Positions 1 to 64,000 are shown, numbered from the stretch's first letter. The stretch: DNA of 64,000 nucleotides from Thainema sp. (GCA_052168235.1 JBQLZK010000004.1:64001-128000), one strand, 5' to 3'. Numbers and translations: made by a program. The notes: generated by a model not told the origin, from the letters alone.

Positions 1-340
1 CTTTTTTGCAGAAGGTTCTAGCCTAATCTGCATTGTGTAGGCAAATTTACTGATTGGGCTGCAAGTTGAATGACTCTAAATTAGATAAACTTAGCGATTG
101 CGAAGTAACTGCAAAAGTAACTGATTACGAAAAGCAAATAAGTCAGAAAAACAAGTTAGAAATAAACAAACCGCGGCTGGTCTCAATATAAATCTGTCTG
201 TAAGCGGGTTTAACGTTAAACCTAGATATTAACCAGTTGGTGACCGTTGCTGACGCCCCGGCATCCCCAGTTTCTTTTAGGCTACTGGAGCTAAACAAAA
301 CGAGAGAGGGAGGTCGTCCACCGGTCAATTGAGCGGGAGA

Positions 341-541
341 CTATGATTCAAAGCTTGGGCCTGATTCGAGTCCCCATTGATGCTTTAGGAAATGCTTATA
401 CATCGTTTCTTTGAGCATCATTTGTTCGTAGAGCTTAACTAAGAAGTCTTGAGCTTGCTCTCGACTCATACGGTTGACTTGGGTTTCAAACGATCGGAGG
501 TTAAATTGCTGCTCCAACGTTAATTTGCCAGATTCAAACAT
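341..541 (-). CDS. nblA: Phycobilisome degradation protein NblA
   Basis: LTLEQQFNLRSFETQVNRMSREQAQDFLVKLYEQMM is the NblA signature; ATG at 541 with AGGAG upstream. Confidence 0.92.
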   Translation of the reverse strand: MFESGKLTLEQQFNLRSFETQVNRMSREQAQDFLVKLYEQMMLKETMYKHFLKHQWGLESGPSFES

Positions 542-1336
542 AAAGCACACTCCTTAAAAGAGCTAATTCTGCACTAGGGAGATTATCTGCCCAAGCTAAA
601 TTCATATTGGCCTTAAGTCTAGGGCGCTGGGTGGATGAACCAGCGGCAGCCTTAAAGTCGAACTATCTGGGACAGAACGGCGTGTAAACTTCCCAAAAAT
701 GGAAACTACACGTTCAAGCAAGATAGGTAGAACATTCCCTGATTTAAGGGATAAATCGAGAATGAGTTCATAAAAGATAACAACATTCTGAGCTTTCCCT
801 GTACATCTCAAGACGTAACAACCGGGGGGTAAGGTTTCCACCTATATGGAGAATTCAACGCGGAAGTGGATGATTCCGTATTGAATTACAGAAGTTTTAG
901 CAATCTGTAATTTACAAAAATGCTCAATTCGAACATATTTAGGTTTTTCGTCTAAAACTTTGATGAACTTCAAAAAAGCTAATCAGTCGTATTTGAGGTG
1001 GCATTCAGCCGGATCAGTCTGTTAGTTTGAAGGCTTGAATAATGGGCTTGTGGTGCTACTTGTGCCCAAATTGGTATTTACTTATGGCTCAAGTAAAGTG
1101 ATGTATCTCAACGAGTTGCCGATAAGGCGTTGACTTCGATCCTTGTAGGGAAAGCATTTTGAGCCAGTAAGACAGTTTTGCTAAAGTCAAAGAATGGGCA
1201 GAGAGCAGCTCAACAAATTGATTAATAAAACTTAATCTACCAAACAAAAAAGCTAATAGATTGGCTGGAAAACTGAGGAGAAACACAATAGAAATACGGA
1301 TTTTTATATCAAGATTGATACCAAGAATACGGTTTC

Positions 1337-2158
1337 TCAACGTGCTTTTAAGTTCAAGTCAAATCCTTCCCGCCGACTGCGCAGGTCGTAATACAGTACC
1401 GCTTTCAGCGACTGCCAAAACGGCATAACCAAAATGCTTCCCCCAATACTCAAAATCAAGCTCAGGCTGTATATCGACCAGTAAGTCGGTGTATTTTGCT
1501 CAATTTGGGTTAAGAAAATGGAAGGAATGTAGTTAGTCAACATCAAAATCGGCAGCGTCATGATGAAGGCCACAATCACTAATCCCTGAACCCGTAAGAC
1601 AGAGCCCGCCGTTAACTGCCAACTGCGGCTAATACTTTTATCGGCGCTGATTTGATCTTCTAGCGCTAAGGGTAACTCGGGTAAAAACAGCCGCGAGAGT
1701 AACCAGACAAAGCCAAACAGAAATCCTGCGATGATTAATACGCCAGCCAGTATGCCAATGATCAAACCAACGGTTTGTTCATTCCCGAAGGCGGCCAAGA
1801 TGAACGAAATGCTGAAGATAAATAAGAACATAACGATCGTGGCTGCGATCGCAAATGCAATATAAGCCGCCAGTAAGATCAGTCCGACTAAGAGCGCTAG
1901 CCCCAAAAACGACCAGAGCCGCTGATTAATATAGCGACGAGCGGTAGATAAGCTTTCCGGCTGATAAATCAGCTCCTGATAGGCCAGCCGGGAAATTAGG
2001 GCCGCATGAGCAAAATATTTTGCCCAGCCATAAATGGGCACCAGCAGCCAGAGATAGGCCTGAGCTGACAGGCTGAGGTAGGTTTTCCAATGCGCTCCAT
2101 AGAGGCGGAATCCTGCACTGGCGATGTTTCCAATGCGCAATAGGCTAGCTGACAACAT
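1337..2158 (-). CDS. Integral membrane protein (DUF975 / GDPD-membrane-domain-like)
   Basis: Multiple TM segments, C-terminal YYDLRSRREG motif; start uncertain (ORF open to 2233). Confidence 0.6.
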   Translation of the reverse strand: MLSASLLRIGNIASAGFRLYGAHWKTYLSLSAQAYLWLLVPIYGWAKYFAHAALISRLAYQELIYQPESLSTARRYINQRLWSFLGLALLVGLILLAAYIAFAIAATIVMFLFIFSISFILAAFGNEQTVGLIIGILAGVLIIAGFLFGFVWLLSRLFLPELPLALEDQISADKSISRSWQLTAGSVLRVQGLVIVAFIMTLPILMLTNYIPSIFLTQIEQNTPTYWSIYSLSLILSIGGSILVMPFWQSLKAVLYYDLRSRREGFDLNLKAR

Positions 2159-2252
2159 CTCTTTCACATTATGTGCGATCGCTATACAGGCATTGTGTGG
2201 CAAACATAGCCTGACGGAAAATGTTTGCCACAAAAATTAGTTAGTTCTGTCG

Positions 2253-4406
2253 TTAGCTTCCTCGTTCTTGGGCCATTGCCATCAAAATCGTGTGAGCACT
2301 TTGCTCCGGGCAGCTTTTATTGGGCTGACGCTGCACATAGCGACCATCGGGCTGTAAATCCCAGGCTTGACGATTATCGGCCAGTAGAATGCCCAGAATT
2401 TCCTGGAGATCTTTGGCGATGTCTGGGTCTTCAATCGGAACGATGGCTTCCACTCGCCGATCGAGATTGCGCGGCATCCAGTCGGCGCTCCCGATAAACA
2501 CCTGCTCCTCACCGTTGTTATGGAAGTAGAAAATCCGGGAGTGCTCTAAGTAGCGCCCCACAATGCTAATCACGCGAATATTGTCGCTAATGCCTTCTAA
2601 ACCGGGCCGCAGGCAGCAAATACCGCGCACGATTAAATCAATCTGCACGCCAGCTTGGGAAGCTTCATACAGGGTGGCAATCATTTCCGGATCAACCAAG
2701 GCATTCATCTTGGCGACGATACGGCCATGATGTCCGGCTTTGGCCTGTTCGATCTCCCGCCGGATCAGCCCCAGCATTTGCTGGCGCAGGTTAACGGGCG
2801 CAATCAGCAACTTGCGATAGGACTGCTGACGAGAATATCCGGTTAGGTAATTAAATAGATCGGTCAGGTCTGCGCCGAGTTCATCGCGGCAGCTCAGCAA
2901 GCCCAAGTCGGTATAGAGGCGGGCTGTTTTGGGGTTGTAATTCCCCGTACCAATGTGGATATAGCGACGCATGGTTTTACCCTCTCGGCGCACGACCAGC
3001 GCGGTTTTGGTGTGAGTTTTGAGGCCAACCAGACCGTAAACGACGTGTACGCCTGATTTTTCTAGGGTTCTGGCCCAGAGAATATTGTTCTCTTCGTCAA
3101 AGCGGGCCTTTAGCTCCACGAGTACTGCGACCTGCTTGCCGTTTTCGGCTGCTGATACGAGAGCTTTCACAATGGGCGAGTCCCCAGATGTCCGATACAG
3201 CGTCATCTTGATCGCCAGCACATTCGGATCGTGGGCAGCAGTGGTAATAAAGCGCTCCACCGATGCCGTAAACGAATCATAGGGATGATGAACCAGCAAA
3301 TCGCGCTTCCGCAAAATGGCAAACAAGTCTTGACCGTCTTCACTGTCACTGTCGCCACCATTGGCTAACCGCCGCAGTCGAAGCGGGACAACGGGGGAAT
3401 AGTCTGGATCTTTAAGCTGGGGCAGGGGCAATCCCATAAAAGACATCAGATCGCCGAGTCCCAGCAGCCCATCGACATCGTAGACATCGTTTTCCTCTAG
3501 CCCCATTTCGCGCATTAGGGTTTGGCGAATATCCGGGGGCGTTACCGTTTGGATTTCCATACGGACGCTGGAACCACCGAGTCGCCGCTTGCGCAGCTCT
3601 TTTTCAATGGCTAGCATCAAGTCATCAGCTTCGTCTTCCTCGACTTCTAAATCAGCGTTGCGGGTAATCCGAAATGGGTAGTATTCCTGGATGTTCATGC
3701 CAGGGAAGAGAAACCCTAAATTATGGGCAATTACCTGCTCTAGGGGTACTCCTGTCCAGCAGGAAGGCTGTCCGTCATCTTCGTGGAGCCGCAGATGTTC
3801 GGGCAGGGCAATGAAGCGGGGCAAAACTTTGGGGACTTTGACGCGAGCGAAATGCTCTTCTTCGGTTTCTTCATCCTTAACGACAACGGCCAAATTAAGG
3901 CTGAGGTTCGAGATGTAAGGAAACGGGTGGCCCGGATCGACGGCCAGCGGGGTCAGAACCGGAAAGATTTGCTCTTCGAAGTACTGCTGTAAATAAATGC
4001 GCTGTTCCTGGTTGAGGTCCACATATTCGATCAGGTGAATACCGTGCTCGGCCAGTAGGGGACGCAGTACCTGATGGAAATGCTGGTGCTGGGTGGTGAC
4101 GAGGGGACGTAAGCGATCGCAAATATCATCCAATTGCTGTTGCGGGGTGCGACCATCGGGCGTGAGTTTGGAAACGGCGGCGTCAACCTGCTGTTTGAGG
4201 CCAGCGACCCGCACCATGAAAAACTCGTCCAGGTTGGAACTGAAGATGGCCATGAACTTAAGTCGTTCAATCAACGGTGTGCGATCGTCGCAACCCTCAT
4301 GCAGAACTCGAGCATTGAACTCAATCCAGCTCAGTTCGCGATTGAAATAGTATTCAGGCTGGCGCAACTGTTGAACTTCAGCAACCGGATCTTTCGTTTT
4401 TGTCAT
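2253..4406 (-). CDS. ppk1: Polyphosphate kinase 1
   Basis: YFNRELSW, SSNLDEFFMVRV, ELKARFDE, GSADWMPRNLDRRVE motifs; 717 aa. Confidence 0.97.
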   Translation of the reverse strand: MTKTKDPVAEVQQLRQPEYYFNRELSWIEFNARVLHEGCDDRTPLIERLKFMAIFSSNLDEFFMVRVAGLKQQVDAAVSKLTPDGRTPQQQLDDICDRLRPLVTTQHQHFHQVLRPLLAEHGIHLIEYVDLNQEQRIYLQQYFEEQIFPVLTPLAVDPGHPFPYISNLSLNLAVVVKDEETEEEHFARVKVPKVLPRFIALPEHLRLHEDDGQPSCWTGVPLEQVIAHNLGFLFPGMNIQEYYPFRITRNADLEVEEDEADDLMLAIEKELRKRRLGGSSVRMEIQTVTPPDIRQTLMREMGLEENDVYDVDGLLGLGDLMSFMGLPLPQLKDPDYSPVVPLRLRRLANGGDSDSEDGQDLFAILRKRDLLVHHPYDSFTASVERFITTAAHDPNVLAIKMTLYRTSGDSPIVKALVSAAENGKQVAVLVELKARFDEENNILWARTLEKSGVHVVYGLVGLKTHTKTALVVRREGKTMRRYIHIGTGNYNPKTARLYTDLGLLSCRDELGADLTDLFNYLTGYSRQQSYRKLLIAPVNLRQQMLGLIRREIEQAKAGHHGRIVAKMNALVDPEMIATLYEASQAGVQIDLIVRGICCLRPGLEGISDNIRVISIVGRYLEHSRIFYFHNNGEEQVFIGSADWMPRNLDRRVEAIVPIEDPDIAKDLQEILGILLADNRQAWDLQPDGRYVQRQPNKSCPEQSAHTILMAMAQERGS

Positions 4407-4446
4407 GGTGTATCACTGACCTTAAGAAATCCCTCTGCGCAGTCCT

Positions 4447-4551
4447 TCATATAAGTCTGGTTGGAAACCTGTAATTTATTTCTGTGAAGCGTTTGCTCCG
4501 CAAACGCTTCACAGAAATAAACTGGGTTCTTAATACCCAGACTTGATATTA
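4447..4551 (-). repeat. Family A hairpin element (MITE-like)
   Basis: 22-bp perfect arms 4475-4496/4500-4521, loop TCC; ends AATATCAAGTCTG...CAACCAGACTTATAT on minus strand. Confidence 0.85.
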
Positions 4552-4634
4552 ACGCTACGCGCATATGACCATATCAGATGTTGTCAAAGAGCAGATTAAC
4601 AAATGCTGGATTTAGCACATCTATCCCAGGAATG

Positions 4635-4841
4635 TTAAAAGACCTCATCTTCGATACCGACCCACCATTCACCCAAATTCATCACGTCCTGGTGGATATC
4701 GGCTAAGGCTTTAGCATATTCGTCGGCAGTGAGTTCTGCACGCTGTTCCTGTAATTTTTGGATTCGCAGTTGGGCCAGTAACCAAGGCTTGCTAATGCCA
4801 TCGGTGGTCTGAATGTAGTGGCTGAGTTCTTCGCTATTCAT
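4635..4841 (-). CDS. Small hypothetical protein, 68 aa
   Basis: ATG-started ORF with protein-like composition ending LGEWWVGIEDEVF. Confidence 0.75.
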   Translation of the reverse strand: MNSEELSHYIQTTDGISKPWLLAQLRIQKLQEQRAELTADEYAKALADIHQDVMNLGEWWVGIEDEVF

Positions 4842-4931
4842 TTAGATAAGGTAAAAAGAAAAGGTAAACGATTGTTTGGATAAGTATAGAAGGATGTTTG
4901 TGATGCGATCGCGCTCAAAATAGCTCAACCC

Positions 4932-5501
4932 TTAGTATTCCGCTGCCAGAATTTGAGCGGCAGTTAGCGCAAAGTTCGAAAATAACAGCGATTCTACAAC
5001 TTGATCACCCTGGTAAATTTTCTCCTCGTAAAGGCCATCAATCCAGTTCAAACCCGTTACTTTTTGAGCCTTTGGATCGACAATCCAGTATTCGCTAATA
5101 TGACGACCCGCATATTCTGTCCGCTTGTAGCGATAGTCACGGTTTTCCTGTTTAGGGCTAACGACTTCGACAACAAGCGCTGGGGGCGGCATATCGTGAG
5201 TGATTAGCCGTTGCGTTGCATCTTTTAATGCCTCTGCTGCTTCGTCAGAAAGCACGGTCAAATCAGGTTGCCGAGCTGTCGCTAGCTTACCGCTAACCGC
5301 GATTTGAATTTTCATGCTCAAATGCGTGTAGGAAACGCCAAGTTGAAGGAAATAGGCATACAGGAAAGAGGCGATGCGATCGTGAAGGTCGCTCTCGGGC
5401 GGCATGGCAATTAGCTCTCCCTCAACTAGTTCGTAGCGGGTATCAGTACCATCGTCAAAGTTAAGATAATCTTGCAGGGTCATGGGTGTTGCGATCGCCA
5501 C
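4932..5501 (-). CDS. Uma2 family (PD-(D/E)XK-like) endonuclease
   Basis: YELVEGELIAMPPES, RQPDL, LVVEVVSP, DYRYKRTEY, EYWIVDP. Confidence 0.92.
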   Translation of the reverse strand: MAIATPMTLQDYLNFDDGTDTRYELVEGELIAMPPESDLHDRIASFLYAYFLQLGVSYTHLSMKIQIAVSGKLATARQPDLTVLSDEAAEALKDATQRLITHDMPPPALVVEVVSPKQENRDYRYKRTEYAGRHISEYWIVDPKAQKVTGLNWIDGLYEEKIYQGDQVVESLLFSNFALTAAQILAAEY

Positions 5502-5573
5502 GGCGCACCTTACCTACTCAACAGATCTATTCTAGCTGTGCAATATATTGCACTATGTCTATCCTGCAAGGGA

Positions 5574-5672
5574 TATCCAATCCGTATATAAAAACCCAAT
5601 GATTTTTTGTGGACGGCTGGCTTGGCCAGCCGTCCACAAAAAATCATTGGGTTTTAACCAAACTTTGTATGA
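5574..5672 (+). repeat. Family A hairpin element
   Basis: 31-bp perfect arms 5591-5621/5625-5655, loop TTG; ends TATCCAATCCG...AACCAAACTTTGTA. Confidence 0.85.
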
Positions 5673-5701
5673 ATTTTGAGCGTTTGTTGAATTGATCAGT
5701 C

Positions 5702-5745
5702 AAAAAAGGAGCCTCTTGCCAAATTCGGCAAGAGGCTCCTTTTTT
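5702..5745. terminator. Intrinsic terminator downstream of htpG
   Basis: AAAAAAGGAGCCTCTTGCC-AAATTC-GGCAAGAGGCTCCTTTTTT just after the htpG stop. Confidence 0.8.
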
Positions 5746-5762
5746 CAGATCTTTTCTGTGGA

Positions 5763-7763
5763 TTACACAGATTTCTCAGTAAGTGCCGTCAGAACCTTGT
5801 TAGAACGCTCAACAAAGGACTTCATGCCGTCGGCGTCAAAGCCTTTCTGAGCCATCAGGGCCAAATCGTAAACGTGCTGGCAGATCAGGTTAGCCATTTC
5901 GCTGGATGGTGAGTCACCGCTGCCCGTGATGATACTGCCCTGGCTGATCTTGAGCAGATTTTGGATCAGCGGGTGCGAGGTATTCACCATCAGGATGTGC
6001 TCGTCAGGGAACTCAGCCGCTTCCTGGCTGTAGAGAGCAGTCATATCCCGTAGACGGCGCAGGGCTTCCGGCAACAGCACCATTGCAGGTGGTGCGCTGG
6101 CTCCATCGTCGGCTTTGAGCGCCTGAGTCTTGACGTTGAGCTTAGGCCGATTGAGCGCCTTTTCAAATAATTCCTTGATCTGGTCGCCCCGCGTCTTGTT
6201 GGTTGACGGATCGACGATTTCGTCGGTTTGATCCTGATCGATTAGCGTATCGTCAATTTCGGCATCGACGCGGGAGAATCGAACATCCGAATACTCGCGC
6301 TCCAAGAACGAGATGAAGTGAGTATCGATGAAGGAATCGAGATAGAGAACCTCTAAACCTTGGCTCTTGTGCAGCTCGACGTAGGTTGACTGAGCAACGG
6401 GGTCGTTGCAGTAGAACACTCGGTTTTCGTGCCGTTCCTTATTGCGCTCCAGGTACTCTTGCAGAGTGGTATAGGAAAATCCCTTGCTGTCGGTAACAGC
6501 ATTAGCGGCATTACTGCCAGAAGACGCATCTTCCCAAACGTCGCCTTCGGCGGTTTGCACTTCCACCTTGGGCTGATCGTCGGCTTTAGTACCCAGATCG
6601 GCAGTGGTGCGATAGATCAGGATATCCTCGACCTGCTTCTTGAACTTGTCGTCGTTGATCGAGCCAAACTTGACGAAAGTACCCAAGTCTTGCCAGCAGC
6701 GGATGTACTGTGCGAGATCTTCTTTGTACAGCTCCTTGAGCCGATCGCCCACTTTCTTAGCAATGTAGTCAGCAATGCGGCGGACAGTGCGGTCTGCTTG
6801 CAGGAAGCTACGGGAAACGTTGAGCGGAATGTCGGAGCTATCGATGACGCCGCGTAGGGGCAGCAGGAAGCGGGGCACCACTTCTTCGCAGTTGTCGCTG
6901 ACGAAGACCTGGTTGCAGAACAGCTTGATCTGACTTTGGGTAATATCGACATCCGGCTTCAGCTTGGGGAAGTAGAGAATGCCATTGACGACGAAGGGAT
7001 AGTCGGTGTTGAGGTGAACCCAGAGCAGCGGATCTTCCTGGAAGGGATAGAGATAGCGGTAGAACTCTAGATAGTCTTCATCGGTGAGTTCGCTGGGGGA
7101 TTTGCGCCAGATTGCTTCGTGCTTGTTGACGACTTCGCCATCGAGCTTGATGGGCACGGGCATGAAGTCGCAGTAGGTAGTAATGAGCTGGCGAATACGA
7201 GCAGGCTCCAGATACTCTGCCTCGTCATCCATCAGCGTCAGAGTAATAGACGTGCCGCGCGAAGTGCGATCGCTATCGGTCAAGGTAAATTCTGTCGAAC
7301 CATCGCATGACCAGTGAACGGCTTGAGCATCTTTGCGGTAAGACCGGGTATCGATTTCGACTTTGCTGGCCACCATGAAGGAGGAGTAGAAGCCGAGACC
7401 GAAGTGACCAATGATGTTCTCGTTGCTGTTGTCCTTGTACTTTTGAATAAATTCTTCAGCGCTGGAGAAGGCAACTTGATTGATGTAGCGCTTGACTTCA
7501 TCCGCCGTCATGCCAATACCGTTGTCCGTGACGGTCAGGGTTTTAGCGTCTTTATCGATGGTAATTTCAATTTCCGGATCGTCGAGTTCGCCTTCAAATT
7601 CATCGCTGTAGGACACCATTTTCAGCTTGCTGATGGCGTCAACGGCGTTGGAGATGAGTTCCCGCAGAAAAATTTCGTGGTCGGAATAGAGCCACTTTTT
7701 AATAATCGGGAAAATATTCTCAGTATGGATACTGATGTTGCCCTGCTCTAGAACTGTGGTCAT
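5763..7763 (-). CDS. htpG: Chaperone HtpG (Hsp90)
   Basis: EIFLRELISNAVDA, DNGIGMT, IGHFGLGFYS, DIPLNVSR. Confidence 0.97.
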   Translation of the reverse strand: MTTVLEQGNISIHTENIFPIIKKWLYSDHEIFLRELISNAVDAISKLKMVSYSDEFEGELDDPEIEITIDKDAKTLTVTDNGIGMTADEVKRYINQVAFSSAEEFIQKYKDNSNENIIGHFGLGFYSSFMVASKVEIDTRSYRKDAQAVHWSCDGSTEFTLTDSDRTSRGTSITLTLMDDEAEYLEPARIRQLITTYCDFMPVPIKLDGEVVNKHEAIWRKSPSELTDEDYLEFYRYLYPFQEDPLLWVHLNTDYPFVVNGILYFPKLKPDVDITQSQIKLFCNQVFVSDNCEEVVPRFLLPLRGVIDSSDIPLNVSRSFLQADRTVRRIADYIAKKVGDRLKELYKEDLAQYIRCWQDLGTFVKFGSINDDKFKKQVEDILIYRTTADLGTKADDQPKVEVQTAEGDVWEDASSGSNAANAVTDSKGFSYTTLQEYLERNKERHENRVFYCNDPVAQSTYVELHKSQGLEVLYLDSFIDTHFISFLEREYSDVRFSRVDAEIDDTLIDQDQTDEIVDPSTNKTRGDQIKELFEKALNRPKLNVKTQALKADDGASAPPAMVLLPEALRRLRDMTALYSQEAAEFPDEHILMVNTSHPLIQNLLKISQGSIITGSGDSPSSEMANLICQHVYDLALMAQKGFDADGMKSFVERSNKVLTALTEKSV

Positions 7764-7939
7764 AGGAGTCAACGATTTTTAATTACAAAATCTAGTACAA
7801 AACCCAAACGAAACTCGGTTAGTTTGGCTGAATGAATTCGCGATTCTCTTGCAATTTTCTTCTCTTGCAATTTTCTAAAGAGATGGCAAAAGCGATCGCA
7901 CATCCAAAAATCTACGAATGTCTCAATCCCGATAGCAAT

Positions 7940-7972
7940 GGTGCGTTACGGCTACGCCTAACACACCCTACA
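7940..7972 (-). repeat. GTAG-type REP-like palindrome
   Basis: TGTAGGGTGTGTTAGGCGTAGCCGTAACGCACC; homologous to 20921-20952. Confidence 0.7.
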
Positions 7973-8093
7973 GGATCTCCGGCTGTGATTCACAATCATG
8001 GTCATCGTATGCTGATTTGTTTTGCATCGTAGATCGGAATACTCCGTTTAATAGAGTTCGGATCTCCCTACTCATTCCGTTTCTCGTTGGTGG

Positions 8094-8196
8094 ACTTACA
8101 TCTTGCACTAAAACCCGAAGAGGGTATTTCGCTGCCGCATCGCGGCGGCGAAATAACCCTTCTGGGTTCTTGGTTTACAAGGTGCAAGATGTAAGT
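8094..8196. repeat. Family B hairpin element (MITE-like)
   Basis: 15-bp perfect TIR ACTTACATCTTGCAC/GTGCAAGATGTAAGT; inner hairpin ...GCCGC-ATC-GCGGC... Confidence 0.85.
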
Positions 8197-8255
8197 AGAG
8201 CTTTGGGTAGTGTGGGTATCGGAGCAAGGGAGCAGCGGAGCCTTGAGGCGCAAAT

Positions 8256-9155
8256 TTAGGCGCGGACGGAGGCTGTTTCGTCCATCCAGGTGAGGCAGCG
8301 CTGCATTTCTTGGCGCATGGTGTCCACGTCGGCATGGAAGCGGCGACCGTGACCGGGCAGCACCCACTCGAAGTCGTACTGAGCCAGTTTGGTCATAGAG
8401 CGAACCAGTTCTGGCCAGGAATACCAGCAGTGGCGGCGGAAGGCATAGAGCTGCCCCAGATAGTCTGACCAAGCGAGGTGATCGCCTGTGAAGAGTGCTC
8501 GTTGGTCGTAGAGTAAAACCGTATGGCCTTTGGTATGTCCGGGAACAGGAATGATCAGCAGATCTTCGGCTAGCTGGATAGGATCGTGACCGCTGATTGG
8601 ATGTTCAATATCGCGGGTTCCGGCTGTGATTTCATCGGTGTGCAAAATGCGATCGCACTTGAAATGGTCATGGAACTTTTGATGATCGGCGACATCGTCC
8701 CGATGAGTCAGGTAGAGGTAGCGGATGCCACCTAGTTTTTCAATTTGTTTGACGAGCGGAGCGGCGAACCGGGGCGAATCAACCATCACGTTGCCGTCTG
8801 GACGAGTGATTAAATAGCTGGCGGCCCCAAAGGATTTTTCCGAATGGTAGCCACAGTGATAAACATTTTCCGTGATGGACAGGGGAAAGCTCTCTTGGGC
8901 GGCCTTAATATCGTGGGGCTTCTCGACGGTGCCAATGGAAGCGGTTGGGCACGCGAGTAATGCCTGGAGCGCTTCCTGCCGCTGTGTGGGGTTGGTGGGT
9001 TGATGATAAACCGCTGATTGACTGTCGGCGCGATGGAAGATGTCAGGAGCCATCCAGCGGCAGGTATCACAGTCAATACAGGTGGCATCGACGTAAAAAT
9101 CGCCTGCGACGTTTTGCGATCGTCGCTGATCAATATGAGCCATGAGGATCACCAT
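8256..9155 (-). CDS. MBL-fold metallo-hydrolase with N-terminal ferredoxin domain
   Basis: CIDCDTC...ACP ferredoxin motif; THRDDVADH, PGHTKGH, TGDH, LPGHG. Confidence 0.88.
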   Translation of the reverse strand: MVILMAHIDQRRSQNVAGDFYVDATCIDCDTCRWMAPDIFHRADSQSAVYHQPTNPTQRQEALQALLACPTASIGTVEKPHDIKAAQESFPLSITENVYHCGYHSEKSFGAASYLITRPDGNVMVDSPRFAAPLVKQIEKLGGIRYLYLTHRDDVADHQKFHDHFKCDRILHTDEITAGTRDIEHPISGHDPIQLAEDLLIIPVPGHTKGHTVLLYDQRALFTGDHLAWSDYLGQLYAFRRHCWYSWPELVRSMTKLAQYDFEWVLPGHGRRFHADVDTMRQEMQRCLTWMDETASVRA

Positions 9156-9281
9156 TGGGTTCTCCCTCCAGGCTAGCGAAATCCCGATGGTTTCAGCAGC
9201 AGTTGTGGTTTGACGCAGGATTGGGGAATGGAATGCGGAAGTGCGATCGCACCTCTCTCAAATCTGTACGACGATACTTCT

Positions 9282-9551
9282 TTATGACGATATCAACGGA
9301 CATGATTGCACCGCAGGCTCAACGATCAGGGTATTACCTTGACGACCGAGGATGGTGACTTCGGTGCCGCGCGGTAGCGATCGCACATTACCACTACAAA
9401 TTCCAAACCAGTAGGTGGCCTGGTAGCGGACTCGTCCTGGACAATTGGGGCGAATGGGCTGCTCAACATAGCCAGTCGTTTGGGCGGATAAGGCTGGATA
9501 GGTTGGCAGCAGGGGCTGTACGATTGGAGTGCGTTTCAGGAGATTTAGCAT
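9282..9551 (-). CDS. NfeD-like C-terminal domain protein
   Basis: GRVRYQATYW...GTEVTILGRQGNTLIV pattern. Confidence 0.7.
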   Translation of the reverse strand: MLNLLKRTPIVQPLLPTYPALSAQTTGYVEQPIRPNCPGRVRYQATYWFGICSGNVRSLPRGTEVTILGRQGNTLIVEPAVQSCPLISS

Positions 9552-9571
9552 CTTCAATGCTCTCTAAGAGA

Positions 9572-9668
9572 TGATGAAAGTTCGGTCAGAAACTCATAGT
9601 TTGTTATTGTGAGATGCTTGCTGAGCAAGCATCTCACAATAATCTGAGTCTTAGTAACTGCTGGGCAG
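9572..9668 (-). repeat. Family A hairpin element (diverged ends)
   Basis: 18-bp perfect arms 9604-9621/9625-9642, loop TGA; arm nearly identical to the 25935 copy. Confidence 0.75.
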
Positions 9669-9864
9669 TTGGCGACTCATGATAGAAATAGAGCGTAAAG
9701 TTTGCGATTAGGATTGGCCAGATTGCTGGTGCAATTGGGGGCGTGATAAAAGTGTGTTAGCAATCTGGCTGATGTTACGGCAGTAGACTGCCTTTCATTA
9801 CAACGGGTGAGATCTGGCTGGGCAGTGGGGGATGAAAGAGGCAGACGATGGGGCAGATGATTGA

Positions 9865-11049
9865 TTAGCCGCCGCCGCCGCCACCGCTGGCACCACCGCC
9901 ACCACCGCCGCCTGAACCGCCGCCGCCACAGCTACCGCCACCGCCGCCAAATCCGCCGCCGAAGCCGCCACCATAGCTGCCGCCACTGTAGCTTTTGCTA
10001 GAGCGACTTCCAGAAATCGTTGGCCGTTGCGGAATATCTTGGTAATGAGTTGAGCGATAACTACAGGAACTACAGGCGTGGCCAACTTCTTTTTCGCCTT
10101 TCTGGCGCGTGGTAGGAAAGCGGATTACTCGACTGACGCGGCGGAGTCCTCGCTTGCCGCAACTGGGGCAGGATCGCTGAGTAAAAAAGAAGAAACAAGC
10201 GACGGCGGTGACAACGGCCATGATGCCCAACCATTGCAGAGCCAGCGTTAGCAGATTCTCTGGTGTAAAGACTGGGTTTTGAATAAGGGGAGGTGTTTCA
10301 TTGGTGGGATTGGTACGATTGGTGGGATTTGCGATCGCAGTTTGTCCCTGCGAACTATCGGTATCGGCAACATCATCAGTGATATCGAGAATGTTGCTAG
10401 GAAAGCGAACTTTGACTTCCAGAAATTCCCTGGGGGCAAGGGGTTGATTGGCAGTAAATTCAAACGTTTGAGGATCGATTTGCCGACTTGTGGCCGCAAC
10501 GCCTGTACTCGTAAACTGGTTGACGTTGCCCACCAGTTCATCGGGTAAATGAACAGCCACTTTGCCCTGTTTAATCTCCGCGTTGCGTTCGGGGAAGAGG
10601 GCACGCCAGTAAATCTGGTGGTTGGCTCCCCGCGTTTGTACGCCACCCACGACGCGATATTGAATTTTAAAGGTGTGGGATTCGGGAGCGTCTAAGGCGT
10701 GTCGCCAGCGAATCCAATACTGGTTATCCTGAATCCCAGTCTGGGCGGGAAGCTGTTCTTCGCCTTCAGAGACAGCAACATCGGTAATCCAGTCAATGTC
10801 ATCGAGCGGGATATAGCGATAGCGCTGATTGGTGTGATCCGCTGTGAAGGTATATGTTTGCGTCTCGGTGATTACCATGTCACCGTTGGACTGGAGATTG
10901 ATATCGACATTGATAGCGTCCCAGTAAAAAGGAGAGGCGGCTTGAGCAACCCCAATCCCTAAGCTGAGTAAACAGGCACAGAGGCCAACGATGAGCCAGC
11001 GGCTAAATTTAAAGCGCCACGGGCGCTGGTGAAGCTTGAAGTTAATCAT
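9865..11049 (-). CDS. DUF2207-domain membrane protein with Cys ribbon and Gly-rich tail
   Basis: Signal peptide, DUF2207-like N-terminal domain, one TM, CPSC...CSSC, terminal GGGFGGG...GGGGGG. Confidence 0.75.
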   Translation of the reverse strand: MINFKLHQRPWRFKFSRWLIVGLCACLLSLGIGVAQAASPFYWDAINVDINLQSNGDMVITETQTYTFTADHTNQRYRYIPLDDIDWITDVAVSEGEEQLPAQTGIQDNQYWIRWRHALDAPESHTFKIQYRVVGGVQTRGANHQIYWRALFPERNAEIKQGKVAVHLPDELVGNVNQFTSTGVAATSRQIDPQTFEFTANQPLAPREFLEVKVRFPSNILDITDDVADTDSSQGQTAIANPTNRTNPTNETPPLIQNPVFTPENLLTLALQWLGIMAVVTAVACFFFFTQRSCPSCGKRGLRRVSRVIRFPTTRQKGEKEVGHACSSCSYRSTHYQDIPQRPTISGSRSSKSYSGGSYGGGFGGGFGGGGGSCGGGGSGGGGGGGASGGGGGG

Positions 11050-11213
11050 GATGATTTGGTCTAATTGACGTGAGGGTTAAGTCGGTGAATGCCCCTCGAT
11101 TAGCTTCAACTGTAGGCAAGACAAGGGTTAGGCAGAGCATAAGCCGCGTTATGAAACGGGTTATGAATGCGCTATGGCGTGATGTGACAGGATTGATCCG
11201 GGCAGACTGCTAT

Positions 11214-11275
11214 CCCAGAACTTGTTATGCTGAAAGGCAAAATAACCCTTCTGGGTTTTGGTGCAAGATGTGAGT
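11214..11275. repeat. Family B element remnant (right half)
   Basis: GGCAAAATAACCCTTCTGGGTTTTGGTGCAAGATGTGAG matches the right halves of the 8094 and 39401 copies. Confidence 0.75.
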
Positions 11276-11301
11276 CAACGAAACTCTAGTTCTCTAGCCC
11301 G

Positions 11302-12636
11302 ATGGCCGCTGACAACGAACTCTTTCAAGAAGCGCAGACCCAATGGAATCTGGAGAGGCTATACGCGGATCTTGCGATCGCAAAACAGGAAACGGCTCCC
11401 CACAAGCAGCGGTCGCTCACGCAGATGGAGCAGGAGCTACTGCGGGGCTTACTGTGTCGCTATAGTCCAGCGGAAATTGCGGCGCAGCGGTTTACCGCGC
11501 CCAAAACGGTGGAAGTCAGCCTCAGCAACACGATTTATCGCTATGTGGAGACGTTGACGCGACGGGACGTGAACACGCTGGAGAGCTGGCGCGATGTGGC
11601 GGATTGGCTGGCAGCAGCGGGTTACGAATCGGCACGGCTGGAAATTAACTGGTCGCAGGTGCCGGATGTGCCTGTGTTCTACGGGCGGGAAGTGGAGTTG
11701 TCCCAGTTGCAAACCTGGACAACGGAACCGGATGCGGTCTGTCGAATGGTGATGGTGCTGGGGCCAGGGGGCATTGGCAAAACCAGTCTGCTGGTGAAGC
11801 TGGTGGAGCAAATCCAGAGTCAGTTTGATTGTTTGATTTGGCAATCCCTGCGCCACGCGCCGCCGCTGGAGACGATGCTACACCAGTGGCTGACCCAGCT
11901 TCCGGGTGCAGTCGATGGCTCTGAGGGCGATCTGCACGCACAGCTCTGCTACCTGACGGAGTATCTACGCAGTCACCGCTGTCTGATTGTGCTGGATAAC
12001 CTAGACACAATTTTGCGCGAAGGGGACTTTGCGGGACATTACCGAGAAGGCTACGAGAACTACGGCGATTTGCTGCGACGGCTGGGTGAGGAGCAGCACC
12101 AGAGCTGTGTCCTGATCACTAGCCGGGAATCAACGAAAGAAATCGTCATGCTGGATGGGCCGACTCGGCCAGTGCGATCGCTGGATCTGCCTGGGCTGGG
12201 AGATGCCGCAGAGGGCATTCTGCAAGAGGCGAATCTGTCGGACGAAAAGCAGTGGGGGCAACTGATTCGCATTTATCGCGGCAATCCACTGGTACTGAAA
12301 ATTGTCGCTTCCAATATTCGTGAATTGTTTAGCGGCAGCGTCAGCGACTTTTTGAAACAGCGGATCACGCTAATCACCAGCGATGTCAGCTTTCTGATTG
12401 AGCAGCAGTTCAGACGGCTCTCGGCAGCGGAACAGGAATTGCTCTATGCGCTGGCGAAAATTCAGGAACCCGTCAATGTGGGACGATTGCAGGCGGAACT
12501 GGCGCCGAATATTTTGCAGCCGCTGGGGTCGCTGGTGCGGCGATCGCTGGTGGAAAAAAGTGCGGCAGGGTTCACGCTGCGCCCGGTGGTGATGGAATAC
12601 GTGTGCGATCGCATGTCTCGTGAGGCATCATCATGA
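11302..12636 (+). CDS. NB-ARC (STAND) NTPase with N-terminal HTH-like domain, no C-terminal repeats
   Basis: Walker A GPGGIGKT, Walker B LIVLDNLD, LITSRE, GNPL motif. Confidence 0.85.
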   Translation: MAADNELFQEAQTQWNLERLYADLAIAKQETAPHKQRSLTQMEQELLRGLLCRYSPAEIAAQRFTAPKTVEVSLSNTIYRYVETLTRRDVNTLESWRDVADWLAAAGYESARLEINWSQVPDVPVFYGREVELSQLQTWTTEPDAVCRMVMVLGPGGIGKTSLLVKLVEQIQSQFDCLIWQSLRHAPPLETMLHQWLTQLPGAVDGSEGDLHAQLCYLTEYLRSHRCLIVLDNLDTILREGDFAGHYREGYENYGDLLRRLGEEQHQSCVLITSRESTKEIVMLDGPTRPVRSLDLPGLGDAAEGILQEANLSDEKQWGQLIRIYRGNPLVLKIVASNIRELFSGSVSDFLKQRITLITSDVSFLIEQQFRRLSAAEQELLYALAKIQEPVNVGRLQAELAPNILQPLGSLVRRSLVEKSAAGFTLRPVVMEYVCDRMSREASS

Positions 12637-13718
12637 GCTTCTGCATCAATCCCAAATGCCCAGATCGGCAGCAGCCCGATGAGTTAACGCAGTGTGCGGC
12701 CTGTGGAACGGAGTTAGTGATCTGCGATCGCTATCGTCTGATTCGTCCGCTGCGGGAACTGGACGATTGGCTCCCGACTGACATTTTTGAGGTAGCAGAT
12801 GAGATAGCAAATGGAGATACGCTGAAGGTGCTGAAGGTACTGAAACAGCCCAAGCTGCAATTCCTGTTCGAGCGCGAGGCGCAGACCCTACAGCGGCTCG
12901 ATCATCCCGGTATTCCTCAGGTTGAGCTGGATGGCTATTTCACAGTTACGACATCAGAGGGGCAATTGCTGACCTGCTTAGTGATGGAAAAGATTGAGGG
13001 ACTGACGCTGGAGCAGTGGCTAGCCAAGCATGGTTCGGTTGACCCAAAGCAAGCGCAGGTATGGTTGCGGCAGGCGTGCGAAATTTTAGGACTGGTGCAT
13101 CAGACGGAACTGTTTCACCGAGATATTAAGCTCTCTAACCTGATGCTGCGCCCCAATGGACAGTTGGCTCTGATTGACTTTGGCACCGTCCGCCAGATGT
13201 CGAATACTTACCTGGCCAAAATCGGCGGCCAGCGCGATGTCACGAGCATCGTGTCACCTGGCTATACGCCCCTGGAGCAAATCAACGGAAAAGCGGTGCC
13301 CCAGTCGGACTTTTATGCGCTGGGCCGTTCACTGGTGCATCTGCTGACGGGGCAGCATCCAGTGGATTTGGAAACCGATGACGCAACAGGAGCATTAATC
13401 TGGCGTGATTCTGCTCCTCAGGTTGATCGCTGGTTTGCCGAGCTGGTTGATGATTTGATGGCTCCTTTTCCGGGACAGCGCCCGCTCAATGCTCAGGAAA
13501 TTTTGCGACGGCTGGATACGAAACCCGTAAAGCCTCGGCAAAATGCTGAGCAGCTTTGGATTTGGCTGCTCATCAGTCTCAATATTGCCCTGTTGCTAGT
13601 TCATGGCGTGCTGGGTTGGCGTTGGGTGCAGCAGCGAGAGGCGCGATCGCACCTGCCAACCGAACAAAGTCACGTCGCAAATTTCCAGGTTTGTAGGGGC
13701 GATGCATGGCGCACATAA
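12633..13718 (+). CDS. Ser/Thr protein kinase with 4-Cys prefix and C-terminal TM
   Basis: CINPKC..CAACG, HRDIKLSN, DFG, GYTPLEQ; ATGA overlap with the upstream gene. Confidence 0.9.
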   Translation: MSFCINPKCPDRQQPDELTQCAACGTELVICDRYRLIRPLRELDDWLPTDIFEVADEIANGDTLKVLKVLKQPKLQFLFEREAQTLQRLDHPGIPQVELDGYFTVTTSEGQLLTCLVMEKIEGLTLEQWLAKHGSVDPKQAQVWLRQACEILGLVHQTELFHRDIKLSNLMLRPNGQLALIDFGTVRQMSNTYLAKIGGQRDVTSIVSPGYTPLEQINGKAVPQSDFYALGRSLVHLLTGQHPVDLETDDATGALIWRDSAPQVDRWFAELVDDLMAPFPGQRPLNAQEILRRLDTKPVKPRQNAEQLWIWLLISLNIALLLVHGVLGWRWVQQREARSHLPTEQSHVANFQVCRGDAWRT

Positions 13719-13765
13719 TCTCTATGACCGAAGAATACGGTACTGCCACCATGCATCGCCCCTAC
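13693..13765. repeat. GTAG-type REP doublet
   Basis: 17-bp perfect IR GTAGGGGCGATGCATGG/CCATGCATCGCCCCTAC. Confidence 0.8.
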
Positions 13766-15060
13766 GGCGTGGCCAACAACATTCGGGTTTCTGCCGCTGC
13801 CGTTCGCATGGCGTCTTCGGGGGTAGCCTCTCCGACCAAGACCTGCCAAAGATGGGTCTGCAAAATGCGGGATGCCTCGTCATATTGGGGAATTTGGGGC
13901 CGAAAGACGGAATGGTTTTCCAGCGACTCCAACACCTCAGGAAAGAACGGATATTGCGCCACAATCTCCGGATCGGTGTAAAGCGCAGGACGACTCGGCA
14001 AATGGGCCGAATTGAGCACAAACTGTCGTTGCGCAGCGGCACTGGTGAAAAATGCGATCGCACGTTTGGCGGCCTCTGGATGAGCTGCATTTTGGGCAAT
14101 ACCGAATCCCCAGCCGCCGCGACAGGCGTGCGGGATTTGATTCGATGCAGCCACGACGGAGGTTAAACCGACTTGCCCTTGGAGCGGTGAATCACTCTGA
14201 CTGGCTTGTTTCCAGAGATAAGGCCAGTTTCGGACAAACAGACTCTGGCCATCCAAAAACTGATTAAACGATTCTGTTTCGCTATAGCTGGTGACGAGCT
14301 GGGGAGAAATGCCCTGTCGAATGGTGTCGGCTAGGAAAGTGGCAGCTGCGATCGCGGCTGGCTGATCGAGTCCTACTTGCTTCGTATTGGAGTCAATCCA
14401 AAATCCGCCGTGTCCCGCCAAGACTTCTACAAAATTGGCGATCAGTCCTTCATACTCGCGTCCCTGCCAGAGATAGCCCCACGGGGTTGCCCCTTGCGCC
14501 TGTACCAGTTGGGACTGGGCGATCAGTTCGGCAAAGGTCTGGGCTGGCTCCACGTCTAGTTCTGCCATCAGCGCTTGATTGTAGAACAGTAGCCCCAAAT
14601 CAGCCCGAAACGGCATTCGGTAAAGATCGCTTTGGTAGCGCCCTGCGGCCAATTCGCTCGGCAGAAATGCTGCTAATTCATCGGTTGACAGTACGTCTGA
14701 TAGCTCTTGCAGCCATCCTTCGCTGGCAAACCAGGGCAGCCACACCACATCCATATACACCAGATCATGCTGGGGATTGCCGCTACTCAGATCGGCGGTA
14801 TAGATAGCTTTAACTTGGTCGGTACTGTAGGTGCCTTCGACTAACTGCAGCCGAATATCAGGATTTTGCGCTTCAAATTCTGTAATCAGGGGTCGCCACG
14901 CCACCGATTCATCCAGCGGCACCACAAAGGAGAGTACTGTTGGGCTAATCTGGGGCCACTGAATCCACCACACCGCTAGTCCCAGCAGTTGCACCAGGAG
15001 TAATCCTCCTAGAAATGCGATCGCAAACTGACTTGGAACTTTGGAAAACTGAAGACGCAT
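13762..15060 (-). CDS. Sugar ABC transporter substrate-binding protein
   Basis: DLVYMDVVWLPWFA, GYLWQGREYEGL, RNWPY, GGWGFGI; start chosen at ATG 15060. Confidence 0.88.
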   Translation of the reverse strand: MRLQFSKVPSQFAIAFLGGLLLVQLLGLAVWWIQWPQISPTVLSFVVPLDESVAWRPLITEFEAQNPDIRLQLVEGTYSTDQVKAIYTADLSSGNPQHDLVYMDVVWLPWFASEGWLQELSDVLSTDELAAFLPSELAAGRYQSDLYRMPFRADLGLLFYNQALMAELDVEPAQTFAELIAQSQLVQAQGATPWGYLWQGREYEGLIANFVEVLAGHGGFWIDSNTKQVGLDQPAAIAAATFLADTIRQGISPQLVTSYSETESFNQFLDGQSLFVRNWPYLWKQASQSDSPLQGQVGLTSVVAASNQIPHACRGGWGFGIAQNAAHPEAAKRAIAFFTSAAAQRQFVLNSAHLPSRPALYTDPEIVAQYPFFPEVLESLENHSVFRPQIPQYDEASRILQTHLWQVLVGEATPEDAMRTAAAETRMLLATP

Positions 15061-15080
15061 GAATAAAAATGTGGGGCTAA

Positions 15081-15102
15081 GGTAGGCATCGCCCACCCTA
15101 CA
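15081..15102 (-). repeat. GTAG-type REP-like palindrome
   Basis: TGTAGGGTGGGCGATGCCTACC. Confidence 0.6.
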
Positions 15103-15120
15103 AAATATCACCCCGCAAAG

Positions 15121-15212
15121 CTAGTACTCTGTAGATTAAGTTTTGATGGTTGATGTGCCGCGCGGCACATCAACCATCAAAACTCATTAAAACAAAGTTG
15201 ACAGACTACTAG
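15121..15212 (+). repeat. Family C hairpin element
   Basis: CTAGTACTCTGT...ACAGACTACTAG ends; 46-bp spacer-less perfect palindrome 15139-15184. Confidence 0.85.
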
Positions 15213-15416
15213 TTAGTCTTCTGGTAGAACCCACTGGGTGGGTTGAGATAAGCGCTCCATGGCTTTGCGGCGAACGGCTTCGTCAGCCATGGCAATCATG
15301 TCATCTAATGAGGTTTCTTTAATAAATTGTGATACCTGTGGTACGTATTCGCGGTTCGGGCACTCGTCGCCTAGAACACATCCATTCACACAGGCTTCTG
15401 CGCAGTTAATCTCCAT
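15213..15416 (-). CDS. Small Cys-rich hypothetical protein, 67 aa
   Basis: CAEACVNGCVLGDECPN motif; AGGAG RBS before the ATG. Confidence 0.8.
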   Translation of the reverse strand: MEINCAEACVNGCVLGDECPNREYVPQVSQFIKETSLDDMIAMADEAVRRKAMERLSQPTQWVLPED

Positions 15417-15592
15417 GCTGATTCTCCTCTGCTAAGATTCCTGGCTTGATCAAGGGTGGCACCCCCGACTCAATTCGTGCAATCCGCTGGTTTGATAAAC
15501 CGATCTGATTGCTGGCCAAGTTGATGATTATGAACCTTTTTTATCTTAATCGATGACAGAAATCCGGCCATGACCCGTTCTAGGCAAATGCG

Positions 15593-15691
15593 TTAGTGCT
15601 ATGTCAAATCAGTTTTTAGGGTTGATATGCCGCGCAGTGCGCGGCATATCAACCCTAAAAACCCGCTAAAACAATGTTGACCAACCACTAG
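15593..15691 (+). repeat. Family C hairpin element
   Basis: TTAGTGCTATGTCAA...TTGACCAACCACTAG ends; 24-bp perfect arms 15612-15635/15639-15662, loop AGT. Confidence 0.85.
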
Positions 15692-15748
15692 AGGAAACAA
15701 CCCAAAAACCTGCTCTATTGTCTATTACACAAAAACAGGAGTATGCCA

Positions 15749-15804
15749 GTGTTTGTGAACTGGTGTTTGTAAACTGGTGTTTGTGAACTGGTGTTTATGA
15801 ACTA
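15749..15804. repeat. 14-bp tandem repeat x4
   Basis: GTGTTTGTGAACTG, GTGTTTGTAAACTG, GTGTTTGTGAACTG, GTGTTTATGAACTA. Confidence 0.9.
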
Positions 15805-15816
15805 GATTGATGGCTG

Positions 15817-16554
15817 CTACGCGCGTTCAGCGGTTGGTGAACTGGCAAGCCGCTGAGCAAGATAGCCCGTGCCGCGAATTGTAATAATGAGTTCTGGATT
15901 ACTGGGGTCTTCCTCTAGTTTGGCGCGGAGGCGAGTGATATAAACATCCACCACGCGCAAATCAGAGCGCCGCTTGGATGCGTATCCCCAAACCTGCTCC
16001 AAGATATGAGTGCGGGAAACAGGTTCACCAGAATGTTGAAACAGCAGCTCCAATAAGTTGTACTCGGTTTGAGTTAGCCGAATACGCTGCTGAGCTTTGT
16101 AGACCTGCTGCGTATTGGTATCAATTTCGATATTGCTGACTCGGATGACGCCGGGATTGGGTGGGCCGAGTCGGTCGGTTTTCTTGAACCGTCGCAAGAT
16201 GGAGTAGATACGTGCCTCTAACTCTTTAGGGGAGAAGGGTTTGGCCAAATAGTCGTCGGCCCCAATCTTTAAACCTGTGATTCGGTCGCCAACGTCTCCT
16301 AGGGCCGTCAGCATGATGATGGGAACGTCAGACTCTTGCCGGATTTCCTGGCATACCCGATAGCCGTCCACCTTCGGCATCATTACATCTAGAACAACTA
16401 AATCCGGAGCTTCTTGCTCAAACTTTTCGAGTGCTTCTTGGCCGTCGGCGGCGGTGATAACGTCGTAGCCAACCATGCCGAGCCGGGTCGTGAGGATACG
16501 ACGAACTGCGGCCTCATCATCAACCACCAGAATTTTGTCTGTCTGATCTACCAA
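15817..16554 (-). CDS. OmpR-family response regulator, RpaB-like paralogue
   Basis: ILVVDDE, DVMMP, KPFSPKELEAR, RLRAKLEEDPSNPELI..RGTGY; TTG start. Confidence 0.88.
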   Translation of the reverse strand: MVDQTDKILVVDDEAAVRRILTTRLGMVGYDVITAADGQEALEKFEQEAPDLVVLDVMMPKVDGYRVCQEIRQESDVPIIMLTALGDVGDRITGLKIGADDYLAKPFSPKELEARIYSILRRFKKTDRLGPPNPGVIRVSNIEIDTNTQQVYKAQQRIRLTQTEYNLLELLFQHSGEPVSRTHILEQVWGYASKRRSDLRVVDVYITRLRAKLEEDPSNPELIITIRGTGYLAQRLASSPTAERA

Positions 16555-17020
16555 AGTGCTGCCTCTTTGCGATCGCCGGTTCTCTATGTGGAATATGGGT
16601 CAATCTGTTAGTGCTGCTGATGTAATTGATTCGGGTTAAGGGCTTGCCTAAAGGCGGCCCTGCGCGCGTGATGCGGCGAGCTGATTGACCAAAGCCGACG
16701 CATTATACCTCAAGCATATTTATCTGAAAACAATTGTTATCAGCTTGTTATCAATCATAACGAACTTATGCCGAAGTTGAAAGAGTTTTACGAGAGTCTT
16801 AACTAAAGCATTGATTGATAAAAAATATGCGAAGGGTTGATTTTTATAGAGATTCAGGGATTCAAAGGATTGCGATCGCGCTGCTTTAATGAAATTTCAC
16901 CTTGATTATGTGATGAATCATGTCAAAACAGTTCGTAGGGTAATCGCTCGACTGATATTATCTCACCTAAGCTGTGCAGTAATTTTTTGCATTCACCGAT
17001 CCCTGACGTAAGCGAATGAG

Positions 17021-17299
17021 ATGCCTAACCCGTTTCTCGGTGTCAGAATTCCCCAGGACTTAAGCGATGCGATCGCAGCTCGCATACAGGAAACCGGGCA
17101 ATCCCGTTCTGAGATTGTGATTGAAGCACTCCGACTCTATTTGGGCATAGCCCCAGAGCAAGCGCGGTTAGACAGCGTGGAAGAACGGTTGTCTGCTGTT
17201 GAGTTGGAGTTGGGTTTGGGTCATTCTGTATCCCCCCATTCAGCTCCACCCCATCTGCCGCCGAATAAACCAGAGGGTAATGAAAACCACAATGCGTAG
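17021..17299 (+). CDS. CopG/ribbon-helix-helix protein
   Basis: FLGVRIPQDL..AI....ETGQSRSEIVIEALRLYL. Confidence 0.75.
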   Translation: MPNPFLGVRIPQDLSDAIAARIQETGQSRSEIVIEALRLYLGIAPEQARLDSVEERLSAVELELGLGHSVSPHSAPPHLPPNKPEGNENHNA

Positions 17300-17479
17300 G
17301 CTCTTAGCCCTATTTTGCGATCGCTGCTGATTCGAGATTCAGCAAATCAGTGGAAGATTGACGATCGACCGTTAGGCGGGGAGCAAAGGAGTATACTGAG
17401 AAGCATGAGTAACCATTCGTTAATCACCCGTTAACGGTATCTTGTTCTCAGCACCCATATTTTCAGCCCCCGCAGTCAT

Positions 17480-17851
17480 ATGGCCTCTTCTTCTCCTTCC
17501 ATCGAATTTTTTGACAATGTGCCTGAAGAGCTCAGTGGCATCAGTCTGCGCCGGAACCGAAGCACTGGCGTTCGTGTTGCTGTGATGATGTTTGAGCAGT
17601 TGGCCTCGTTGGAGCGCTTTAACAGCTTTACCAAGCGGTTTTCGAAAACGATGCGGCTGACGGATGAAGAAGGGGAAATTAATGTAGAGCCTTCGGGGAT
17701 GCAGTTTATTTTTGGTGGGCCGGAGGGTGATGAGCTTCAGCGGGTTGAGTGCAAAATCGAGATTGACCGCGATGATCACTGGGAGCGGTTGATGCGGTTT
17801 ATGCACCGCTATGCTGAGGCCAATGGGATGGCCTATGGAGAGGATTTGTAA
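17480..17851 (+). CDS. psb28: Photosystem II assembly factor Psb28 family
   Basis: SIEFF..VPEE, LTDEEGEI, WERLMRFMHRYAEANG. Confidence 0.92.
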   Translation: MASSSPSIEFFDNVPEELSGISLRRNRSTGVRVAVMMFEQLASLERFNSFTKRFSKTMRLTDEEGEINVEPSGMQFIFGGPEGDELQRVECKIEIDRDDHWERLMRFMHRYAEANGMAYGEDL

Positions 17852-17915
17852 CGAAGGTTGCTGAAGTGGCCTAGTCCCCTCAGGCTCTCCCGATGGTACG
17901 TTCCGCTGCCTCAGG

Positions 17916-17943
17916 CCCCCACGGATCAGGTGATCGGTGGGGG
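17916..17943. terminator. GC-rich hairpin between convergent psb28 and tex
   Basis: CCCCCACGGATCA-GG-TGATCGGTGGGGG. Confidence 0.4.
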
Positions 17944-17991
17944 TTGTTAGATCGCTTCGCTTTGCTGGGGTGGGCGTTTCGCCCAGTTGGT

Positions 17992-20274
17992 CTAGAGTTT
18001 GCGATTAAATTTAGCTTGGAGGTCTTGCAGGCTCGTCTGTGACTGCTGCTTAGACTGCTTTCCGCCCGACTTCTTCTTCCCCGATGGTCGAGGGGTAGAC
18101 GACTGTCCCGCATCCTGCGATCGCATTGACAGGCTAATCCGGCTCAGCTTTTCGTTGACTTCCAGTACGCGCACTTTCACCACCTGACCCACTTTGACGA
18201 TGTCATTGGGATCTTTAACAAAGCGGTCAGCGAGTTGGGAAATATGCACCAGGCCATCTTGGTGAACGCCGATGTCCACGAATGCGCCAAAGTTAGCCAC
18301 GTTGGTCACGACGCCTTCCAGCTCAATGCCCGGCTTTAGGTCAGACATTTCGGTGATACTGGCGTCAAACGTGGCGTAGGTAAACTGCTCACGCGGATCG
18401 CGTCCGGGCTTTTCCAGTTCCGCCAGGATATCGCGCAGGGTTGGTTCACCTACGGTGTCGGTGACGTATTGCTTCAGGTTGATTTTTTGGAGGCGCTCGC
18501 GGTGTTTGGAGATGTCTGTCAGTGGCAGTGCCAGATCCGTTGCGATCGCTTGCACCACGTCGTAGCTTTCGGGGTGCACAGCGGTATTGTCCAAGGGATT
18601 TTCGCCATCGCGAATCCGCAGGAATCCGGCAGACTGTTCAAACGCTTTTGGCCCCAGCTTAGTCACTTTCAGTAACTGCTTACGATTTTTAAACGCGCCG
18701 TTTTCATTGCGGTAGGCGACGATGTTGTTGGCAACGGTAGACGATAGGCCGGATACCGACGTGAGCAATTCTTTCGATGCAGTGTTGAGGTCAACGCCCA
18801 CATAGTTGACGCAGCTTTCGACCGTTTCCTCTAGCTTTTTCTTCAGCAGCTTTTGGTCAACGTCGTGCTGATACTGGCCGACACCGATGGATTTGGGGTC
18901 AATCTTGACCAGTTCCGCCAGTGGATCTTGCAAGCGGCGGGCAATGCTGATGGCACCCCGCACGGTGATGTCCAAGTCAGGGAATTCTGCGATCGCAACT
19001 TTACTGGCCGAGTAAACCGACGCGCCGGATTCGTTCACCATCACCTTAATCGGCGGCTTGTCCAGCGTTTTCAGTACGTCTGCTACGAAGGCATCGGTTT
19101 CGCGGCCAGCCGTACCGTTACCAATGGCGATCAGGCCGATCTTGTGATTCTGAATAAACTGCTTCAGCGTTTTCGCCGCCTGCTCTTTCTGCGCGTTGGA
19201 ACCATGCGGGAAAATGGCCTGATATTCCAAAAATTTGCCCGTTTCGTCCACTGCCGCCACTTTACAGCCCGTGCGGAAACCGGGGTCAATGCCCAGCGTC
19301 GGCTTCATGCCTGCCGGAGGAGCAAGCAGCAGATTGCGCAAATTGGCCTCGAAGGTTTCAATTGACTCGTCGTCGGCCCAGGCTTTCTTCTCGGCAGTCA
19401 CTTCGCTGGTGAGGGAGTTCTTCATCAAGCGATTTAGGGCATCCTGCACCATTGCTCGGTAGAAACTACGCAGCGTTTTGTCCCTGGTGCGAATCGTTTC
19501 CGACTCCAGGTAATCCAGCACCTCGGCTTCATCAAACGCCAGATCGAGCTTCAGAACGCCTTCCTTCTCGCCCCGCAGCAGCGCCAGTACGTTATGGGGC
19601 GCAATCGTTTTCACGGGGTTCTGGAACTGACGGTACATTTCGTACTTGGTCGTGCCCTCGGGATAGTCGGCCTTGATGCGCGACTCGAACTGACCTTGAT
19701 TCAGCAAATAGTGGCGCACGTAGGCTCGCAAATCGGCTCGTTCGGCCACCGCTTCCGCCAAAATATCCGATGCGCCCTGCAACGCTGCAGCGGCATCCGG
19801 CACATCCTGTTCGGGATCGACATATTTCGCCGCTTCGGCTTCCAAGTTGATCTGGGAAACCTGAGGCTGATTCTGCGCTTCGATCCAATCCGCCAGCGGT
19901 TCCAAGCCCCGCTCTTTCGCGATCGTGGCGCGGGTGCGGCGCTTCGGCTTATAGGGTAAGTACAGATCTTCTAGCTCGGTTTTCTGCTGGCAGGCTTCAA
20001 TCTGGGCCTTCAGCTCATCGGTCAGCTTGCCCTGCTCGGCAATGGATTTGAGAATCGTCTGCCGCCGATCTTCCAGTTCCGTCAGATACGCATAGCGATC
20101 GGCCAAGTCTCGCAGTTGCGTCTCGTCCATTTCCCCCGTGCGCTCTTTCCGGTAACGGGCGATGAAGGGAACGGTTGCCCCTTCGGCAAATAGCGCTAGG
20201 GCGTTTTCTACCTGATGGGGACGCAGGGACAGTTCAGTTGCAAGCTGTTGGACAAATTGCACAGATTGGGACAT
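17992..20274 (-). CDS. tex: Tex family RNA-binding transcription accessory protein
   Basis: TVPFIARYRKE, GIDPGFRTGCK, DPKSIGVGQYQHD, C-terminal S1 domain. Confidence 0.95.
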   Translation of the reverse strand: MSQSVQFVQQLATELSLRPHQVENALALFAEGATVPFIARYRKERTGEMDETQLRDLADRYAYLTELEDRRQTILKSIAEQGKLTDELKAQIEACQQKTELEDLYLPYKPKRRTRATIAKERGLEPLADWIEAQNQPQVSQINLEAEAAKYVDPEQDVPDAAAALQGASDILAEAVAERADLRAYVRHYLLNQGQFESRIKADYPEGTTKYEMYRQFQNPVKTIAPHNVLALLRGEKEGVLKLDLAFDEAEVLDYLESETIRTRDKTLRSFYRAMVQDALNRLMKNSLTSEVTAEKKAWADDESIETFEANLRNLLLAPPAGMKPTLGIDPGFRTGCKVAAVDETGKFLEYQAIFPHGSNAQKEQAAKTLKQFIQNHKIGLIAIGNGTAGRETDAFVADVLKTLDKPPIKVMVNESGASVYSASKVAIAEFPDLDITVRGAISIARRLQDPLAELVKIDPKSIGVGQYQHDVDQKLLKKKLEETVESCVNYVGVDLNTASKELLTSVSGLSSTVANNIVAYRNENGAFKNRKQLLKVTKLGPKAFEQSAGFLRIRDGENPLDNTAVHPESYDVVQAIATDLALPLTDISKHRERLQKINLKQYVTDTVGEPTLRDILAELEKPGRDPREQFTYATFDASITEMSDLKPGIELEGVVTNVANFGAFVDIGVHQDGLVHISQLADRFVKDPNDIVKVGQVVKVRVLEVNEKLSRISLSMRSQDAGQSSTPRPSGKKKSGGKQSKQQSQTSLQDLQAKFNRKL

Positions 20275-20375
20275 AGCCAAATCACGTTAAACCAAATCGA
20301 GTTGCCTGGATCATTTTAGACGCTGACAGGAGTTTGCTAGGATAATTCAGCTCCAGCATTTTATTAGGTAGTGTT

Positions 20376-20858
20376 TTGAAACCCAAAACAGTAGAAGCGC
20401 GATCGCACTTACCGATTATTGGCTGGCGAGAATGGTTGGCGCTGCCGGATCTTGGAATTGCTGCAATCAAGGTCAAAATTGACACAGGTGCTCGTTCTTC
20501 TGCGCTACATGCGTTTGATATTCATTCGTTTGAGCAAGATGGGCAAACTATATTGCGGTTCAAAATCCATCCCTTCCAGCGCAACACGCAGCAAACCATC
20601 GTAGCTGAAGCGCCTCTGCTGGATCAGCGCGAGGTGCGGAACTCCGGGGGACATGCCGAACTGCGACCCGTAATCTCAACCACCGTACAGACTCGCAATC
20701 AGCAGTGGCCCATTGAACTCACCTTGACGAATCGCGATGTCATGGGCTTCCGTATGCTGCTGGGTCGGCAAGCCGTGCGCGATCGCTTTTTAGTGGATGC
20801 GGGAGCGTCCTATCTCCAGGGCCATGCACCAAAGGTGGAGCAGAGGAGCCTGGAGTAA
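20376..20858 (+). CDS. RimK-associated putative aspartic / ATP-dependent Zn protease family
   Basis: IGWREW..LP, KIDTGARSSALHA, MGFRMLLGR. Confidence 0.85.
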   Translation: MKPKTVEARSHLPIIGWREWLALPDLGIAAIKVKIDTGARSSALHAFDIHSFEQDGQTILRFKIHPFQRNTQQTIVAEAPLLDQREVRNSGGHAELRPVISTTVQTRNQQWPIELTLTNRDVMGFRMLLGRQAVRDRFLVDAGASYLQGHAPKVEQRSLE

Positions 20859-20920
20859 GGGATAGGTGTGTGAAGGGCTGGGTGGCTGTAAAGAGCTGTA
20901 AAGGCTGCAAAGGGCGATAC

Positions 20921-20952
20921 TGTAGGGTGTGTTGAGCACAGCGAAACGCACC
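20921..20952 (+). repeat. GTAG-type REP-like palindrome
   Basis: TGTAGGGTGTGTTGAGCACAGCGAAACGCACC. Confidence 0.65.
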
Positions 20953-21050
20953 GCACTCAACGCTTAATGATCTGAACAGAAACGTTTCCTTCAGCGGATT
21001 TGCTGTTAGCTGACAGATATATCTAAAAATTTACTTATTCAATTTCACAG

Positions 21051-21956
21051 ATGAAAATTGCGATTTTATCTCAGGATGCCCAGCTCTACTCAACTCGGCG
21101 GCTCAAGGAAGCTGGCGAGGAACGGGGTCATGATGTGCAGGTGATTGATTATTTGCGCTGCTATATGAACATCACCTCTCATAAGCCGCTGGTGATCTAT
21201 CAGGGGAAGCCGCTGGAGGGCATTGATGCCGTAATTCCTCGGATTGGGGCGTCTAAGACGTTCTATGGCACCGCAGTAGTGCGGCAGTTTGAGGTGATGG
21301 GTGTTTTTACCACGAATGAGTCCCAGGCCATTTCGCGATCGCGGGATAAGTTGCGCTGTTTACAAATTTTGGCGCGTAAAGGGATTGGTCTGCCTGTGAC
21401 GGGTTTTGCCCATTCCACCAAAGATATTGATGGCCTGATCGACATCGTGGGCGGTGCGCCGATGGTGATTAAGCTACTGGAAGGGACGCAGGGGATTGGC
21501 GTGGTGCTGGCGGAAACGACTCAGGCGGCAACGTCGGTGATTGAGGCATTCCGTGGGATGGATGCCAATATTTTGGTGCAGGAATACATTAAGGAAGCGG
21601 GTGGTATGGATATCCGCTGCTTCGTGATTGGCGATAAAGTAATTGCCTCCATGAAGCGGCAGGGCGCACCAGGCGAGTTCCGCTCCAATCTGCACCGGGG
21701 CGGATCGGCCTCTAAGATTAAGCTGACGCCGGAGGAGCGCAGCACGGCTGTTCGAGCCGCTAAAGCAATGGGGTTGCGCATTGCTGGGGTCGATATTCTG
21801 CGTTCCAATCATGGCCCGGTGGTCATGGAGGTGAATTCCTCACCAGGTCTGGAGGGGATTGAAAAAGCAACGGGTATAGACGTGGCTGGTAAGATTATCG
21901 AATTTCTAGAGAAGAATGCGGCCAGTGGGACAAATAAGGATCGCGTTCCTTACTAA
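21051..21956 (+). CDS. rimK: Alpha-L-glutamate ligase RimK
   Basis: [39 protein letters not shown]. Confidence 0.95.
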
Positions 21957-22023
21957 ATTGTCCTCGACAGTTAATGATTGTTTTGATTATCTGTGAAGAG
22001 CTTGCTATGCGAGCCTTTCACAG

Positions 22024-23040
22024 ATGATCGTTCCGGAAATAATGTCTGATATTGCTCCAACTCACTTAGAACCGATTCTGACCATCAGCGGCACAACCGT
22101 TTTGCCCGGAAAAAAGCAGCGGTTGGAAATTCCGATTGCTCGCCTGCCGACCCAAACCATGCTGTCTCTACCCGTGACGGTGGTTACAGGGCTACGACCT
22201 GGCCCACGACTGTGGCTGAGTGCCGCCATTCACGGTGACGAACTGAACGGAGTAGATATTATCCGGCGGGTGCTGGGCAAAATCGCTCCTGGCTACCTAA
22301 ACGGCACAGTTATTGCCGCGCCCATCGTCAACGTATTTGGCTTTATCGAACAGTCACGCTATTTGCCTGACCGCCGCGATTTAAACCGTTCCTTTCCCGG
22401 CTCGCCACGAGGATCACTCGCGGCCCGACTGGCCCATCTGTTTATGAAAGAAGTGGTCAACCAGTGTACCCACGGCATTGACCTACATACGGCAGCTTAT
22501 CACCGCACCAATTTGCCGCAAATTCGGGCCGATCTGCGCGATGAGCAGACCCGAAAATGCGCGATCGCATTTGGCGCTCCTTTGATGATGCAGTCTGCCG
22601 TACGCGACGGGTCGCTGCGTCAAGCTGCTGCCCAGAAAAGGATTCCAGTATTACTCTACGAAGCGGGAGAAGCACTGCGATTCGACGACGATGCGATCGC
22701 AGTTGGCGTCACAGGCATTATGCGCGTGATGAAAGCGCTGAACATGTACGACTCTGAGGTAGAACTGAGCACTAATCCCCCCGTAGCAGTGGACAAAAGC
22801 CAGTGGGTACGCGCTTCCCACAGCGGCATTCTGCACCTGACGGTGAATCTGGGCGACTGGGTGGGCAAACGACAGCAAATTGCGCTGATCAGCGATGCCT
22901 TTGGCGACAAAACCTTTGAGGTACTGGCCCCCACCGATGGTATTGTGATCGGCTGCACCCGCAACCCACTGGTGAACCAGGGTGACGGCATCGTCAATCT
23001 TGCGATCGCGCATCGCAGCGACCTCAATGCCAATCTGTAG
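22024..23040 (+). CDS. Succinylglutamate desuccinylase/aspartoacylase family (M14-like)
   Basis: AAIHGDELNG, DLNRSFPG, IDLHT, LYEAGE. Confidence 0.9.
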   Translation: MIVPEIMSDIAPTHLEPILTISGTTVLPGKKQRLEIPIARLPTQTMLSLPVTVVTGLRPGPRLWLSAAIHGDELNGVDIIRRVLGKIAPGYLNGTVIAAPIVNVFGFIEQSRYLPDRRDLNRSFPGSPRGSLAARLAHLFMKEVVNQCTHGIDLHTAAYHRTNLPQIRADLRDEQTRKCAIAFGAPLMMQSAVRDGSLRQAAAQKRIPVLLYEAGEALRFDDDAIAVGVTGIMRVMKALNMYDSEVELSTNPPVAVDKSQWVRASHSGILHLTVNLGDWVGKRQQIALISDAFGDKTFEVLAPTDGIVIGCTRNPLVNQGDGIVNLAIAHRSDLNANL

Positions 23041-23170
23041 GGGCGATGCATTTGGGCAAATGTTGGTATCACGAGCGTAATATGTCGGCCAAATGCATCG
23101 CCCCTAAGGAGTACCGAACATGAATGGTTGCGTTGAAATTGCAGCATATCGGCCAAATGCATGCCCTCCA
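23037..23170. repeat. GTAG-type REP doublet plus an extra half copy
   Basis: 18-bp perfect IR TAGGGGCGATGCATTTGG/CCAAATGCATCGCCCCTA; CGGCCAAATGCAT repeated near 23150. Confidence 0.8.
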
Positions 23171-23238
23171 CGCATGATTTAATTTGGAACGGAATAAACA
23201 CGTTAAAGTAGAACTACAGCCATCTCTATAAATGGCTA

Positions 23239-23592
23239 ATGCCGTACACATCAAAAATGGTGGTTGCTGCAATGAACCAAATTTTGCCGCGCTTTGTGCG
23301 TTCTCTCTACCGTCGGGAGCCAGTTACCAGCATTCTGATTACGATGGGTGCCACCGATGCCGCCATCGGCGGGTTGAATAATCGCGTCATGCTGATGTCC
23401 TTTGGCTTAGCTTTAGTCGGCGTGACTGTACTGCTGCGGTTCCTCCAGTCCCAGCGTCAGAAGTCCCAGCCCCAGCTACCGATTCAGCCGAAAGCGAAAC
23501 CCCAGCTTTTCTTACCGGATCGACAGGCCCCCCAGCCGATTCATTTAGAAGTCAAGACCGATGTGCGATCGCAACCCCGCCGCCGTCCCTAG
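23239..23592 (+). CDS. Hypothetical membrane protein
   Basis: YRREPVTSILITMGATDAAIGG, two hydrophobic segments; start may be 23272. Confidence 0.7.
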   Translation: MPYTSKMVVAAMNQILPRFVRSLYRREPVTSILITMGATDAAIGGLNNRVMLMSFGLALVGVTVLLRFLQSQRQKSQPQLPIQPKAKPQLFLPDRQAPQPIHLEVKTDVRSQPRRRP

Positions 23593-23602
23593 TTGGCATT
23601 TA

Positions 23603-23632
23603 TGTGGGGGCGAATGGCCATTTGCCCCTACA
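23603..23632. repeat. GTAG-type REP palindrome
   Basis: TGTGGGGGCGAATGGCCATTTGCCCCTACA. Confidence 0.7.
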
Positions 23633-23686
23633 ACGCAACGCAATGTCAGCCTAAAGATGGCAGGATAGGGAAGCGCAGATTTCAGT

Positions 23687-24415
23687 TTGCTTATGCTCGG
23701 TCTTGCTTTACATACCGCTAGCCCGGAATTGGGACTAGCCGTGGGTGATGGAACTACAGAGGTGCGATCGCAGGTTTGGCCGCTGGCGCGAGAATTGTCG
23801 AGCCAGTTGCACTCCTATTTAGTTGAGTTTCTGCAACCCCACTCGTTTCAGGATGTGGGTTTTGTGGCAGTAGCCAGAGGCCCTGGCGGATTTACCGGAA
23901 CGCGGATTGGCGTGGTTACGGCTCGTACACTGGCGCAACAGCTTGACGTGCCACTCTATGGTGTTTCGACGCTGGCGGCTGTGGCTTGGCAAATTTTCAA
24001 CCAGATGGAGATGGATGCTAAACCGTCACCGCCGGATATTGCGATTCAAATGCCTGCTCAGCGGGGTGAGTGGTTTACGGCGATTTATCGGATTCAGTCC
24101 GGCGAGAGGACTCGTGTTGGTGATCAGTCTGAGGAGTTGGGAGGGGGAGCCGGGGAGCAAGGGGGGCAAATTGTAGTTGCCCAATCGCCTGATGCGGTGA
24201 TGAAGCTGACGGATTGGCAGCAGTTGCTTGAACAGTGGCCTCATCCTTATTATTTGCATCAAATTCCAGCCGCTGCGGGGTTGGGTGATACGGTGACGGG
24301 CATATTTGCGATCGCGCAGCATCAGTATCGGGCTGGGATTCGGCCCCACTGGTCTGAAGTGACGCCATTTTATGGTCAGCATCCCGTCCAGTCGCCAACG
24401 TCAGAAAATGCTTAA
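23687..24415 (+). CDS. tsaB: t6A biosynthesis protein TsaB
   Basis: LALHTAS, VARGPGGFTGTRIG, PFYGQHPV. Confidence 0.9.
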   Translation: MLMLGLALHTASPELGLAVGDGTTEVRSQVWPLARELSSQLHSYLVEFLQPHSFQDVGFVAVARGPGGFTGTRIGVVTARTLAQQLDVPLYGVSTLAAVAWQIFNQMEMDAKPSPPDIAIQMPAQRGEWFTAIYRIQSGERTRVGDQSEELGGGAGEQGGQIVVAQSPDAVMKLTDWQQLLEQWPHPYYLHQIPAAAGLGDTVTGIFAIAQHQYRAGIRPHWSEVTPFYGQHPVQSPTSENA

Positions 24416-24611
24416 AAATCGGCAAAACTTGTCACTTTTCACAGATAGACTTTAGTTTGAATAGCAGATAGTCAATAGCGCTGTTTTCAAGGCAACTAAG
24501 TCAGTTTTTCCAGGATATTGAACCGCTTTTTCCAGGAGTCAATGTTACTGTTAATGAGGTAGGCAGACAGCCTATTAACCTACAGTTACAGAATATTCGT
24601 CATAGCGGTCT

Positions 24612-25496
24612 ATGTTTCAGTGTGCTCTCATCTGCACGGACTTTACGGATGGTTTACACCGTTTAGTCAACGTTGTCCCCAGTCTGTCTGAGGCTGGGCT
24701 GAAAAAAGTGATCTTTTTCCACAATGCTTCGTTTATTAAAGATCGCGAAATACCCAGTGTGGATGAAGAAGCGGCAGAAATTGCGCGTCAACGCTTAATG
24801 GTGGCAGTTGAAAAAGCTCCCGCTGGACTAGAGGTGCAGGTGATTGTCAGAGCTGGGCGACCGATTGATAACATCCTGCAATTGGCCAATGAGCACGCTG
24901 CCGACATTATCCTGCTGGGGATGCCAAGCCGGAGCTTGCTGAACGAAAAGCTATTCGGCAGTACGACAATGGGGTTGGCTCAGCGTACCAGTATTCCGCT
25001 AATGACGCTGCGTCCACAACTGGTTTCAACCTATACGACCGAGGAGCTAGAGCTGCGCTGTCGGCACCTATTTCGCTTCTTTTTGGTGCCCTATGACGAC
25101 AGCAAAGCGGCTCAGTATTTAGTGAAACGCCTGCAAGATCAGTTTGCTACTCACCCCAATCCAGTTTTGCAAGAATGCTTGCTGTACTGGGTGGTTGAAG
25201 AAGGGGGACGGCGCGAACTGCGGGGTGAAACTCGCATGCAGGACGCGAGAAACCACTTGCGCAACGTGCAGCAACAGTTTGCCAATGCTGTAAATATCAA
25301 GGTGAATGCAGAAGTGGTGCTGGGCGACCGGGTTGCGAAAACCTTGGAAGCGGCCAATGAGTATGACATCAGTGCGATCGCAACTTCGTCTGACAGTCTC
25401 GGTAAGCTCCTAGAGTGGTCGGTGCCCAGCTTTACGGGCGAAATTCTACGCAAGAGCTGGCACCCAGTGATTTATTTCCCGCCCGGTCGCGATTAG
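24612..25496 (+). CDS. Universal stress protein (tandem USP domains)
   Basis: LICTDFTD, LFGSTT, FLVPYDDS. Confidence 0.85.
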   Translation: MFQCALICTDFTDGLHRLVNVVPSLSEAGLKKVIFFHNASFIKDREIPSVDEEAAEIARQRLMVAVEKAPAGLEVQVIVRAGRPIDNILQLANEHAADIILLGMPSRSLLNEKLFGSTTMGLAQRTSIPLMTLRPQLVSTYTTEELELRCRHLFRFFLVPYDDSKAAQYLVKRLQDQFATHPNPVLQECLLYWVVEEGGRRELRGETRMQDARNHLRNVQQQFANAVNIKVNAEVVLGDRVAKTLEAANEYDISAIATSSDSLGKLLEWSVPSFTGEILRKSWHPVIYFPPGRD

Positions 25497-25512
25497 ACGT
25501 ATTTGACCGTTG

Positions 25513-25733
25513 CGTCTAACAAACCTCAAAGAGGAAATTTTGCCGCCACAAGTACTTGTTTAGCGCAATACTCTGATAGATCCCCCTAAATCCCCCTTAA
25601 AAAGGGGAACTTTGAGCTAGTGGTGGTATAGCCCCTTTTTCAAGGGGGCGGCGACAGCTGGGGATCGTACAACTACGCTAAACACATACCGCCGCAATGC
25701 GGCGGCAAAATCCCCTCTTTGGGTTTTCGGACG
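25513..25733. mobile_element. Nested repeat complex: hairpin element interrupted by a MITE-like insert containing a third repeat
   Basis: Insert TIR GTACTTGTTTAGCG/CGCTAAACACATAC (12/14) flanked by CGCCACAA/CGCCGCAA; internal GATCCCCCTAAATCCCCCTTAAAAAGGGG...CCCCTTTTTCAAGGGGG...GGGGATC. Confidence 0.75.
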
Positions 25734-25805
25734 AGTTTGAAGTTTGTCTATACCAGCCTGCTGAGGTTGCAAAGCTTTCTTGAAGAATCCGTGATTTTCC
25801 GGACG

Positions 25806-25835
25806 CTTAAATGTTCCTTTACCTGAAATTCATAA
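25806..25835 (+). promoter_or_regulatory. Possible SphR (Pho) box
   Basis: CTTAAATG-ttc-CTTTACCT-gaa-ATTCATAA, 11-bp period, imperfect match to PyTTAAPyPy(T/A); upstream of a phosphatase gene. Confidence 0.35.
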
Positions 25836-25934
25836 CTTCTTGATGTCAACCCCCTAAAGTCGTCAGGGAGTTAGTTGAAGTTGAAGCTGAGTGTTTGTCC
25901 GCCTTGCGGGCGCAGGCTCTGTACAGTCTGCATG

Positions 25935-26041
25935 TAATATCAAGTCCGCGTATAAGAACCCAATTTATTTTTTGTGAAATGCTTGCTAAGCAAGCATTTC
26001 ACAAAAAATAAACCGTGGGTTTTCAACCGGATTTTGTATAA
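25935..26041 (+). repeat. Family A hairpin element
   Basis: 23-bp perfect arms 25964-25986/25990-26012, loop TAA; TAA direct repeat at both ends. Confidence 0.88.
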
Positions 26042-26137
26042 AGGGAACGTCCTGCGAGTGCGATCGCATTCCGGAAATGTACGGATTTTGTCGCTCAGTG
26101 ATATGAATGCTTCTGGGGTGCTGCTTGTGTGTATCGC

Positions 26138-26244
26138 TAATACGAAGTCCGCTCATAAAAACCAGTTTTTATTTTCATGAAAGTTAGGCGTAGCCTAACT
26201 TTCATGAAAATAGTTCGGGTTCTTTATAGTCGGATTCGGCATAA
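26138..26244 (-). repeat. Family A hairpin element
   Basis: 20-bp perfect arms 26170-26189/26193-26212, loop GTA; C-TAA[element]TAA-G. Confidence 0.85.
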
Positions 26245-26361
26245 GATGCACTGCGACCGATCACGATAACAACAAACAATCATGCCTGCGCTCAGACAGA
26301 GACAGACGCTGCTAACTCCAGATTCATTTGCAGTCGTCCATTTCCATTATTTGAGGTACGC

Positions 26362-29300
26362 ATGGCTGAATTTACACTGCAACTCCTGCACGCCGCTGAC
26401 CAAGAAGCCGGAGTTTCTGCCATTGAAGATGCTCCCAATTTTTCTGCTGTCCTGAATGCATTGAAAAATGAAGATGCCGATGGCGACGGAGTTGTTGATT
26501 ATGCCAACACGCTGATCCTGTCTTCTGGCGATGCCTACATTCCAGGGCCATTTTTCTCAGCTAGTGAAACCGCCTTCGGCAGAGCTGGTCAGGGCGACAT
26601 CCTGATTCAGAATGAACTCGGCTTTCAAGCGATCGCGCTGGGCAACCACGAGTTTGACTTGGGCACAGGTGTGGTGGCTAGCTTAATTGCACCCGATCCA
26701 GCGACAAGCTATCCCGGCACGGCTTTTCCCTATCTCAGCGCTAACCTTGACTTCAGCAACGATGCGAATCTAGCCGGACTCGTCGCGGCTGACGGTCAAG
26801 AAGCCAGCACCATTCCTAACAGTTTGGCAGCTAGCACCGTCATTACTGTTAATGGCGAACGAATTGGCGTGGTTGGTGCGACGACTCCGACCCTGCCGAC
26901 CATTTCGTCGCCTGGAGATGTGGGCGTATTCCCCACTGCGTTCGATGCGTCGAATCCAGCCGATATTGCGGCACTGGCGGCTGAGATTCAGGCCGATGTC
27001 GATGCTCTGTTAGCAGCGAATCCTGACATTAACAAAGTGGTGCTGCTCTCCCACATGCAGCAAATCAGCATTGAGCAAGCTCTGGCCACCCAGTTACGCA
27101 ACGTCGATATTATCGTTGCGGGTGGTTCCAATACTCGGTTAGTGGACGAAACCGATCGGCTGCGGGCAGGTGATACGGCGCAAGGTACCTATCCCATCAT
27201 CCAAACCGATTTGGACGGCAATCCAGTCGCTGTGGTTAACACGGATGGCAACTACAAGTACGTCGGTCGTTTGGTGATTGACTTCGACACAAACGGCGTC
27301 ATCGTTCCCGAAAGCTATGATCCGACGGTGAGTGGAGCCTACGCTACCGATGATCAGGGGGTTGCAGATGTCGGCGGTACGCCCGATCCGGAAGTTGTCG
27401 CCATTGTCGATGCTCTGGCCGAGGTGATTGCGGCCCAGGAAGGCAATATTTTCGGTAGCACCAACGTGTTCCTCAACGGTACCCGCAACGACGTGCGGAC
27501 TCAGGAAACCAACTTAGGCAACCTGACGGCAGATGCGAACTTGGCCTACGCGCAGCAAACCGATCCGACCGTCGTGATTTCGATTAAAAACGGCGGCGGC
27601 ATCCGGGATGACATTGGTGACGTGATTGTGCCACCGGGAGCGACGAATCCAGAAGACTTTTTGCGCGTCCCTCCTCCTGCCAATGAGCTGGCGGGTAAGG
27701 AAGAGGGCGACATTTCTCAGCTTGATATCACCAACTCGCTGCGGTTTAACAACGGCCTGACGCTGCTGACTGCTACCGCTGAGGAACTGTTGGCTGTCGT
27801 TGAACATGGGGTTGCGGCCAGTGCTGATGGAGCAACTCCGGGCCAGTTTCCTCAAATTGCAGGTATTAACTTCAGCTTTGATGATGACCTACCAGTGGGC
27901 GACCGTATTCAGTCTTTGGCTGTTCTCGATGCCAATGGCGAAGTACTGGACGTTGTCGTGCAGGACGGTGAGTTAGTCGGTGATGCCAACCGCACCTTCC
28001 GGATTGTTACCCTCGGTTTTCTGGCAGATGGTGGTGATGGTTATCCCTTCCCGAATCGCGATCGCATCGATCTCTTCGCTACTGATCCAGCCGCTCAAAC
28101 CTTTACGGGCGATGCTACGTTTGCGCCTGACGGAACGGAACAGGACGCATTAGCTGAGTATCTAGACGACAACTTTAGCGCTCAGCCCTTTGATCGAGCC
28201 GATACCGCTCCAGCAGAAGACACCCGCATTCAAAATCTCGATTTCCGCGAGGATACCGTTCTGGCCGATGTCGATCCTGGAGACGGCGGTTCGGGTAGCG
28301 ATGCTGTGCCTCAACTGACGACCATTGGCACCTACGAAACAGGGATTTTCGACGAAGGTGCAGCAGAAATTGCCGATTACGATCCGGAAACCCAGCGCTT
28401 GTTCGTCGTCAACGGCAGCAGCGGCGGCATTGATATTCTCGATCTGTCTACGCCTGGTAGCCCCGTCAAAGTCGGTGAAATTGATATTTCAGCTTACGGT
28501 GATGCGCCCAATAGCGTCGCCGTCAAGAATGGCGTACTTGCGATCGCAGTTCAAGCCGAAGATGGAGCTGAAGCGGGCCAAGCCGTTTTCTTTGATGCTA
28601 ACGGCAATTTCCTCAGTGCCGTCACAGTCGGTGTGCTGCCCGACATGATCACCTTTACACCGGACGGCACGAAGATACTCACCGCCAACGAAGGCGAACC
28701 TGTTTACGACGATGACGACAACGTAATCGCCGATCCGCAGGGTGGCATCAGCATTATTGACATTTCCGGTGGGGTTGAGAATCTAACTGACGCGAACGTT
28801 ACCACCGTTGACTTCACAGCCTTCGACGGCATGGAAGCTGACCTGCGGGCAGACGGCGTCCGCATCTTCCCCGGTCGTTCCTTCTCGCAAGATGCTGAGC
28901 CAGAGTATATTTCGGTATCCCCAGACGGCAGCAAAGCCTTCGTCACGCTGCAAGAAAATAATGCGATCGCAGTTCTCAATCTTGAAACCAACGAAATTGA
29001 AGAGATTCAGCCCCTCGGTCTAAAAGACTGGAGCAGCGGGCCAAAGCTCGATGCCAGCGATCGCGATGGTGGTATTAATCTGCAAAACTGGCCCGTGTTT
29101 GGCATCTACATGCCAGATGCGATCGCAACTTACGAAGTCGGTGGCGTCACCTACTACATCACGGCCAACGAAGGCGATGATCGCGGTGATGCCGATGCGA
29201 CACCCGGTGGCGATGCTGTCCGGCTCAAGGATTTGGGTGATGTGATTTCCTTTGGTCGCAGTGGCTTGTCGCTAGATGAGAGCTTTGATCCGGCGCTGCT

Positions 29301-30381
29301 GGCAGATGAAGCGCTCGGTCGGTTGGTGATCTCCTCGGTCGATGGCGACCTGGATGGCGATGGCGATATCGACCAAATTCAGTCCTACGGTGCCCGCTCC
29401 TTCACCATCTGGGATGAGAACGGCAACCTCGTGTTCGACAGCGGCGATCAGATTGCCCAAATCACCGCTGCGCTAGTGCCTGAGCTGTTTAATTCAGAAA
29501 ATGGTGATCCGGGCGAGTTCGATGCTCGCTCTGACAATAAGGGGGCTGAACCCGAAGGCGTCACGGTCGGCATCGTCGATGGTCAGGTGTATGCCTTTAT
29601 CGGCCTAGAGCGCACAGGCGGCGTCCTGGTTTACAACGTCACCAATCCCACTAGCCCCGAATTCATTCAGTATGTCCAAACCGAAGGCGACATCGCGCCC
29701 GAAGGACTCAAGTTCATCAACGCAGCAGACAGCCCCACGGGTCGAAATCTGCTGGTTGTCACTAATGAAGTCAGTGGCAGCACGACGCTCTACGATTTCG
29801 GCACGGTGATTTCCGGTTCCGGTAACGGCGACACAGTTGGCGAAGATGCGGATGATGTGATTCAAACTGGCGACGGCAACAATACCGCTGCGGGGGGCTT
29901 GGGTAACGACATCATCCTCGGTGGCGATGGCAACGACATCCTGCGGGGCGACTTGAATAAGCAAAGCGCCCAAGGCAACAAGGGTGACGATGACATCATC
30001 CGGGGTGGTGACGGCAATGACCAAATCGGCGGCAAAGGCGGCAACGACGACCTCTATGGCGATGCGGGCAATGACCAAATCTGGGGCGATGCGGGTGACG
30101 ACCTGATTCAGGGCGGTCTCGGCGTTGACAAAGTGTTCGGTGGCGACGGTGCGGATACCTTCTTCCTGACGGTGGGCGAAGGATTTGACCAAATTCGCGA
30201 CTTCAGCTTTGCGGAGGGTGACATGATTCGCCTACCGCAGATGGTTAGCGTGGACGATATCACCATCATGGGTAAAGGCAACGGGACCGATATCCTGCTG
30301 GGTGAAGACCTGCTGGCTAATCTGCGCGGTGTCAGTGCGGAAACGCTAACAGCAATGGCGGATCAAGTGTTTATTGCCTAA
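26362..30381 (+). CDS. Secreted 5'-nucleotidase / choice-of-anchor-I alkaline phosphatase fusion with RTX repeats
   Basis: LHAADQE, SSGD, LGNHEFD, ETNLGNL, NGGGIR; TANEGEP, RSDNKGAEPEG; GGxGND repeats. Confidence 0.88.
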   Translation: MAEFTLQLLHAADQEAGVSAIEDAPNFSAVLNALKNEDADGDGVVDYANTLILSSGDAYIPGPFFSASETAFGRAGQGDILIQNELGFQAIALGNHEFDLGTGVVASLIAPDPATSYPGTAFPYLSANLDFSNDANLAGLVAADGQEASTIPNSLAASTVITVNGERIGVVGATTPTLPTISSPGDVGVFPTAFDASNPADIAALAAEIQADVDALLAANPDINKVVLLSHMQQISIEQALATQLRNVDIIVAGGSNTRLVDETDRLRAGDTAQGTYPIIQTDLDGNPVAVVNTDGNYKYVGRLVIDFDTNGVIVPESYDPTVSGAYATDDQGVADVGGTPDPEVVAIVDALAEVIAAQEGNIFGSTNVFLNGTRNDVRTQETNLGNLTADANLAYAQQTDPTVVISIKNGGGIRDDIGDVIVPPGATNPEDFLRVPPPANELAGKEEGDISQLDITNSLRFNNGLTLLTATAEELLAVVEHGVAASADGATPGQFPQIAGINFSFDDDLPVGDRIQSLAVLDANGEVLDVVVQDGELVGDANRTFRIVTLGFLADGGDGYPFPNRDRIDLFATDPAAQTFTGDATFAPDGTEQDALAEYLDDNFSAQPFDRADTAPAEDTRIQNLDFREDTVLADVDPGDGGSGSDAVPQLTTIGTYETGIFDEGAAEIADYDPETQRLFVVNGSSGGIDILDLSTPGSPVKVGEIDISAYGDAPNSVAVKNGVLAIAVQAEDGAEAGQAVFFDANGNFLSAVTVGVLPDMITFTPDGTKILTANEGEPVYDDDDNVIADPQGGISIIDISGGVENLTDANVTTVDFTAFDGMEADLRADGVRIFPGRSFSQDAEPEYISVSPDGSKAFVTLQENNAIAVLNLETNEIEEIQPLGLKDWSSGPKLDASDRDGGINLQNWPVFGIYMPDAIATYEVGGVTYYITANEGDDRGDADATPGGDAVRLKDLGDVISFGRSGLSLDESFDPALLADEALGRLVISSVDGDLDGDGDIDQIQSYGARSFTIWDENGNLVFDSGDQIAQITAALVPELFNSENGDPGEFDARSDNKGAEPEGVTVGIVDGQVYAFIGLERTGGVLVYNVTNPTSPEFIQYVQTEGDIAPEGLKFINAADSPTGRNLLVVTNEVSGSTTLYDFGTVISGSGNGDTVGEDADDVIQTGDGNNTAAGGLGNDIILGGDGNDILRGDLNKQSAQGNKGDDDIIRGGDGNDQIGGKGGNDDLYGDAGNDQIWGDAGDDLIQGGLGVDKVFGGDGADTFFLTVGEGFDQIRDFSFAEGDMIRLPQMVSVDDITIMGKGNGTDILLGEDLLANLRGVSAETLTAMADQVFIA

Positions 30382-30390
30382 TTTCAATCC

Positions 30391-30424
30391 ACAAAGAGCC
30401 GAGATACCTCGGCTCTTTGTTTTT
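30391..30424 (+). terminator. Intrinsic terminator
   Basis: ACAAAGAGCCGAG-ATAC-CTCGGCTCTTTGT followed by a T run. Confidence 0.75.
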
Positions 30425-30524
30425 ACCAAATTCAAGATCAAGACACTTACAAGTCTTCAGCTTGTGAGCCTGTTTGTGCTGTGTTTGTACTGAAAAATTT
30501 ACGACCTGGAGCAATCGAGGAAAC

Positions 30525-33500
30525 ATGAGCGATTTGATGATCACTGGGATTATTGATGGGCCTTTAACGGGCGGAATTCCTAAAGCGATTGAGTTCTATG
30601 TCCTCAACGACATCCCCGACCTGAGCATTTACGGTTTTGGCTCGGCTAATAACGGTGGCGGCAGCGATGGTCAGGAATATACCTTTTCTGGCTCTGCCGC
30701 TGCTGGAGAATATATTTACATTGCGACTGAAACAACCGGATTCACCAACTTCTTCGGTTTTGCGCCAACTGACACCAGTTTCGCCGCGTCAATCAACGGC
30801 GACGATGCGATCGAACTGTTCATGAATGGCATCGTCGTTGATGTTTTTGGTGATATTAACCTGAGCGGAACTGGACAGCCTTGGGACTACATGGACGGTT
30901 GGGCTTACCGAGTTCCTGAGTCTTTACCAGATAGAACGTTCAGCTCAGCAGATTGGACGTTTAGCAGCCCCAATGCGCTCGATGGTTCAACTACAAACGA
31001 CGATGCAGCTACGCCGTTTCCACTGGGTTCGTATACGGCTGATGGCAGCTCTAGCCTGGTGATTAACGAGATGGTCGTCTCGACGGCTGGTACCGATCGC
31101 GAGTTTGTTGAACTGCTCGGCTTACCCTCTGCATCGCTGGATGGCGTGTTCTTGCTTGAGGTTGAGTCGGGTGGCGAAATTGATACCGTGCTTGATTTTT
31201 CAGGCCAGTCGCTGGGCACAAACGGCTATTTTCTGGCCACTAGTCCAGAAGCAGAAGCCGTACTCGGTGTAACGGGTGACATATCCATTGCCAATAACAC
31301 CTTTACCAATGCGTCGCAGACCTACCTGCTGGTGCGAAACTTTACAGGCGCGAGCGGGGACGACCTTGATTTAGACGATGACGGCACAATTGACGTTTTG
31401 CCCTGGGATGAACTGCTCGATGATGTGGCGTTTATCGATGATGACAATCCCATCATCTACAGCTCAAACGTTGTTGGCCCCGATGGATCATTTCTAGCGC
31501 CGGGTGGTTTCCGCGATCCAGACGGCACGGGCGCTTTTGTTCAGCACAGTTTTTCTGATCCCTCTACCTACACGCCCACTGCCGGAGACAGCGACGGCGG
31601 CAATGGAGGTGGTGACGGCGATTTGGTTGCTATCTATGAGATTCAAGGTGCCGCGCATACCTCACCCCTGGAGGGTCAAACCGTCATCACAACGGGTATT
31701 GTCACAGCAATGGATTCCAACGGATTCTACCTGCAAGACCCAACTGGAGACGGGAATATTGCCACGTCCGATGCCATTTTTGTGTTTACAGGCGGCAGTC
31801 CGGGCGTAAGCATTGGCGATGAGCTTCAGGTGGAAGGAACGGTCTCGGAGTTTACGCCTGGTGGCGTTTCAACCCGTAACCTGTCCACGACGCAAATCAG
31901 CGGTAGTCCGACGATCACAACGCTGAGTACGGGCAACGCATTACCAGAGGCTGTGATCATTGGTGCCAATGGACGCATTCCGCCTTCGGAAAGTATCGAC
32001 GACGATGACTTCTTCAGCTTTGACCCAGCCGAAGACGGTATCGATTTCTTCGAATCCCTAGAAGCTATGCGGGTGACGGCACAAAACCTAGTTGCTGTTG
32101 CTGGCACCAACGGCTTTGGCGAAATTTTTGCGATCGCAACCGATACCAATGCAACTGGAATTAGCGATCGCGGCACGCTCAACATCAGCCCTGATGACTT
32201 CAATCCAGAGCGTATTCAAATTAACGAAGACTCTGACCTCTTCGACTTTGAGTTTCCGACGGTCGATGTGGGGGCGGAACTGGGCGATGTCACGGGCGTT
32301 GTCGGCTACAGCTTTGGCAACTTCGAGATTTATCCCACCGAAGACTTCACAGCTACCATCCAGGACAGCACGCTCCAGGCTGAATCCAGCAGCATCACGG
32401 GCAGCATCAACGATCTCACGATTGCCTCTTACAACGTGCTGAACCTCGACCCGAATGATGCGGATGGCGACACGGATATCGCCGATGGTCGGTTCGCGGC
32501 CATTGCTGCCCAGATTGTTAACAGTCTCAATTCTCCAGACATCATCGGTTTGCAGGAGATCCAGGACAATAACGGTTCAGTCAATGACGGCACGACATCG
32601 GCCAGTGAGACGCTGCAATTGCTCGTAGATGCGATCGCAGCCGCTGGTGGCCCCCAGTATGAATTTATCGACAATACCTTCATCATCGACGGCCAGAGCG
32701 GTGGACAACCCGGTGGCAATATCCGCACCGCGTTTCTCTACAACCCTGACCGAGTTAACTTGGTAGAGGGGTCGGTGCAGCCCATTGGCAGCCAAGCTCC
32801 TGGAGCGACATTTGCTGGCGCTCGCTTGCCGCTGGTGGCAACGTTAGAATTCAACGGCCAGGAAATCACCGTCGTTGACAATCACTTTTCGTCAAAAGGC
32901 GGTAGCGCCCCCATTCTGGGCACGGAGCAGCCGTTTGAGGACTTGCAGGAAGATCCGGACGTAAACGGCAGCCTGAATGAGCGGCGCGAACAGGCCCAGG
33001 CCGTCAACGACTTTGTAGACGGCATTTTCGCCAATGATGCCGATGCTAACGTGGTCGTGCTCGGTGACCTAAACGAGTTTGAGTTTGTCTCGCCGCTCGA
33101 TATCTTGGCGGGCACAGTCGAGAGCCTCAACGCTGGACAGGCCATTCAGTCCACGGGTGAAGCTGCCGTTCTGACTAACTTGATCAACAACATTGACCCG
33201 GATGAGCGGTACAGCTTCATTTTTCAGGGCAACTCCCAACAGCTAGATCACATCCTGGTTAGTGACAGCCTGCTGAACGAGGCTGAGATTGACATTGTCC
33301 ATGTCAACACCGAGTTTGCTGAAACAGACAGTCGAGCCAGCGATCACGATCCGGTGTTAGCCAGCCTGTTCTTCTTTAACGAAATCACAGGTACTAATCG
33401 TCGGGATATTTTGGTGGGCACAGATGGGCGCGATCGCATTTTAGGTCTAGGTGGTAACGACTGCCTAACCGGAGGCGCAGGCGCAGACCTGTTCGTCTAT

Positions 33501-33761
33501 CAAAGCGCCAACGAATTGCGCGATCGCATCACCGATTTTGAAGTCGGAGTCGATCAGCTAGTGTTCACGGATCTGTTAGACAGCATCGGCTACACGGGCA
33601 GCGATCCACTGGCAGATGGTGTGATTACGCTCCGGCAGCTAGGAGCCGCAGGCACCCGCATTGAAGGCTTCGGCGGCCCCGGTCGATCGAAGTTCATTAC
33701 CCTCGAAGATGTGACGGTGGCTGAACTCAACAGTGCTGTTGAGACATCGTTTGTGTTCTAA
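30525..33761 (+). CDS. Extracellular ExeM/NucH-like endonuclease (OB + EEP domains, RTX tail)
   Basis: IYEIQG, GFYLQD, YNVLN, GLQEIQD, LGDLN, LDHILV, SDHDP; GAGG RBS before ATG 30525. Confidence 0.88.
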   Translation: MSDLMITGIIDGPLTGGIPKAIEFYVLNDIPDLSIYGFGSANNGGGSDGQEYTFSGSAAAGEYIYIATETTGFTNFFGFAPTDTSFAASINGDDAIELFMNGIVVDVFGDINLSGTGQPWDYMDGWAYRVPESLPDRTFSSADWTFSSPNALDGSTTNDDAATPFPLGSYTADGSSSLVINEMVVSTAGTDREFVELLGLPSASLDGVFLLEVESGGEIDTVLDFSGQSLGTNGYFLATSPEAEAVLGVTGDISIANNTFTNASQTYLLVRNFTGASGDDLDLDDDGTIDVLPWDELLDDVAFIDDDNPIIYSSNVVGPDGSFLAPGGFRDPDGTGAFVQHSFSDPSTYTPTAGDSDGGNGGGDGDLVAIYEIQGAAHTSPLEGQTVITTGIVTAMDSNGFYLQDPTGDGNIATSDAIFVFTGGSPGVSIGDELQVEGTVSEFTPGGVSTRNLSTTQISGSPTITTLSTGNALPEAVIIGANGRIPPSESIDDDDFFSFDPAEDGIDFFESLEAMRVTAQNLVAVAGTNGFGEIFAIATDTNATGISDRGTLNISPDDFNPERIQINEDSDLFDFEFPTVDVGAELGDVTGVVGYSFGNFEIYPTEDFTATIQDSTLQAESSSITGSINDLTIASYNVLNLDPNDADGDTDIADGRFAAIAAQIVNSLNSPDIIGLQEIQDNNGSVNDGTTSASETLQLLVDAIAAAGGPQYEFIDNTFIIDGQSGGQPGGNIRTAFLYNPDRVNLVEGSVQPIGSQAPGATFAGARLPLVATLEFNGQEITVVDNHFSSKGGSAPILGTEQPFEDLQEDPDVNGSLNERREQAQAVNDFVDGIFANDADANVVVLGDLNEFEFVSPLDILAGTVESLNAGQAIQSTGEAAVLTNLINNIDPDERYSFIFQGNSQQLDHILVSDSLLNEAEIDIVHVNTEFAETDSRASDHDPVLASLFFFNEITGTNRRDILVGTDGRDRILGLGGNDCLTGGAGADLFVYQSANELRDRITDFEVGVDQLVFTDLLDSIGYTGSDPLADGVITLRQLGAAGTRIEGFGGPGRSKFITLEDVTVAELNSAVETSFVF

Positions 33762-33863
33762 TACGAAGCCTAGTTGAAAACCCCATTATGTATTTTTGCC
33801 CAATGCTTACGACGCAAGCATTGGGCAAAAATACATTGGGCGGACATACATGGACTTGATTAA
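33759..33863 (-). repeat. Family A hairpin element
   Basis: 23-bp arms (1 mismatch) 33788-33810/33814-33836, loop GAC; C-TAA[element]TAA-G, first TAA is the nuclease stop codon. Confidence 0.82.
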
Positions 33864-34069
33864 GAAAACCACTTTCCGCTGACCTTTGACGAGATCTAAG
33901 ACGGTCGTTCGTCCTGGTCGAGGGGGACTGGGCGCAATCGAAATGCCCCCAGTAGGGCGGCTTGGGATTAACCGATGATGTGCTGACTATCTCCTACCAA
34001 TACTCAACACCTAGCAGTTCATTTGAATTAGTTAAAATAATCAATAACGTATCGCCAGAGGCAATCATC

Positions 34070-34762
34070 ATGTGTGGCCGAGTTGTCTGCTATTCGCCAC
34101 TCGAAGAAATTAGTGAAGCACTGGGAGCAACGCTTGATCCAAGCGCCCAGTATGGCTATGAACCCTCCTACAATTTGCCGCCCTCTAAACCCGTACCGAT
34201 TGTGTGCGAGATGGAGCAGGGTTCAGAACGCGAATCGCGGCGAGACAGTCGCGATCGCAGATTGCTGATGGCCAAATGGGGACTTTTGCCGCACTGGGCT
34301 AAAGATGAATCTTTGGCGTTCAAAACCTTCAATGCCAGAGCTGAAACCGTGCGGGAAAAGCCTGCCTATCGGGGCGCGTTTAAGTATCGCCGCTGCTTGA
34401 TTCCGGTGAATGGGTATTACGAATGGCGACGGAGTGGCAGTAAGAAGCAGCCGTTTTACTTTTCGCGGCAGGATGGCGACTTTATACGGCTGGCGGGACT
34501 GTTCGAGTTCTGGAAAGATGAACTGCTGACCTGCACCGTAATCACAACCGCAGCGAGCAATATGGCCGCCGAGGTGCATAACCGGATGCCCGTGGTGATT
34601 GAACCGGAGGATTCCGACACCTGGCTAAGCGCCAGTCCGAATGAGGCGTATGAGGTGCTGCACTCCGCAGGCACGAATGTGCTGAAGATGTACGAAGTCG
34701 ATCCGGTAGTCAACAATGCTCAACATGATGGTGCAGAGCTAATTACGCCATTGAGTGCATAG
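34070..34762 (+). CDS. SOS response-associated peptidase (SRAP/YedK family)
   Basis: N-terminal MCGR, WGLLPHWAK, NARAET, RCLIP..GYYEW, HNRMP. Confidence 0.93.
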   Translation: MCGRVVCYSPLEEISEALGATLDPSAQYGYEPSYNLPPSKPVPIVCEMEQGSERESRRDSRDRRLLMAKWGLLPHWAKDESLAFKTFNARAETVREKPAYRGAFKYRRCLIPVNGYYEWRRSGSKKQPFYFSRQDGDFIRLAGLFEFWKDELLTCTVITTAASNMAAEVHNRMPVVIEPEDSDTWLSASPNEAYEVLHSAGTNVLKMYEVDPVVNNAQHDGAELITPLSA

Positions 34763-34919
34763 TCGAAATCAAACGGCTCCCATTAAAAGAATTTGCTGAT
34801 ATTGGGCAGATCAATCTAAATTTCTCTTGCTGCGATCGCTGACAGCCTATTGTTTTACTTTTGCTATACGGAATTACGCGAAGGGTGATGCTGAACTGCG
34901 ATCGCAATCGAGTATCTGC

Positions 34920-34990
34920 GTAGGTTGGGCATTGCCCTCCATGATCTTAGAACTTAGACAGTAAGCCAGTGGTGGGCCTTGCCTACCCTT
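34920..34990. repeat. GTAG-type REP doublet
   Basis: GTAGGTTGGGCATTGCCC...GGTGGGCCTTGCCTACCC; spacer similar to 46686-46736. Confidence 0.6.
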
Positions 34991-35359
34991 ATTTTTAAAT
35001 AATTTAGGTTGGGTCGTTTGAGCCGTTCCGAGAAAATGCCGCCATGAGAGTTTGGTTAACGGAGCGGCACATCGCCTGCATCAGTCCTAAAATTGGTTGT
35101 ACTAACCCATTTAGTATCAAATGCCCGTTGCCATGCGTAATTCGTCAGTAAAAATGCTGATTCTAAAGTGATTCAATCTCCTGTCTGAGTACAAAATCCG
35201 CTGATCAAAACTAGCTTTTATTGATTGTGAACGTCAGGCTGTATCTGGCGTTCATCAAAAAAACTTAGGTTCTTTCGATTCGGATTCAATATAAACAGCC
35301 CTGGAATTGAATTTTAGCGGCATTTCGATCGCATCTCGATTGCTTAAAGAGGTCTCACC

Positions 35360-36910
35360 ATGAAGATTGAAACACTGCTCGGACAATATGCTGCGGGTCA
35401 GCGAGACTTTGTCGGGATTGAACTGAGTGAAGCGAAATGTATTGGTCAAAATCTATCGGGTATCAATCTGCAGCAGGCGACACTGACGGTGGCCAATTTT
35501 TCAGGCACGAATTTGAGTCGTGCCAATCTGAGCCAGGCCAAGCTGAATGTGGCTCGATTGAATGGTGCGAACTTAAGCCATAGCAACTTGCTCGGTGCAA
35601 GTTTGAACGTCGCTAATTTAATTCAAGCGATCGCACTAGGCGCTAATCTTCGTAATGCTTCTCTCGTCCGGGCTGAGATGATTCGAGCTGAACTGAGTGG
35701 CGGTTTGTTGCAGAATAGCGACCTGAGTGAGGCCGATTTACGGGAAATCAAGCTCCGTCGGGCCAATTTGCTCAACGCCAATCTGAATAAAGCCGACTTG
35801 CGGGGCGCAGTTTTGACAGAAGCCTATCTCAGTCAGGCCAACTTTCATATGGCGGATTTGGGGCGAGCAGATTTGCGGGGAGCCGACTTACGGGATTGCG
35901 AACTGCGCCACGCCAATTTGGTCAAGGCCAACCTAATGGGGGCCAACTTAGCCGGGGCTAATCTGCGCTGGGCCGATCTCAGCGGTGCCAATTTGCAGGG
36001 AGCCGATCTGAGTCAGGCTAAACTCAGTGGAGCCACATTGGTGGGCGCAATCTTGACGGATGCCGATTTAACTAACGCGAGTCTGGTTCATTCTGATTTG
36101 GCTCAGGCAAATCTGATCAACGCCGACTTGACCGGAGCCGATTTGACCGGAACGACCCTAACCGGGGCCAAGCTATACAACGTCGCTCGGTTTCGGCTGA
36201 CGGGCCAGGACATGCAGTGCGACTGGATTGACGTGAGTCCCAACGGCGACAACACGCAGCGCCATCATTTTGAGTCGGCAGAAGCGATTTATCAATTTTT
36301 CAATCAGGTTTCGCCAACGGTTGAAATCGTGATTGATGCAGTGCTGACGCCTGCTACTCATCTTGCACTGGCGGCAGCCTATCACCAGCTAGCCAAGCAG
36401 AAGGTAGGACTCAATCATCCGCCCAATATTGAAATTGGCCGTCATCGTACCCGCTTACTCTTTCACGTCGCCCAAGATGATGCGCTGTTAGCTACTGCAT
36501 ACGCTGCGATCGCACCCTTTCAGGATGCGGCAACCACGCAAAAAAATTTGCTGGCATTGGCCAATCTGAGTCAAAACAAAACGCTGATTCGTCAAGATAC
36601 CGCCTGCGATCGCATTCAGGCAATGATTCAAGCCTTGACTCAGGTTCAAGATACACTCAAACACATGGAAATTAGCCCGCAGGCAGTTGTGGATACGGAT
36701 GTGGCGGATTTCTTAAAAATGCCGACTCAAACGCTGCTGACCAACTCCTGCGATCGCCAACTCCGCATACACCAAAACCTTCAGTTTGGTAAGCAATCGC
36801 TAAACCTCGACGAAGAGCTGATGAAAGCCCTGAAAGTTAACCTGCCGCGCCAAACAGTTCCCCTCGATGAGCAGGCCGTCCTCCGATTTATCGAAGGATT
36901 GCTGATGTAG
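35360..36910 (+). CDS. Pentapeptide repeat protein
   Basis: Long A(N/D)LxX repeat region after YAAGQRDF. Confidence 0.92.
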   Translation: MKIETLLGQYAAGQRDFVGIELSEAKCIGQNLSGINLQQATLTVANFSGTNLSRANLSQAKLNVARLNGANLSHSNLLGASLNVANLIQAIALGANLRNASLVRAEMIRAELSGGLLQNSDLSEADLREIKLRRANLLNANLNKADLRGAVLTEAYLSQANFHMADLGRADLRGADLRDCELRHANLVKANLMGANLAGANLRWADLSGANLQGADLSQAKLSGATLVGAILTDADLTNASLVHSDLAQANLINADLTGADLTGTTLTGAKLYNVARFRLTGQDMQCDWIDVSPNGDNTQRHHFESAEAIYQFFNQVSPTVEIVIDAVLTPATHLALAAAYHQLAKQKVGLNHPPNIEIGRHRTRLLFHVAQDDALLATAYAAIAPFQDAATTQKNLLALANLSQNKTLIRQDTACDRIQAMIQALTQVQDTLKHMEISPQAVVDTDVADFLKMPTQTLLTNSCDRQLRIHQNLQFGKQSLNLDEELMKALKVNLPRQTVPLDEQAVLRFIEGLLM

Positions 36911-37011
36911 AAAGTGAGATTCGGACATAACGGGGGTTTACCGCAATTCGTTAGGATAGAAGCAAATATTAAGAAGCGTATCGGCAATTCTTAGACCCGC
37001 ATCCCAACCTT

Positions 37012-37989
37012 ATGACCCTAGAGATTCCTCGATCAACAGCAGTCCCCCCACCTGCCACTACTCCCATCGCGTTAGAAGCATCCGGTTTGAAAAAAGGCTA
37101 TGGCAACGGCAAGCAGCGGGTAGAGGCGGTGCGGCATGTTTCCCTGGATTTGCATTTGGGTGAGGTTCTGGCCTTCTTGGGGCCAAACGGCGCGGGTAAA
37201 ACCACCTCAATCAAGATGATTGCGGGGCTGATCCGTCCCGATCAGGGCTGGGTGAAAATTGCAGGCCAAGATCCTCATCACGACCCAAAAGCGCTGCGGC
37301 TGGTCGGAGCTGTTTTGGAAGGCAACCGCAATCTCTACTGGCGACTAACGCCGCTGGAAAATTTAGCGTATTTCGGTGTTCTGCGTGGGTTGACCCGCCG
37401 CCAAGCCCATCGCCACGGGCTAGAGCTGCTGGAGCAGTTCGACCTGATGGATAAGCGTAAAACGCCCGTGAAAAACCTGTCGCGGGGGATGCAGCAGAAA
37501 CTTGCGATCGCAGTTGCTCTGGTGCATAAACCTCGGCTGCTGCTGCTGGATGAGCCGACGCTGGGGCTGGATGTGGAAGCTAGTGAACATGTGAAGCAAC
37601 TGGTACGAGCAGTTGCCAAAGCAGGCTGTGCCATCTTGCTCACTACCCATCAGCTAGATGTGGCGGAAGAACTGTCGGATCGGGTAGCCGTTATCCGTCA
37701 AGGCGAAATTATTGCTCAGCGCCCTACCCGTGACTTGATTCGCGAGTTTTCTGGTTCCTCCTATCGGATTGAGCTAGAGCACGATCTGGATGCCGCTCGC
37801 CAGCAGGCGATTATGGCACTCGGTGCTGTGGTGGATGCTCGGCACGTTACCTACACGGGCGAACCCGCTGGTTTATATCAAATTCTGCGTATCCTGGAGC
37901 CGCTGCCGTTTGTTCAGGTGAAGAAAGATGCCGCCGATCTAACGGCGGTATTTCTCAAGCTGGTACGCAGTGATGTCTCGGCAATGTAA
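37012..37989 (+). CDS. ABC exporter ATP-binding protein
   Basis: GPNGAGKT, LSRGMQQK, LLLDEP. Confidence 0.93.
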   Translation: MTLEIPRSTAVPPPATTPIALEASGLKKGYGNGKQRVEAVRHVSLDLHLGEVLAFLGPNGAGKTTSIKMIAGLIRPDQGWVKIAGQDPHHDPKALRLVGAVLEGNRNLYWRLTPLENLAYFGVLRGLTRRQAHRHGLELLEQFDLMDKRKTPVKNLSRGMQQKLAIAVALVHKPRLLLLDEPTLGLDVEASEHVKQLVRAVAKAGCAILLTTHQLDVAEELSDRVAVIRQGEIIAQRPTRDLIREFSGSSYRIELEHDLDAARQQAIMALGAVVDARHVTYTGEPAGLYQILRILEPLPFVQVKKDAADLTAVFLKLVRSDVSAM

Positions 37990-38092
37990 TGTCCAGTCTG
38001 TGTATTAAAACCGATCTATTTTCTACGAAACTCTCGCTTAGCGAGAGTTTCGTAGAAAATAGATCACGGGTTTTCATCCAGAATTCGTGTAG
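37987..38092 (+). repeat. Family A hairpin element
   Basis: 25-bp perfect arms 38013-38037/38041-38065, loop TTA; begins at the TAA stop of the ATPase gene. Confidence 0.85.
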
Positions 38093-38104
38093 TGTATTTT
38101 CCCT

Positions 38105-38884
38105 ATGAACTTCATTGAACTTCTAATCGCTGAACTGCGCCGCAGTTGGACGGAATTTATTCGCTATCCGGCAGAGGTGATTGGCGGCATCATTATCATC
38201 ACGTCGGTATTCTACGGTCTGTTTCTCAGCGCCCGCTATATGACTGGCCCCGCCACACAGTTTGGCGATCGGTTGGATGCCATCGTCATTGGCTACGTGC
38301 TGTGGACACTGACCATTTATCTGATCAACGACATTGCCAATAACCTCCAGCTCGAAGCTCAGACAGGTATCCTAGAGCAGGTTTTCCTCTCGCCGTTTGG
38401 TGCGCCCCAAGTGTTTCTCGCCCGTGCGATCGCAAGTTTAACCCTACGCTTCAGCCTGATCGCGATTATTCTCAGCATCATCATCACCATCACGGGCAGC
38501 CGCCTTCAGTTTCCGCCCACGCTGGTGCTGCCGCTGGCGACGATGCTGCTCGGCGGTTACGGTCTAGCCTTCACGATGGGTTCCTGTGCGCTGCTGTTTA
38601 AGCGCGTCCAGCAGTTACTAGGACTGTTCCAGTTCGTCTTGCTCTTCCTGCTGGCTGTTCCCACGGAAACCTGGACGGGCTGGATGCACTGGATTACCCT
38701 TGCCATCCCGATGATTCCCAGCGTTGAACTGCTACGTAGCTTAATGGCGCGAGGAGAAGGCTTAGACCTCGCCCAGTTCTCATTAGCCTTTGCGAATGGT
38801 TTTGGTTACTTTCTACTGGGGCTTTTCCTGTTCCGCTGGGCCGAACGTCGAGCAAAACAACGCGGTATTTTGGCGGGTTATTGA
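38105..38884 (+). CDS. ABC-2 type permease
   Basis: About 6 TM segments, EAQTGILEQVFLSP motif. Confidence 0.88.
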   Translation: MNFIELLIAELRRSWTEFIRYPAEVIGGIIIITSVFYGLFLSARYMTGPATQFGDRLDAIVIGYVLWTLTIYLINDIANNLQLEAQTGILEQVFLSPFGAPQVFLARAIASLTLRFSLIAIILSIIITITGSRLQFPPTLVLPLATMLLGGYGLAFTMGSCALLFKRVQQLLGLFQFVLLFLLAVPTETWTGWMHWITLAIPMIPSVELLRSLMARGEGLDLAQFSLAFANGFGYFLLGLFLFRWAERRAKQRGILAGY

Positions 38885-38918
38885 TAGCTGGTTGGTTGAG
38901 ACATCAGGAAATTCTGAA

Positions 38919-38956
38919 AACGTTTAAACGTTGGAACGTTCGAACGTTCCAACGTT
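38919..38956. repeat. AACGTTnn octamer tandem x5 (palindromic)
   Basis: AACGTT separated by TA, GG, CG, CC; 38927-38956 is a perfect 30-bp palindrome. Confidence 0.85.
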
Positions 38957-39010
38957 GGATTCTGTAACTGTGACAACTTAAACGCGACGGCTACTGCTCA
39001 GCACTCCCCG

Positions 39011-39256
39011 CTACTTGGCCGAACTAAATCGCTTGGATACCCAGCTAATTGCGCCGCTGATCAGCGCTCCGGCCATTAGGATACCGATGGATGGCATAAA
39101 GATGGGTTCCCAGAGAGAATACCAAATATCAAAGCCTAGTGGAATGTCTGTCGCTCGTCCAACTAATGCGATCGCAAACCAGGTAAAGCTTGCTAGGACG
39201 AAAAAGATGTTGGCGACCAGTAGCCAGTTTAACCAGTTGATTAACGTGTCTTTCAT
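39011..39256 (-). CDS. Small membrane protein, 81 aa
   Basis: Two TM segments, PLGFDIWYSLWEP motif. Confidence 0.75.
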   Translation of the reverse strand: MKDTLINWLNWLLVANIFFVLASFTWFAIALVGRATDIPLGFDIWYSLWEPIFMPSIGILMAGALISGAISWVSKRFSSAK

Positions 39257-39400
39257 GAATTAATGAATGGGATCTCGGCAGCACTCAATCTCGCTCGGCT
39301 CAACGAATGTTCAGAACTGGATAGCCCTCAACATCAAGAGTCTCAATTTTAAGTATCCTATCGTGAGCGGTACGGATACCATGTTTCATTCGGTAAACGG

Positions 39401-39496
39401 ATATCTTGCACCATTCACAATAGAACCGGAAGAGGTGATTTTGCCGCCGCATCGCGGCGGCAAAATCACCCTTTTGGGTTTTGATGCAAGATGTGG
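39401..39496. repeat. Family B hairpin element
   Basis: ATATCTTGCACC...GATGCAAGATGT ends; 17-bp perfect arms 39434-39450/39454-39470, loop ATC. Confidence 0.83.
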
Positions 39497-39508
39497 GCCA
39501 ACCTTATG

Positions 39509-39575
39509 TGTAGGGGCGGGTTTGGCCATCACGTTTTGATTCAAGTCCAAATTGCTCAACAAAACCCGCCCTCCA
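39509..39575. repeat. GTAG-type REP doublet
   Basis: TGTAGGGGCGGGTTT...AAACCCGCCCTCCA. Confidence 0.65.
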
Positions 39576-39595
39576 GTCCAGACGCCTCACGATAG

Positions 39596-39916
39596 CTAAC
39601 TGAGATTGCCGTGAATCGCCAACCAAATGCAGTGGGGATTGGTTGTGGTGGATTCAACTCGGTGACGCTGATGCGCTGGAATAAACAGATAGTCCCCGGC
39701 TTTTAGATGCACTCGTTCGCCATTTTCGTAGGCCAGTTCTGCCTCTCCCTGGAGTAAAACTACCCATTCATCCTGTGCCTGGTCGTACCATTCTCCAGGC
39801 GGTGTCGTATGCCCAGTCGAGATGATGCGCTCAATCCGGCAATGAGAACTGGCTGCAAGAACTTCAAAGTATTCGTCTGGGGGCAAGTTGGCTGGCAAAT
39901 CGAACAAATTCGGCAT
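39596..39916 (-). CDS. Cupin domain protein
   Basis: IERIISTGH, WYDQ..DEWV.LLQGEA, IPAHQRHRV. Confidence 0.85.
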   Translation of the reverse strand: MPNLFDLPANLPPDEYFEVLAASSHCRIERIISTGHTTPPGEWYDQAQDEWVVLLQGEAELAYENGERVHLKAGDYLFIPAHQRHRVESTTTNPHCIWLAIHGNLS

Positions 39917-39929
39917 AACTTCGGCATAC

Positions 39930-41195
39930 CTACTGTTTGTCACGTTGAATAACTCGGTGATCGAGGTTGATCAAAATGGCAATTGCGATCGCAATACTGG
40001 CAGCGGCAATCAGCCAAAACTGGTAAATGAACGGTTCACCCTGATCAATGGCCCAACCGCCGATGGGCGGACCAATCGCATAGCCCACTGCCCAGCAAAG
40101 AGAGTTGATTGAAAAGTAAACCCCGCGTAGATTATCGGGCGCTAAGTCTACGACCAGAGATGACGAAGAGGGGGTATACGCGACATTGGCGAGAGATACA
40201 ACCGCTAGCATCACCAGCGCAACTGGGATGGCCCCGGTAGACACGATACCTGTCAGACTGGTTAGGCAAAATCCAAGTCCCCAACAGAGAGCAGACAAAA
40301 TCAGCGCTTGAGCATAGCGGAACCGCTTTAGGAAGCGTACGACTGGAATCTGTAAGGCGACCAGCAGCGCAACGTGCCAAGTAAACAGCACGGTAATCAT
40401 CGCTGCCGATAAGCCCAGTTCCTCAGTTGTCCGACCTTCACCGACGAACTGCTTGAAATAAAGCGGTAGTGTGCTTTGGGTTTGAGCAATATAGGTCGTA
40501 AACAGCACGTTGACCAAGGCAAACACCAGCAGGGTGCGATCGCGCAGGGCCGTTATCCAGCCGCTAAAAAAGGACGGAATATCGTCAGCAATCGGTCGCA
40601 TGGCTGCGATCGCAAAATAAATCACGCCAAAGAAGAAGACATAGGTGATGCCATCCACCACAAACAGCAGCCGATACAGTCCCGTCAGGGAAATCATCGC
40701 GCCGCCCAGCACCACTCCCAAACCCAATCCTAAACTGTCGGACAATCGGACAATCGCATAGGCTTCATTGCGCTGCTCATCACTGGCTAAATCCGCCACC
40801 AGCGACTCCGACGCAGGCCAGTAGAGGCCGATCCCCAGTCCCATCAGCAAATTCCCCATCAGCAGCGTGGGAAAACTGTTGGTAAAGGTGAGCACCAAAT
40901 CTGCGATCGCAGAAATGGCTGCCGCCATCAGCAAGACTTTGCGGCGACCAAATCGAGGGGAGTCTGACCAGGAACCGCCCAGAATCCGGCCCAGAATCCC
41001 GGTGATGGACTCGCTGCCAATACCGATCCCCACCAGCGTTGCGGATAGGCCCACCTCCTCTACAAAAAAGATGGGGGCATAGAATAGAACAAAGCCAACC
41101 CCAAGCTGCGACAGCAATCGTCCAGCCGACAAAATCCAGATTCGTCGGTCAAGCTGCGGTAGCCAGTTCAAAATTTTTTGACCGATGAATTTCAT
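39930..41195 (-). CDS. MFS transporter
   Basis: About 12 TM segments, GSWSDSPRFGRRKVL motif A. Confidence 0.9.
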   Translation of the reverse strand: MKFIGQKILNWLPQLDRRIWILSAGRLLSQLGVGFVLFYAPIFFVEEVGLSATLVGIGIGSESITGILGRILGGSWSDSPRFGRRKVLLMAAAISAIADLVLTFTNSFPTLLMGNLLMGLGIGLYWPASESLVADLASDEQRNEAYAIVRLSDSLGLGLGVVLGGAMISLTGLYRLLFVVDGITYVFFFGVIYFAIAAMRPIADDIPSFFSGWITALRDRTLLVFALVNVLFTTYIAQTQSTLPLYFKQFVGEGRTTEELGLSAAMITVLFTWHVALLVALQIPVVRFLKRFRYAQALILSALCWGLGFCLTSLTGIVSTGAIPVALVMLAVVSLANVAYTPSSSSLVVDLAPDNLRGVYFSINSLCWAVGYAIGPPIGGWAIDQGEPFIYQFWLIAAASIAIAIAILINLDHRVIQRDKQ

Positions 41196-41291
41196 AATGA
41201 ATATGTAGCAAAGATGGTATGCACGCAAACGCCTCTCCATTAGACTCGAAAGGAAACGCTTTGCAAACCCAACTCACGAATTTCAATAGCG

Positions 41292-42041
41292 ATGCCCAAG
41301 TTTCTGCTAATTACTGATTTGGATAACACATTAGTGGGTGATGATGAGGCGCTCGATCAACTCAATCATCGACTCACAGAGCATCGCAAACGCTACGGCA
41401 GTCTGCTGGTTTACTCTACAGGGCGTTCGCGTGAACTGTATTATCAGCTCAGGGCTGAAAAATCACTTCTAGAGCCAGACGCTTTGATTCTAGCGGTGGG
41501 TACCTTAATTTTTCACAAGGGCAGTCATACGTCTGACTCAACCTGGCATGAAATTCTATCTCAAGGTTGGGATCGCGCTCGCATCGAATCGATTACCGCT
41601 CCCTTTCCTGAACTTGTTTTTCAGCCTGCCTCTGAACAGAACGAGTTTAAGGTGAGCTTTTATGTGAAGCCAGAACAAGCAGCCGTCATAATTCCACGCC
41701 TCAAAAACTTAATGCTAGAACATGAGCTAGATGTTCAGTTTGTCTACAGCAGCAATCACGATTTGGATATTTTGCCGACGCGCGGCAATAAAGGTTCAGC
41801 CCTGATTTTTCTGCGCCACGCGTTGGGCATGGAGCGGGAGGAAACGGTGGTCTGCGGTGATTCTGGCAACGATCAGGCCATGTTTGCGGTAAATGAATCC
41901 CTCGGCATTATTGTCGGTAATGCCCAATCAGAGCTTCTAGACTGGCATCATGCAAATCCATCCGCTGCTCGCTACTTGGCGAAGGCTCACTGTGCCGGCG
42001 GGATTACAGAAGGGCTACACTACTTTGGTCTTCTAGACTAA
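41292..42041 (+). CDS. spp: Sucrose-phosphate phosphatase (HAD IIB)
   Basis: DLDNTL, STGRS, KVSF, CGDSGND, GIIVGNA. Confidence 0.88.
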   Translation: MPKFLLITDLDNTLVGDDEALDQLNHRLTEHRKRYGSLLVYSTGRSRELYYQLRAEKSLLEPDALILAVGTLIFHKGSHTSDSTWHEILSQGWDRARIESITAPFPELVFQPASEQNEFKVSFYVKPEQAAVIIPRLKNLMLEHELDVQFVYSSNHDLDILPTRGNKGSALIFLRHALGMEREETVVCGDSGNDQAMFAVNESLGIIVGNAQSELLDWHHANPSAARYLAKAHCAGGITEGLHYFGLLD

Positions 42042-42055
42042 CTTGTTCAACCACT

Positions 42056-42682
42056 ATGCTGAGTTTTCTCACAGGCGCGATCGCAGGTGTGCAAAAAACA
42101 CCTTCCAATCGCGTCATGCTGCTGCTGGATGTCAACGGCGTTGGCTACGAGCTTCAGATTACGTCTCGCTTTTCCCGTACCCTGCCGGATGCCGGCGAAA
42201 CGGCCCAAGTCCACTGCCACCTGCAAGTGCGCGAAGATCAGATGATCCTGTACGGTTTTGAGTCACGGGCCGAACGAGATGTGTTTCGCCAGTTAACTAG
42301 CGTCAGCGGCATCGGGGCCCAACTTGCGATCGCGCTGCTCGATACTCTGGGTTTACAGGACATGGTGCAGGCCATCGTCACCAGCAACACCCGCCGACTG
42401 GCTCAAACTCCTGGCGTCGGGAATAAGACAGCGGAACGGTTATGCCTAGAACTGAAAGCCAAACTAGCCGAATGGCGCACCCACACGGGCATGAGCACAT
42501 CTCCCTCTGCGGCCCCGACTCCCAGCCTCCAAGAAGATATCGAAATGACGCTGCTGGCCCTGGGCTACACTCAAACCGAAATCCAAACCGCTCTGCAAAC
42601 CGTTGGTCAGCAAACAGCTCTCTCCAAAAGCGGCGACGCCGAGCAGTGGATTCGAGCTGCGATCGCATGGCTCAGTCAGTAA
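42056..42682 (+). CDS. ruvA: Holliday junction branch migration protein RuvA
   Basis: DVNGVGYE, VRED..LYGF, VSGIG, PGVGNKTAER. Confidence 0.95.
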   Translation: MLSFLTGAIAGVQKTPSNRVMLLLDVNGVGYELQITSRFSRTLPDAGETAQVHCHLQVREDQMILYGFESRAERDVFRQLTSVSGIGAQLAIALLDTLGLQDMVQAIVTSNTRRLAQTPGVGNKTAERLCLELKAKLAEWRTHTGMSTSPSAAPTPSLQEDIEMTLLALGYTQTEIQTALQTVGQQTALSKSGDAEQWIRAAIAWLSQ

Positions 42683-42749
42683 AAATAGTCCTCTCACTGT
42701 GCTACTATAGTTGACTGCTGTAATTTTAATTCGGGACGAATATAGGTTC

Positions 42750-43019
42750 ATGGCACTGCTGCAAGACCGTAAACAGGAAATCATCTCTGAGTATCAAATT
42801 CACGAGACCGATACTGGATCTGCTGACGTACAGGTTGCGATGCTGACCGAGCGCATCAATCGCCTGTCTAAGCATCTCCAACAAAACAAAAAAGACTTCG
42901 CATCTCGACGCGGCCTGCTGCAAATGATTGGTCGCCGTAAGCGTCTACTGTCCTACATCCAGAAGCAAGATAACGAACGCTATTTGGCTCTCATTCAGCG
43001 CCTCGGGATCCGTCGCTAA
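42750..43019 (+). CDS. rpsO: 30S ribosomal protein S15
   Basis: HETDTGSADVQVAMLTERI..L..HL...KD..SRRGLL. Confidence 0.97.
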   Translation: MALLQDRKQEIISEYQIHETDTGSADVQVAMLTERINRLSKHLQQNKKDFASRRGLLQMIGRRKRLLSYIQKQDNERYLALIQRLGIRR

Positions 43020-43127
43020 GGCATTCACAAGTGAACCAGCCGCTAGATCGCCGTTGCGTTATGTCTGCATAACGTGGCTATAGCGCTCTACGATTGACTC
43101 AGTGATTTCGTTACTCGCCTCTGAACT

Positions 43128-43652
43128 ATGCCTTCCGATTCTGAGCGCAAGCCGCTACCATTCGAACCCCAGAAAAGCCGCAAAAAGGCCGAATCTAAGC
43201 CGAAAGACGCTAAGTCAGCTACCAATAAGCCGACCAAATCTGCTTCTGCTAAATCACAGGCTAAGTCACCCGCAAAGTCGCAGTCTGCTCCACCCGCTCG
43301 TCGTTCAGCCAATCAGCGAACGCTTGACGAGACGCGGATTCCAGATGCCGTCGGCAAGCGCATGATTCGGCGGATGGCAGTGTTCTGCGGGATTCCTACA
43401 GCCCTGGGCGTGAGTACGTTCTTCGCCAGCTACTTCATCGTGGTAAATGGCGTATTCGATCTGCCCAATAGTGCTGTCGTACTGGTCAGTATGGCCTGCT
43501 TCGGGTTAGGGGTAATTGGTCTCAGCTACGGTGTATTATCGGCTTCTTGGGAAGAAGAGACACCCGGTACGCTGCTTGGCATCGGCGAGTTTAAGATAAA
43601 TCTAGGACGAATGACGGCAGCTTGGCGAGACGCTCGCAAGCAGCAGTCCTAG
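43128..43652 (+). CDS. PAM68 family PSII assembly protein
   Basis: IPDAVGKRMIRRM..FCGIPT, LSYGVLSASWEE. Confidence 0.9.
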   Translation: MPSDSERKPLPFEPQKSRKKAESKPKDAKSATNKPTKSASAKSQAKSPAKSQSAPPARRSANQRTLDETRIPDAVGKRMIRRMAVFCGIPTALGVSTFFASYFIVVNGVFDLPNSAVVLVSMACFGLGVIGLSYGVLSASWEEETPGTLLGIGEFKINLGRMTAAWRDARKQQS

Positions 43653-43869
43653 TCATTGGTCATTCATGTTGATGACGTAATTAACCACAAGCTAGTTAAT
43701 ATACGAACTGACATGTTTGGCTCTGATGTTAAGTGCATAGGGTACGCACTGCAATCAGACGATCCGAAAAAGACCCACTAGAATAAGGCTAGATTTTGAG
43801 TCCATGCGAGATGCAGGTGCGATCGCAACTCAGGTCTAGCCTTAACTGTTGTATGGAGGGAATTCCAGC

Positions 43870-44928
43870 ATGATCGTAGTCATGAAAAGCGGTGCGCCCA
43901 AGACCGAAATAGATCGGCTGGATGCTGACTTTCAATCGTGGGGCCTCATGCCAGAGCAGATCGTGGGCAAACATAAAGTCGTGATTGGTCTAGTGGGCGA
44001 CACCGTGGAGCTTGATCCCCTCCAAATTCAGGATATGAGTCCCTGGATTGAACAGGTTTTGCGAGTTGAGCAGCCGTTCAAGCGAGCCAGCCGCACGTTC
44101 CGCCACGGTGAAGCCAGCACGGTCGTTATCAACACGCCCAACGGTGCAGTCCCCATTGGTGAGCATTCGCCCATCGCAGTGGTAGCTGGGCCATGCTCAG
44201 TCGAAAACGAAACGATGATCGTGGAAACGGCACTGCGAGTTAAAGCGGCAGGAGCGCATTTTCTACGCGGCGGTGCCTATAAGCCCCGCACGTCACCCTA
44301 TGCATTTCAGGGACATGGCGAAAGCGCGCTGGAGCTGCTAGCGGCGGCGCGAGACGCTTCTGGTTTGGGCATTATCACCGAAGTGATGGATACCGCCGAT
44401 GTCGAGAAAATTGGCGCGGTGGCAGACGTGCTCCAGGTAGGCGCACGCAATATGCAGAATTTTGCTCTGCTGAAAAAGGTGGGCGCTCAGGACAAGCCCG
44501 TTTTACTCAAGCGCGGCATGTCGGCCACGATTGAAGAATGGTTGATGGCGGCAGAATATGTTTTGGCCGCAGGCAATCCCAACGTCATTCTCTGTGAGCG
44601 GGGCATTCGTACCTTTGACCGCCAGTATGCCCGCAATACGCTAGATTTATCGATCATTCCAGTGCTGCGATCGCTAACTCACCTGCCGATTATGATTGAC
44701 CCCAGCCACGGCACCGGACGAGCCGAATATGTGCCCTCAATGGCTAAAGCTGCGATCGCAGCCGGAACTGATTCGCTGATGATTGAAGTGCATCCCAATC
44801 CCGCTAAAGCGCTTTCGGACGGCCCCCAGTCATTGACTCCCGACCGATTCGATGAACTGATGCAAGAACTCAGCATCGTCGGTCAAGCCATGCAGCGCTG
44901 GCCCCAGCCCGCCCCCGCAGTTGTTTAG
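43870..44928 (+). CDS. aroF: DAHP synthase (class I-beta)
   Basis: [35 protein letters not shown]. Confidence 0.95.
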
Positions 44929-44935
44929 TTAACTA

Positions 44936-44972
44936 ACGCTAAAAAGGCCAGCATTGCTGGCCTTTTTAGCGT
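44936..44972. terminator. Bidirectional hairpin / triloop-type palindrome after aroF
   Basis: ACGCTAAAAAGGCCAGC-ATT-GCTGGCCTTTTTAGCGT, 17-bp perfect arms. Confidence 0.7.
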
Positions 44973-45029
44973 CTCAAATTGCCCTCACCAAAATCAACCC
45001 GCAGTACTACACTCCAAGCGTTCCCGAAC

Positions 45030-46157
45030 CTAAATCGGCTGAATTCGAGCAGGCGGCCAGTAAATCTTATACGCCTTCCCTACCACATCTGATTCCGGCA
45101 AAAAGCCCCAGACATGCGAATCCGCGCTGTAATTGCGGTTATCGCCCAGAACAAACAGCGAATTATCGGGCACTGTAGCTGGCCCCCAGGTATAGTCCGG
45201 CGGCGTGACAGCAATAGTCTCACGTAAGGGCTGACCGTTAATGAGAACAGTGCGATCGCGGATTTCAACCGTTTGTCCAGCCGTCGCAATCACACGCTTC
45301 ACAAAAAAGGTTTCATCTGTGACGGTAGGAAGCTCTTGCGCCGCTTCTGGTGCCCGGAACACAATCACATCCCCACTTCGCAAGGGGGCGTTGGAGGTGT
45401 GGCTGACGAAAATTTGATCTCCTACCTGGAGCGCAGGCAGCATTGATTCACTCGGCACAATAAAGCGGTTGATGTTTTGGTTGAGCCAAATAGGTAAGTA
45501 GGCAAAGGTGAAGCGCAGAACGACAATCGCAACTGTGACAATTAGAATCCATTTAATAGATCGACGCGATCGGGATGGTTGAGATGACTGCGATCGCACC
45601 TTAGATCCCGCATTAGCTGGAATCTGAGGTGCAGCGTAGTAGGCATGACAGCAGCCCACTCCCCAAATCAGCGGCGGCAGCAGTAACAAACTAGGAAAAA
45701 CAGTTGAGAGAGTTGATGTGATCATCACTGCACTCAGCAGCATCGCCGCCCAAACCAACTGCTGTAAATAGAGCTGTCCGAGTCCCGGCAAAATATGGGA
45801 GAGAAAAACGGCGAACCAGGGATTTTTGGTCTGTTTAGCAATGTCGGTCAAAGCGTATTGCGCTGTTCCTGTGCGCCGTTTGCCATACAGATACACATCA
45901 AACACGTTAATGATGTACAAAAAAACGGCTAGGCTCCCCATTAGTAGGCCAGAAGCCGTATTACCCGTCGCTGAAAAAATCGACCAAAATGCCAGTCCAA
46001 TCAGCCCTAGCTCAATCAGCAATAGGCCAATTCCCCGCCCAATCTGGCCTGTGTAAAGCTGACCTAATCCTGGAAACAGCATCGACAGGTTTACAGGCAG
46101 CCACAGCGCATGAGTCAGATGAGATGGATTAACATCACGGTCGGAAAACCGAAGCAT
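45030..46157 (-). CDS. lepB: Signal peptidase I with extended multi-TM N-terminus
   Basis: PSESMLP.LQVGD, FVKRVI, GDNRNYSADS; duplicated PGLGQLY motif. Confidence 0.88.
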   Translation of the reverse strand: MLRFSDRDVNPSHLTHALWLPVNLSMLFPGLGQLYTGQIGRGIGLLLIELGLIGLAFWSIFSATGNTASGLLMGSLAVFLYIINVFDVYLYGKRRTGTAQYALTDIAKQTKNPWFAVFLSHILPGLGQLYLQQLVWAAMLLSAVMITSTLSTVFPSLLLLPPLIWGVGCCHAYYAAPQIPANAGSKVRSQSSQPSRSRRSIKWILIVTVAIVVLRFTFAYLPIWLNQNINRFIVPSESMLPALQVGDQIFVSHTSNAPLRSGDVIVFRAPEAAQELPTVTDETFFVKRVIATAGQTVEIRDRTVLINGQPLRETIAVTPPDYTWGPATVPDNSLFVLGDNRNYSADSHVWGFLPESDVVGKAYKIYWPPARIQPI

Positions 46158-46279
46158 AATCTTAATCGAACACTACAGTGTTTCGAGACAGTATCCGTTA
46201 CACTAGGGCAAATGGGAGATGTTGCTATTCGGCGCGTTCACCCACTGTCATTGTAAGTTTCTAGTAATGGTTTAGTTAT

Positions 46280-46555
46280 ATGGTTTCTGCTTCTCCGTTA
46301 GCGCTCGTATTTCAAACCCTGAGCACCTTCCTCACGTTCTACACCGTCCTAATCTTCATCCGGGTTCTGCTATCTTGGTTCCCTAATGTTGATTGGTACA
46401 GTCAGCCTTTCGCAGCTCTTAGCCAGATTACCGATCCGTATCTAAACCTGTTCCGTTCAATCATTCCTCCTGTAGGTGGTATCGATTTCTCCGCAATTCT
46501 GGCGATTATTCTGCTTCAAGTTGCCGCAGGATTAATTCCTTCTGGCATGTTCTAG
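46280..46555 (+). CDS. YggT/YlmG family membrane protein
   Basis: RVLLSWFP, ITDPYLNLFRSIIPP.GGIDFS. Confidence 0.92.
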   Translation: MVSASPLALVFQTLSTFLTFYTVLIFIRVLLSWFPNVDWYSQPFAALSQITDPYLNLFRSIIPPVGGIDFSAILAIILLQVAAGLIPSGMF

Positions 46556-46624
46556 GTTCAAGTCCAGTTTGCCCAAATTGGGTTGCATATCTACTTAAAC
46601 TTGCAATCTATCGCTTCAACTAGT

Positions 46625-46662
46625 AGAGGAGATACCAAGCGTTACTGAGTATCTCCTCTTTG
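46625..46662 (+). terminator. Probable terminator after yggT-like gene
   Basis: AGAGGAGATAC...GTATCTCCTCT followed by T-rich sequence. Confidence 0.5.
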
Positions 46663-46737
46663 TTGCTGTCTTGATCCGTTTAAGACTAGGCAACGTCCAC
46701 CCTAACCTTACTCAGATAGTAAGCCAATGGTAGGTAT

Positions 46738-46827
46738 TAGACTTTATTGGAAATAAAGTTTTTGGGGTTGGAAATCGTTTTGTAGCACGGCAGAGCCGTG
46801 CTACAAAACGATTTCCGATAAGGTCTA
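46738..46827. repeat. Family D hairpin element inside a REP-like palindrome
   Basis: TIR TAGACTTTATTGGAAAT/ATTTCCGATAAGGTCTA; 22-bp perfect arms 46770-46791/46795-46816, loop AGA. Confidence 0.82.
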
Positions 46828-46896
46828 TTGCTCACCATTGGCATTTTTAACCAATGTGGCTAGCGCTACTGGTTGAGGCTATAACTCTTTAAACCC

Positions 46897-48336
46897 TTAA
46901 CTGTCGCCGCCAAACACTTCAATATTGGCGAAGGCGCAGACAGGTGAGGCATGACCCACGCGAATTACCTGATTCGGTTCGCCCTTACCGCAGAATGGCG
47001 TACCAAAAATTTCCCAAGTGCTGCGATCGCCAACTGCAACCAAGCTATGCCAAAACTGGGGCGTTGTGGCTCGATAGTTGGGATTTCGTAGCGTTTTAGT
47101 GACCTTCCCGTTCTCGATTAGCTTGGCGTATTCACAGCCAAACTGGAACTTGTGGCGCTGATCGTCGATAGACCACGAGCGATTGGCTTCCATGTACACA
47201 CCTTTTTCGATGCTGCCAATCATTTCGTCAAGTGACTGATCGCCGTGTTCTAGGTTGATATTAGCCATCCGGTCAATCGGAGGACGGTTCCATGAGCTAG
47301 CCCGCGCACTCGCGACACCATTCACTCCTAATCGTGCCTGACTTTCCAAGCTGCCGATGCCGCGCTCCAGCTTGCCTTCCCGAATCAGATATTCCCGTGT
47401 GGCGGGTGCGCCCGTATCATCAAAACGGTAGCTGGCATACTGCCCGGCCACAGATGGGTCAAAGGTAATGTTCATTAATTTAGACCCGTATTGCAGCGTA
47501 CCGAAGTCGCTGGGTTTAACAAAGCTACCGCCCGCATAATTACGCTCGTCACCCAAAATGCGATCGAGTTCTAGGGGATGACCGATGCTTTCATGAATTT
47601 GCAGCATCATCTGGTCGGGAGCTAATACCAGCGTCATCGTATCTGTGGGGCAGTCTTCGGCTGAAAGCAGTTCCATCACCTGCTCGCCCGTTTGGGCTAC
47701 CTGATCCCAGAGCTGCGTATCGGGGAATAATTCCCAGCCACCCTGGTAGCTGCGGGCCCAAAATCCATTGCTGGTGCGATTTTGCACCACTGGGCCATCC
47801 TGTGCGGTTACACCGTAGTGACTGGTGAGTAGGTTAAACCGCTGATACACTTCCGACCCATTACTGCTGACAAACCAAGATTCCAATTCGCTGGTCACAG
47901 CCGTGGCGTTTGTTTGCACGACGGCATCCGCCACTTTGAGCTTGTGGCAAATGCGAATCAGGATGTCATTGATTTCGGCTGGCGTGAGCGCATTGAACGC
48001 TTTCACACCGGGAGAATAATATTCACCAACCACTTTGGGCCGCTGTTGTGGTGTCCAGTGATGAATTCGCCACTGGCTCGCTGCGATCGCATTTTTATGA
48101 GCAATTTCCGCAGCGGTGCGTAAACCCTCTGGTGTTAATTGATTCGTAGCACCATAGCCAATTTGGCCATCGGCTAGCACTTCAACCATTGCGCCTTGAG
48201 TGAGCTGGCGGGAATTGGATTTAGGCTGACCATCACGAACAGAGCGGTAGGTTTGAGCTTCTTTGACGGCTCGAATCCCAATCCAATCAGCTGTAAAAGG
48301 CAATGATTCAATAACGCTGGAGAGTTCAGCAATCAT
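46897..48336 (-). CDS. tldD: TldD metalloprotease subunit
   Basis: HESIGHPLELD (HExxGH), RMAN, CGKGEP.Q. Confidence 0.9.
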   Translation of the reverse strand: MIAELSSVIESLPFTADWIGIRAVKEAQTYRSVRDGQPKSNSRQLTQGAMVEVLADGQIGYGATNQLTPEGLRTAAEIAHKNAIAASQWRIHHWTPQQRPKVVGEYYSPGVKAFNALTPAEINDILIRICHKLKVADAVVQTNATAVTSELESWFVSSNGSEVYQRFNLLTSHYGVTAQDGPVVQNRTSNGFWARSYQGGWELFPDTQLWDQVAQTGEQVMELLSAEDCPTDTMTLVLAPDQMMLQIHESIGHPLELDRILGDERNYAGGSFVKPSDFGTLQYGSKLMNITFDPSVAGQYASYRFDDTGAPATREYLIREGKLERGIGSLESQARLGVNGVASARASSWNRPPIDRMANINLEHGDQSLDEMIGSIEKGVYMEANRSWSIDDQRHKFQFGCEYAKLIENGKVTKTLRNPNYRATTPQFWHSLVAVGDRSTWEIFGTPFCGKGEPNQVIRVGHASPVCAFANIEVFGGDS

Positions 48337-48423
48337 GGGCTTCCTGGAAAACTGAGGTGTTTGTGTTTACCAGTTTAACGAGCCAGCCTAGAATTTTGGT
48401 GAACTTTAGAGCAATTCAATGCG

Positions 48424-48478
48424 AAACCCCAGAAAGCAAACTTACCGCTACGGCGGCAGAAATAGCTCTCTGGGGTTA
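48424..48478. repeat. Degenerate hairpin element
   Basis: AACCCCAGAAAGC...GCTCTCTGGGGTT with a decayed CCGC-TAC-GGCGG apex. Confidence 0.45.
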
Positions 48479-48552
48479 TTCCTCCAGATATTTAGGTCAT
48501 TCAAAAGGCGATGGCAGTGATTGAAAGGGTGGAGTAAGAGGTAAAGGAGAAA

Positions 48553-48786
48553 TTATCTCCAGTTAACCTGGCGCAACCATGTCCAAACGCCGGTTTTACG
48601 ACGCACTTCAACTCCTTCACTGTTCTCCTGGATCACTTCCTGTAACTCCTCAATTGTGAAGTCATACCCTAATGACTGACAGGTTTGAATAAACTCTTGC
48701 CCATTTGCAACGTGCTGGAATTTATCGCGTAGATGCTCATCGTGAGAGGCATCTGATAGAAACTTATATGCACTTTCCTGAGTCAT
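48553..48786 (-). CDS. Nif11-like leader peptide family protein, 77 aa
   Basis: MTQESAYKFL.....DEHLRDKF......EF......GYDFTIEEL pattern. Confidence 0.75.
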   Translation of the reverse strand: MTQESAYKFLSDASHDEHLRDKFQHVANGQEFIQTCQSLGYDFTIEELQEVIQENSEGVEVRRKTGVWTWLRQVNWR

Positions 48787-49266
48787 TGATTTGCCCTTCT
48801 GGTTCCTAAACGCGTTGCACGACGACCACGACTGTGCCCCGTGTACTGTGATTGTAATGCTGTGACTGTAATGTAGTAATAGCGATCGCAAATTTGCCGT
48901 TGTTGTCCCACCTATTTGTCATAGAAGGTTTTTTGTAGAAAGTGCGATCGCATGTTGATATCGTCAAGATATTGCTCGACTTTAGTATGCCCAAGAGTGG
49001 AGAATGCCAATACACGGGGGCTAAACAATTCCCCACATATCGGTCTAGAATCGGACAGGAGCGTCTAGTCGTCTGCAACTAATTGCAACAGACAAGTTGC
49101 ACAGACCATAATTTTAGGTTGCAGGACGAAGTCGCCACAGTACGCGTTATCCGAATTTCACTATTCAGCATGTCTCAACGTATCGAGAACGCATTGAGAA
49201 TGTATCTGAAACTTTCCGAAGAATCGATTGACAACCATCAGCACGACAAAGTAGTCGTTTTGAACG

Positions 49267-50652
49267 ATGTTTAGTAAACCCATACGTCGCTATTGGTTAA
49301 CTGGTTTAAGTTTACTGCTCGGTTTGCTGTTGGTCTTAGGACTAGCTCAAAGCCGAGGTTCGTCCTTTCCCGCTCCTGAAATTGCGATTGATCCATCAAA
49401 CTTACTCAGTGCTCAAACCAGTCATCCAGCGTTTATCCTGGCAGAGAGCGCCTTAGACGAGTCGGATGAGCTGCCGTCAGTTGCCCAGGTCAACGATGAA
49501 CCGGAACAAACTGAGGCCAACCGAGCGGCTTCGATTGACGCCTTTCGCCAGTCGATTGAGTATGCCAATACGGCTGCTGTTTTAGCACAAACGGCGACTT
49601 CTCCTCAACAGTGGGATCGAGTCGCCGAAAACTGGATGGCGGCGATAGCCCAGTTATTCAGTATTCCGCCCAAGAGTCCCCAGCGGGTCTTCGCCCAGCG
49701 CAAAATTCGCGAGTATTTGCAAAATCTGTCGATTGCCCAACGCTATGCCGATCGCAGCAGCTTTCCGCGCATGTCGCCCAGTTTTGGCAGCTCCAGCCTA
49801 GATGAGCAGCTTGTGCTGTACAAATCCTATGTCGCAACCGTAGGCGTACCAGACGTACTGGTGATTGGTAGTTCGCGGGCTCTGCAGGGCGTTGATCCAC
49901 ACGTGCTACAGGCTGCATTGGCCGGGAAAGGTTACGCAAACGCCACGGTATACAACTTTGGCGTCTACGGAGCGACGGCTCAAGTTGTAAATTTCATTGT
50001 GCAGAAGATTCTACCCGACCAGTTGCCGAACCTGATTGTGTGGCCAGCGGGTTCGCGAGCCTTAAACAGCAGCCGCTTTGACCGCACCTTTGCATCGATT
50101 TTAGAATCTCCAGGCTATCAGGGGGTGATGCAGGGCAGTCAGCCTCCCTCATTGCTGAAGTTTGCCACCCCGGAATCGTTTGCTGACGCACCGCAGCAAA
50201 GCTTGCTGGATGCCAACGCCAATGGATTTATCACCGTTTCCGAACAGTTTGATCCGGCGCAATACTATCGACAGTATCCACGGGTATCCGGTGTATACGA
50301 TGGCGACTATCAGAACTTTCAACTGAATGGCGTGCAGGATAACAGTCTGCGAGCGCTCGCGCAGTTTGCCAAAGGTCGCGGCATTGAGCTTGTATACGTC
50401 AACTTGCCGCTAACTCAAGATTATCTAGACAACACGCGCAGCCGCTATGAGGGGCGTTATCGGCAGTGGCTCCAGCAGAAGAGCCAAGCTTACGGCTTTA
50501 CCTATGTAGACTTGCTAGAGTCCAACCTGATGCAGAATCAGTTCTTTGCCGATCCCAGTCACATTAACCGCTATGGTGCTGCTGCGATCGCACGTCGTCT
50601 GGCCAATCATGCCCAAATGCCGTGGCAAGCGCTAGTAGCGCAAAATAACTAA
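49267..50652 (+). CDS. Exported SGNH/DUF1574-like protein
   Basis: Signal peptide, VIGSSRA, YNFGV.GAT, FADPSHIN.YGA. Confidence 0.7.
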   Translation: MFSKPIRRYWLTGLSLLLGLLLVLGLAQSRGSSFPAPEIAIDPSNLLSAQTSHPAFILAESALDESDELPSVAQVNDEPEQTEANRAASIDAFRQSIEYANTAAVLAQTATSPQQWDRVAENWMAAIAQLFSIPPKSPQRVFAQRKIREYLQNLSIAQRYADRSSFPRMSPSFGSSSLDEQLVLYKSYVATVGVPDVLVIGSSRALQGVDPHVLQAALAGKGYANATVYNFGVYGATAQVVNFIVQKILPDQLPNLIVWPAGSRALNSSRFDRTFASILESPGYQGVMQGSQPPSLLKFATPESFADAPQQSLLDANANGFITVSEQFDPAQYYRQYPRVSGVYDGDYQNFQLNGVQDNSLRALAQFAKGRGIELVYVNLPLTQDYLDNTRSRYEGRYRQWLQQKSQAYGFTYVDLLESNLMQNQFFADPSHINRYGAAAIARRLANHAQMPWQALVAQNN

Positions 50653-50690
50653 GGATTGTGGATTTAAAGAGCCTGTAAACCGTTCCATCC

Positions 50691-50720
50691 GTAGGGATAC
50701 GGCACTACCGTGTCCCTAAC
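50691..50720 (+). repeat. GTAG-type REP palindrome
   Basis: GTAGGGATACGGCACTACCGTGTCCCTAAC. Confidence 0.7.
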
Positions 50721-50747
50721 GCAAAGATTTCATCTAATTAAATGTTC

Positions 50748-51398
50748 CTAAGCGCTCCAGTTCAGCCAGCGAACGTAGATATAGGCAATCGTTTCTGCCA
50801 CAACAACTCGAAATCCCGCGCTAAATCGCCACCAGGTAGCCGGATCGTAAAGCTGATCGGTTAATGTCAGTACTCCTATGGCTGTCTGCGGCGCAAACAC
50901 ACGCTGATAAATTAGCCAGCTCCGTCGAGAATGCGCCCCAACCGTACAAAGGTTGATCTGGTCGATGGGCCAACGTTGGTCTTCCAGCCAGTCGCGAATC
51001 ACCAACGCCGCCGCATGGGTGCGGTAATGATTGGTATGGTCGCAGTTAATCACCACAATGCGATCGCGCTCAATACCGAGGGCAATTAAGCTGTCTGCTG
51101 TGACCTCCGCATGGGTGCGGTACTGGGTCAAAAATGCGCCCTGATACAGCGGCAATCCAGAAATCAGCACGTGCTGATAATTGCCTTCGTCAATTACCTG
51201 CGCTACCTGCTTCACAACCCGATCGGGGACCCAACCCTCGACAATCAGCACGTTGGTCGAGAGCGGCTGATTTGGGGTCAAGAAATCGTGAAGATAGCGG
51301 CTACACCAAAAGGCAACTAATAGGGCCAGTGCGATCGCAAACAGAATCAGTGCCGCGATGCCACAAATGAAACCAGCCCAGAATCCTAGTTCAAGCAC
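50748..51398 (-). CDS. YdcF/ElyC/SanA (DUF218) family protein
   Basis: N-terminal TM, LIVEGW, ISG, T...HSRRS. Confidence 0.75.
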   Translation of the reverse strand: MLELGFWAGFICGIAALILFAIALALLVAFWCSRYLHDFLTPNQPLSTNVLIVEGWVPDRVVKQVAQVIDEGNYQHVLISGLPLYQGAFLTQYRTHAEVTADSLIALGIERDRIVVINCDHTNHYRTHAAALVIRDWLEDQRWPIDQINLCTVGAHSRRSWLIYQRVFAPQTAIGVLTLTDQLYDPATWWRFSAGFRVVVAETIAYIYVRWLNWSA

Positions 51399-51432
51399 CT
51401 CAGCAACGTCTCCTCACAACACGGGATGCCAT

Positions 51433-51512
51433 TAATACGGAGTCTTGAAGAACCGAATCAATCTCGATGAAACTCTCGCTCTATTCGGTTCTTGCAGATG
51501 AAGTTCATATAA
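51433..51512. repeat. Family A deletion derivative
   Basis: TAA-TACGGAGTC...GAAACTCTCGCT...TTCATA-TAA; one inner arm missing. Confidence 0.55.
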
Positions 51513-51803
51513 CTTAACGAGATGCGATCCTGACTATAGGACGATTGCTATCCCTGCCCAATGACCGTTATCCACACATTATTCAGTGGGTAAACTATAT
51601 TGAGACAATACAAAACGTAACTAAACCCTTAAACTTTCGTCATAGTTCGATGAAGCGTTTAACTGAATCGTTACACGAACAAATTCGAAAATCTATAGTA
51701 GATTTGCGCGAAAAGCTGATGAAATCGCCTTTTGACGTGAGTTCAGTGGCTTCAAGTTTGTGAACAGACTTGACACAACAGCCCGATAAATCTGATTAAC
51801 CCA

Positions 51804-52457
51804 GTGTGGCCCGAGGAGGAAACTAGCTTGTTATCAAAGCGGACAATTGGAATTGCGATCGCAAGTGTGGCCACGGCATCCTTTGCTACTGGTTTTATCG
51901 GCGCGGAACAAGCACTCAAACAGCCAGATGGAACTGAGATTGCCCAACCTCTACAGCCAGACCTCTACGATGCCGCACAGCGGGTACTTTGGCATGGTGA
52001 CATTGGCCTGAATCATGTCAATCGACAGGTACAGTTGGCGAGACGCCAATCTGCGATCGCGCAATCTCGATACTCCAATTCTTCGAATTCACGTATGCGC
52101 GATCGCATTGATTTTCAAGAGTCGTATATAGAGGAGTCGTGGTCTATTTCTGATCCAGTTGCTGATCAGACTGCTGACTCTACAGTGTCTGACCCATTTG
52201 ACTCTGCCTCAGATCCGAGCAGCGAACCCTATATTTCTACCGCTGATTCACATCTAGGGGCAACACCTGACACCTTACCTGATGGCTCTCTCGCTGAGCC
52301 CGTAGACCATGAACCTGAATCCTCTGACTCTGCAACGCGTTCCGCAGATCACCGTTCAGAGCGTGCAGCCGACGCCCCGTCTCTTGAACCTGATTTTGTT
52401 TGGCAAGGTTCCCCCGGCTTTGTAAAAGACTACATCAAAGCAAGTGCCGTAAAGTAG
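51804..52457 (+). CDS. Hypothetical protein (N-terminal hydrophobic segment, acidic low-complexity tail)
   Basis: 217-aa ORF filling the gap; start uncertain. Confidence 0.55.
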   Translation: MWPEEETSLLSKRTIGIAIASVATASFATGFIGAEQALKQPDGTEIAQPLQPDLYDAAQRVLWHGDIGLNHVNRQVQLARRQSAIAQSRYSNSSNSRMRDRIDFQESYIEESWSISDPVADQTADSTVSDPFDSASDPSSEPYISTADSHLGATPDTLPDGSLAEPVDHEPESSDSATRSADHRSERAADAPSLEPDFVWQGSPGFVKDYIKASAVK

Positions 52458-52603
52458 ACACATGTTTCAGGTAGTGCAGTTTTGCGTTTTCAGACTTATC
52501 AGGCTTAATTAAGATCCAAACAATAACTGTCACGGCTCTATTAAACAACTAAGTAGCTAATCAACTTAAGCTTGCTGTAGTTTTAAGAATTGCCCTTTGA
52601 ATG

Positions 52604-52619
52604 TGTAGATTTGTGTACA
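52604..52619. promoter_or_regulatory. Possible NtcA site
   Basis: TGTA-GATTTGTG-TACA (GTA-N8-TAC) within TGTGTA...TACACA. Confidence 0.4.
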
Positions 52620-52974
52620 CAAGAACAAGCCAATATTGGAACTTATTAGAACGTTCTGGGGCCGGATCTGAACAGTTTCCCTGCGAATTCGAAGACCGAG
52701 AGCATGATACACTTAAGCCTACATTCTCGTGTTCTCGGTATCCAAAGTGAGAAGAGATCTTAGGGGATTTCAGCAGTCGATTACTTCATGCTGAGCAGCA
52801 CCCTATTTCGTAAGTATATGAAGCAATATCCTAATATTGTTTCACTCTATTAAGCTCTCCCCAGTTTAAAGCCTGATTAGGGGGCGCTAGGGTTTACCAT
52901 ATGTGACTGATAGGGTCTTGTCATACCTTAAAATACGCAAATTAATTTCAGATAGCGATGTAGGAGAGATTTAA

Positions 52975-53484
52975 ATGCGGGACGCAGTGACCACCCTAAT
53001 TCGGAATTACGACGCAACCGGTCGCTACCTCGATCGCGAAGCACTCGATACGCTGAAGTCTTATTTTGATAGCGGTTTGGTGCGGGCTCAAGCTGCCGCA
53101 GTCATTACATCCGACGCAGCTGCGATCGTCAAAGAGGCAGGTTCTAAATTATTTGAACAACTTCCTGAACTGATTCGTCCAGGTGGTAACGCTTACACCA
53201 CTCGTCGCTATGCAGCTTGCCTGCGCGATATGGACTACTACCTGCGGTACGGTAGCTATGCTCTCGTTGCAGACGACATGGACATTTTGGATGAGCGTGT
53301 TCTGAATGGCTTGAGAGAAACCTACAACTCTCTTAACGTTCCCATTGGCCCAACCGTCATCGGCATTCAAATCTTGAAAGATATTGTCAAAGAGCGCGTA
53401 GCATCTGCTGGAATTGATAATGCTGAGTTCGTTGACGCTCCCTTCGAATACATGGCGCGTGAGCTAGGCGAAGTTAGTGTCTAA
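52975..53484 (+). CDS. apcF: Allophycocyanin beta-18 subunit
   Basis: MRDAVTTLI.NYD.TGRYLD, PGGNAYTTRRYAACLRDMDY; 169 aa. Confidence 0.95.
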   Translation: MRDAVTTLIRNYDATGRYLDREALDTLKSYFDSGLVRAQAAAVITSDAAAIVKEAGSKLFEQLPELIRPGGNAYTTRRYAACLRDMDYYLRYGSYALVADDMDILDERVLNGLRETYNSLNVPIGPTVIGIQILKDIVKERVASAGIDNAEFVDAPFEYMARELGEVSV

Positions 53485-53510
53485 GTCATTATGAATTAGG
53501 TTGTATTGGT

Positions 53511-53613
53511 GACTGACTAGCACTTGCCGCCGCCTAATTCATGATCTAATCCAAATATTGGTCAATCCGCTAGGAAATCAGTTGCTTCTTGCATCACCTT
53601 CTAGCGGATTGTT
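53511..53613 (+). terminator. Two stem-loops after apcF
   Basis: ATGAATTAGG...CCTAATTCAT and AATCCGCTAG...CTAGCGGATT. Confidence 0.5.
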
Positions 53614-54061
53614 TCCGTTAAGCTTGTTACGTTGACTGCTGACAGATACAGCAGTAGTCACATTGGTTGGTACGTTGGGAAATACCGAAACCATTCCAAC
53701 GCTTAAACGTTGAATTTCGTAAATATCTTACCCCCAATAGCGACGGCTGTATAATGGGTAGTGCTGTACGAGTAGCGCTGATTACAGTTCTGCTACATGC
53801 AGCCGAAAGGAGCAAGTTCTGACCTTTATCCTCATTTAATCAGGCCCATTTGCTTTACTTTTGTAAAAAAACCGACATTTTTCTCTACTGTTAATGGTCT
53901 GTCAAACCCAGTCAAGCTCTTATACAGCAAGGGTTTAAGCTTGTTGCAGGGAATGTTAAGAGAAGTTGAAATTTCTAATTGAACTCGATATACTTGGCAC
54001 GGCCCACATTTTTGTAACCATAACTACACTTGACACAAAGTTTAGAGAGGAGGTAAAGAGG

Positions 54062-54391
54062 TTGGCAAGGAGACGTAAGCGCAAGAGCCGTCGTCGTTTA
54101 GAGGGGCGACGCATTTTAGAGAGTGTGCCTCAATTTAGCATTGAGAGCGGAGAAGATAAGCCTGTCACGGCTGCTAGGAAGTATATTCACGCTGAAGGAA
54201 TTTCCCCCCCCGCCCTTTTGCTAGTCAAGCGCAACGAACACACGACAGATCGATATTTTTGGGCAGAGAAGGGGTTGTTCGGAGCTCAGTATGTTGAAGA
54301 AAACCACTTCTTATTCCCAAGTCTGAAAGTAGATGAAGATGAAGAAGAGGAGATGGGAAGCGTAGCTGTTGCAGTTGCAAAGCAGTCATAG
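54062..54391 (+). CDS. DUF3155-like conserved cyanobacterial protein
   Basis: TTG start after AGGAGG; ARRRKRKSRRR, RNEHTTDRYFWAEKGLFGAQY. Confidence 0.85.
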   Translation: MARRRKRKSRRRLEGRRILESVPQFSIESGEDKPVTAARKYIHAEGISPPALLLVKRNEHTTDRYFWAEKGLFGAQYVEENHFLFPSLKVDEDEEEEMGSVAVAVAKQS

Positions 54392-54570
54392 CTACTTGGA
54401 TGTTCAATGTGCAGTAATTAATTAGTGCACAGTAAACATTAATAGGTAGATGGATTGAAACCAGGATTACTTGTCACTGTTACTGACCCATTTCCCGCCA
54501 ACTGGAGATTGTTGGTCAGTCGGGCCAAATGTACTTAATCTACTTAAACTTCTCCCAAGAGGCAGAATCG

Positions 54571-55134
54571 CTATGATTCTGCCTCTTTTTTCTGAAGTGA
54601 TAGAGCCTGTTGCAAAGCAATTATTTCATCCCGATGAGCAACAACAGTGACGAACGATTCTGAAAGGTTGCGATCGCGGTTAGTGGGTGAAGGTTGAACT
54701 GAAAACTGTACGGTTTCAGTACGCGCGGCTCCTTTCCAGTAAAAGAATCCGGCCAGTGGGGCTAATAAAGGAAAAATAAACGGCCACTGGAACTGGGAGG
54801 GTAACAATAGGCTGACGACTAGAGCCAGACAAAAGAACCCAATTGCTGCTAATAGACTGAGGAAAATGGCTAAAAATAAACTGGGTCTAACAAATCCAGT
54901 CAGCGTCACAGCAGATGCGTTGCTAGAAGTCTCGCTTGCAGCTGCAGGATCAACTTCATAAGCGCGGCTCTGGAAATGTTGCTGCAGCTGTTGGGCAATT
55001 TCTGTTTCGGGTTGATCTACTACAAATTGAGCCGATTCAGTCCGATCTTTGACTGATGCCCGGATAAAGAAGAATAAACCGACCAGAAGCAGTAAGGTTA
55101 GTAAAAATGTTGATGCGAGAACAGGGCTGTCCAC
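54571..55134 (-). CDS. Cofactor assembly of complex C subunit B (CCB1-like)
   Basis: STFLLTLLLLVGLFFFIRASVKDRT, AHRDE. Confidence 0.85.
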   Translation of the reverse strand: MDSPVLASTFLLTLLLLVGLFFFIRASVKDRTESAQFVVDQPETEIAQQLQQHFQSRAYEVDPAAASETSSNASAVTLTGFVRPSLFLAIFLSLLAAIGFFCLALVVSLLLPSQFQWPFIFPLLAPLAGFFYWKGAARTETVQFSVQPSPTNRDRNLSESFVTVVAHRDEIIALQQALSLQKKEAES

Positions 55135-55233
55135 AGTGTTAGACTCTCCTTCTCCCAAACGAACGAAAGGTTTAGTCTTCTAGCCTACCGGAAATTGGAA
55201 GCCAATCAGCATATTTGTACGCTGATTGTGTTG

Positions 55234-55328
55234 TACAGCCATCTTAAGTTGATTATGTAACAGGCCGCCCCGCTGGGGCAGCCTGTTACATAATCAACTC
55301 AGCTCACTAGCAATTCAGTAGAGCTATA
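55234..55328. repeat. Family E hairpin element
   Basis: TACAGC...GCTATA ends; 25-bp arms (1 mismatch) 55247-55271/55275-55299, loop GCT. Confidence 0.78.
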
Positions 55329-55355
55329 CCAAGGAACAGTTGATTTTTTTGAGGC

Positions 55356-55452
55356 ATACCGAATTAGCTTAGAAAACCCCAGAATAATTTTTTGCGAAAT
55401 TGGGCGTTACACATTTCGCAAAAAATTATTCTGGGGTTTTCGACCAAATCTC
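55356..55452 (+). repeat. Family A hairpin element (decayed apex)
   Basis: 29-bp perfect arms 55372-55400/55413-55441; ATACCGAAT...GGGTTTTCGACCAAAT ends. Confidence 0.8.
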
Positions 55453-55504
55453 TTGTTGTAGGTTAAACAAGAGCAAAATAGAAAGTTTGTATTAGCTCCC
55501 AAAG

Positions 55505-55876
55505 CTAGGAGTCGATGCCGACATAAACTTGAGATTGGTTCAATTTGGCATACTGCCTCCACAATTGAGCTAATTCTTCCGCCTTGTCTCTCCAGTTAGG
55601 CTGGATTTGATACATGCGGCGGGGACGCCCACGACCTTCAACTTTTTTCCAGTACCCTATGACTGCTGATTGTTCTTCCAGAAACCTTAAAGCGCTATAA
55701 AGAACGGTGTCAGATAAGCGATAAGATGAGTAGTCATGCTCCAACATCTGAATCAATTCTGTTCCGTAAGAGTCTCGGTGCAGAAGAACATCAAGAATGT
55801 AGCATACGGCAAGTTCTTTATTGAGATGAACCGGGGGGGGATTCTGGAAAAAACGATAGATATCCTCAAATTTCAT
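55505..55876 (-). CDS. pex: PadR-family circadian period extender Pex
   Basis: FF.NPPP..LNKELAVCYIL, SYGTELI, LSDTVLY.AL.FL, GRGRPRRMY. Confidence 0.85.
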   Translation of the reverse strand: MKFEDIYRFFQNPPPVHLNKELAVCYILDVLLHRDSYGTELIQMLEHDYSSYRLSDTVLYSALRFLEEQSAVIGYWKKVEGRGRPRRMYQIQPNWRDKAEELAQLWRQYAKLNQSQVYVGIDS

Positions 55877-56037
55877 ACAAATTATCCAAAATCAGAACGG
55901 ATTAGCCGATAAGTGATGAGACTGCGACCGAACAGCTTAGCTTCGAATAACCAGTAAAAACCAGTAAAGCTTGTTGTTCAAAACGAGGAGTAATTTAGCT
56001 TTAACGTATGACTAACTTACTATCGTTCTTATCCATT

Positions 56038-56523
56038 CTAGACGCTGAAGCGTGGAGTGGCATGCCAAATTTCTCGGATAATTTTCCCACCTGCATCAAT
56101 ATGAGCGGAGTAAGAGACAATGACAACTTCTTGATGGCCATTCGTTTGATCAGCAACTAAAACAACATCTGCTTTAACCAAACGATCGCTATTTTTACCC
56201 TGAGACAAGATTTGGTAGTTTTGAATGCGATATCGGTGCAAAAACTTCGCCCAAGCCTTTGGAATTTCTTTACCTTGGTATCGTTTCTGATTAAGCCCTT
56301 CCTGCCATAGGATCACGGCATCCTTATGATACCGATTCAGGGCTTGACTGGTGTCTTGCGTGGCTATGGCCTGCCAGTGCTGTTGTGCAACGGTAAGCGG
56401 ATCGGCCACTACCATCCGCTGATAGAACATGAGGCTGCCGACCAGTGCGATCGCACATAGACCAGACATCACCTGTCGCCCCACCAAAGAAGGAAATGAA
56501 CCCGGTTTCACTGAGTTTTGCAT
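56038..56523 (-). CDS. Exported NTF2/SnoaL-like protein
   Basis: Signal-like N-terminus, HWQAIA...YHKDAV..W...YQG..I..AW. Confidence 0.6.
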   Translation of the reverse strand: MQNSVKPGSFPSLVGRQVMSGLCAIALVGSLMFYQRMVVADPLTVAQQHWQAIATQDTSQALNRYHKDAVILWQEGLNQKRYQGKEIPKAWAKFLHRYRIQNYQILSQGKNSDRLVKADVVLVADQTNGHQEVVIVSYSAHIDAGGKIIREIWHATPRFSV

Positions 56524-57194
56524 CGGTAACCTCTACGATCCAGCTCTCGAAATACAGCAGGCTCAGGAACGAATCAAAACATTTCTATATGAGCTTAGAT
56601 GTTTGCTATCTCCTTACGGCTTAGCGCAATTTCCATCGGCAATTATTGAGCGCAGTTACTAGATCGTTCGTGCCTTAGACTACTACTACTCAGGACTATC
56701 AGGACTAGCAACATCAGGGTAACAACAGCTTCAAAATATGTCACAGCTCTTATGTAATAGCGTTACAAATCGATGGATAGATTGCTGTAGATACTTGTGA
56801 ACTAATTGACGTAAATCGACAAAGCTTACAGCATTGATACAAGATATTTCATCATCCAATCGATCGAATAACAATTGGATTTGTTCCTCAAATAGGAATA
56901 AATTTAGCGAAAGTTTAAGCAAAAAACTCGGTGACTGCGATTTTAGCTGCTGGACTTAAAAATCCAGGTCTTATCTTAAAAGCCATGATTCGTTACCTTA
57001 AAGCAGCATGTGACAACTCTTCAGTTGTCTACTGGCGATGGCAATTTCTATCAAAAGGGGGTAAAGCCTGGTAGAACGTCTACGCTCTGTGGGGTGATTG
57101 GGAATCGGCAAAAATTTAGACGAATCGCAGATGAACGGTCTGCTCAGAGCTTAGGATGAAGGATAGAGAATCGTGATTAATAAGGAGAACTGCT

Positions 57195-57797
57195 GTGCGT
57201 GAGATATTAATCAGCTTCGGTGTGTTCGCCGTGTGCTGCTTAGTGTTAGTCATTGGCCAAATTACGACAACGGGACAGGATAGCGCGATCGCAGAGGAGC
57301 TAAACAGTAATATGCCCACTGCAACCCAGCTTGATAACAGTTCTGACCTGACCCGTCCCAGTTTTTTTGTGGCCGAGGGTTCCGCTGCTGATTTAGACCT
57401 TTCTTCTGAAACTGATATGACTGCTGAAGAGACAAACTCTGCAACTGAAGGCGCTGATGTTGTAACCACAGATTCTGGGTTACAGTACATTGATGTCGTT
57501 GAGGGCGATGGTGCCCAACCTCAATCTGGACAAACGGTAGTGGTTCACTACACAGGAATGCTGGAAGACGGTACAAAATTTGACAGCTCCCGCGATCGCA
57601 ACCAACCGTTTTCGTTTCCGTTAGGTGCAGGCCGAGTCATTAAAGGTTGGGATGAGGGGATCGCGACGATGAAGGTTGGTGGCCAGCGGCGGCTGATCAT
57701 TCCGCCAGATTTAGGCTACGGCAGTCGCGGCGCTGGCGGCGTGATCCCGCCTAATGCAACGCTAATCTTTGATGTTGAACTTCTACGTATTTCTTAA
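57195..57797 (+). CDS. FKBP-type peptidyl-prolyl isomerase
   Basis: [36 protein letters not shown]. Confidence 0.95.
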
Positions 57798-57861
57798 AGA
57801 GTTCAGTACCCAGCAGGACTGGCAACGTTAGCCCTGCTTGATCTTTACGTTAATAATCCCC

Positions 57862-57907
57862 AAAAAGTTAGCTTGCCGCTGTGTGCAGCGGCAAGCTAAC
57901 TTTTTTT
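57862..57907. terminator. Bidirectional terminator-like hairpin
   Basis: 20-bp perfect arms AAAAAGTTAGCTTGCCGCTG-TGTG-CAGCGGCAAGCTAACTTTTT between convergent genes. Confidence 0.75.
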
Positions 57908-57928
57908 CAACCAATGGGCGGTTGCGCA

Positions 57929-58483
57929 TTAACTGCGCCGCTCAATTTCGGCTTTGATGGCCAGCATGTTTTCTTGCAAACTGTCGGCAAAAATCTTCTG
58001 AAACATGCCGTCGAACAGCCCGGCTTCGGCATCCGCTTCTACGACTTGAGTAATCAATGCCTGCTCGGCTGTTTCAGTGGCAACAGCATCAACTTGCCAG
58101 TAGCCGCTCATTTTTTTCAAATCGCCATCGATTAAGCGAAAATCGATCCGGCGCTCATCTGGCTTAGCTAGATTTTGAGTACGAATGGTGGAGTCTACAT
58201 TCATCATCAGGATCTGACGACGATCAACCTGCTCCACAATTTTCTGATTTCCCCGATCATCTAGAATGCGGCTGGAAACAACTGTAGGCAAAAAGTTAGA
58301 CAAACTTTCAAAGTCATTGAGCACAACCCATGCCGTATCTGCGCTCGCATCGGCGAGAACTTGGGCCTGGTAATGATTGTGTTGCTGTGCGATCGCAACT
58401 TTTCCGTGCTGTAGCTGCTCGGGTTGAAGAACATTGCTCTGTTCAGCTAAGGCCTGTGCTGTTGGATCAGCTGTAGCAGTCAT
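57929..58483 (-). CDS. SRPBCC / polyketide cyclase-dehydrase family protein
   Basis: AW.VLNDFE.L..FLP.V..SRIL, FRLIDGDLK...GYW. Confidence 0.85.
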   Translation of the reverse strand: MTATADPTAQALAEQSNVLQPEQLQHGKVAIAQQHNHYQAQVLADASADTAWVVLNDFESLSNFLPTVVSSRILDDRGNQKIVEQVDRRQILMMNVDSTIRTQNLAKPDERRIDFRLIDGDLKKMSGYWQVDAVATETAEQALITQVVEADAEAGLFDGMFQKIFADSLQENMLAIKAEIERRS

Positions 58484-58635
58484 AAAGTAGTTGGGCGTAA
58501 CGACGATTTTAGATTAACAAATCTCAACAAAGCCGCCTTCTATCAAGCGCAGGACTTGGGAGGCAGAATTTGGAAACGCTTGAACGGTTTCAGAATTTCT
58601 CAACGTCCGTGTCCTAACTTAGCTGGCTACAGATC

Positions 58636-58728
58636 TATAGTGATTCCAGTTAAGAGTGAGAAAACGAGAGAGGAGAGTGCCTCATCCTGAGGCACTCTCC
58701 TCTCTCGCTCTTACCTAGAACTGCTCTA
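58636..58728. repeat. Family E hairpin element
   Basis: TATAGTGATTCCAGTTAAGAG...CTCTTACCTAGAACTGCTCTA ends; 20-bp perfect arms 58665-58684/58688-58707, loop TCC. Confidence 0.8.
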
Positions 58729-58941
58729 AATGTTGCTGGGATATTCCGGAGATCAGCACCGATCATTTGAAAGCAGTTAATAGCGGCTGATATTGCGACT
58801 GTATTGGCCGCAGTTGTAGTCTTTATGGCTACGATGAGCCAGATTGCTTATGTAATCAATGTTTAACATTGTTGACATTGCTCGGTGCGGTAAGCAATTT
58901 AGCCAACGCTATACTTTGTGCCTCCGGGCTAGGATTTTCAT

Positions 58942-59379
58942 ATGATTCCTCTAGAGGATTCTGAGATCAAGCAGTTGGCTCGATCTCTGCGACGCATCCA
59001 TCAACCGACTCGTTCAAGTGCATCGACGGGAACAACCAAAATTTGGTATCAGGGAAACGAGCCTTATTTTGATTTGACGGTTGAAGTAAAAACCGATGGT
59101 GAGATCGCAGCGCTACTACTCACGCTCAAGGGGTACTTTCTCGCTTGGAATTGCCAAAACCGCAAATTTAGCACCGGATGCACCAGTGAGACTGACATTC
59201 CCGGTGTGTCGTACTATGCAGCCAGCACGGTCATGAATCAGTTTAACGAGGTCAATGTAACGGTTTTGCAGCAGTTACAGTCATTGCTGCTAGCGATCCC
59301 GCCAGCCGACCCGATTATTCAGCAGGTACAGCAGTTGGTGATTTCATCCAATTCAGACACTGAATCAAAATCAAAGTAG
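58942..59379 (+). CDS. Hypothetical protein
   Basis: 145 aa, WYQGNEPYFDL and SYYAAS motifs. Confidence 0.7.
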   Translation: MIPLEDSEIKQLARSLRRIHQPTRSSASTGTTKIWYQGNEPYFDLTVEVKTDGEIAALLLTLKGYFLAWNCQNRKFSTGCTSETDIPGVSYYAASTVMNQFNEVNVTVLQQLQSLLLAIPPADPIIQQVQQLVISSNSDTESKSK

Positions 59380-59434
59380 GGAAGGGTGCCGCGCTGCGGC
59401 ACCCTTCCCTACTCTTTGGTTGACAGACCATTTT
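59355..59434 (+). repeat. Family C-like hairpin element overlapping a gene end
   Basis: 18-bp perfect arms 59375-59392/59396-59413, loop GCT; right end TTGACAGACCA. Confidence 0.65.
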
Positions 59435-59438
59435 GGGA

Positions 59439-59609
59439 TTAGCCCAAACCTAACCAGGACAGAAGTCCTTGGCCCGTGAAGTATTCAATTGCTAGGGTCG
59501 CCAAAAAACCAATCATGGCAGCACGACCGTTTAAACGTTCGGCATAGCGATTGAAGCCAAGCTTAGGATCTTGAAAGTTGGGTGTAGTAGATGGTTGTGG
59601 TTGATTCAT
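59439..59609 (-). CDS. High-light-inducible protein (Hli/Scp), 56 aa, absent from the ORF track
   Basis: Manual translation MNQPQPSTTPNFQDPKLGFNRYAERLNGRAAMIGFLATLAIEYFTGQGLLSWLGLG with the ExxNGRxAMxG chlorophyll-binding motif. Confidence 0.93.
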   Translation of the reverse strand: MNQPQPSTTPNFQDPKLGFNRYAERLNGRAAMIGFLATLAIEYFTGQGLLSWLGLG

Positions 59610-59623
59610 GGCGGTAAGTTGCT

Positions 59624-59652
59624 GTTACAAATCTTTACTCACCTCCATTGTA
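59624..59652 (-). promoter_or_regulatory. HLR1 (RpaB) site and -10 box of the hli gene
   Basis: GTTACAAA-TC-TTTACTCA at 59624-59641; TACAAT on minus strand at 59647-59652. Confidence 0.65.
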
Positions 59653-59733
59653 AAGAAGAAAAGCTGCGATCGCAGCTTTTCTATCCCAGAAGCGGCACAA
59701 CCACTCTCTACAGCCCATCTTCATTGCTAATCC

Positions 59734-61161
59734 CTATAACCGATCTCGGCCCTGCTCAGCTATCAGTTCTTGAATTTGTTGATCAAGCTGCTTGAGTAGT
59801 TCACGCAGAGCGGGGAGCGATTCGACATTGAGTGGCTGAGCCGCCAGTTCATCCCGTGCCCGGCTGCGAATTTCATTCAGTTGCTGCTGTAATTTGTAGG
59901 CTAGACCCAAGGCATCACGTCCTAAGCGATTAATAATCTGCCGCTCATAGAACTTGAGTGCCGCCCCACGTAGTACCTGTAGCGTCGCCTCCTCGCCATG
60001 TTTACCCGGCATCACCCGAAACCGAAGAAGGAGCCGTGATCCTTGATAAATCCGCTCTAGTTCGATTTGCTTAATTGATTGCACGGGCAGCATGGGCAAT
60101 CCCGCCAGTCGCTTCAGTTCGCTAACGACTCCTTCAAATCGCGGTACATCTAACTTCTCAATCGCCGACTGCATCACCCCATCTTGGCTCCAGAGAATGC
60201 GGCCCTGATGTTGATGGTGTTCAAAATACAGCCGACCAATGCCGTCTTTTAACACTTGTCCGAGTAGTTCATACAGAATCGTCTTGGGTTGCTGCTGCGG
60301 CAACGAGTCCAAAGGCAATGAAAAGCTCGTGATACTAAGCTCTAGCGGATTCGTTTGTCCAGGAGGAGAAGGTGGCTCTAAATGATGAGATGGGGCGGAT
60401 GGTTTGGCCGTATTGGCGTGCTTGACAGCCGAATGAGGTGGTTCGAATGGGTTGGGTATTGACTCAGACGAAAAATTTTTATCCGAATAATTTTCAGGTG
60501 GTTCATGTGTTATCGAGTCGGGCGGTGTTTTCGCCTGGGTAGAAGGAGTAAATGCATTCGGTGACTGGAACTCTTCGGGAATAATCGGTTGATTGAATTC
60601 ACTCTCGTCCAGCGCTAAGGTTTGATCTAATTCCGCTTCATGATTTAGCCAAGCTGATGCAGTTGGTTCGGCAAATTGCTCAGAAAACTCAATGTCCAGA
60701 TCTTCTAGATCTTCCAGTTCTTCGATCTGCTCTGGAGAATCCACAATAAACGTTCTCTGCTGGTTTTGATCGGGATTAACCGGAAAAGAATGAGCCGGAG
60801 TCCGCTGATTGGTTGTGCTGGCTGAATGACCACCCGACAGCGCTGGTGCGCCTCTTTGTGAATAATTCAGGTACTGAGTTAGCATCGCGTGATGCCCATC
60901 CAGGGAAATTGGGCGGGGCACAATTGAACAGTTGATGTAAGACAGTAAGCGCCTGACATAATCTGCTGCTGCTTTATCGTCTGGATCGACCATGCCCAAA
61001 TTGAGTCGGCTGCCATCGAGAGATAAAGGAAGAACGCGGTAGTACAAACAAGCTTCCAAGGGCAGCAGTTGCTCAATCAGCGTAAACATTTGCTGCTGAT
61101 TAGCCTGCGTGAGCCAGTCTTCATCGGAATGGGAATTGGAGGCGGAAGTGGGATCGATCAT
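59734..61161 (-). CDS. GspE/PilB N-terminal-domain protein without ATPase domain
   Basis: LLPLEAC..Y..LPL....RL.LGMVDP.D; R.R..PG.HGEEATLQVL; no Walker A. Confidence 0.65.
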   Translation of the reverse strand: MIDPTSASNSHSDEDWLTQANQQQMFTLIEQLLPLEACLYYRVLPLSLDGSRLNLGMVDPDDKAAADYVRRLLSYINCSIVPRPISLDGHHAMLTQYLNYSQRGAPALSGGHSASTTNQRTPAHSFPVNPDQNQQRTFIVDSPEQIEELEDLEDLDIEFSEQFAEPTASAWLNHEAELDQTLALDESEFNQPIIPEEFQSPNAFTPSTQAKTPPDSITHEPPENYSDKNFSSESIPNPFEPPHSAVKHANTAKPSAPSHHLEPPSPPGQTNPLELSITSFSLPLDSLPQQQPKTILYELLGQVLKDGIGRLYFEHHQHQGRILWSQDGVMQSAIEKLDVPRFEGVVSELKRLAGLPMLPVQSIKQIELERIYQGSRLLLRFRVMPGKHGEEATLQVLRGAALKFYERQIINRLGRDALGLAYKLQQQLNEIRSRARDELAAQPLNVESLPALRELLKQLDQQIQELIAEQGRDRL

Positions 61162-61516
61162 GTGGAGCGGCCAGATGATGACAACGATCTATCTACTATT
61201 GATCCTGGACAATTAGCGAGTTCATGTGTCAGAACCCGACTGTTTTTTGTCAAAAGCTTGCAGTGCGAGCTCTTACAAAAAATAACTGTGAACTTTTGAT
61301 CAGATTTGATAAGTTGGCTGGTCTAGATCAACTCAACCAGAAAACTGGGGAGCACTCTGTTTTTCAATGTTTCAATATGTGTAGCTACCGATCGGGCAAC
61401 TTGTCTAAATGTAACTATTTTTCTCTACGTCTGATTCAATACTGAATCAGCGTAATATGCCAATTCATCTTCTGCAATTTTGAAAAATGCTGCATATTTG
61501 TTCTGCCCAAAATTGG

Positions 61517-64000
61517 TCATTCATCAATGCGACCAAATAATGTAAATGCGGCCCAGTTGACGGGTTGAGGATAAGCTGATCGCGTAGCCAGCATGGCCTG
61601 ACGCAGAGCAACCGCTCGGTTGGGGTTTTGCTGGAGCGCCTGATAAAACTCCGTCATCAGCAAAGCCGTCGGTTCATCCGGCACGGCCCATAGCGAAACA
61701 ACCACATTTTCTACACCTGCCGTCAGAAACGATCGCGACAGGCCCAAAACGCCATCGCCCGTAATGTTGCCGCGTCCGGTATTGCAGGCACTGAGTACCA
61801 CTAATCGCGCTGGAGTGGGCAAAGCGAAAATTTCGGCAGTCGTGAGAAAGCCATTATCGTCTGGTGTTGGAGCTAAGGCTAAGGCTCCAGGAATACCCGT
61901 GCCGAAATCATCCAGTAACCCATGCGTTGCAAAATGTGCGATCGCAACTTCACTCAGTTGCTCGACAATTACCGCTTTGGTTGCCGCTGCGCCGATCAGC
62001 GGTTCGGTGTTCAAAATTGGCGCGATATCTAATGCCTCTTGCTCCGCACCGGATAAGGGGGGGAGGGGTGAGCGAGTCGATGGATCATTGGGCATAATCG
62101 GGTTGCCGACGACCAAGGCCGGATCGGTGCCGATGTGGAGCGGTTCGCGCTGGGTAGGGTTGGTCACGAGCAGACTAATGGCTGGAGCCAGCAGCAGCGA
62201 GTGGTTTTCAATCAAGTCCGTCCCGTTGGCATCTGCCAAGGCGGGAAACGGCACCAAGAACAACTCGCCTTGGGGAATAATGATAACCGGCACATCTGGC
62301 TCGGTGGGCAACAGTTCAGCAATGGGTTCAACGAGTAACTGATAGAGCTGTTGGCGATTCGCCTGATCAGCTGCTGCAAGGGCTTCAACGGTTTCAGGGT
62401 TGATCGCAGGTGTATCGTCATTTTGCACAACGGCAATGCCGCGATCGCGCACGCCCAACGCTAGCCGATTGTCCGTTACCCAATCTGCGATCGCTTTTCC
62501 ATCGAGGGACTGCTGCCGAAAATGGATTTCACCCGTGGGTTGAACAACCCAGATATAGACCTCTTCGTCAACGAGAGAATATTCAACCAGCGTGGCATTT
62601 TGGGCCTGGGCAATTTGCTGAATTTGGTCAATCGTGGGTGGTTCAAACTGATCCGATGGCGGGGTCTGTCCTTGGAGGGCCAAACGGTGGGCCAGCAGTT
62701 CGGCAAAGGCTCTGGCTCGGCCTCGTTCCGAGATTTCTAGCGCCGTTGCAATGTTTGTTTGATCAACTAACGCCTGTTGCAACAAGCGGTAAGTACTGGC
62801 TTGCGCTTCCGCCAGCGAGATTTTGTCTTCGTCGGTCAGACCCGGTCGCAGCGATTCCCAGAGGGCAACAGCCGCTTGCAGGGCTTCCACTGCCGCTGTC
62901 TGTTGGCCTGTCTGCAACAGCAGTTCACCCATTGCGTTTAGGGTTTCACCTTCGCCCGCCGCATCGCCAATCGCCTGCTGAACTTGTCTCGCCTGTCGAT
63001 ACTGGTCGATTGCTGTGGTTGAATCGCCCAAGCTAGCAGCCAGATCGCCCAGATTTTGCAAACTGCGTCCCGTTCCGGCTGGATCATTCTGAGCTTGGGT
63101 CAGACCAAGCGCTTTTTCCAGATACAGTCGAGCTTTTTCGGCATCACCCAGGCTGAGATAAGCTTCCCCAACCCGGTTGAGCGCTCTGGCTTCTCCGGCT
63201 GGATCGTTGCCACGCCGATAGCTGGCAAGGCTCTGCTTGGCAAACCGCAGCGCTGCCGCCTGATCGCCCGTTTTGCTGTAGGCCAACGCTAAGCTGCTGA
63301 GGATAATGCCCTCGCGCGGTTCCGGTCGCCGCCAACTGCGATCGCGATTGGTCAAATTCTGATGAATGGCCAACGCCTGCTGAAGTAAATCCAGCGCCTT
63401 CTCGGTTTGGCCCAAACGAATATAGGTCACGCCCAAATTCGTCAGCGTCTCGCTTTCCCCCTGCGGATCGCCTACCGTTTGGCGAATGTTGGCGCTTTGC
63501 TGATAGTAGTCCAGGGAATTTGCATACTGCCCCATCTCGTCATAAACGTTGCCAATCCGATCCAGCGTATCGCTCACTCGGAGCTGATCGCCGCTCGATT
63601 CATACACTTGAAGCGCTGTCTGAAACGTCGCCAATGCCGCCGCAAATTCACCCTGATCCATCTGCTGCTCACCCAAGCGATACAGGTCAGCCGCATCATC
63701 CGTGAATAAACAAACCGTAGCCGGACGAATCGGACAGGTTTTACTCGAAAGCGGATTGTCCCTCAGATTCAGCTCCGCTAGATTTTTCAGCGCCGCCAAC
63801 CCCTCAACCTGAGAAATTTGGTTATCGCTCAAATCCAGCTCAACTAAGCGATTCAGCAACGCCAACGGTTCAGAATCGGCAATACGATTATGGGCTAAGT
63901 CGAGGTTTGTAAGCCGAAGTTGCGATCGCAGTTCCTCAACATCCGTAATCTGATTTTGAGCTAGATAGAGTTCCGCCAAGTTGGGCAAGTTAGCTAATGG
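61517..64000 (-). CDS. LRR-TPR-CHAT domain protein (5' end outside window)
   Basis: LxxLxLxxNxI repeats, TPR repeats, HFATHG and LVVLSACNTG catalytic motifs. Confidence 0.9.
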   Translation of the reverse strand, partial: PLANLPNLAELYLAQNQITDVEELRSQLRLTNLDLAHNRIADSEPLALLNRLVELDLSDNQISQVEGLAALKNLAELNLRDNPLSSKTCPIRPATVCLFTDDAADLYRLGEQQMDQGEFAAALATFQTALQVYESSGDQLRVSDTLDRIGNVYDEMGQYANSLDYYQQSANIRQTVGDPQGESETLTNLGVTYIRLGQTEKALDLLQQALAIHQNLTNRDRSWRRPEPREGIILSSLALAYSKTGDQAAALRFAKQSLASYRRGNDPAGEARALNRVGEAYLSLGDAEKARLYLEKALGLTQAQNDPAGTGRSLQNLGDLAASLGDSTTAIDQYRQARQVQQAIGDAAGEGETLNAMGELLLQTGQQTAAVEALQAAVALWESLRPGLTDEDKISLAEAQASTYRLLQQALVDQTNIATALEISERGRARAFAELLAHRLALQGQTPPSDQFEPPTIDQIQQIAQAQNATLVEYSLVDEEVYIWVVQPTGEIHFRQQSLDGKAIADWVTDNRLALGVRDRGIAVVQNDDTPAINPETVEALAAADQANRQQLYQLLVEPIAELLPTEPDVPVIIIPQGELFLVPFPALADANGTDLIENHSLLLAPAISLLVTNPTQREPLHIGTDPALVVGNPIMPNDPSTRSPLPPLSGAEQEALDIAPILNTEPLIGAAATKAVIVEQLSEVAIAHFATHGLLDDFGTGIPGALALAPTPDDNGFLTTAEIFALPTPARLVVLSACNTGRGNITGDGVLGLSRSFLTAGVENVVVSLWAVPDEPTALLMTEFYQALQQNPNRAVALRQAMLATRSAYPQPVNWAAFTLFGRIDE

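Follow-up and report, generated by a model that had tools for sequence, protein, structure and literature searches.

The intergenic hairpins of Thainema sp. (GCA_052168235.1) belong to 12 MITE-like families, and we consider it reasonably probable that these are MITEs moved in trans whose palindromes are kept perfect by replication template switching. Comparison of sister-species sequences suggests that copying errors in replication maintain the hairpins and flip their tips, with no shared module read by a protein. A host process, rather than a reader protein, most likely keeps the palindromes perfect.

Hairpin families in the window and the genome

The 7.5-Mb genome (G000) contains 1077 perfect inverted repeats of 909 distinct sequences (arm ≥14, spacer ≤12). 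An earlier, sequence-only reading of the window (64,000 nucleotides, JBQLZK010000004.1:64001-128000) had proposed comparing such repeats with shuffled DNA and with terminators. Perfect repeats far exceeded the shuffle, with 222 in 1.26 Mb of real sequence and 0 after first-order shuffling. Minimal spacers were 0 nt in 121 repeats, 1 nt in 215, 2 nt in 23, 3 nt in 389, 4 nt in 34 and 5-12 nt in 295 altogether. An odd centre (1 or 3 nt) was present in 604 hairpins, of which 449 read GC-NNN-GC. The comparison with terminator-like hairpins gave a divided answer: odd centres were commoner in the families (470/726) than in non-family hairpins with a T tail (62/170) or without one (72/181), but GC/GC closure was about equally common outside the families (37/62 and 47/72, respectively), so this part of the architecture is not element-specific.

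Within the window we found 46 inverted-repeat pairs, 18 of them with perfect arms of at least 14 nt, and searching with the family HMMs (nhmmer) returned 20 matches (fam0, ten; fam5, five; fam7, two; fam1, fam2 and fam11, one each). The 16 three-nucleotide centres listed by the sequence-only reading were all found, 13 with GC...GC closure; the exceptions are 33811 (AC/GC), 55272 (CC/GG) and 58685 (CA/TG). Fourteen of these sites belong to families, the other two (44936-44972 and 59375-59413) to none. Its five end types are also real, A being fam0, B fam5, C fam7 and D fam1, with E comprising two families, fam2 and fam11. For eight window copies DNA folding predicted one long triloop hairpin each (z -7.5 to -12.7), and none of 200 shuffles folded as well.

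The first fam0 element (4453..4549, + strand; nhmmer 72.9) contains a perfect inverted repeat at 4475-4521 with 22-bp arms, loop TCC and GC/GC closure (predicted fold -32.6 kcal/mol, z -11.7), and the second (5573..5671, -) has 31-bp perfect arms around TTG. Other fam0 copies are less complete, namely a partial copy with a 19-bp perfect hairpin (9578..9642, +; model 8-73 of 106), a hairpin remnant with imperfect arms (21984..22027, -; model 34-77), an element with 29-bp arms whose tip is replaced by a 12-nt centre (55357..55452, -) and a copy matched by the family HMM whose hairpin has decayed (61215..61311, -). The fam5 elements (ends CTCACATCTTGCAC) at 8096..8194 (+; predicted fold -39.9 kcal/mol, z -12.7) and 39401..39495 (-) both have loop ATC and GC/GC closure; a terminal fragment lies at 11236..11274 (-; model 1-39 of 101). 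The two fam7 elements (ends CTAGT..TGTCAA) differ in their centres, the copy at 15123..15210 (+) having 23-bp arms and an even centre (spacer 0) and that at 15595..15689 (+) 25-bp arms, centre AGT and GC/GC closure. The fam11 element (55236..55328, -) carries loop GCT closed by CC/GG.

The elements are mobile and two families share ends with IS elements

Genome-wide, the 12 families (models 80-110 bp) comprise ~951 non-overlapping copies and 84 kb, or 1.1% of the genome. They are 93% intergenic; the centres of only 66/951 lie within ORFs of ≥150 codons, though such ORFs cover 80.4% of the genome. Terminal inverted repeats are present in the consensus ends. The fam2 repeat, TATAGCG(G/A)TTC, occurs at both ends of a 1058-bp IS630-type contig (C177; DDE_3 match of 107 bits, ORFs of 176 and 204 aa) and at ≥10 contig-end junctions; its window copy (58632..58734, -; ends TATAG...) has the matching terminal repeats. 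The fam1 repeat equals the first 17 nt of contig C179, which encodes a 318-aa ORF matching DDE_Tnp_4 (1.3e-21) and HTH_Tnp_4, and the window copy (46739..46827, +; ends TAGACTTTATYGGAAAT) shares this IS end. The ends are thus unrelated, as the sequence-only reading had said. Its suggestion of matching ends to complete IS elements succeeded for these two families; a terminal-repeat search of the genome found no autonomous partner for the other 10. Scanning 44 ORFs likewise bore out its statement that the window contains no transposase.

Homology of fam1 and fam2 to the parent IS stops past the 12-17-nt terminal repeat. Only the terminal repeats derive from the parent, as these two families show, the rest of each element being a long palindrome, and DDE transposases of different superfamilies would move the MITE-like elements in trans.

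The sister genome (G001) contains 377 elements in 1.96 Mb, and both flanks could be mapped for 180. At 90 of these 180 the G000 site is shorter, and an occupied ortholog exists at only 14. Half of the insertions mapped in the sister species are therefore absent from this genome, which shows that the elements move; together with the IS-shared terminal repeats this upholds the earlier description of them as non-autonomous and mobile. The search for empty sites in a relative, also proposed earlier, yielded three clean ones, with duplications of TA (fam10, two sites) and TAG/TA (fam7, one site); no clean empty site was found for the other families in the G001 comparison.

Bacterial MITEs, the cyanobacterial Nezha and MaeMITE among them, as described in extracts of Delihas 2011 (PMC3184786), are likewise small, non-coding, intergenic and multi-copy, with IS-shared terminal inverted repeats, target duplications, filled and empty sites and very stable predicted hairpins. 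Here, in contrast, a single tip design has been reached convergently by at least 12 families from two or more transposase superfamilies, and the arms of the hairpin evolve in concert and its loop flip-flops. We did not find cross-family tip convergence, or concerted arms with loop flip-flop, for MITEs in the portions of the literature consulted, including PMC3184786.

Concerted arms and loop inversion: template switching as the probable cause

The hairpins keep their shape while their sequence varies, as previously noted from the window. In full-length copies, collected irrespective of pairing, pairing holds in 89.2% of 4128 fam0 stem cells and both-sided changes number 493; with the partner column slid, these figures fall to 34-43% and 71-82. 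Across 8 families tested, 75-95% of stem cells pair versus 16-55% with the partner slid, and both-sided changes number 32-493.

Compensation and loop flips have also arisen in place. Among seven orthologous hairpin pairs, all from the single sister genome, 10/11 inner-stem differences are compensated, transversion pairs among them; the single uncompensated difference is a G.T at a closing pair. Exact reverse-complement loops occur in 3/7 pairs (GTA/TAC, TAA/TTA, GCA/TGC), in two of the three together with a compensated change. In the window, the fam0 elements at 25937..26039 (-) and 26140..26242 (+) each show one compensated pair relative to their G001 ortholog, the former T:A vs C:G with loop TAA vs GGA, the latter with an exact inversion of GTA to TAC. 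All 4/4 inner-stem differences are compensated around an identical TTA loop at 37989..38090 (-), and the orthologous G001 site of the fam0 element at 33761..33860 (+) has no counterpart.

Within families the two loop orientations occur at about 1:1. With an independent asymmetric marker setting the direction of each copy, the fam1 loops are TCC (25), GGA (15), GAA (13) and TTC (10), and those of fam2 TCC (17) and GGA (12). Orientation is skewed in fam5 (ATC 29 vs GAT 11), fam9 (9:2) and fam13 (6:1), so that flipping in these families is not free or not fast. Given arms of 20-31 nt, assembler mis-orientation is an unlikely source of the flips.

Under template switching, the nascent strand would switch template within or across the hairpin during replication and would copy one arm onto the other, so that a mutation would be erased or turned into a compensated pair; arm sequences would thus drift freely with the shape fixed. 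A switch between strands would also invert the 3-nt loop. The footprint of inverted repeats maintained in this way, arm homogenisation together with loop inversion, is present in the seven orthologous pairs. Covariation would also be expected from strong selection for pairing, whether in DNA or in RNA, combined with ordinary compensatory mutation, and only the loop flips and transversion pairs speak against this.

Parvovirus terminal hairpins flip and flop an asymmetric palindrome centre at about 1:1 through hairpin-primed rolling replication of linear ends; the orientation ratios here are analogous, but our palindromes are internal chromosomal sites. In excerpts of PMC8604942, template switching between the arms of yeast inverted repeats yields arm homogenisation and spacer inversion. 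The corresponding parts of Monttinen and Loytynoja 2022 (PMC8794818) treat compensated change with loop inversion as the strongest support for template switching and count it in 6/9931 rRNA cases, compared with 2/7 orthologous pairs here. These studies describe the same footprints of arm homogenisation, multi-base compensation and loop inversion in rRNA and microRNA and, in yeast, in repeats of coding or promoter regions, with compensated change plus loop inversion extremely rare, whereas the present hairpins are selfish DNA.

A three-base tip resembling mini-hairpin DNA

The commonest tips are GC-GGA-GC and GC-GAA-GC. GNA/TNC loops make up 205/604 odd-centre hairpins (34%; expected 12.5%), comprising 148 GGA/TCC and 47 GAA/TTC among the GNA/TNC forms counted; they occur in 5/145 non-family hairpins and, by subtraction, in 200/459 family hairpins. 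GNA loops rank first in fam0, 1, 2, 8, 10 and 12 but not in fam5, 9, 11 and 13; four families do not use GNA loops.

According to sections of a review of mini-hairpin DNA (Hirao review 2026, PMC13037366; d(GNA) loops also in part of PMC3201870), only GNA loops among all 64 GCNNNGC fragments form the mini-hairpin GCGNAGC, with a Tm of 70-76 C; GC-GGA-GC and GC-GAA-GC match it in sequence, as a 3-nt GNA loop with a C-G closing pair. These sections place the motif in phage origins, priming signals, the N4 promoter and synthetic uses, and not at the tips of transposable-element palindromes. Being the smallest possible loop, C-G-closed and often GNA, the tip would match this very stable structure and would help single-stranded DNA at the replication fork to start folding; we propose that template switching would thereby be favoured. 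We infer template switching as the cause and the tip as its promoter, and the families have probably converged on this tip as an optimum.

More tentatively, and less likely than not, the GC-closed 3-nt tip, typically GNA, may be an active signal rather than a passive outcome, in which the hairpin snap of single-stranded DNA at the fork would stall the polymerase, the ensuing switch would repair the palindrome and flip the tip, and the folded tip would serve as a landing pad for other mobile DNA such as a second element, X (below). If so, the structure would be selfish and self-healing as well as a target for X, the tip would possibly be the handle by which these MITEs multiply, and hairpin-type mobile DNA in different domains of life could follow this design as a general rule. 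Both this proposal and the suggested convergence of the tip draw on a distant cyanobacterium (G018, from another family), whose unrelated element families have the same tip design, with GGA/TCC tips in both orientations.

At 8-10 nt, tips are family-specific: of 280 distinct 10-nt tips only 12 are found in two or more groups, most of these being isolated strays, and there is therefore no shared exchangeable module. The earlier idea of a single module carried by different elements fails on this count, and parent-IS homology ends after the terminal repeat. The same specificity tells against the inner hairpin being a tiny independent mobile element nested into different MITEs, in the manner of Nostoc SDRs or mitochondrial GC clusters, which we regard as very improbable. 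One fam12 copy does lack the inner ~24 nt of its palindrome and 6-nt tips recur (CCGCGC in fam7 and fam8, CGCGGC in fam1 and fam4), but no solo tips were seen outside the families, and the arms pass gradually from the tip into the terminal repeat, without a boundary or duplication inside them. Elhai et al. 2008 reportedly described SDR1-8 of Nostoc as very small hairpin-associated repeats inside larger repeated contexts; our elements share the cyanobacterial host, very small size and hairpin association with them. Identity with an SDR, an independently moving 21-27-nt unit, is disfavoured, the tips being family-specific and the search for a mobile tip common to several families having found none.

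Element X inserts into hairpin tips

Element X is a separate, non-autonomous element of ~140 bp (130-170 bp) that inserts specifically into hairpin tips of many unrelated families. Unique copies with both ends number 22; 12 of them show a 7-8-bp duplication, and in 18 the rebuilt target pairs at ≥10/14 positions. The 8-bp duplication is centred 2-4 nt from the hairpin centre. The window copy (25552..25690, +; ends GTACTTGTTTAGCG...CGCTAAACACATAC) lies in a fam5 hairpin tip with an 8-bp duplication; the left half of the split hairpin ends at ~25551, the right half is at 25689..25741 (+), and G001 has an uninterrupted hairpin at this site. Our search found no transposase for X. IS elements such as IS1397 are said by Tobes and Pareja 2006 to target REP hairpins; X similarly inserts into pre-existing palindromic repeats but differs in being non-autonomous, in using many unrelated hairpin sequences and in its 8-bp duplication spanning the loop.

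Since X inserts into tips of many families, this lineage has at least one transposition system that recognises such tips. This lends some weight to the sequence-only reading's idea of a structure-recognised module, in the form that selection at the transposition step keeps the shape: a protein (transposase, host nicking or priming enzyme, or binder of single-stranded or cruciform DNA) would read the hairpin, and only copies with an intact GC-closed triloop would multiply. The enrichment of GNA tips in the families fits, as do the occurrence of one architecture under two transposase superfamilies and, in extracts of PMC13037366, the protein recognition of mini-hairpin tips at the phage N4 promoter and the ssiA priming site. 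We nevertheless judge such a reader unlikely. The compensated changes and loop flips at orthologous loci arose without transposition, so selection at the jump is not the sole force; a loop functional in either orientation is a poor fit to a strand-specific reader; and no candidate reader gene was found, nor a transposase in the window. DDE transposases of the IS630 and IS5 kinds, moreover, act on double-stranded ends. The proposed structure-recognised module therefore stands as far as X recognises tips, but compensation and loop inversion mean that a reader is not needed for perfect arms.

Terminators and other repeat classes

The elements might instead act in RNA as terminators, stabilising hairpins or processing sites, with selection on RNA structure keeping the pairing. 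They are intergenic, lie at a median distance of 95 nt from the preceding stop codon where the neighbouring genes are in tandem, and slightly favour gaps between convergent genes, which hold 26% of elements but make up 20% of gaps; some families are oriented non-randomly to the upstream gene (fam1 16:38, fam10 20:6). The fam10 hairpin has the textbook A5, GC stem and T5, and in fam0 and fam5 both strands of the outer stem end in GGGTTTT. Yet 168 elements lie between divergent genes, where no termination is needed, fam0 has no orientation preference (65:64), loops are free to flip, the sister species differ at half of the insertions and the window gave no Rfam match. In seven of 12 families the 5' arm carries the T-run and the 3' arm the A-run, opposite to the order in an intrinsic terminator, which speaks against that identity for the families. 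We therefore give an RNA role little credence. Template switching also leaves this arrangement of runs unexplained.

The intrinsic-terminator form fits fam10 and three non-family window hairpins. The hairpin at 5702..5745 (unstranded; A6, stem, T6) lies just 3' of an htpG-like gene and is terminator-like, and that at 44936..44972 (unstranded; A-run, stem, T-run), 3' of a DAHP synthase gene, is probably an ordinary terminator. The weak fam5 match at 57853..57905 (unstranded; 22.7 bits) is an A5, stem, T7 hairpin and more likely a terminator than a family member. An orphan hairpin of no family (59375..59413, unstranded) has 18-bp arms and GC-GCT-GC.

IS200/IS605-derived palindromic elements have subterminal hairpins, no terminal inverted repeats and no target duplication, and were ruled out by the terminal repeats and TA/TAG duplications seen here. 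REP/REPIN sequences with RAYT (Y1) are likewise abundant intergenic GC-rich palindromes, but the 12 families have DDE-type terminal repeats, TA/TAG duplications and a length of 80-110 bp, and this identity was rejected as they lack the GTAG or CGTC tag that marks the 5' end of the 20-40-nt REP palindrome. The genome also holds true REP-like families (GTAGGG...) and two Y1_Tnp matches.

Hairpin elements in the window

The window, whose genes include those for a phycobilisome protein, PAM68, CCB1 and sucrose-phosphate phosphatase, had been described in the sequence-only reading as carrying hairpin elements of about 100 bp, 16 of them with three-base centres. All 16 centres were recovered where they had been placed when ±80 nt was read around each. 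Thirteen of the 16 have GC...GC closure; as had been proposed, the arms change from AT-rich at the base to GC-rich towards the tip. A listing of inverted repeats for the window contains 46 pairs. Eight window copies fold into single long DNA hairpins with a triloop (-28.6 to -39.9 kcal/mol, z -7.5 to -12.7) and none of 200 shuffles folded as well. No Rfam family matched the window at gathering thresholds, and the 44 ORFs scanned contained no transposase, in agreement with the earlier statement.

The five terminal-repeat classes of the sequence-only reading (end types A-E) are real, and each can be assigned to profile HMM families of the genome, which match the window 20 times. Type A corresponds to fam0, B to fam5, C to fam7 and D to fam1; type E is in fact two families, fam2 and fam11. 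Two hairpins, at 44936-44972 and 5702-5745, look like ordinary terminators, and the one at 59375-59413 is an orphan. Outside the families, overlapping AACGTT-based palindromes (AACGTTGGAACGTTCGAACGTTCCAACGTT) lie at 38919-38956, directly after an ABC-2 transporter gene.

A genome-wide census defines twelve families

A search of the assembly (7.54 Mb, 205 contigs) for perfect inverted repeats, with a minimum arm of 14 nt and a maximum spacer of 12 nt, returned 1077 repeats with 909 distinct sequences. The expected enrichment over shuffled DNA was evident, with 222 real repeats against 0 in a first-order shuffle of 1.26 Mb. Minimal spacers are mostly odd and small (1 nt, 215; 3 nt, 389), compared with 121 of 0 nt, 23 of 2 nt and 34 of 4 nt. 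A 1- or 3-nt centre is present in 604 hairpins, of which 449 have the form GC-NNN-GC, 47 CA-NNN-TG and 44 CC-NNN-GG.

Clustering of ±90 nt around each hairpin produced 14 groups of 12-155 members each. Two of these, REP-like palindromes starting GTAGGG, were set apart, and the other 12 became the profile HMM families (fam0, 1, 2, 4, 5 and 7-13). The twelve HMMs found 951 non-overlapping copies, 722 of them with at least 85% model coverage, spanning 84,246 bp in total. Only 66 of the 951 copy centres lie inside stop-to-stop ORFs of at least 150 codons, which make up 80.4% of the genome. This mainly intergenic catalogue, 1.1% of the genome, helps cyanobacterial annotation and strain typing.

Comparison with terminator-like hairpins upheld only half of the proposed shared architecture. 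The loop-size bias is specific to the families, since 1- or 3-nt centres occur in 470 of 726 family hairpins versus 62 of 170 non-family hairpins with a T tail and 72 of 181 other non-family hairpins. GC/GC closure is not specific, being present in 37 of those 62 and 47 of those 72.

The REP-like families comprise GTAGGGGCGAATGGCC... (40 identical copies) and GTAGGGACACGGC... (31 copies), with even or 1-nt centres; examples in the window are at 23603-23632 and 13693-13765. The genome has two Y1_Tnp matches (C9:148984 and C2:257610), which could be the RAYT of these families.

The elements are MITEs of different transposase superfamilies

In kind, the elements are ordinary: they are MITEs, belonging to different transposase superfamilies. 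The fam2 ends, TATAGCG(G/A)TTC, are also both ends of a 1058-bp repeat contig (C177) with two ORFs of 176 and 204 aa and a DDE_3 (IS630-type) match of 107 bits, and the fam2 end was found at no fewer than 10 contig-end junctions. Similarly, the fam1 end, TAGACTTTATCGGAAAT, forms the first 17 nt of repeat contig C179, whose 318-aa ORF matches DDE_Tnp_4 (1.3e-21) and HTH_Tnp_4. In both families the match to the IS extends no further than 12-17 nt, and the hairpin is therefore not made of IS sequence. A search for full-length IS bounded by family ends gave a partner for fam1 and fam2 but for none of the remaining ten families; its further hits were candidate pairs of ends 500-4000 bp apart.

Mobility was assessed against a 1.96-Mb sample of a same-genus sister genome, with 84-92% nucleotide identity to aligned window stretches. 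The sample holds 377 elements, 180 of which had both flanks mapped to one locus of the window's genome. At these 180 sites the window's genome was shorter in 90 cases, similar in length with less than 75% identity in 57, and longer in 19; 14 were shared orthologs. Empty sites in a relative, as anticipated for mobile elements, were clean in three cases, with duplications of TA (fam10, twice) and TAG/TA (fam7). The window sites near 30421 and 33800 gave no clean empty site in the sister because their spacers have diverged. Fam1 has 102 copies in the window's genome versus 1 of the 377 in the sister sample. When 121 sampled genomes of the order were searched by BLAST with one fam0 copy, two had the family (this genome and its genus mate), which indicates that the families are genus-level by sequence, although BLAST is insensitive for a variable palindrome of 103 nt.

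Elements of different families occupied the same spot at 14 of 115 mapped sites, and at five sites (e.g. C26:73224) the same family lay in opposite orientation in the two genomes. Such mixed or reversed occupancy points to hot spots of insertion, to replacement or to inversion of whole elements.

Stems covary and loops are inverted in place

The claim that shape is kept while sequence varies was supported in eight families, whose copies were gathered by profile, blind to pairing, and then aligned to the family HMM. In fam0 (183 copies), 89.2% of 4128 stem cells are paired, with 493 both-sided changes. Paired stem cells and both-sided changes in the other families were 95.3% and 32 for fam1 (93 copies), 95.3% and 34 for fam2 (60), 75.1% and 199 for fam5 (98), 92.4% and 76 for fam7 (42), 87.2% and 65 for fam8 (32), 84.8% and 55 for fam10 (47), and 82.6% and 80 for fam13 (41). 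When the partner column was slid by 1-2 positions as a control, pairing was 16-55% over the eight families; for fam0 it was 34-43%, with 71-82 both-sided changes. At fam0 pairs 3, 5 and 7 from the loop, both-sided changes were present in 57, 70 and 87 of ~177 copies.

We then compared orthologous copies between the genome and its one sister, using seven shared elements, all fam0, that retain the hairpin in one species or in both. At window 37989-38090 all four inner-stem differences are compensated, that is, matched on both arms, and the loop is TTA in both. Single compensated inner-stem differences occur at window 25937-26039 (loop TAA here, GGA in the sister) and 26140-26242 (GTA/TAC). The same holds at C1:105313, where flanks are ~96% identical (G:C versus T:A; TAA/TTA), and at C6:161189, a transversion pair (GGA/GGA). 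C20:60730 has two compensated transversion pairs and one uncompensated C-to-T change giving G.T at the closing pair (AGA/AGA), while C13:80996 has no inner-stem difference and an inverted loop (GCA/TGC). Altogether, of the 11 differences in the stem interior 10 are compensated, and three of seven loops are exactly reverse-complemented, two of them alongside a compensated change. An automated count had returned 11 'uncompensated' pairs; these were mostly end positions of the shorter stem and positions shifted by a 2-nt indel, thus uncompensated by construction, and interior differences were therefore tallied separately.

Loops also occur in both orientations within families that have an independent orientation marker. 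With a one-sided, asymmetric 21-nt insertion as the marker, fam1 loops are TCC (25), GGA (15), GAA (13) and TTC (10); with the asymmetric right arm as the marker, fam2 loops are TCC (17) and GGA (12). By HMM strand, the two orientations number 22:17 in fam0, 7:5 in fam8 and 13:10 in fam10, and are skewed in fam5 (29:11), fam9 (9:2) and fam13 (6:1). Loop orientation, within families and between orthologs alike, was read from two draft assemblies, in which reads longer than arm plus loop should fix the orientation. Public sequencing runs yielded only short contigs of relatives, broken at the repeats, and nothing usable on transcription. One RNA-library contig among them has a diverged same-length stretch in place of 26150-26223; it was not counted as evidence.

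Template switching as the probable source of perfect arms

One published account describes polymerase template switching between inverted-repeat arms as producing arm homogenisation and spacer inversion (PMC8604942). Monttinen and Loytynoja argue that template switching both gives rise to perfect stems and keeps them so, that an inverted loop means a switch between strands, and that a compensated change together with loop inversion is the strongest possible support, seen in 6 of 9931 cases (PMC8794818). Template switching during replication would yield perfect arms, and since both footprints are frequent here and occur in place, we infer that the arms are its product. The sequence-only reading had instead suggested a structure-recognised module; for perfect arms, a protein that reads the structure is not needed.

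The frequency of template-switch footprints at orthologous loci, seen in a small sample of seven pairs from a single sister genome, is unusual. Full-text literature searches found no comparable published description, the SDR paper of Elhai et al. 2008 lying outside that comparison. Compensated stem changes are usually taken as proof of selection on structure; in this selfish DNA they occur at a high rate and are joined by inverted loops. With hundreds of loci in each genome, the elements offer an abundant natural system for measuring replication template switching, a process whose clearest footprint has been reported to be extremely rare.

A mini-hairpin tip recurs across families

GNA loops (TNC on the other strand) account for 205 of the 604 odd-centre hairpins versus 12.5% expected, with GGA/TCC in 148 and GAA/TTC in 47; only 5 of 145 non-family hairpins carry them. 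The GC-GGA-GC and GC-GAA-GC tips match 'mini-hairpin DNA'. All 64 GCNNNGC fragments have been tested and only GNA loops formed the mini-hairpin, with a Tm of 70-76 C (PMC13037366); mini-hairpins cause polymerase pausing and mark phage origins, a priming signal and the phage N4 promoter (PMC13037366; PMC3201870). A GNA-type tip may thus nucleate single-strand folding and favour a template switch. Because four families have other loops, the preference for GNA tips is no more than a tendency.

The idea of one mobile tip module, shared among the families or nested in them, was rejected, as the 8-10-nt tips are family-specific. The convergence on a mini-hairpin tip under different transposases is unusual. 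In 200 kb (C1:100001-300000) of a cyanobacterium of another family, GGA/TCC triloop tips occur in both orientations in unrelated ~110-bp element families (TACAGCAACCCTAAATCAG... and ...GGGACAGTGGGGCGC); of the 15 perfect hairpins in that stretch, 13 are centred on 1 or 3 nt. Hairpins of this sort are all but absent from two genera of the window's own family (10-15 per Mb).

A second element inserts into hairpin tips

Element X is a non-coding repeat of 130-170 bp, whose window copy (25552-25690) interrupts a fam5 hairpin; the sister has this hairpin intact at the orthologous site. After de-duplication of the strand-wise list, the genome has 22 two-ended copies (e.g. C3:136987, C13:47319 and C35:40546), 12 of which have a 7-8-bp duplication. 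For 18 of the 22, the rebuilt target is paired at 10 or more of 14 positions (at least 13 of 14 in eight). The duplication centre is 2-4 nt from the hairpin centre and an 8-bp duplication spans the loop. Targets include fam0, fam1/4, fam5, fam10, a REP-like family and orphan hairpins; palindromic form is the only feature their sequences have in common. X thus inserts almost only in the hairpin tips of other repeat families, which is itself unusual. This homing suggests that something in living cells recognises the hairpins, or their palindromic tips, and to that extent the idea of a recognised structure survives.

No transposase for X was found in the genome when loose matches to its ends were examined. 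A recurrent spacing of ~943 bp between such matches was a false lead; the one stretch examined (C82) is single-copy, with a 309-aa ORF.

Relation to transcription

The elements occupy every type of spacer. Convergent spacers hold 225 elements (26% of elements versus 20% of gaps), tandem spacers 468 (54% versus 58%) and divergent spacers 168 (20% versus 22%). Fam0 shows no orientation preference (65:64); fam1, fam5 and fam10 do, and fam10 resembles a two-way terminator. In seven of the 12 families (fam0, 1, 4, 5, 7, 8 and 13) the GC tip is flanked by runs of T and A, the T-run lying in the 5' arm and the A-run in the 3' arm, and a 5'-arm T-run is on the wrong side for termination. This shared polarity is accounted for by none of the readings considered. 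Putative effects of the elements on transcripts are plausible as side effects, and in repeat-rich genomes covariation alone should not be taken as proof of a functional RNA.

Two further features of the window were observed. At 11302-13715, adjoining repeat-rich spacers, the gene for a STAND/NACHT-type NTPase shares a few bases with one for a serine/threonine kinase. At 36991, the window lacks a 93-bp CT-rich insertion (CTCACTCCTCACTCC...), forming no hairpin, that the sister genome has (its contig C85, 2861-2954 of the compared stretch).
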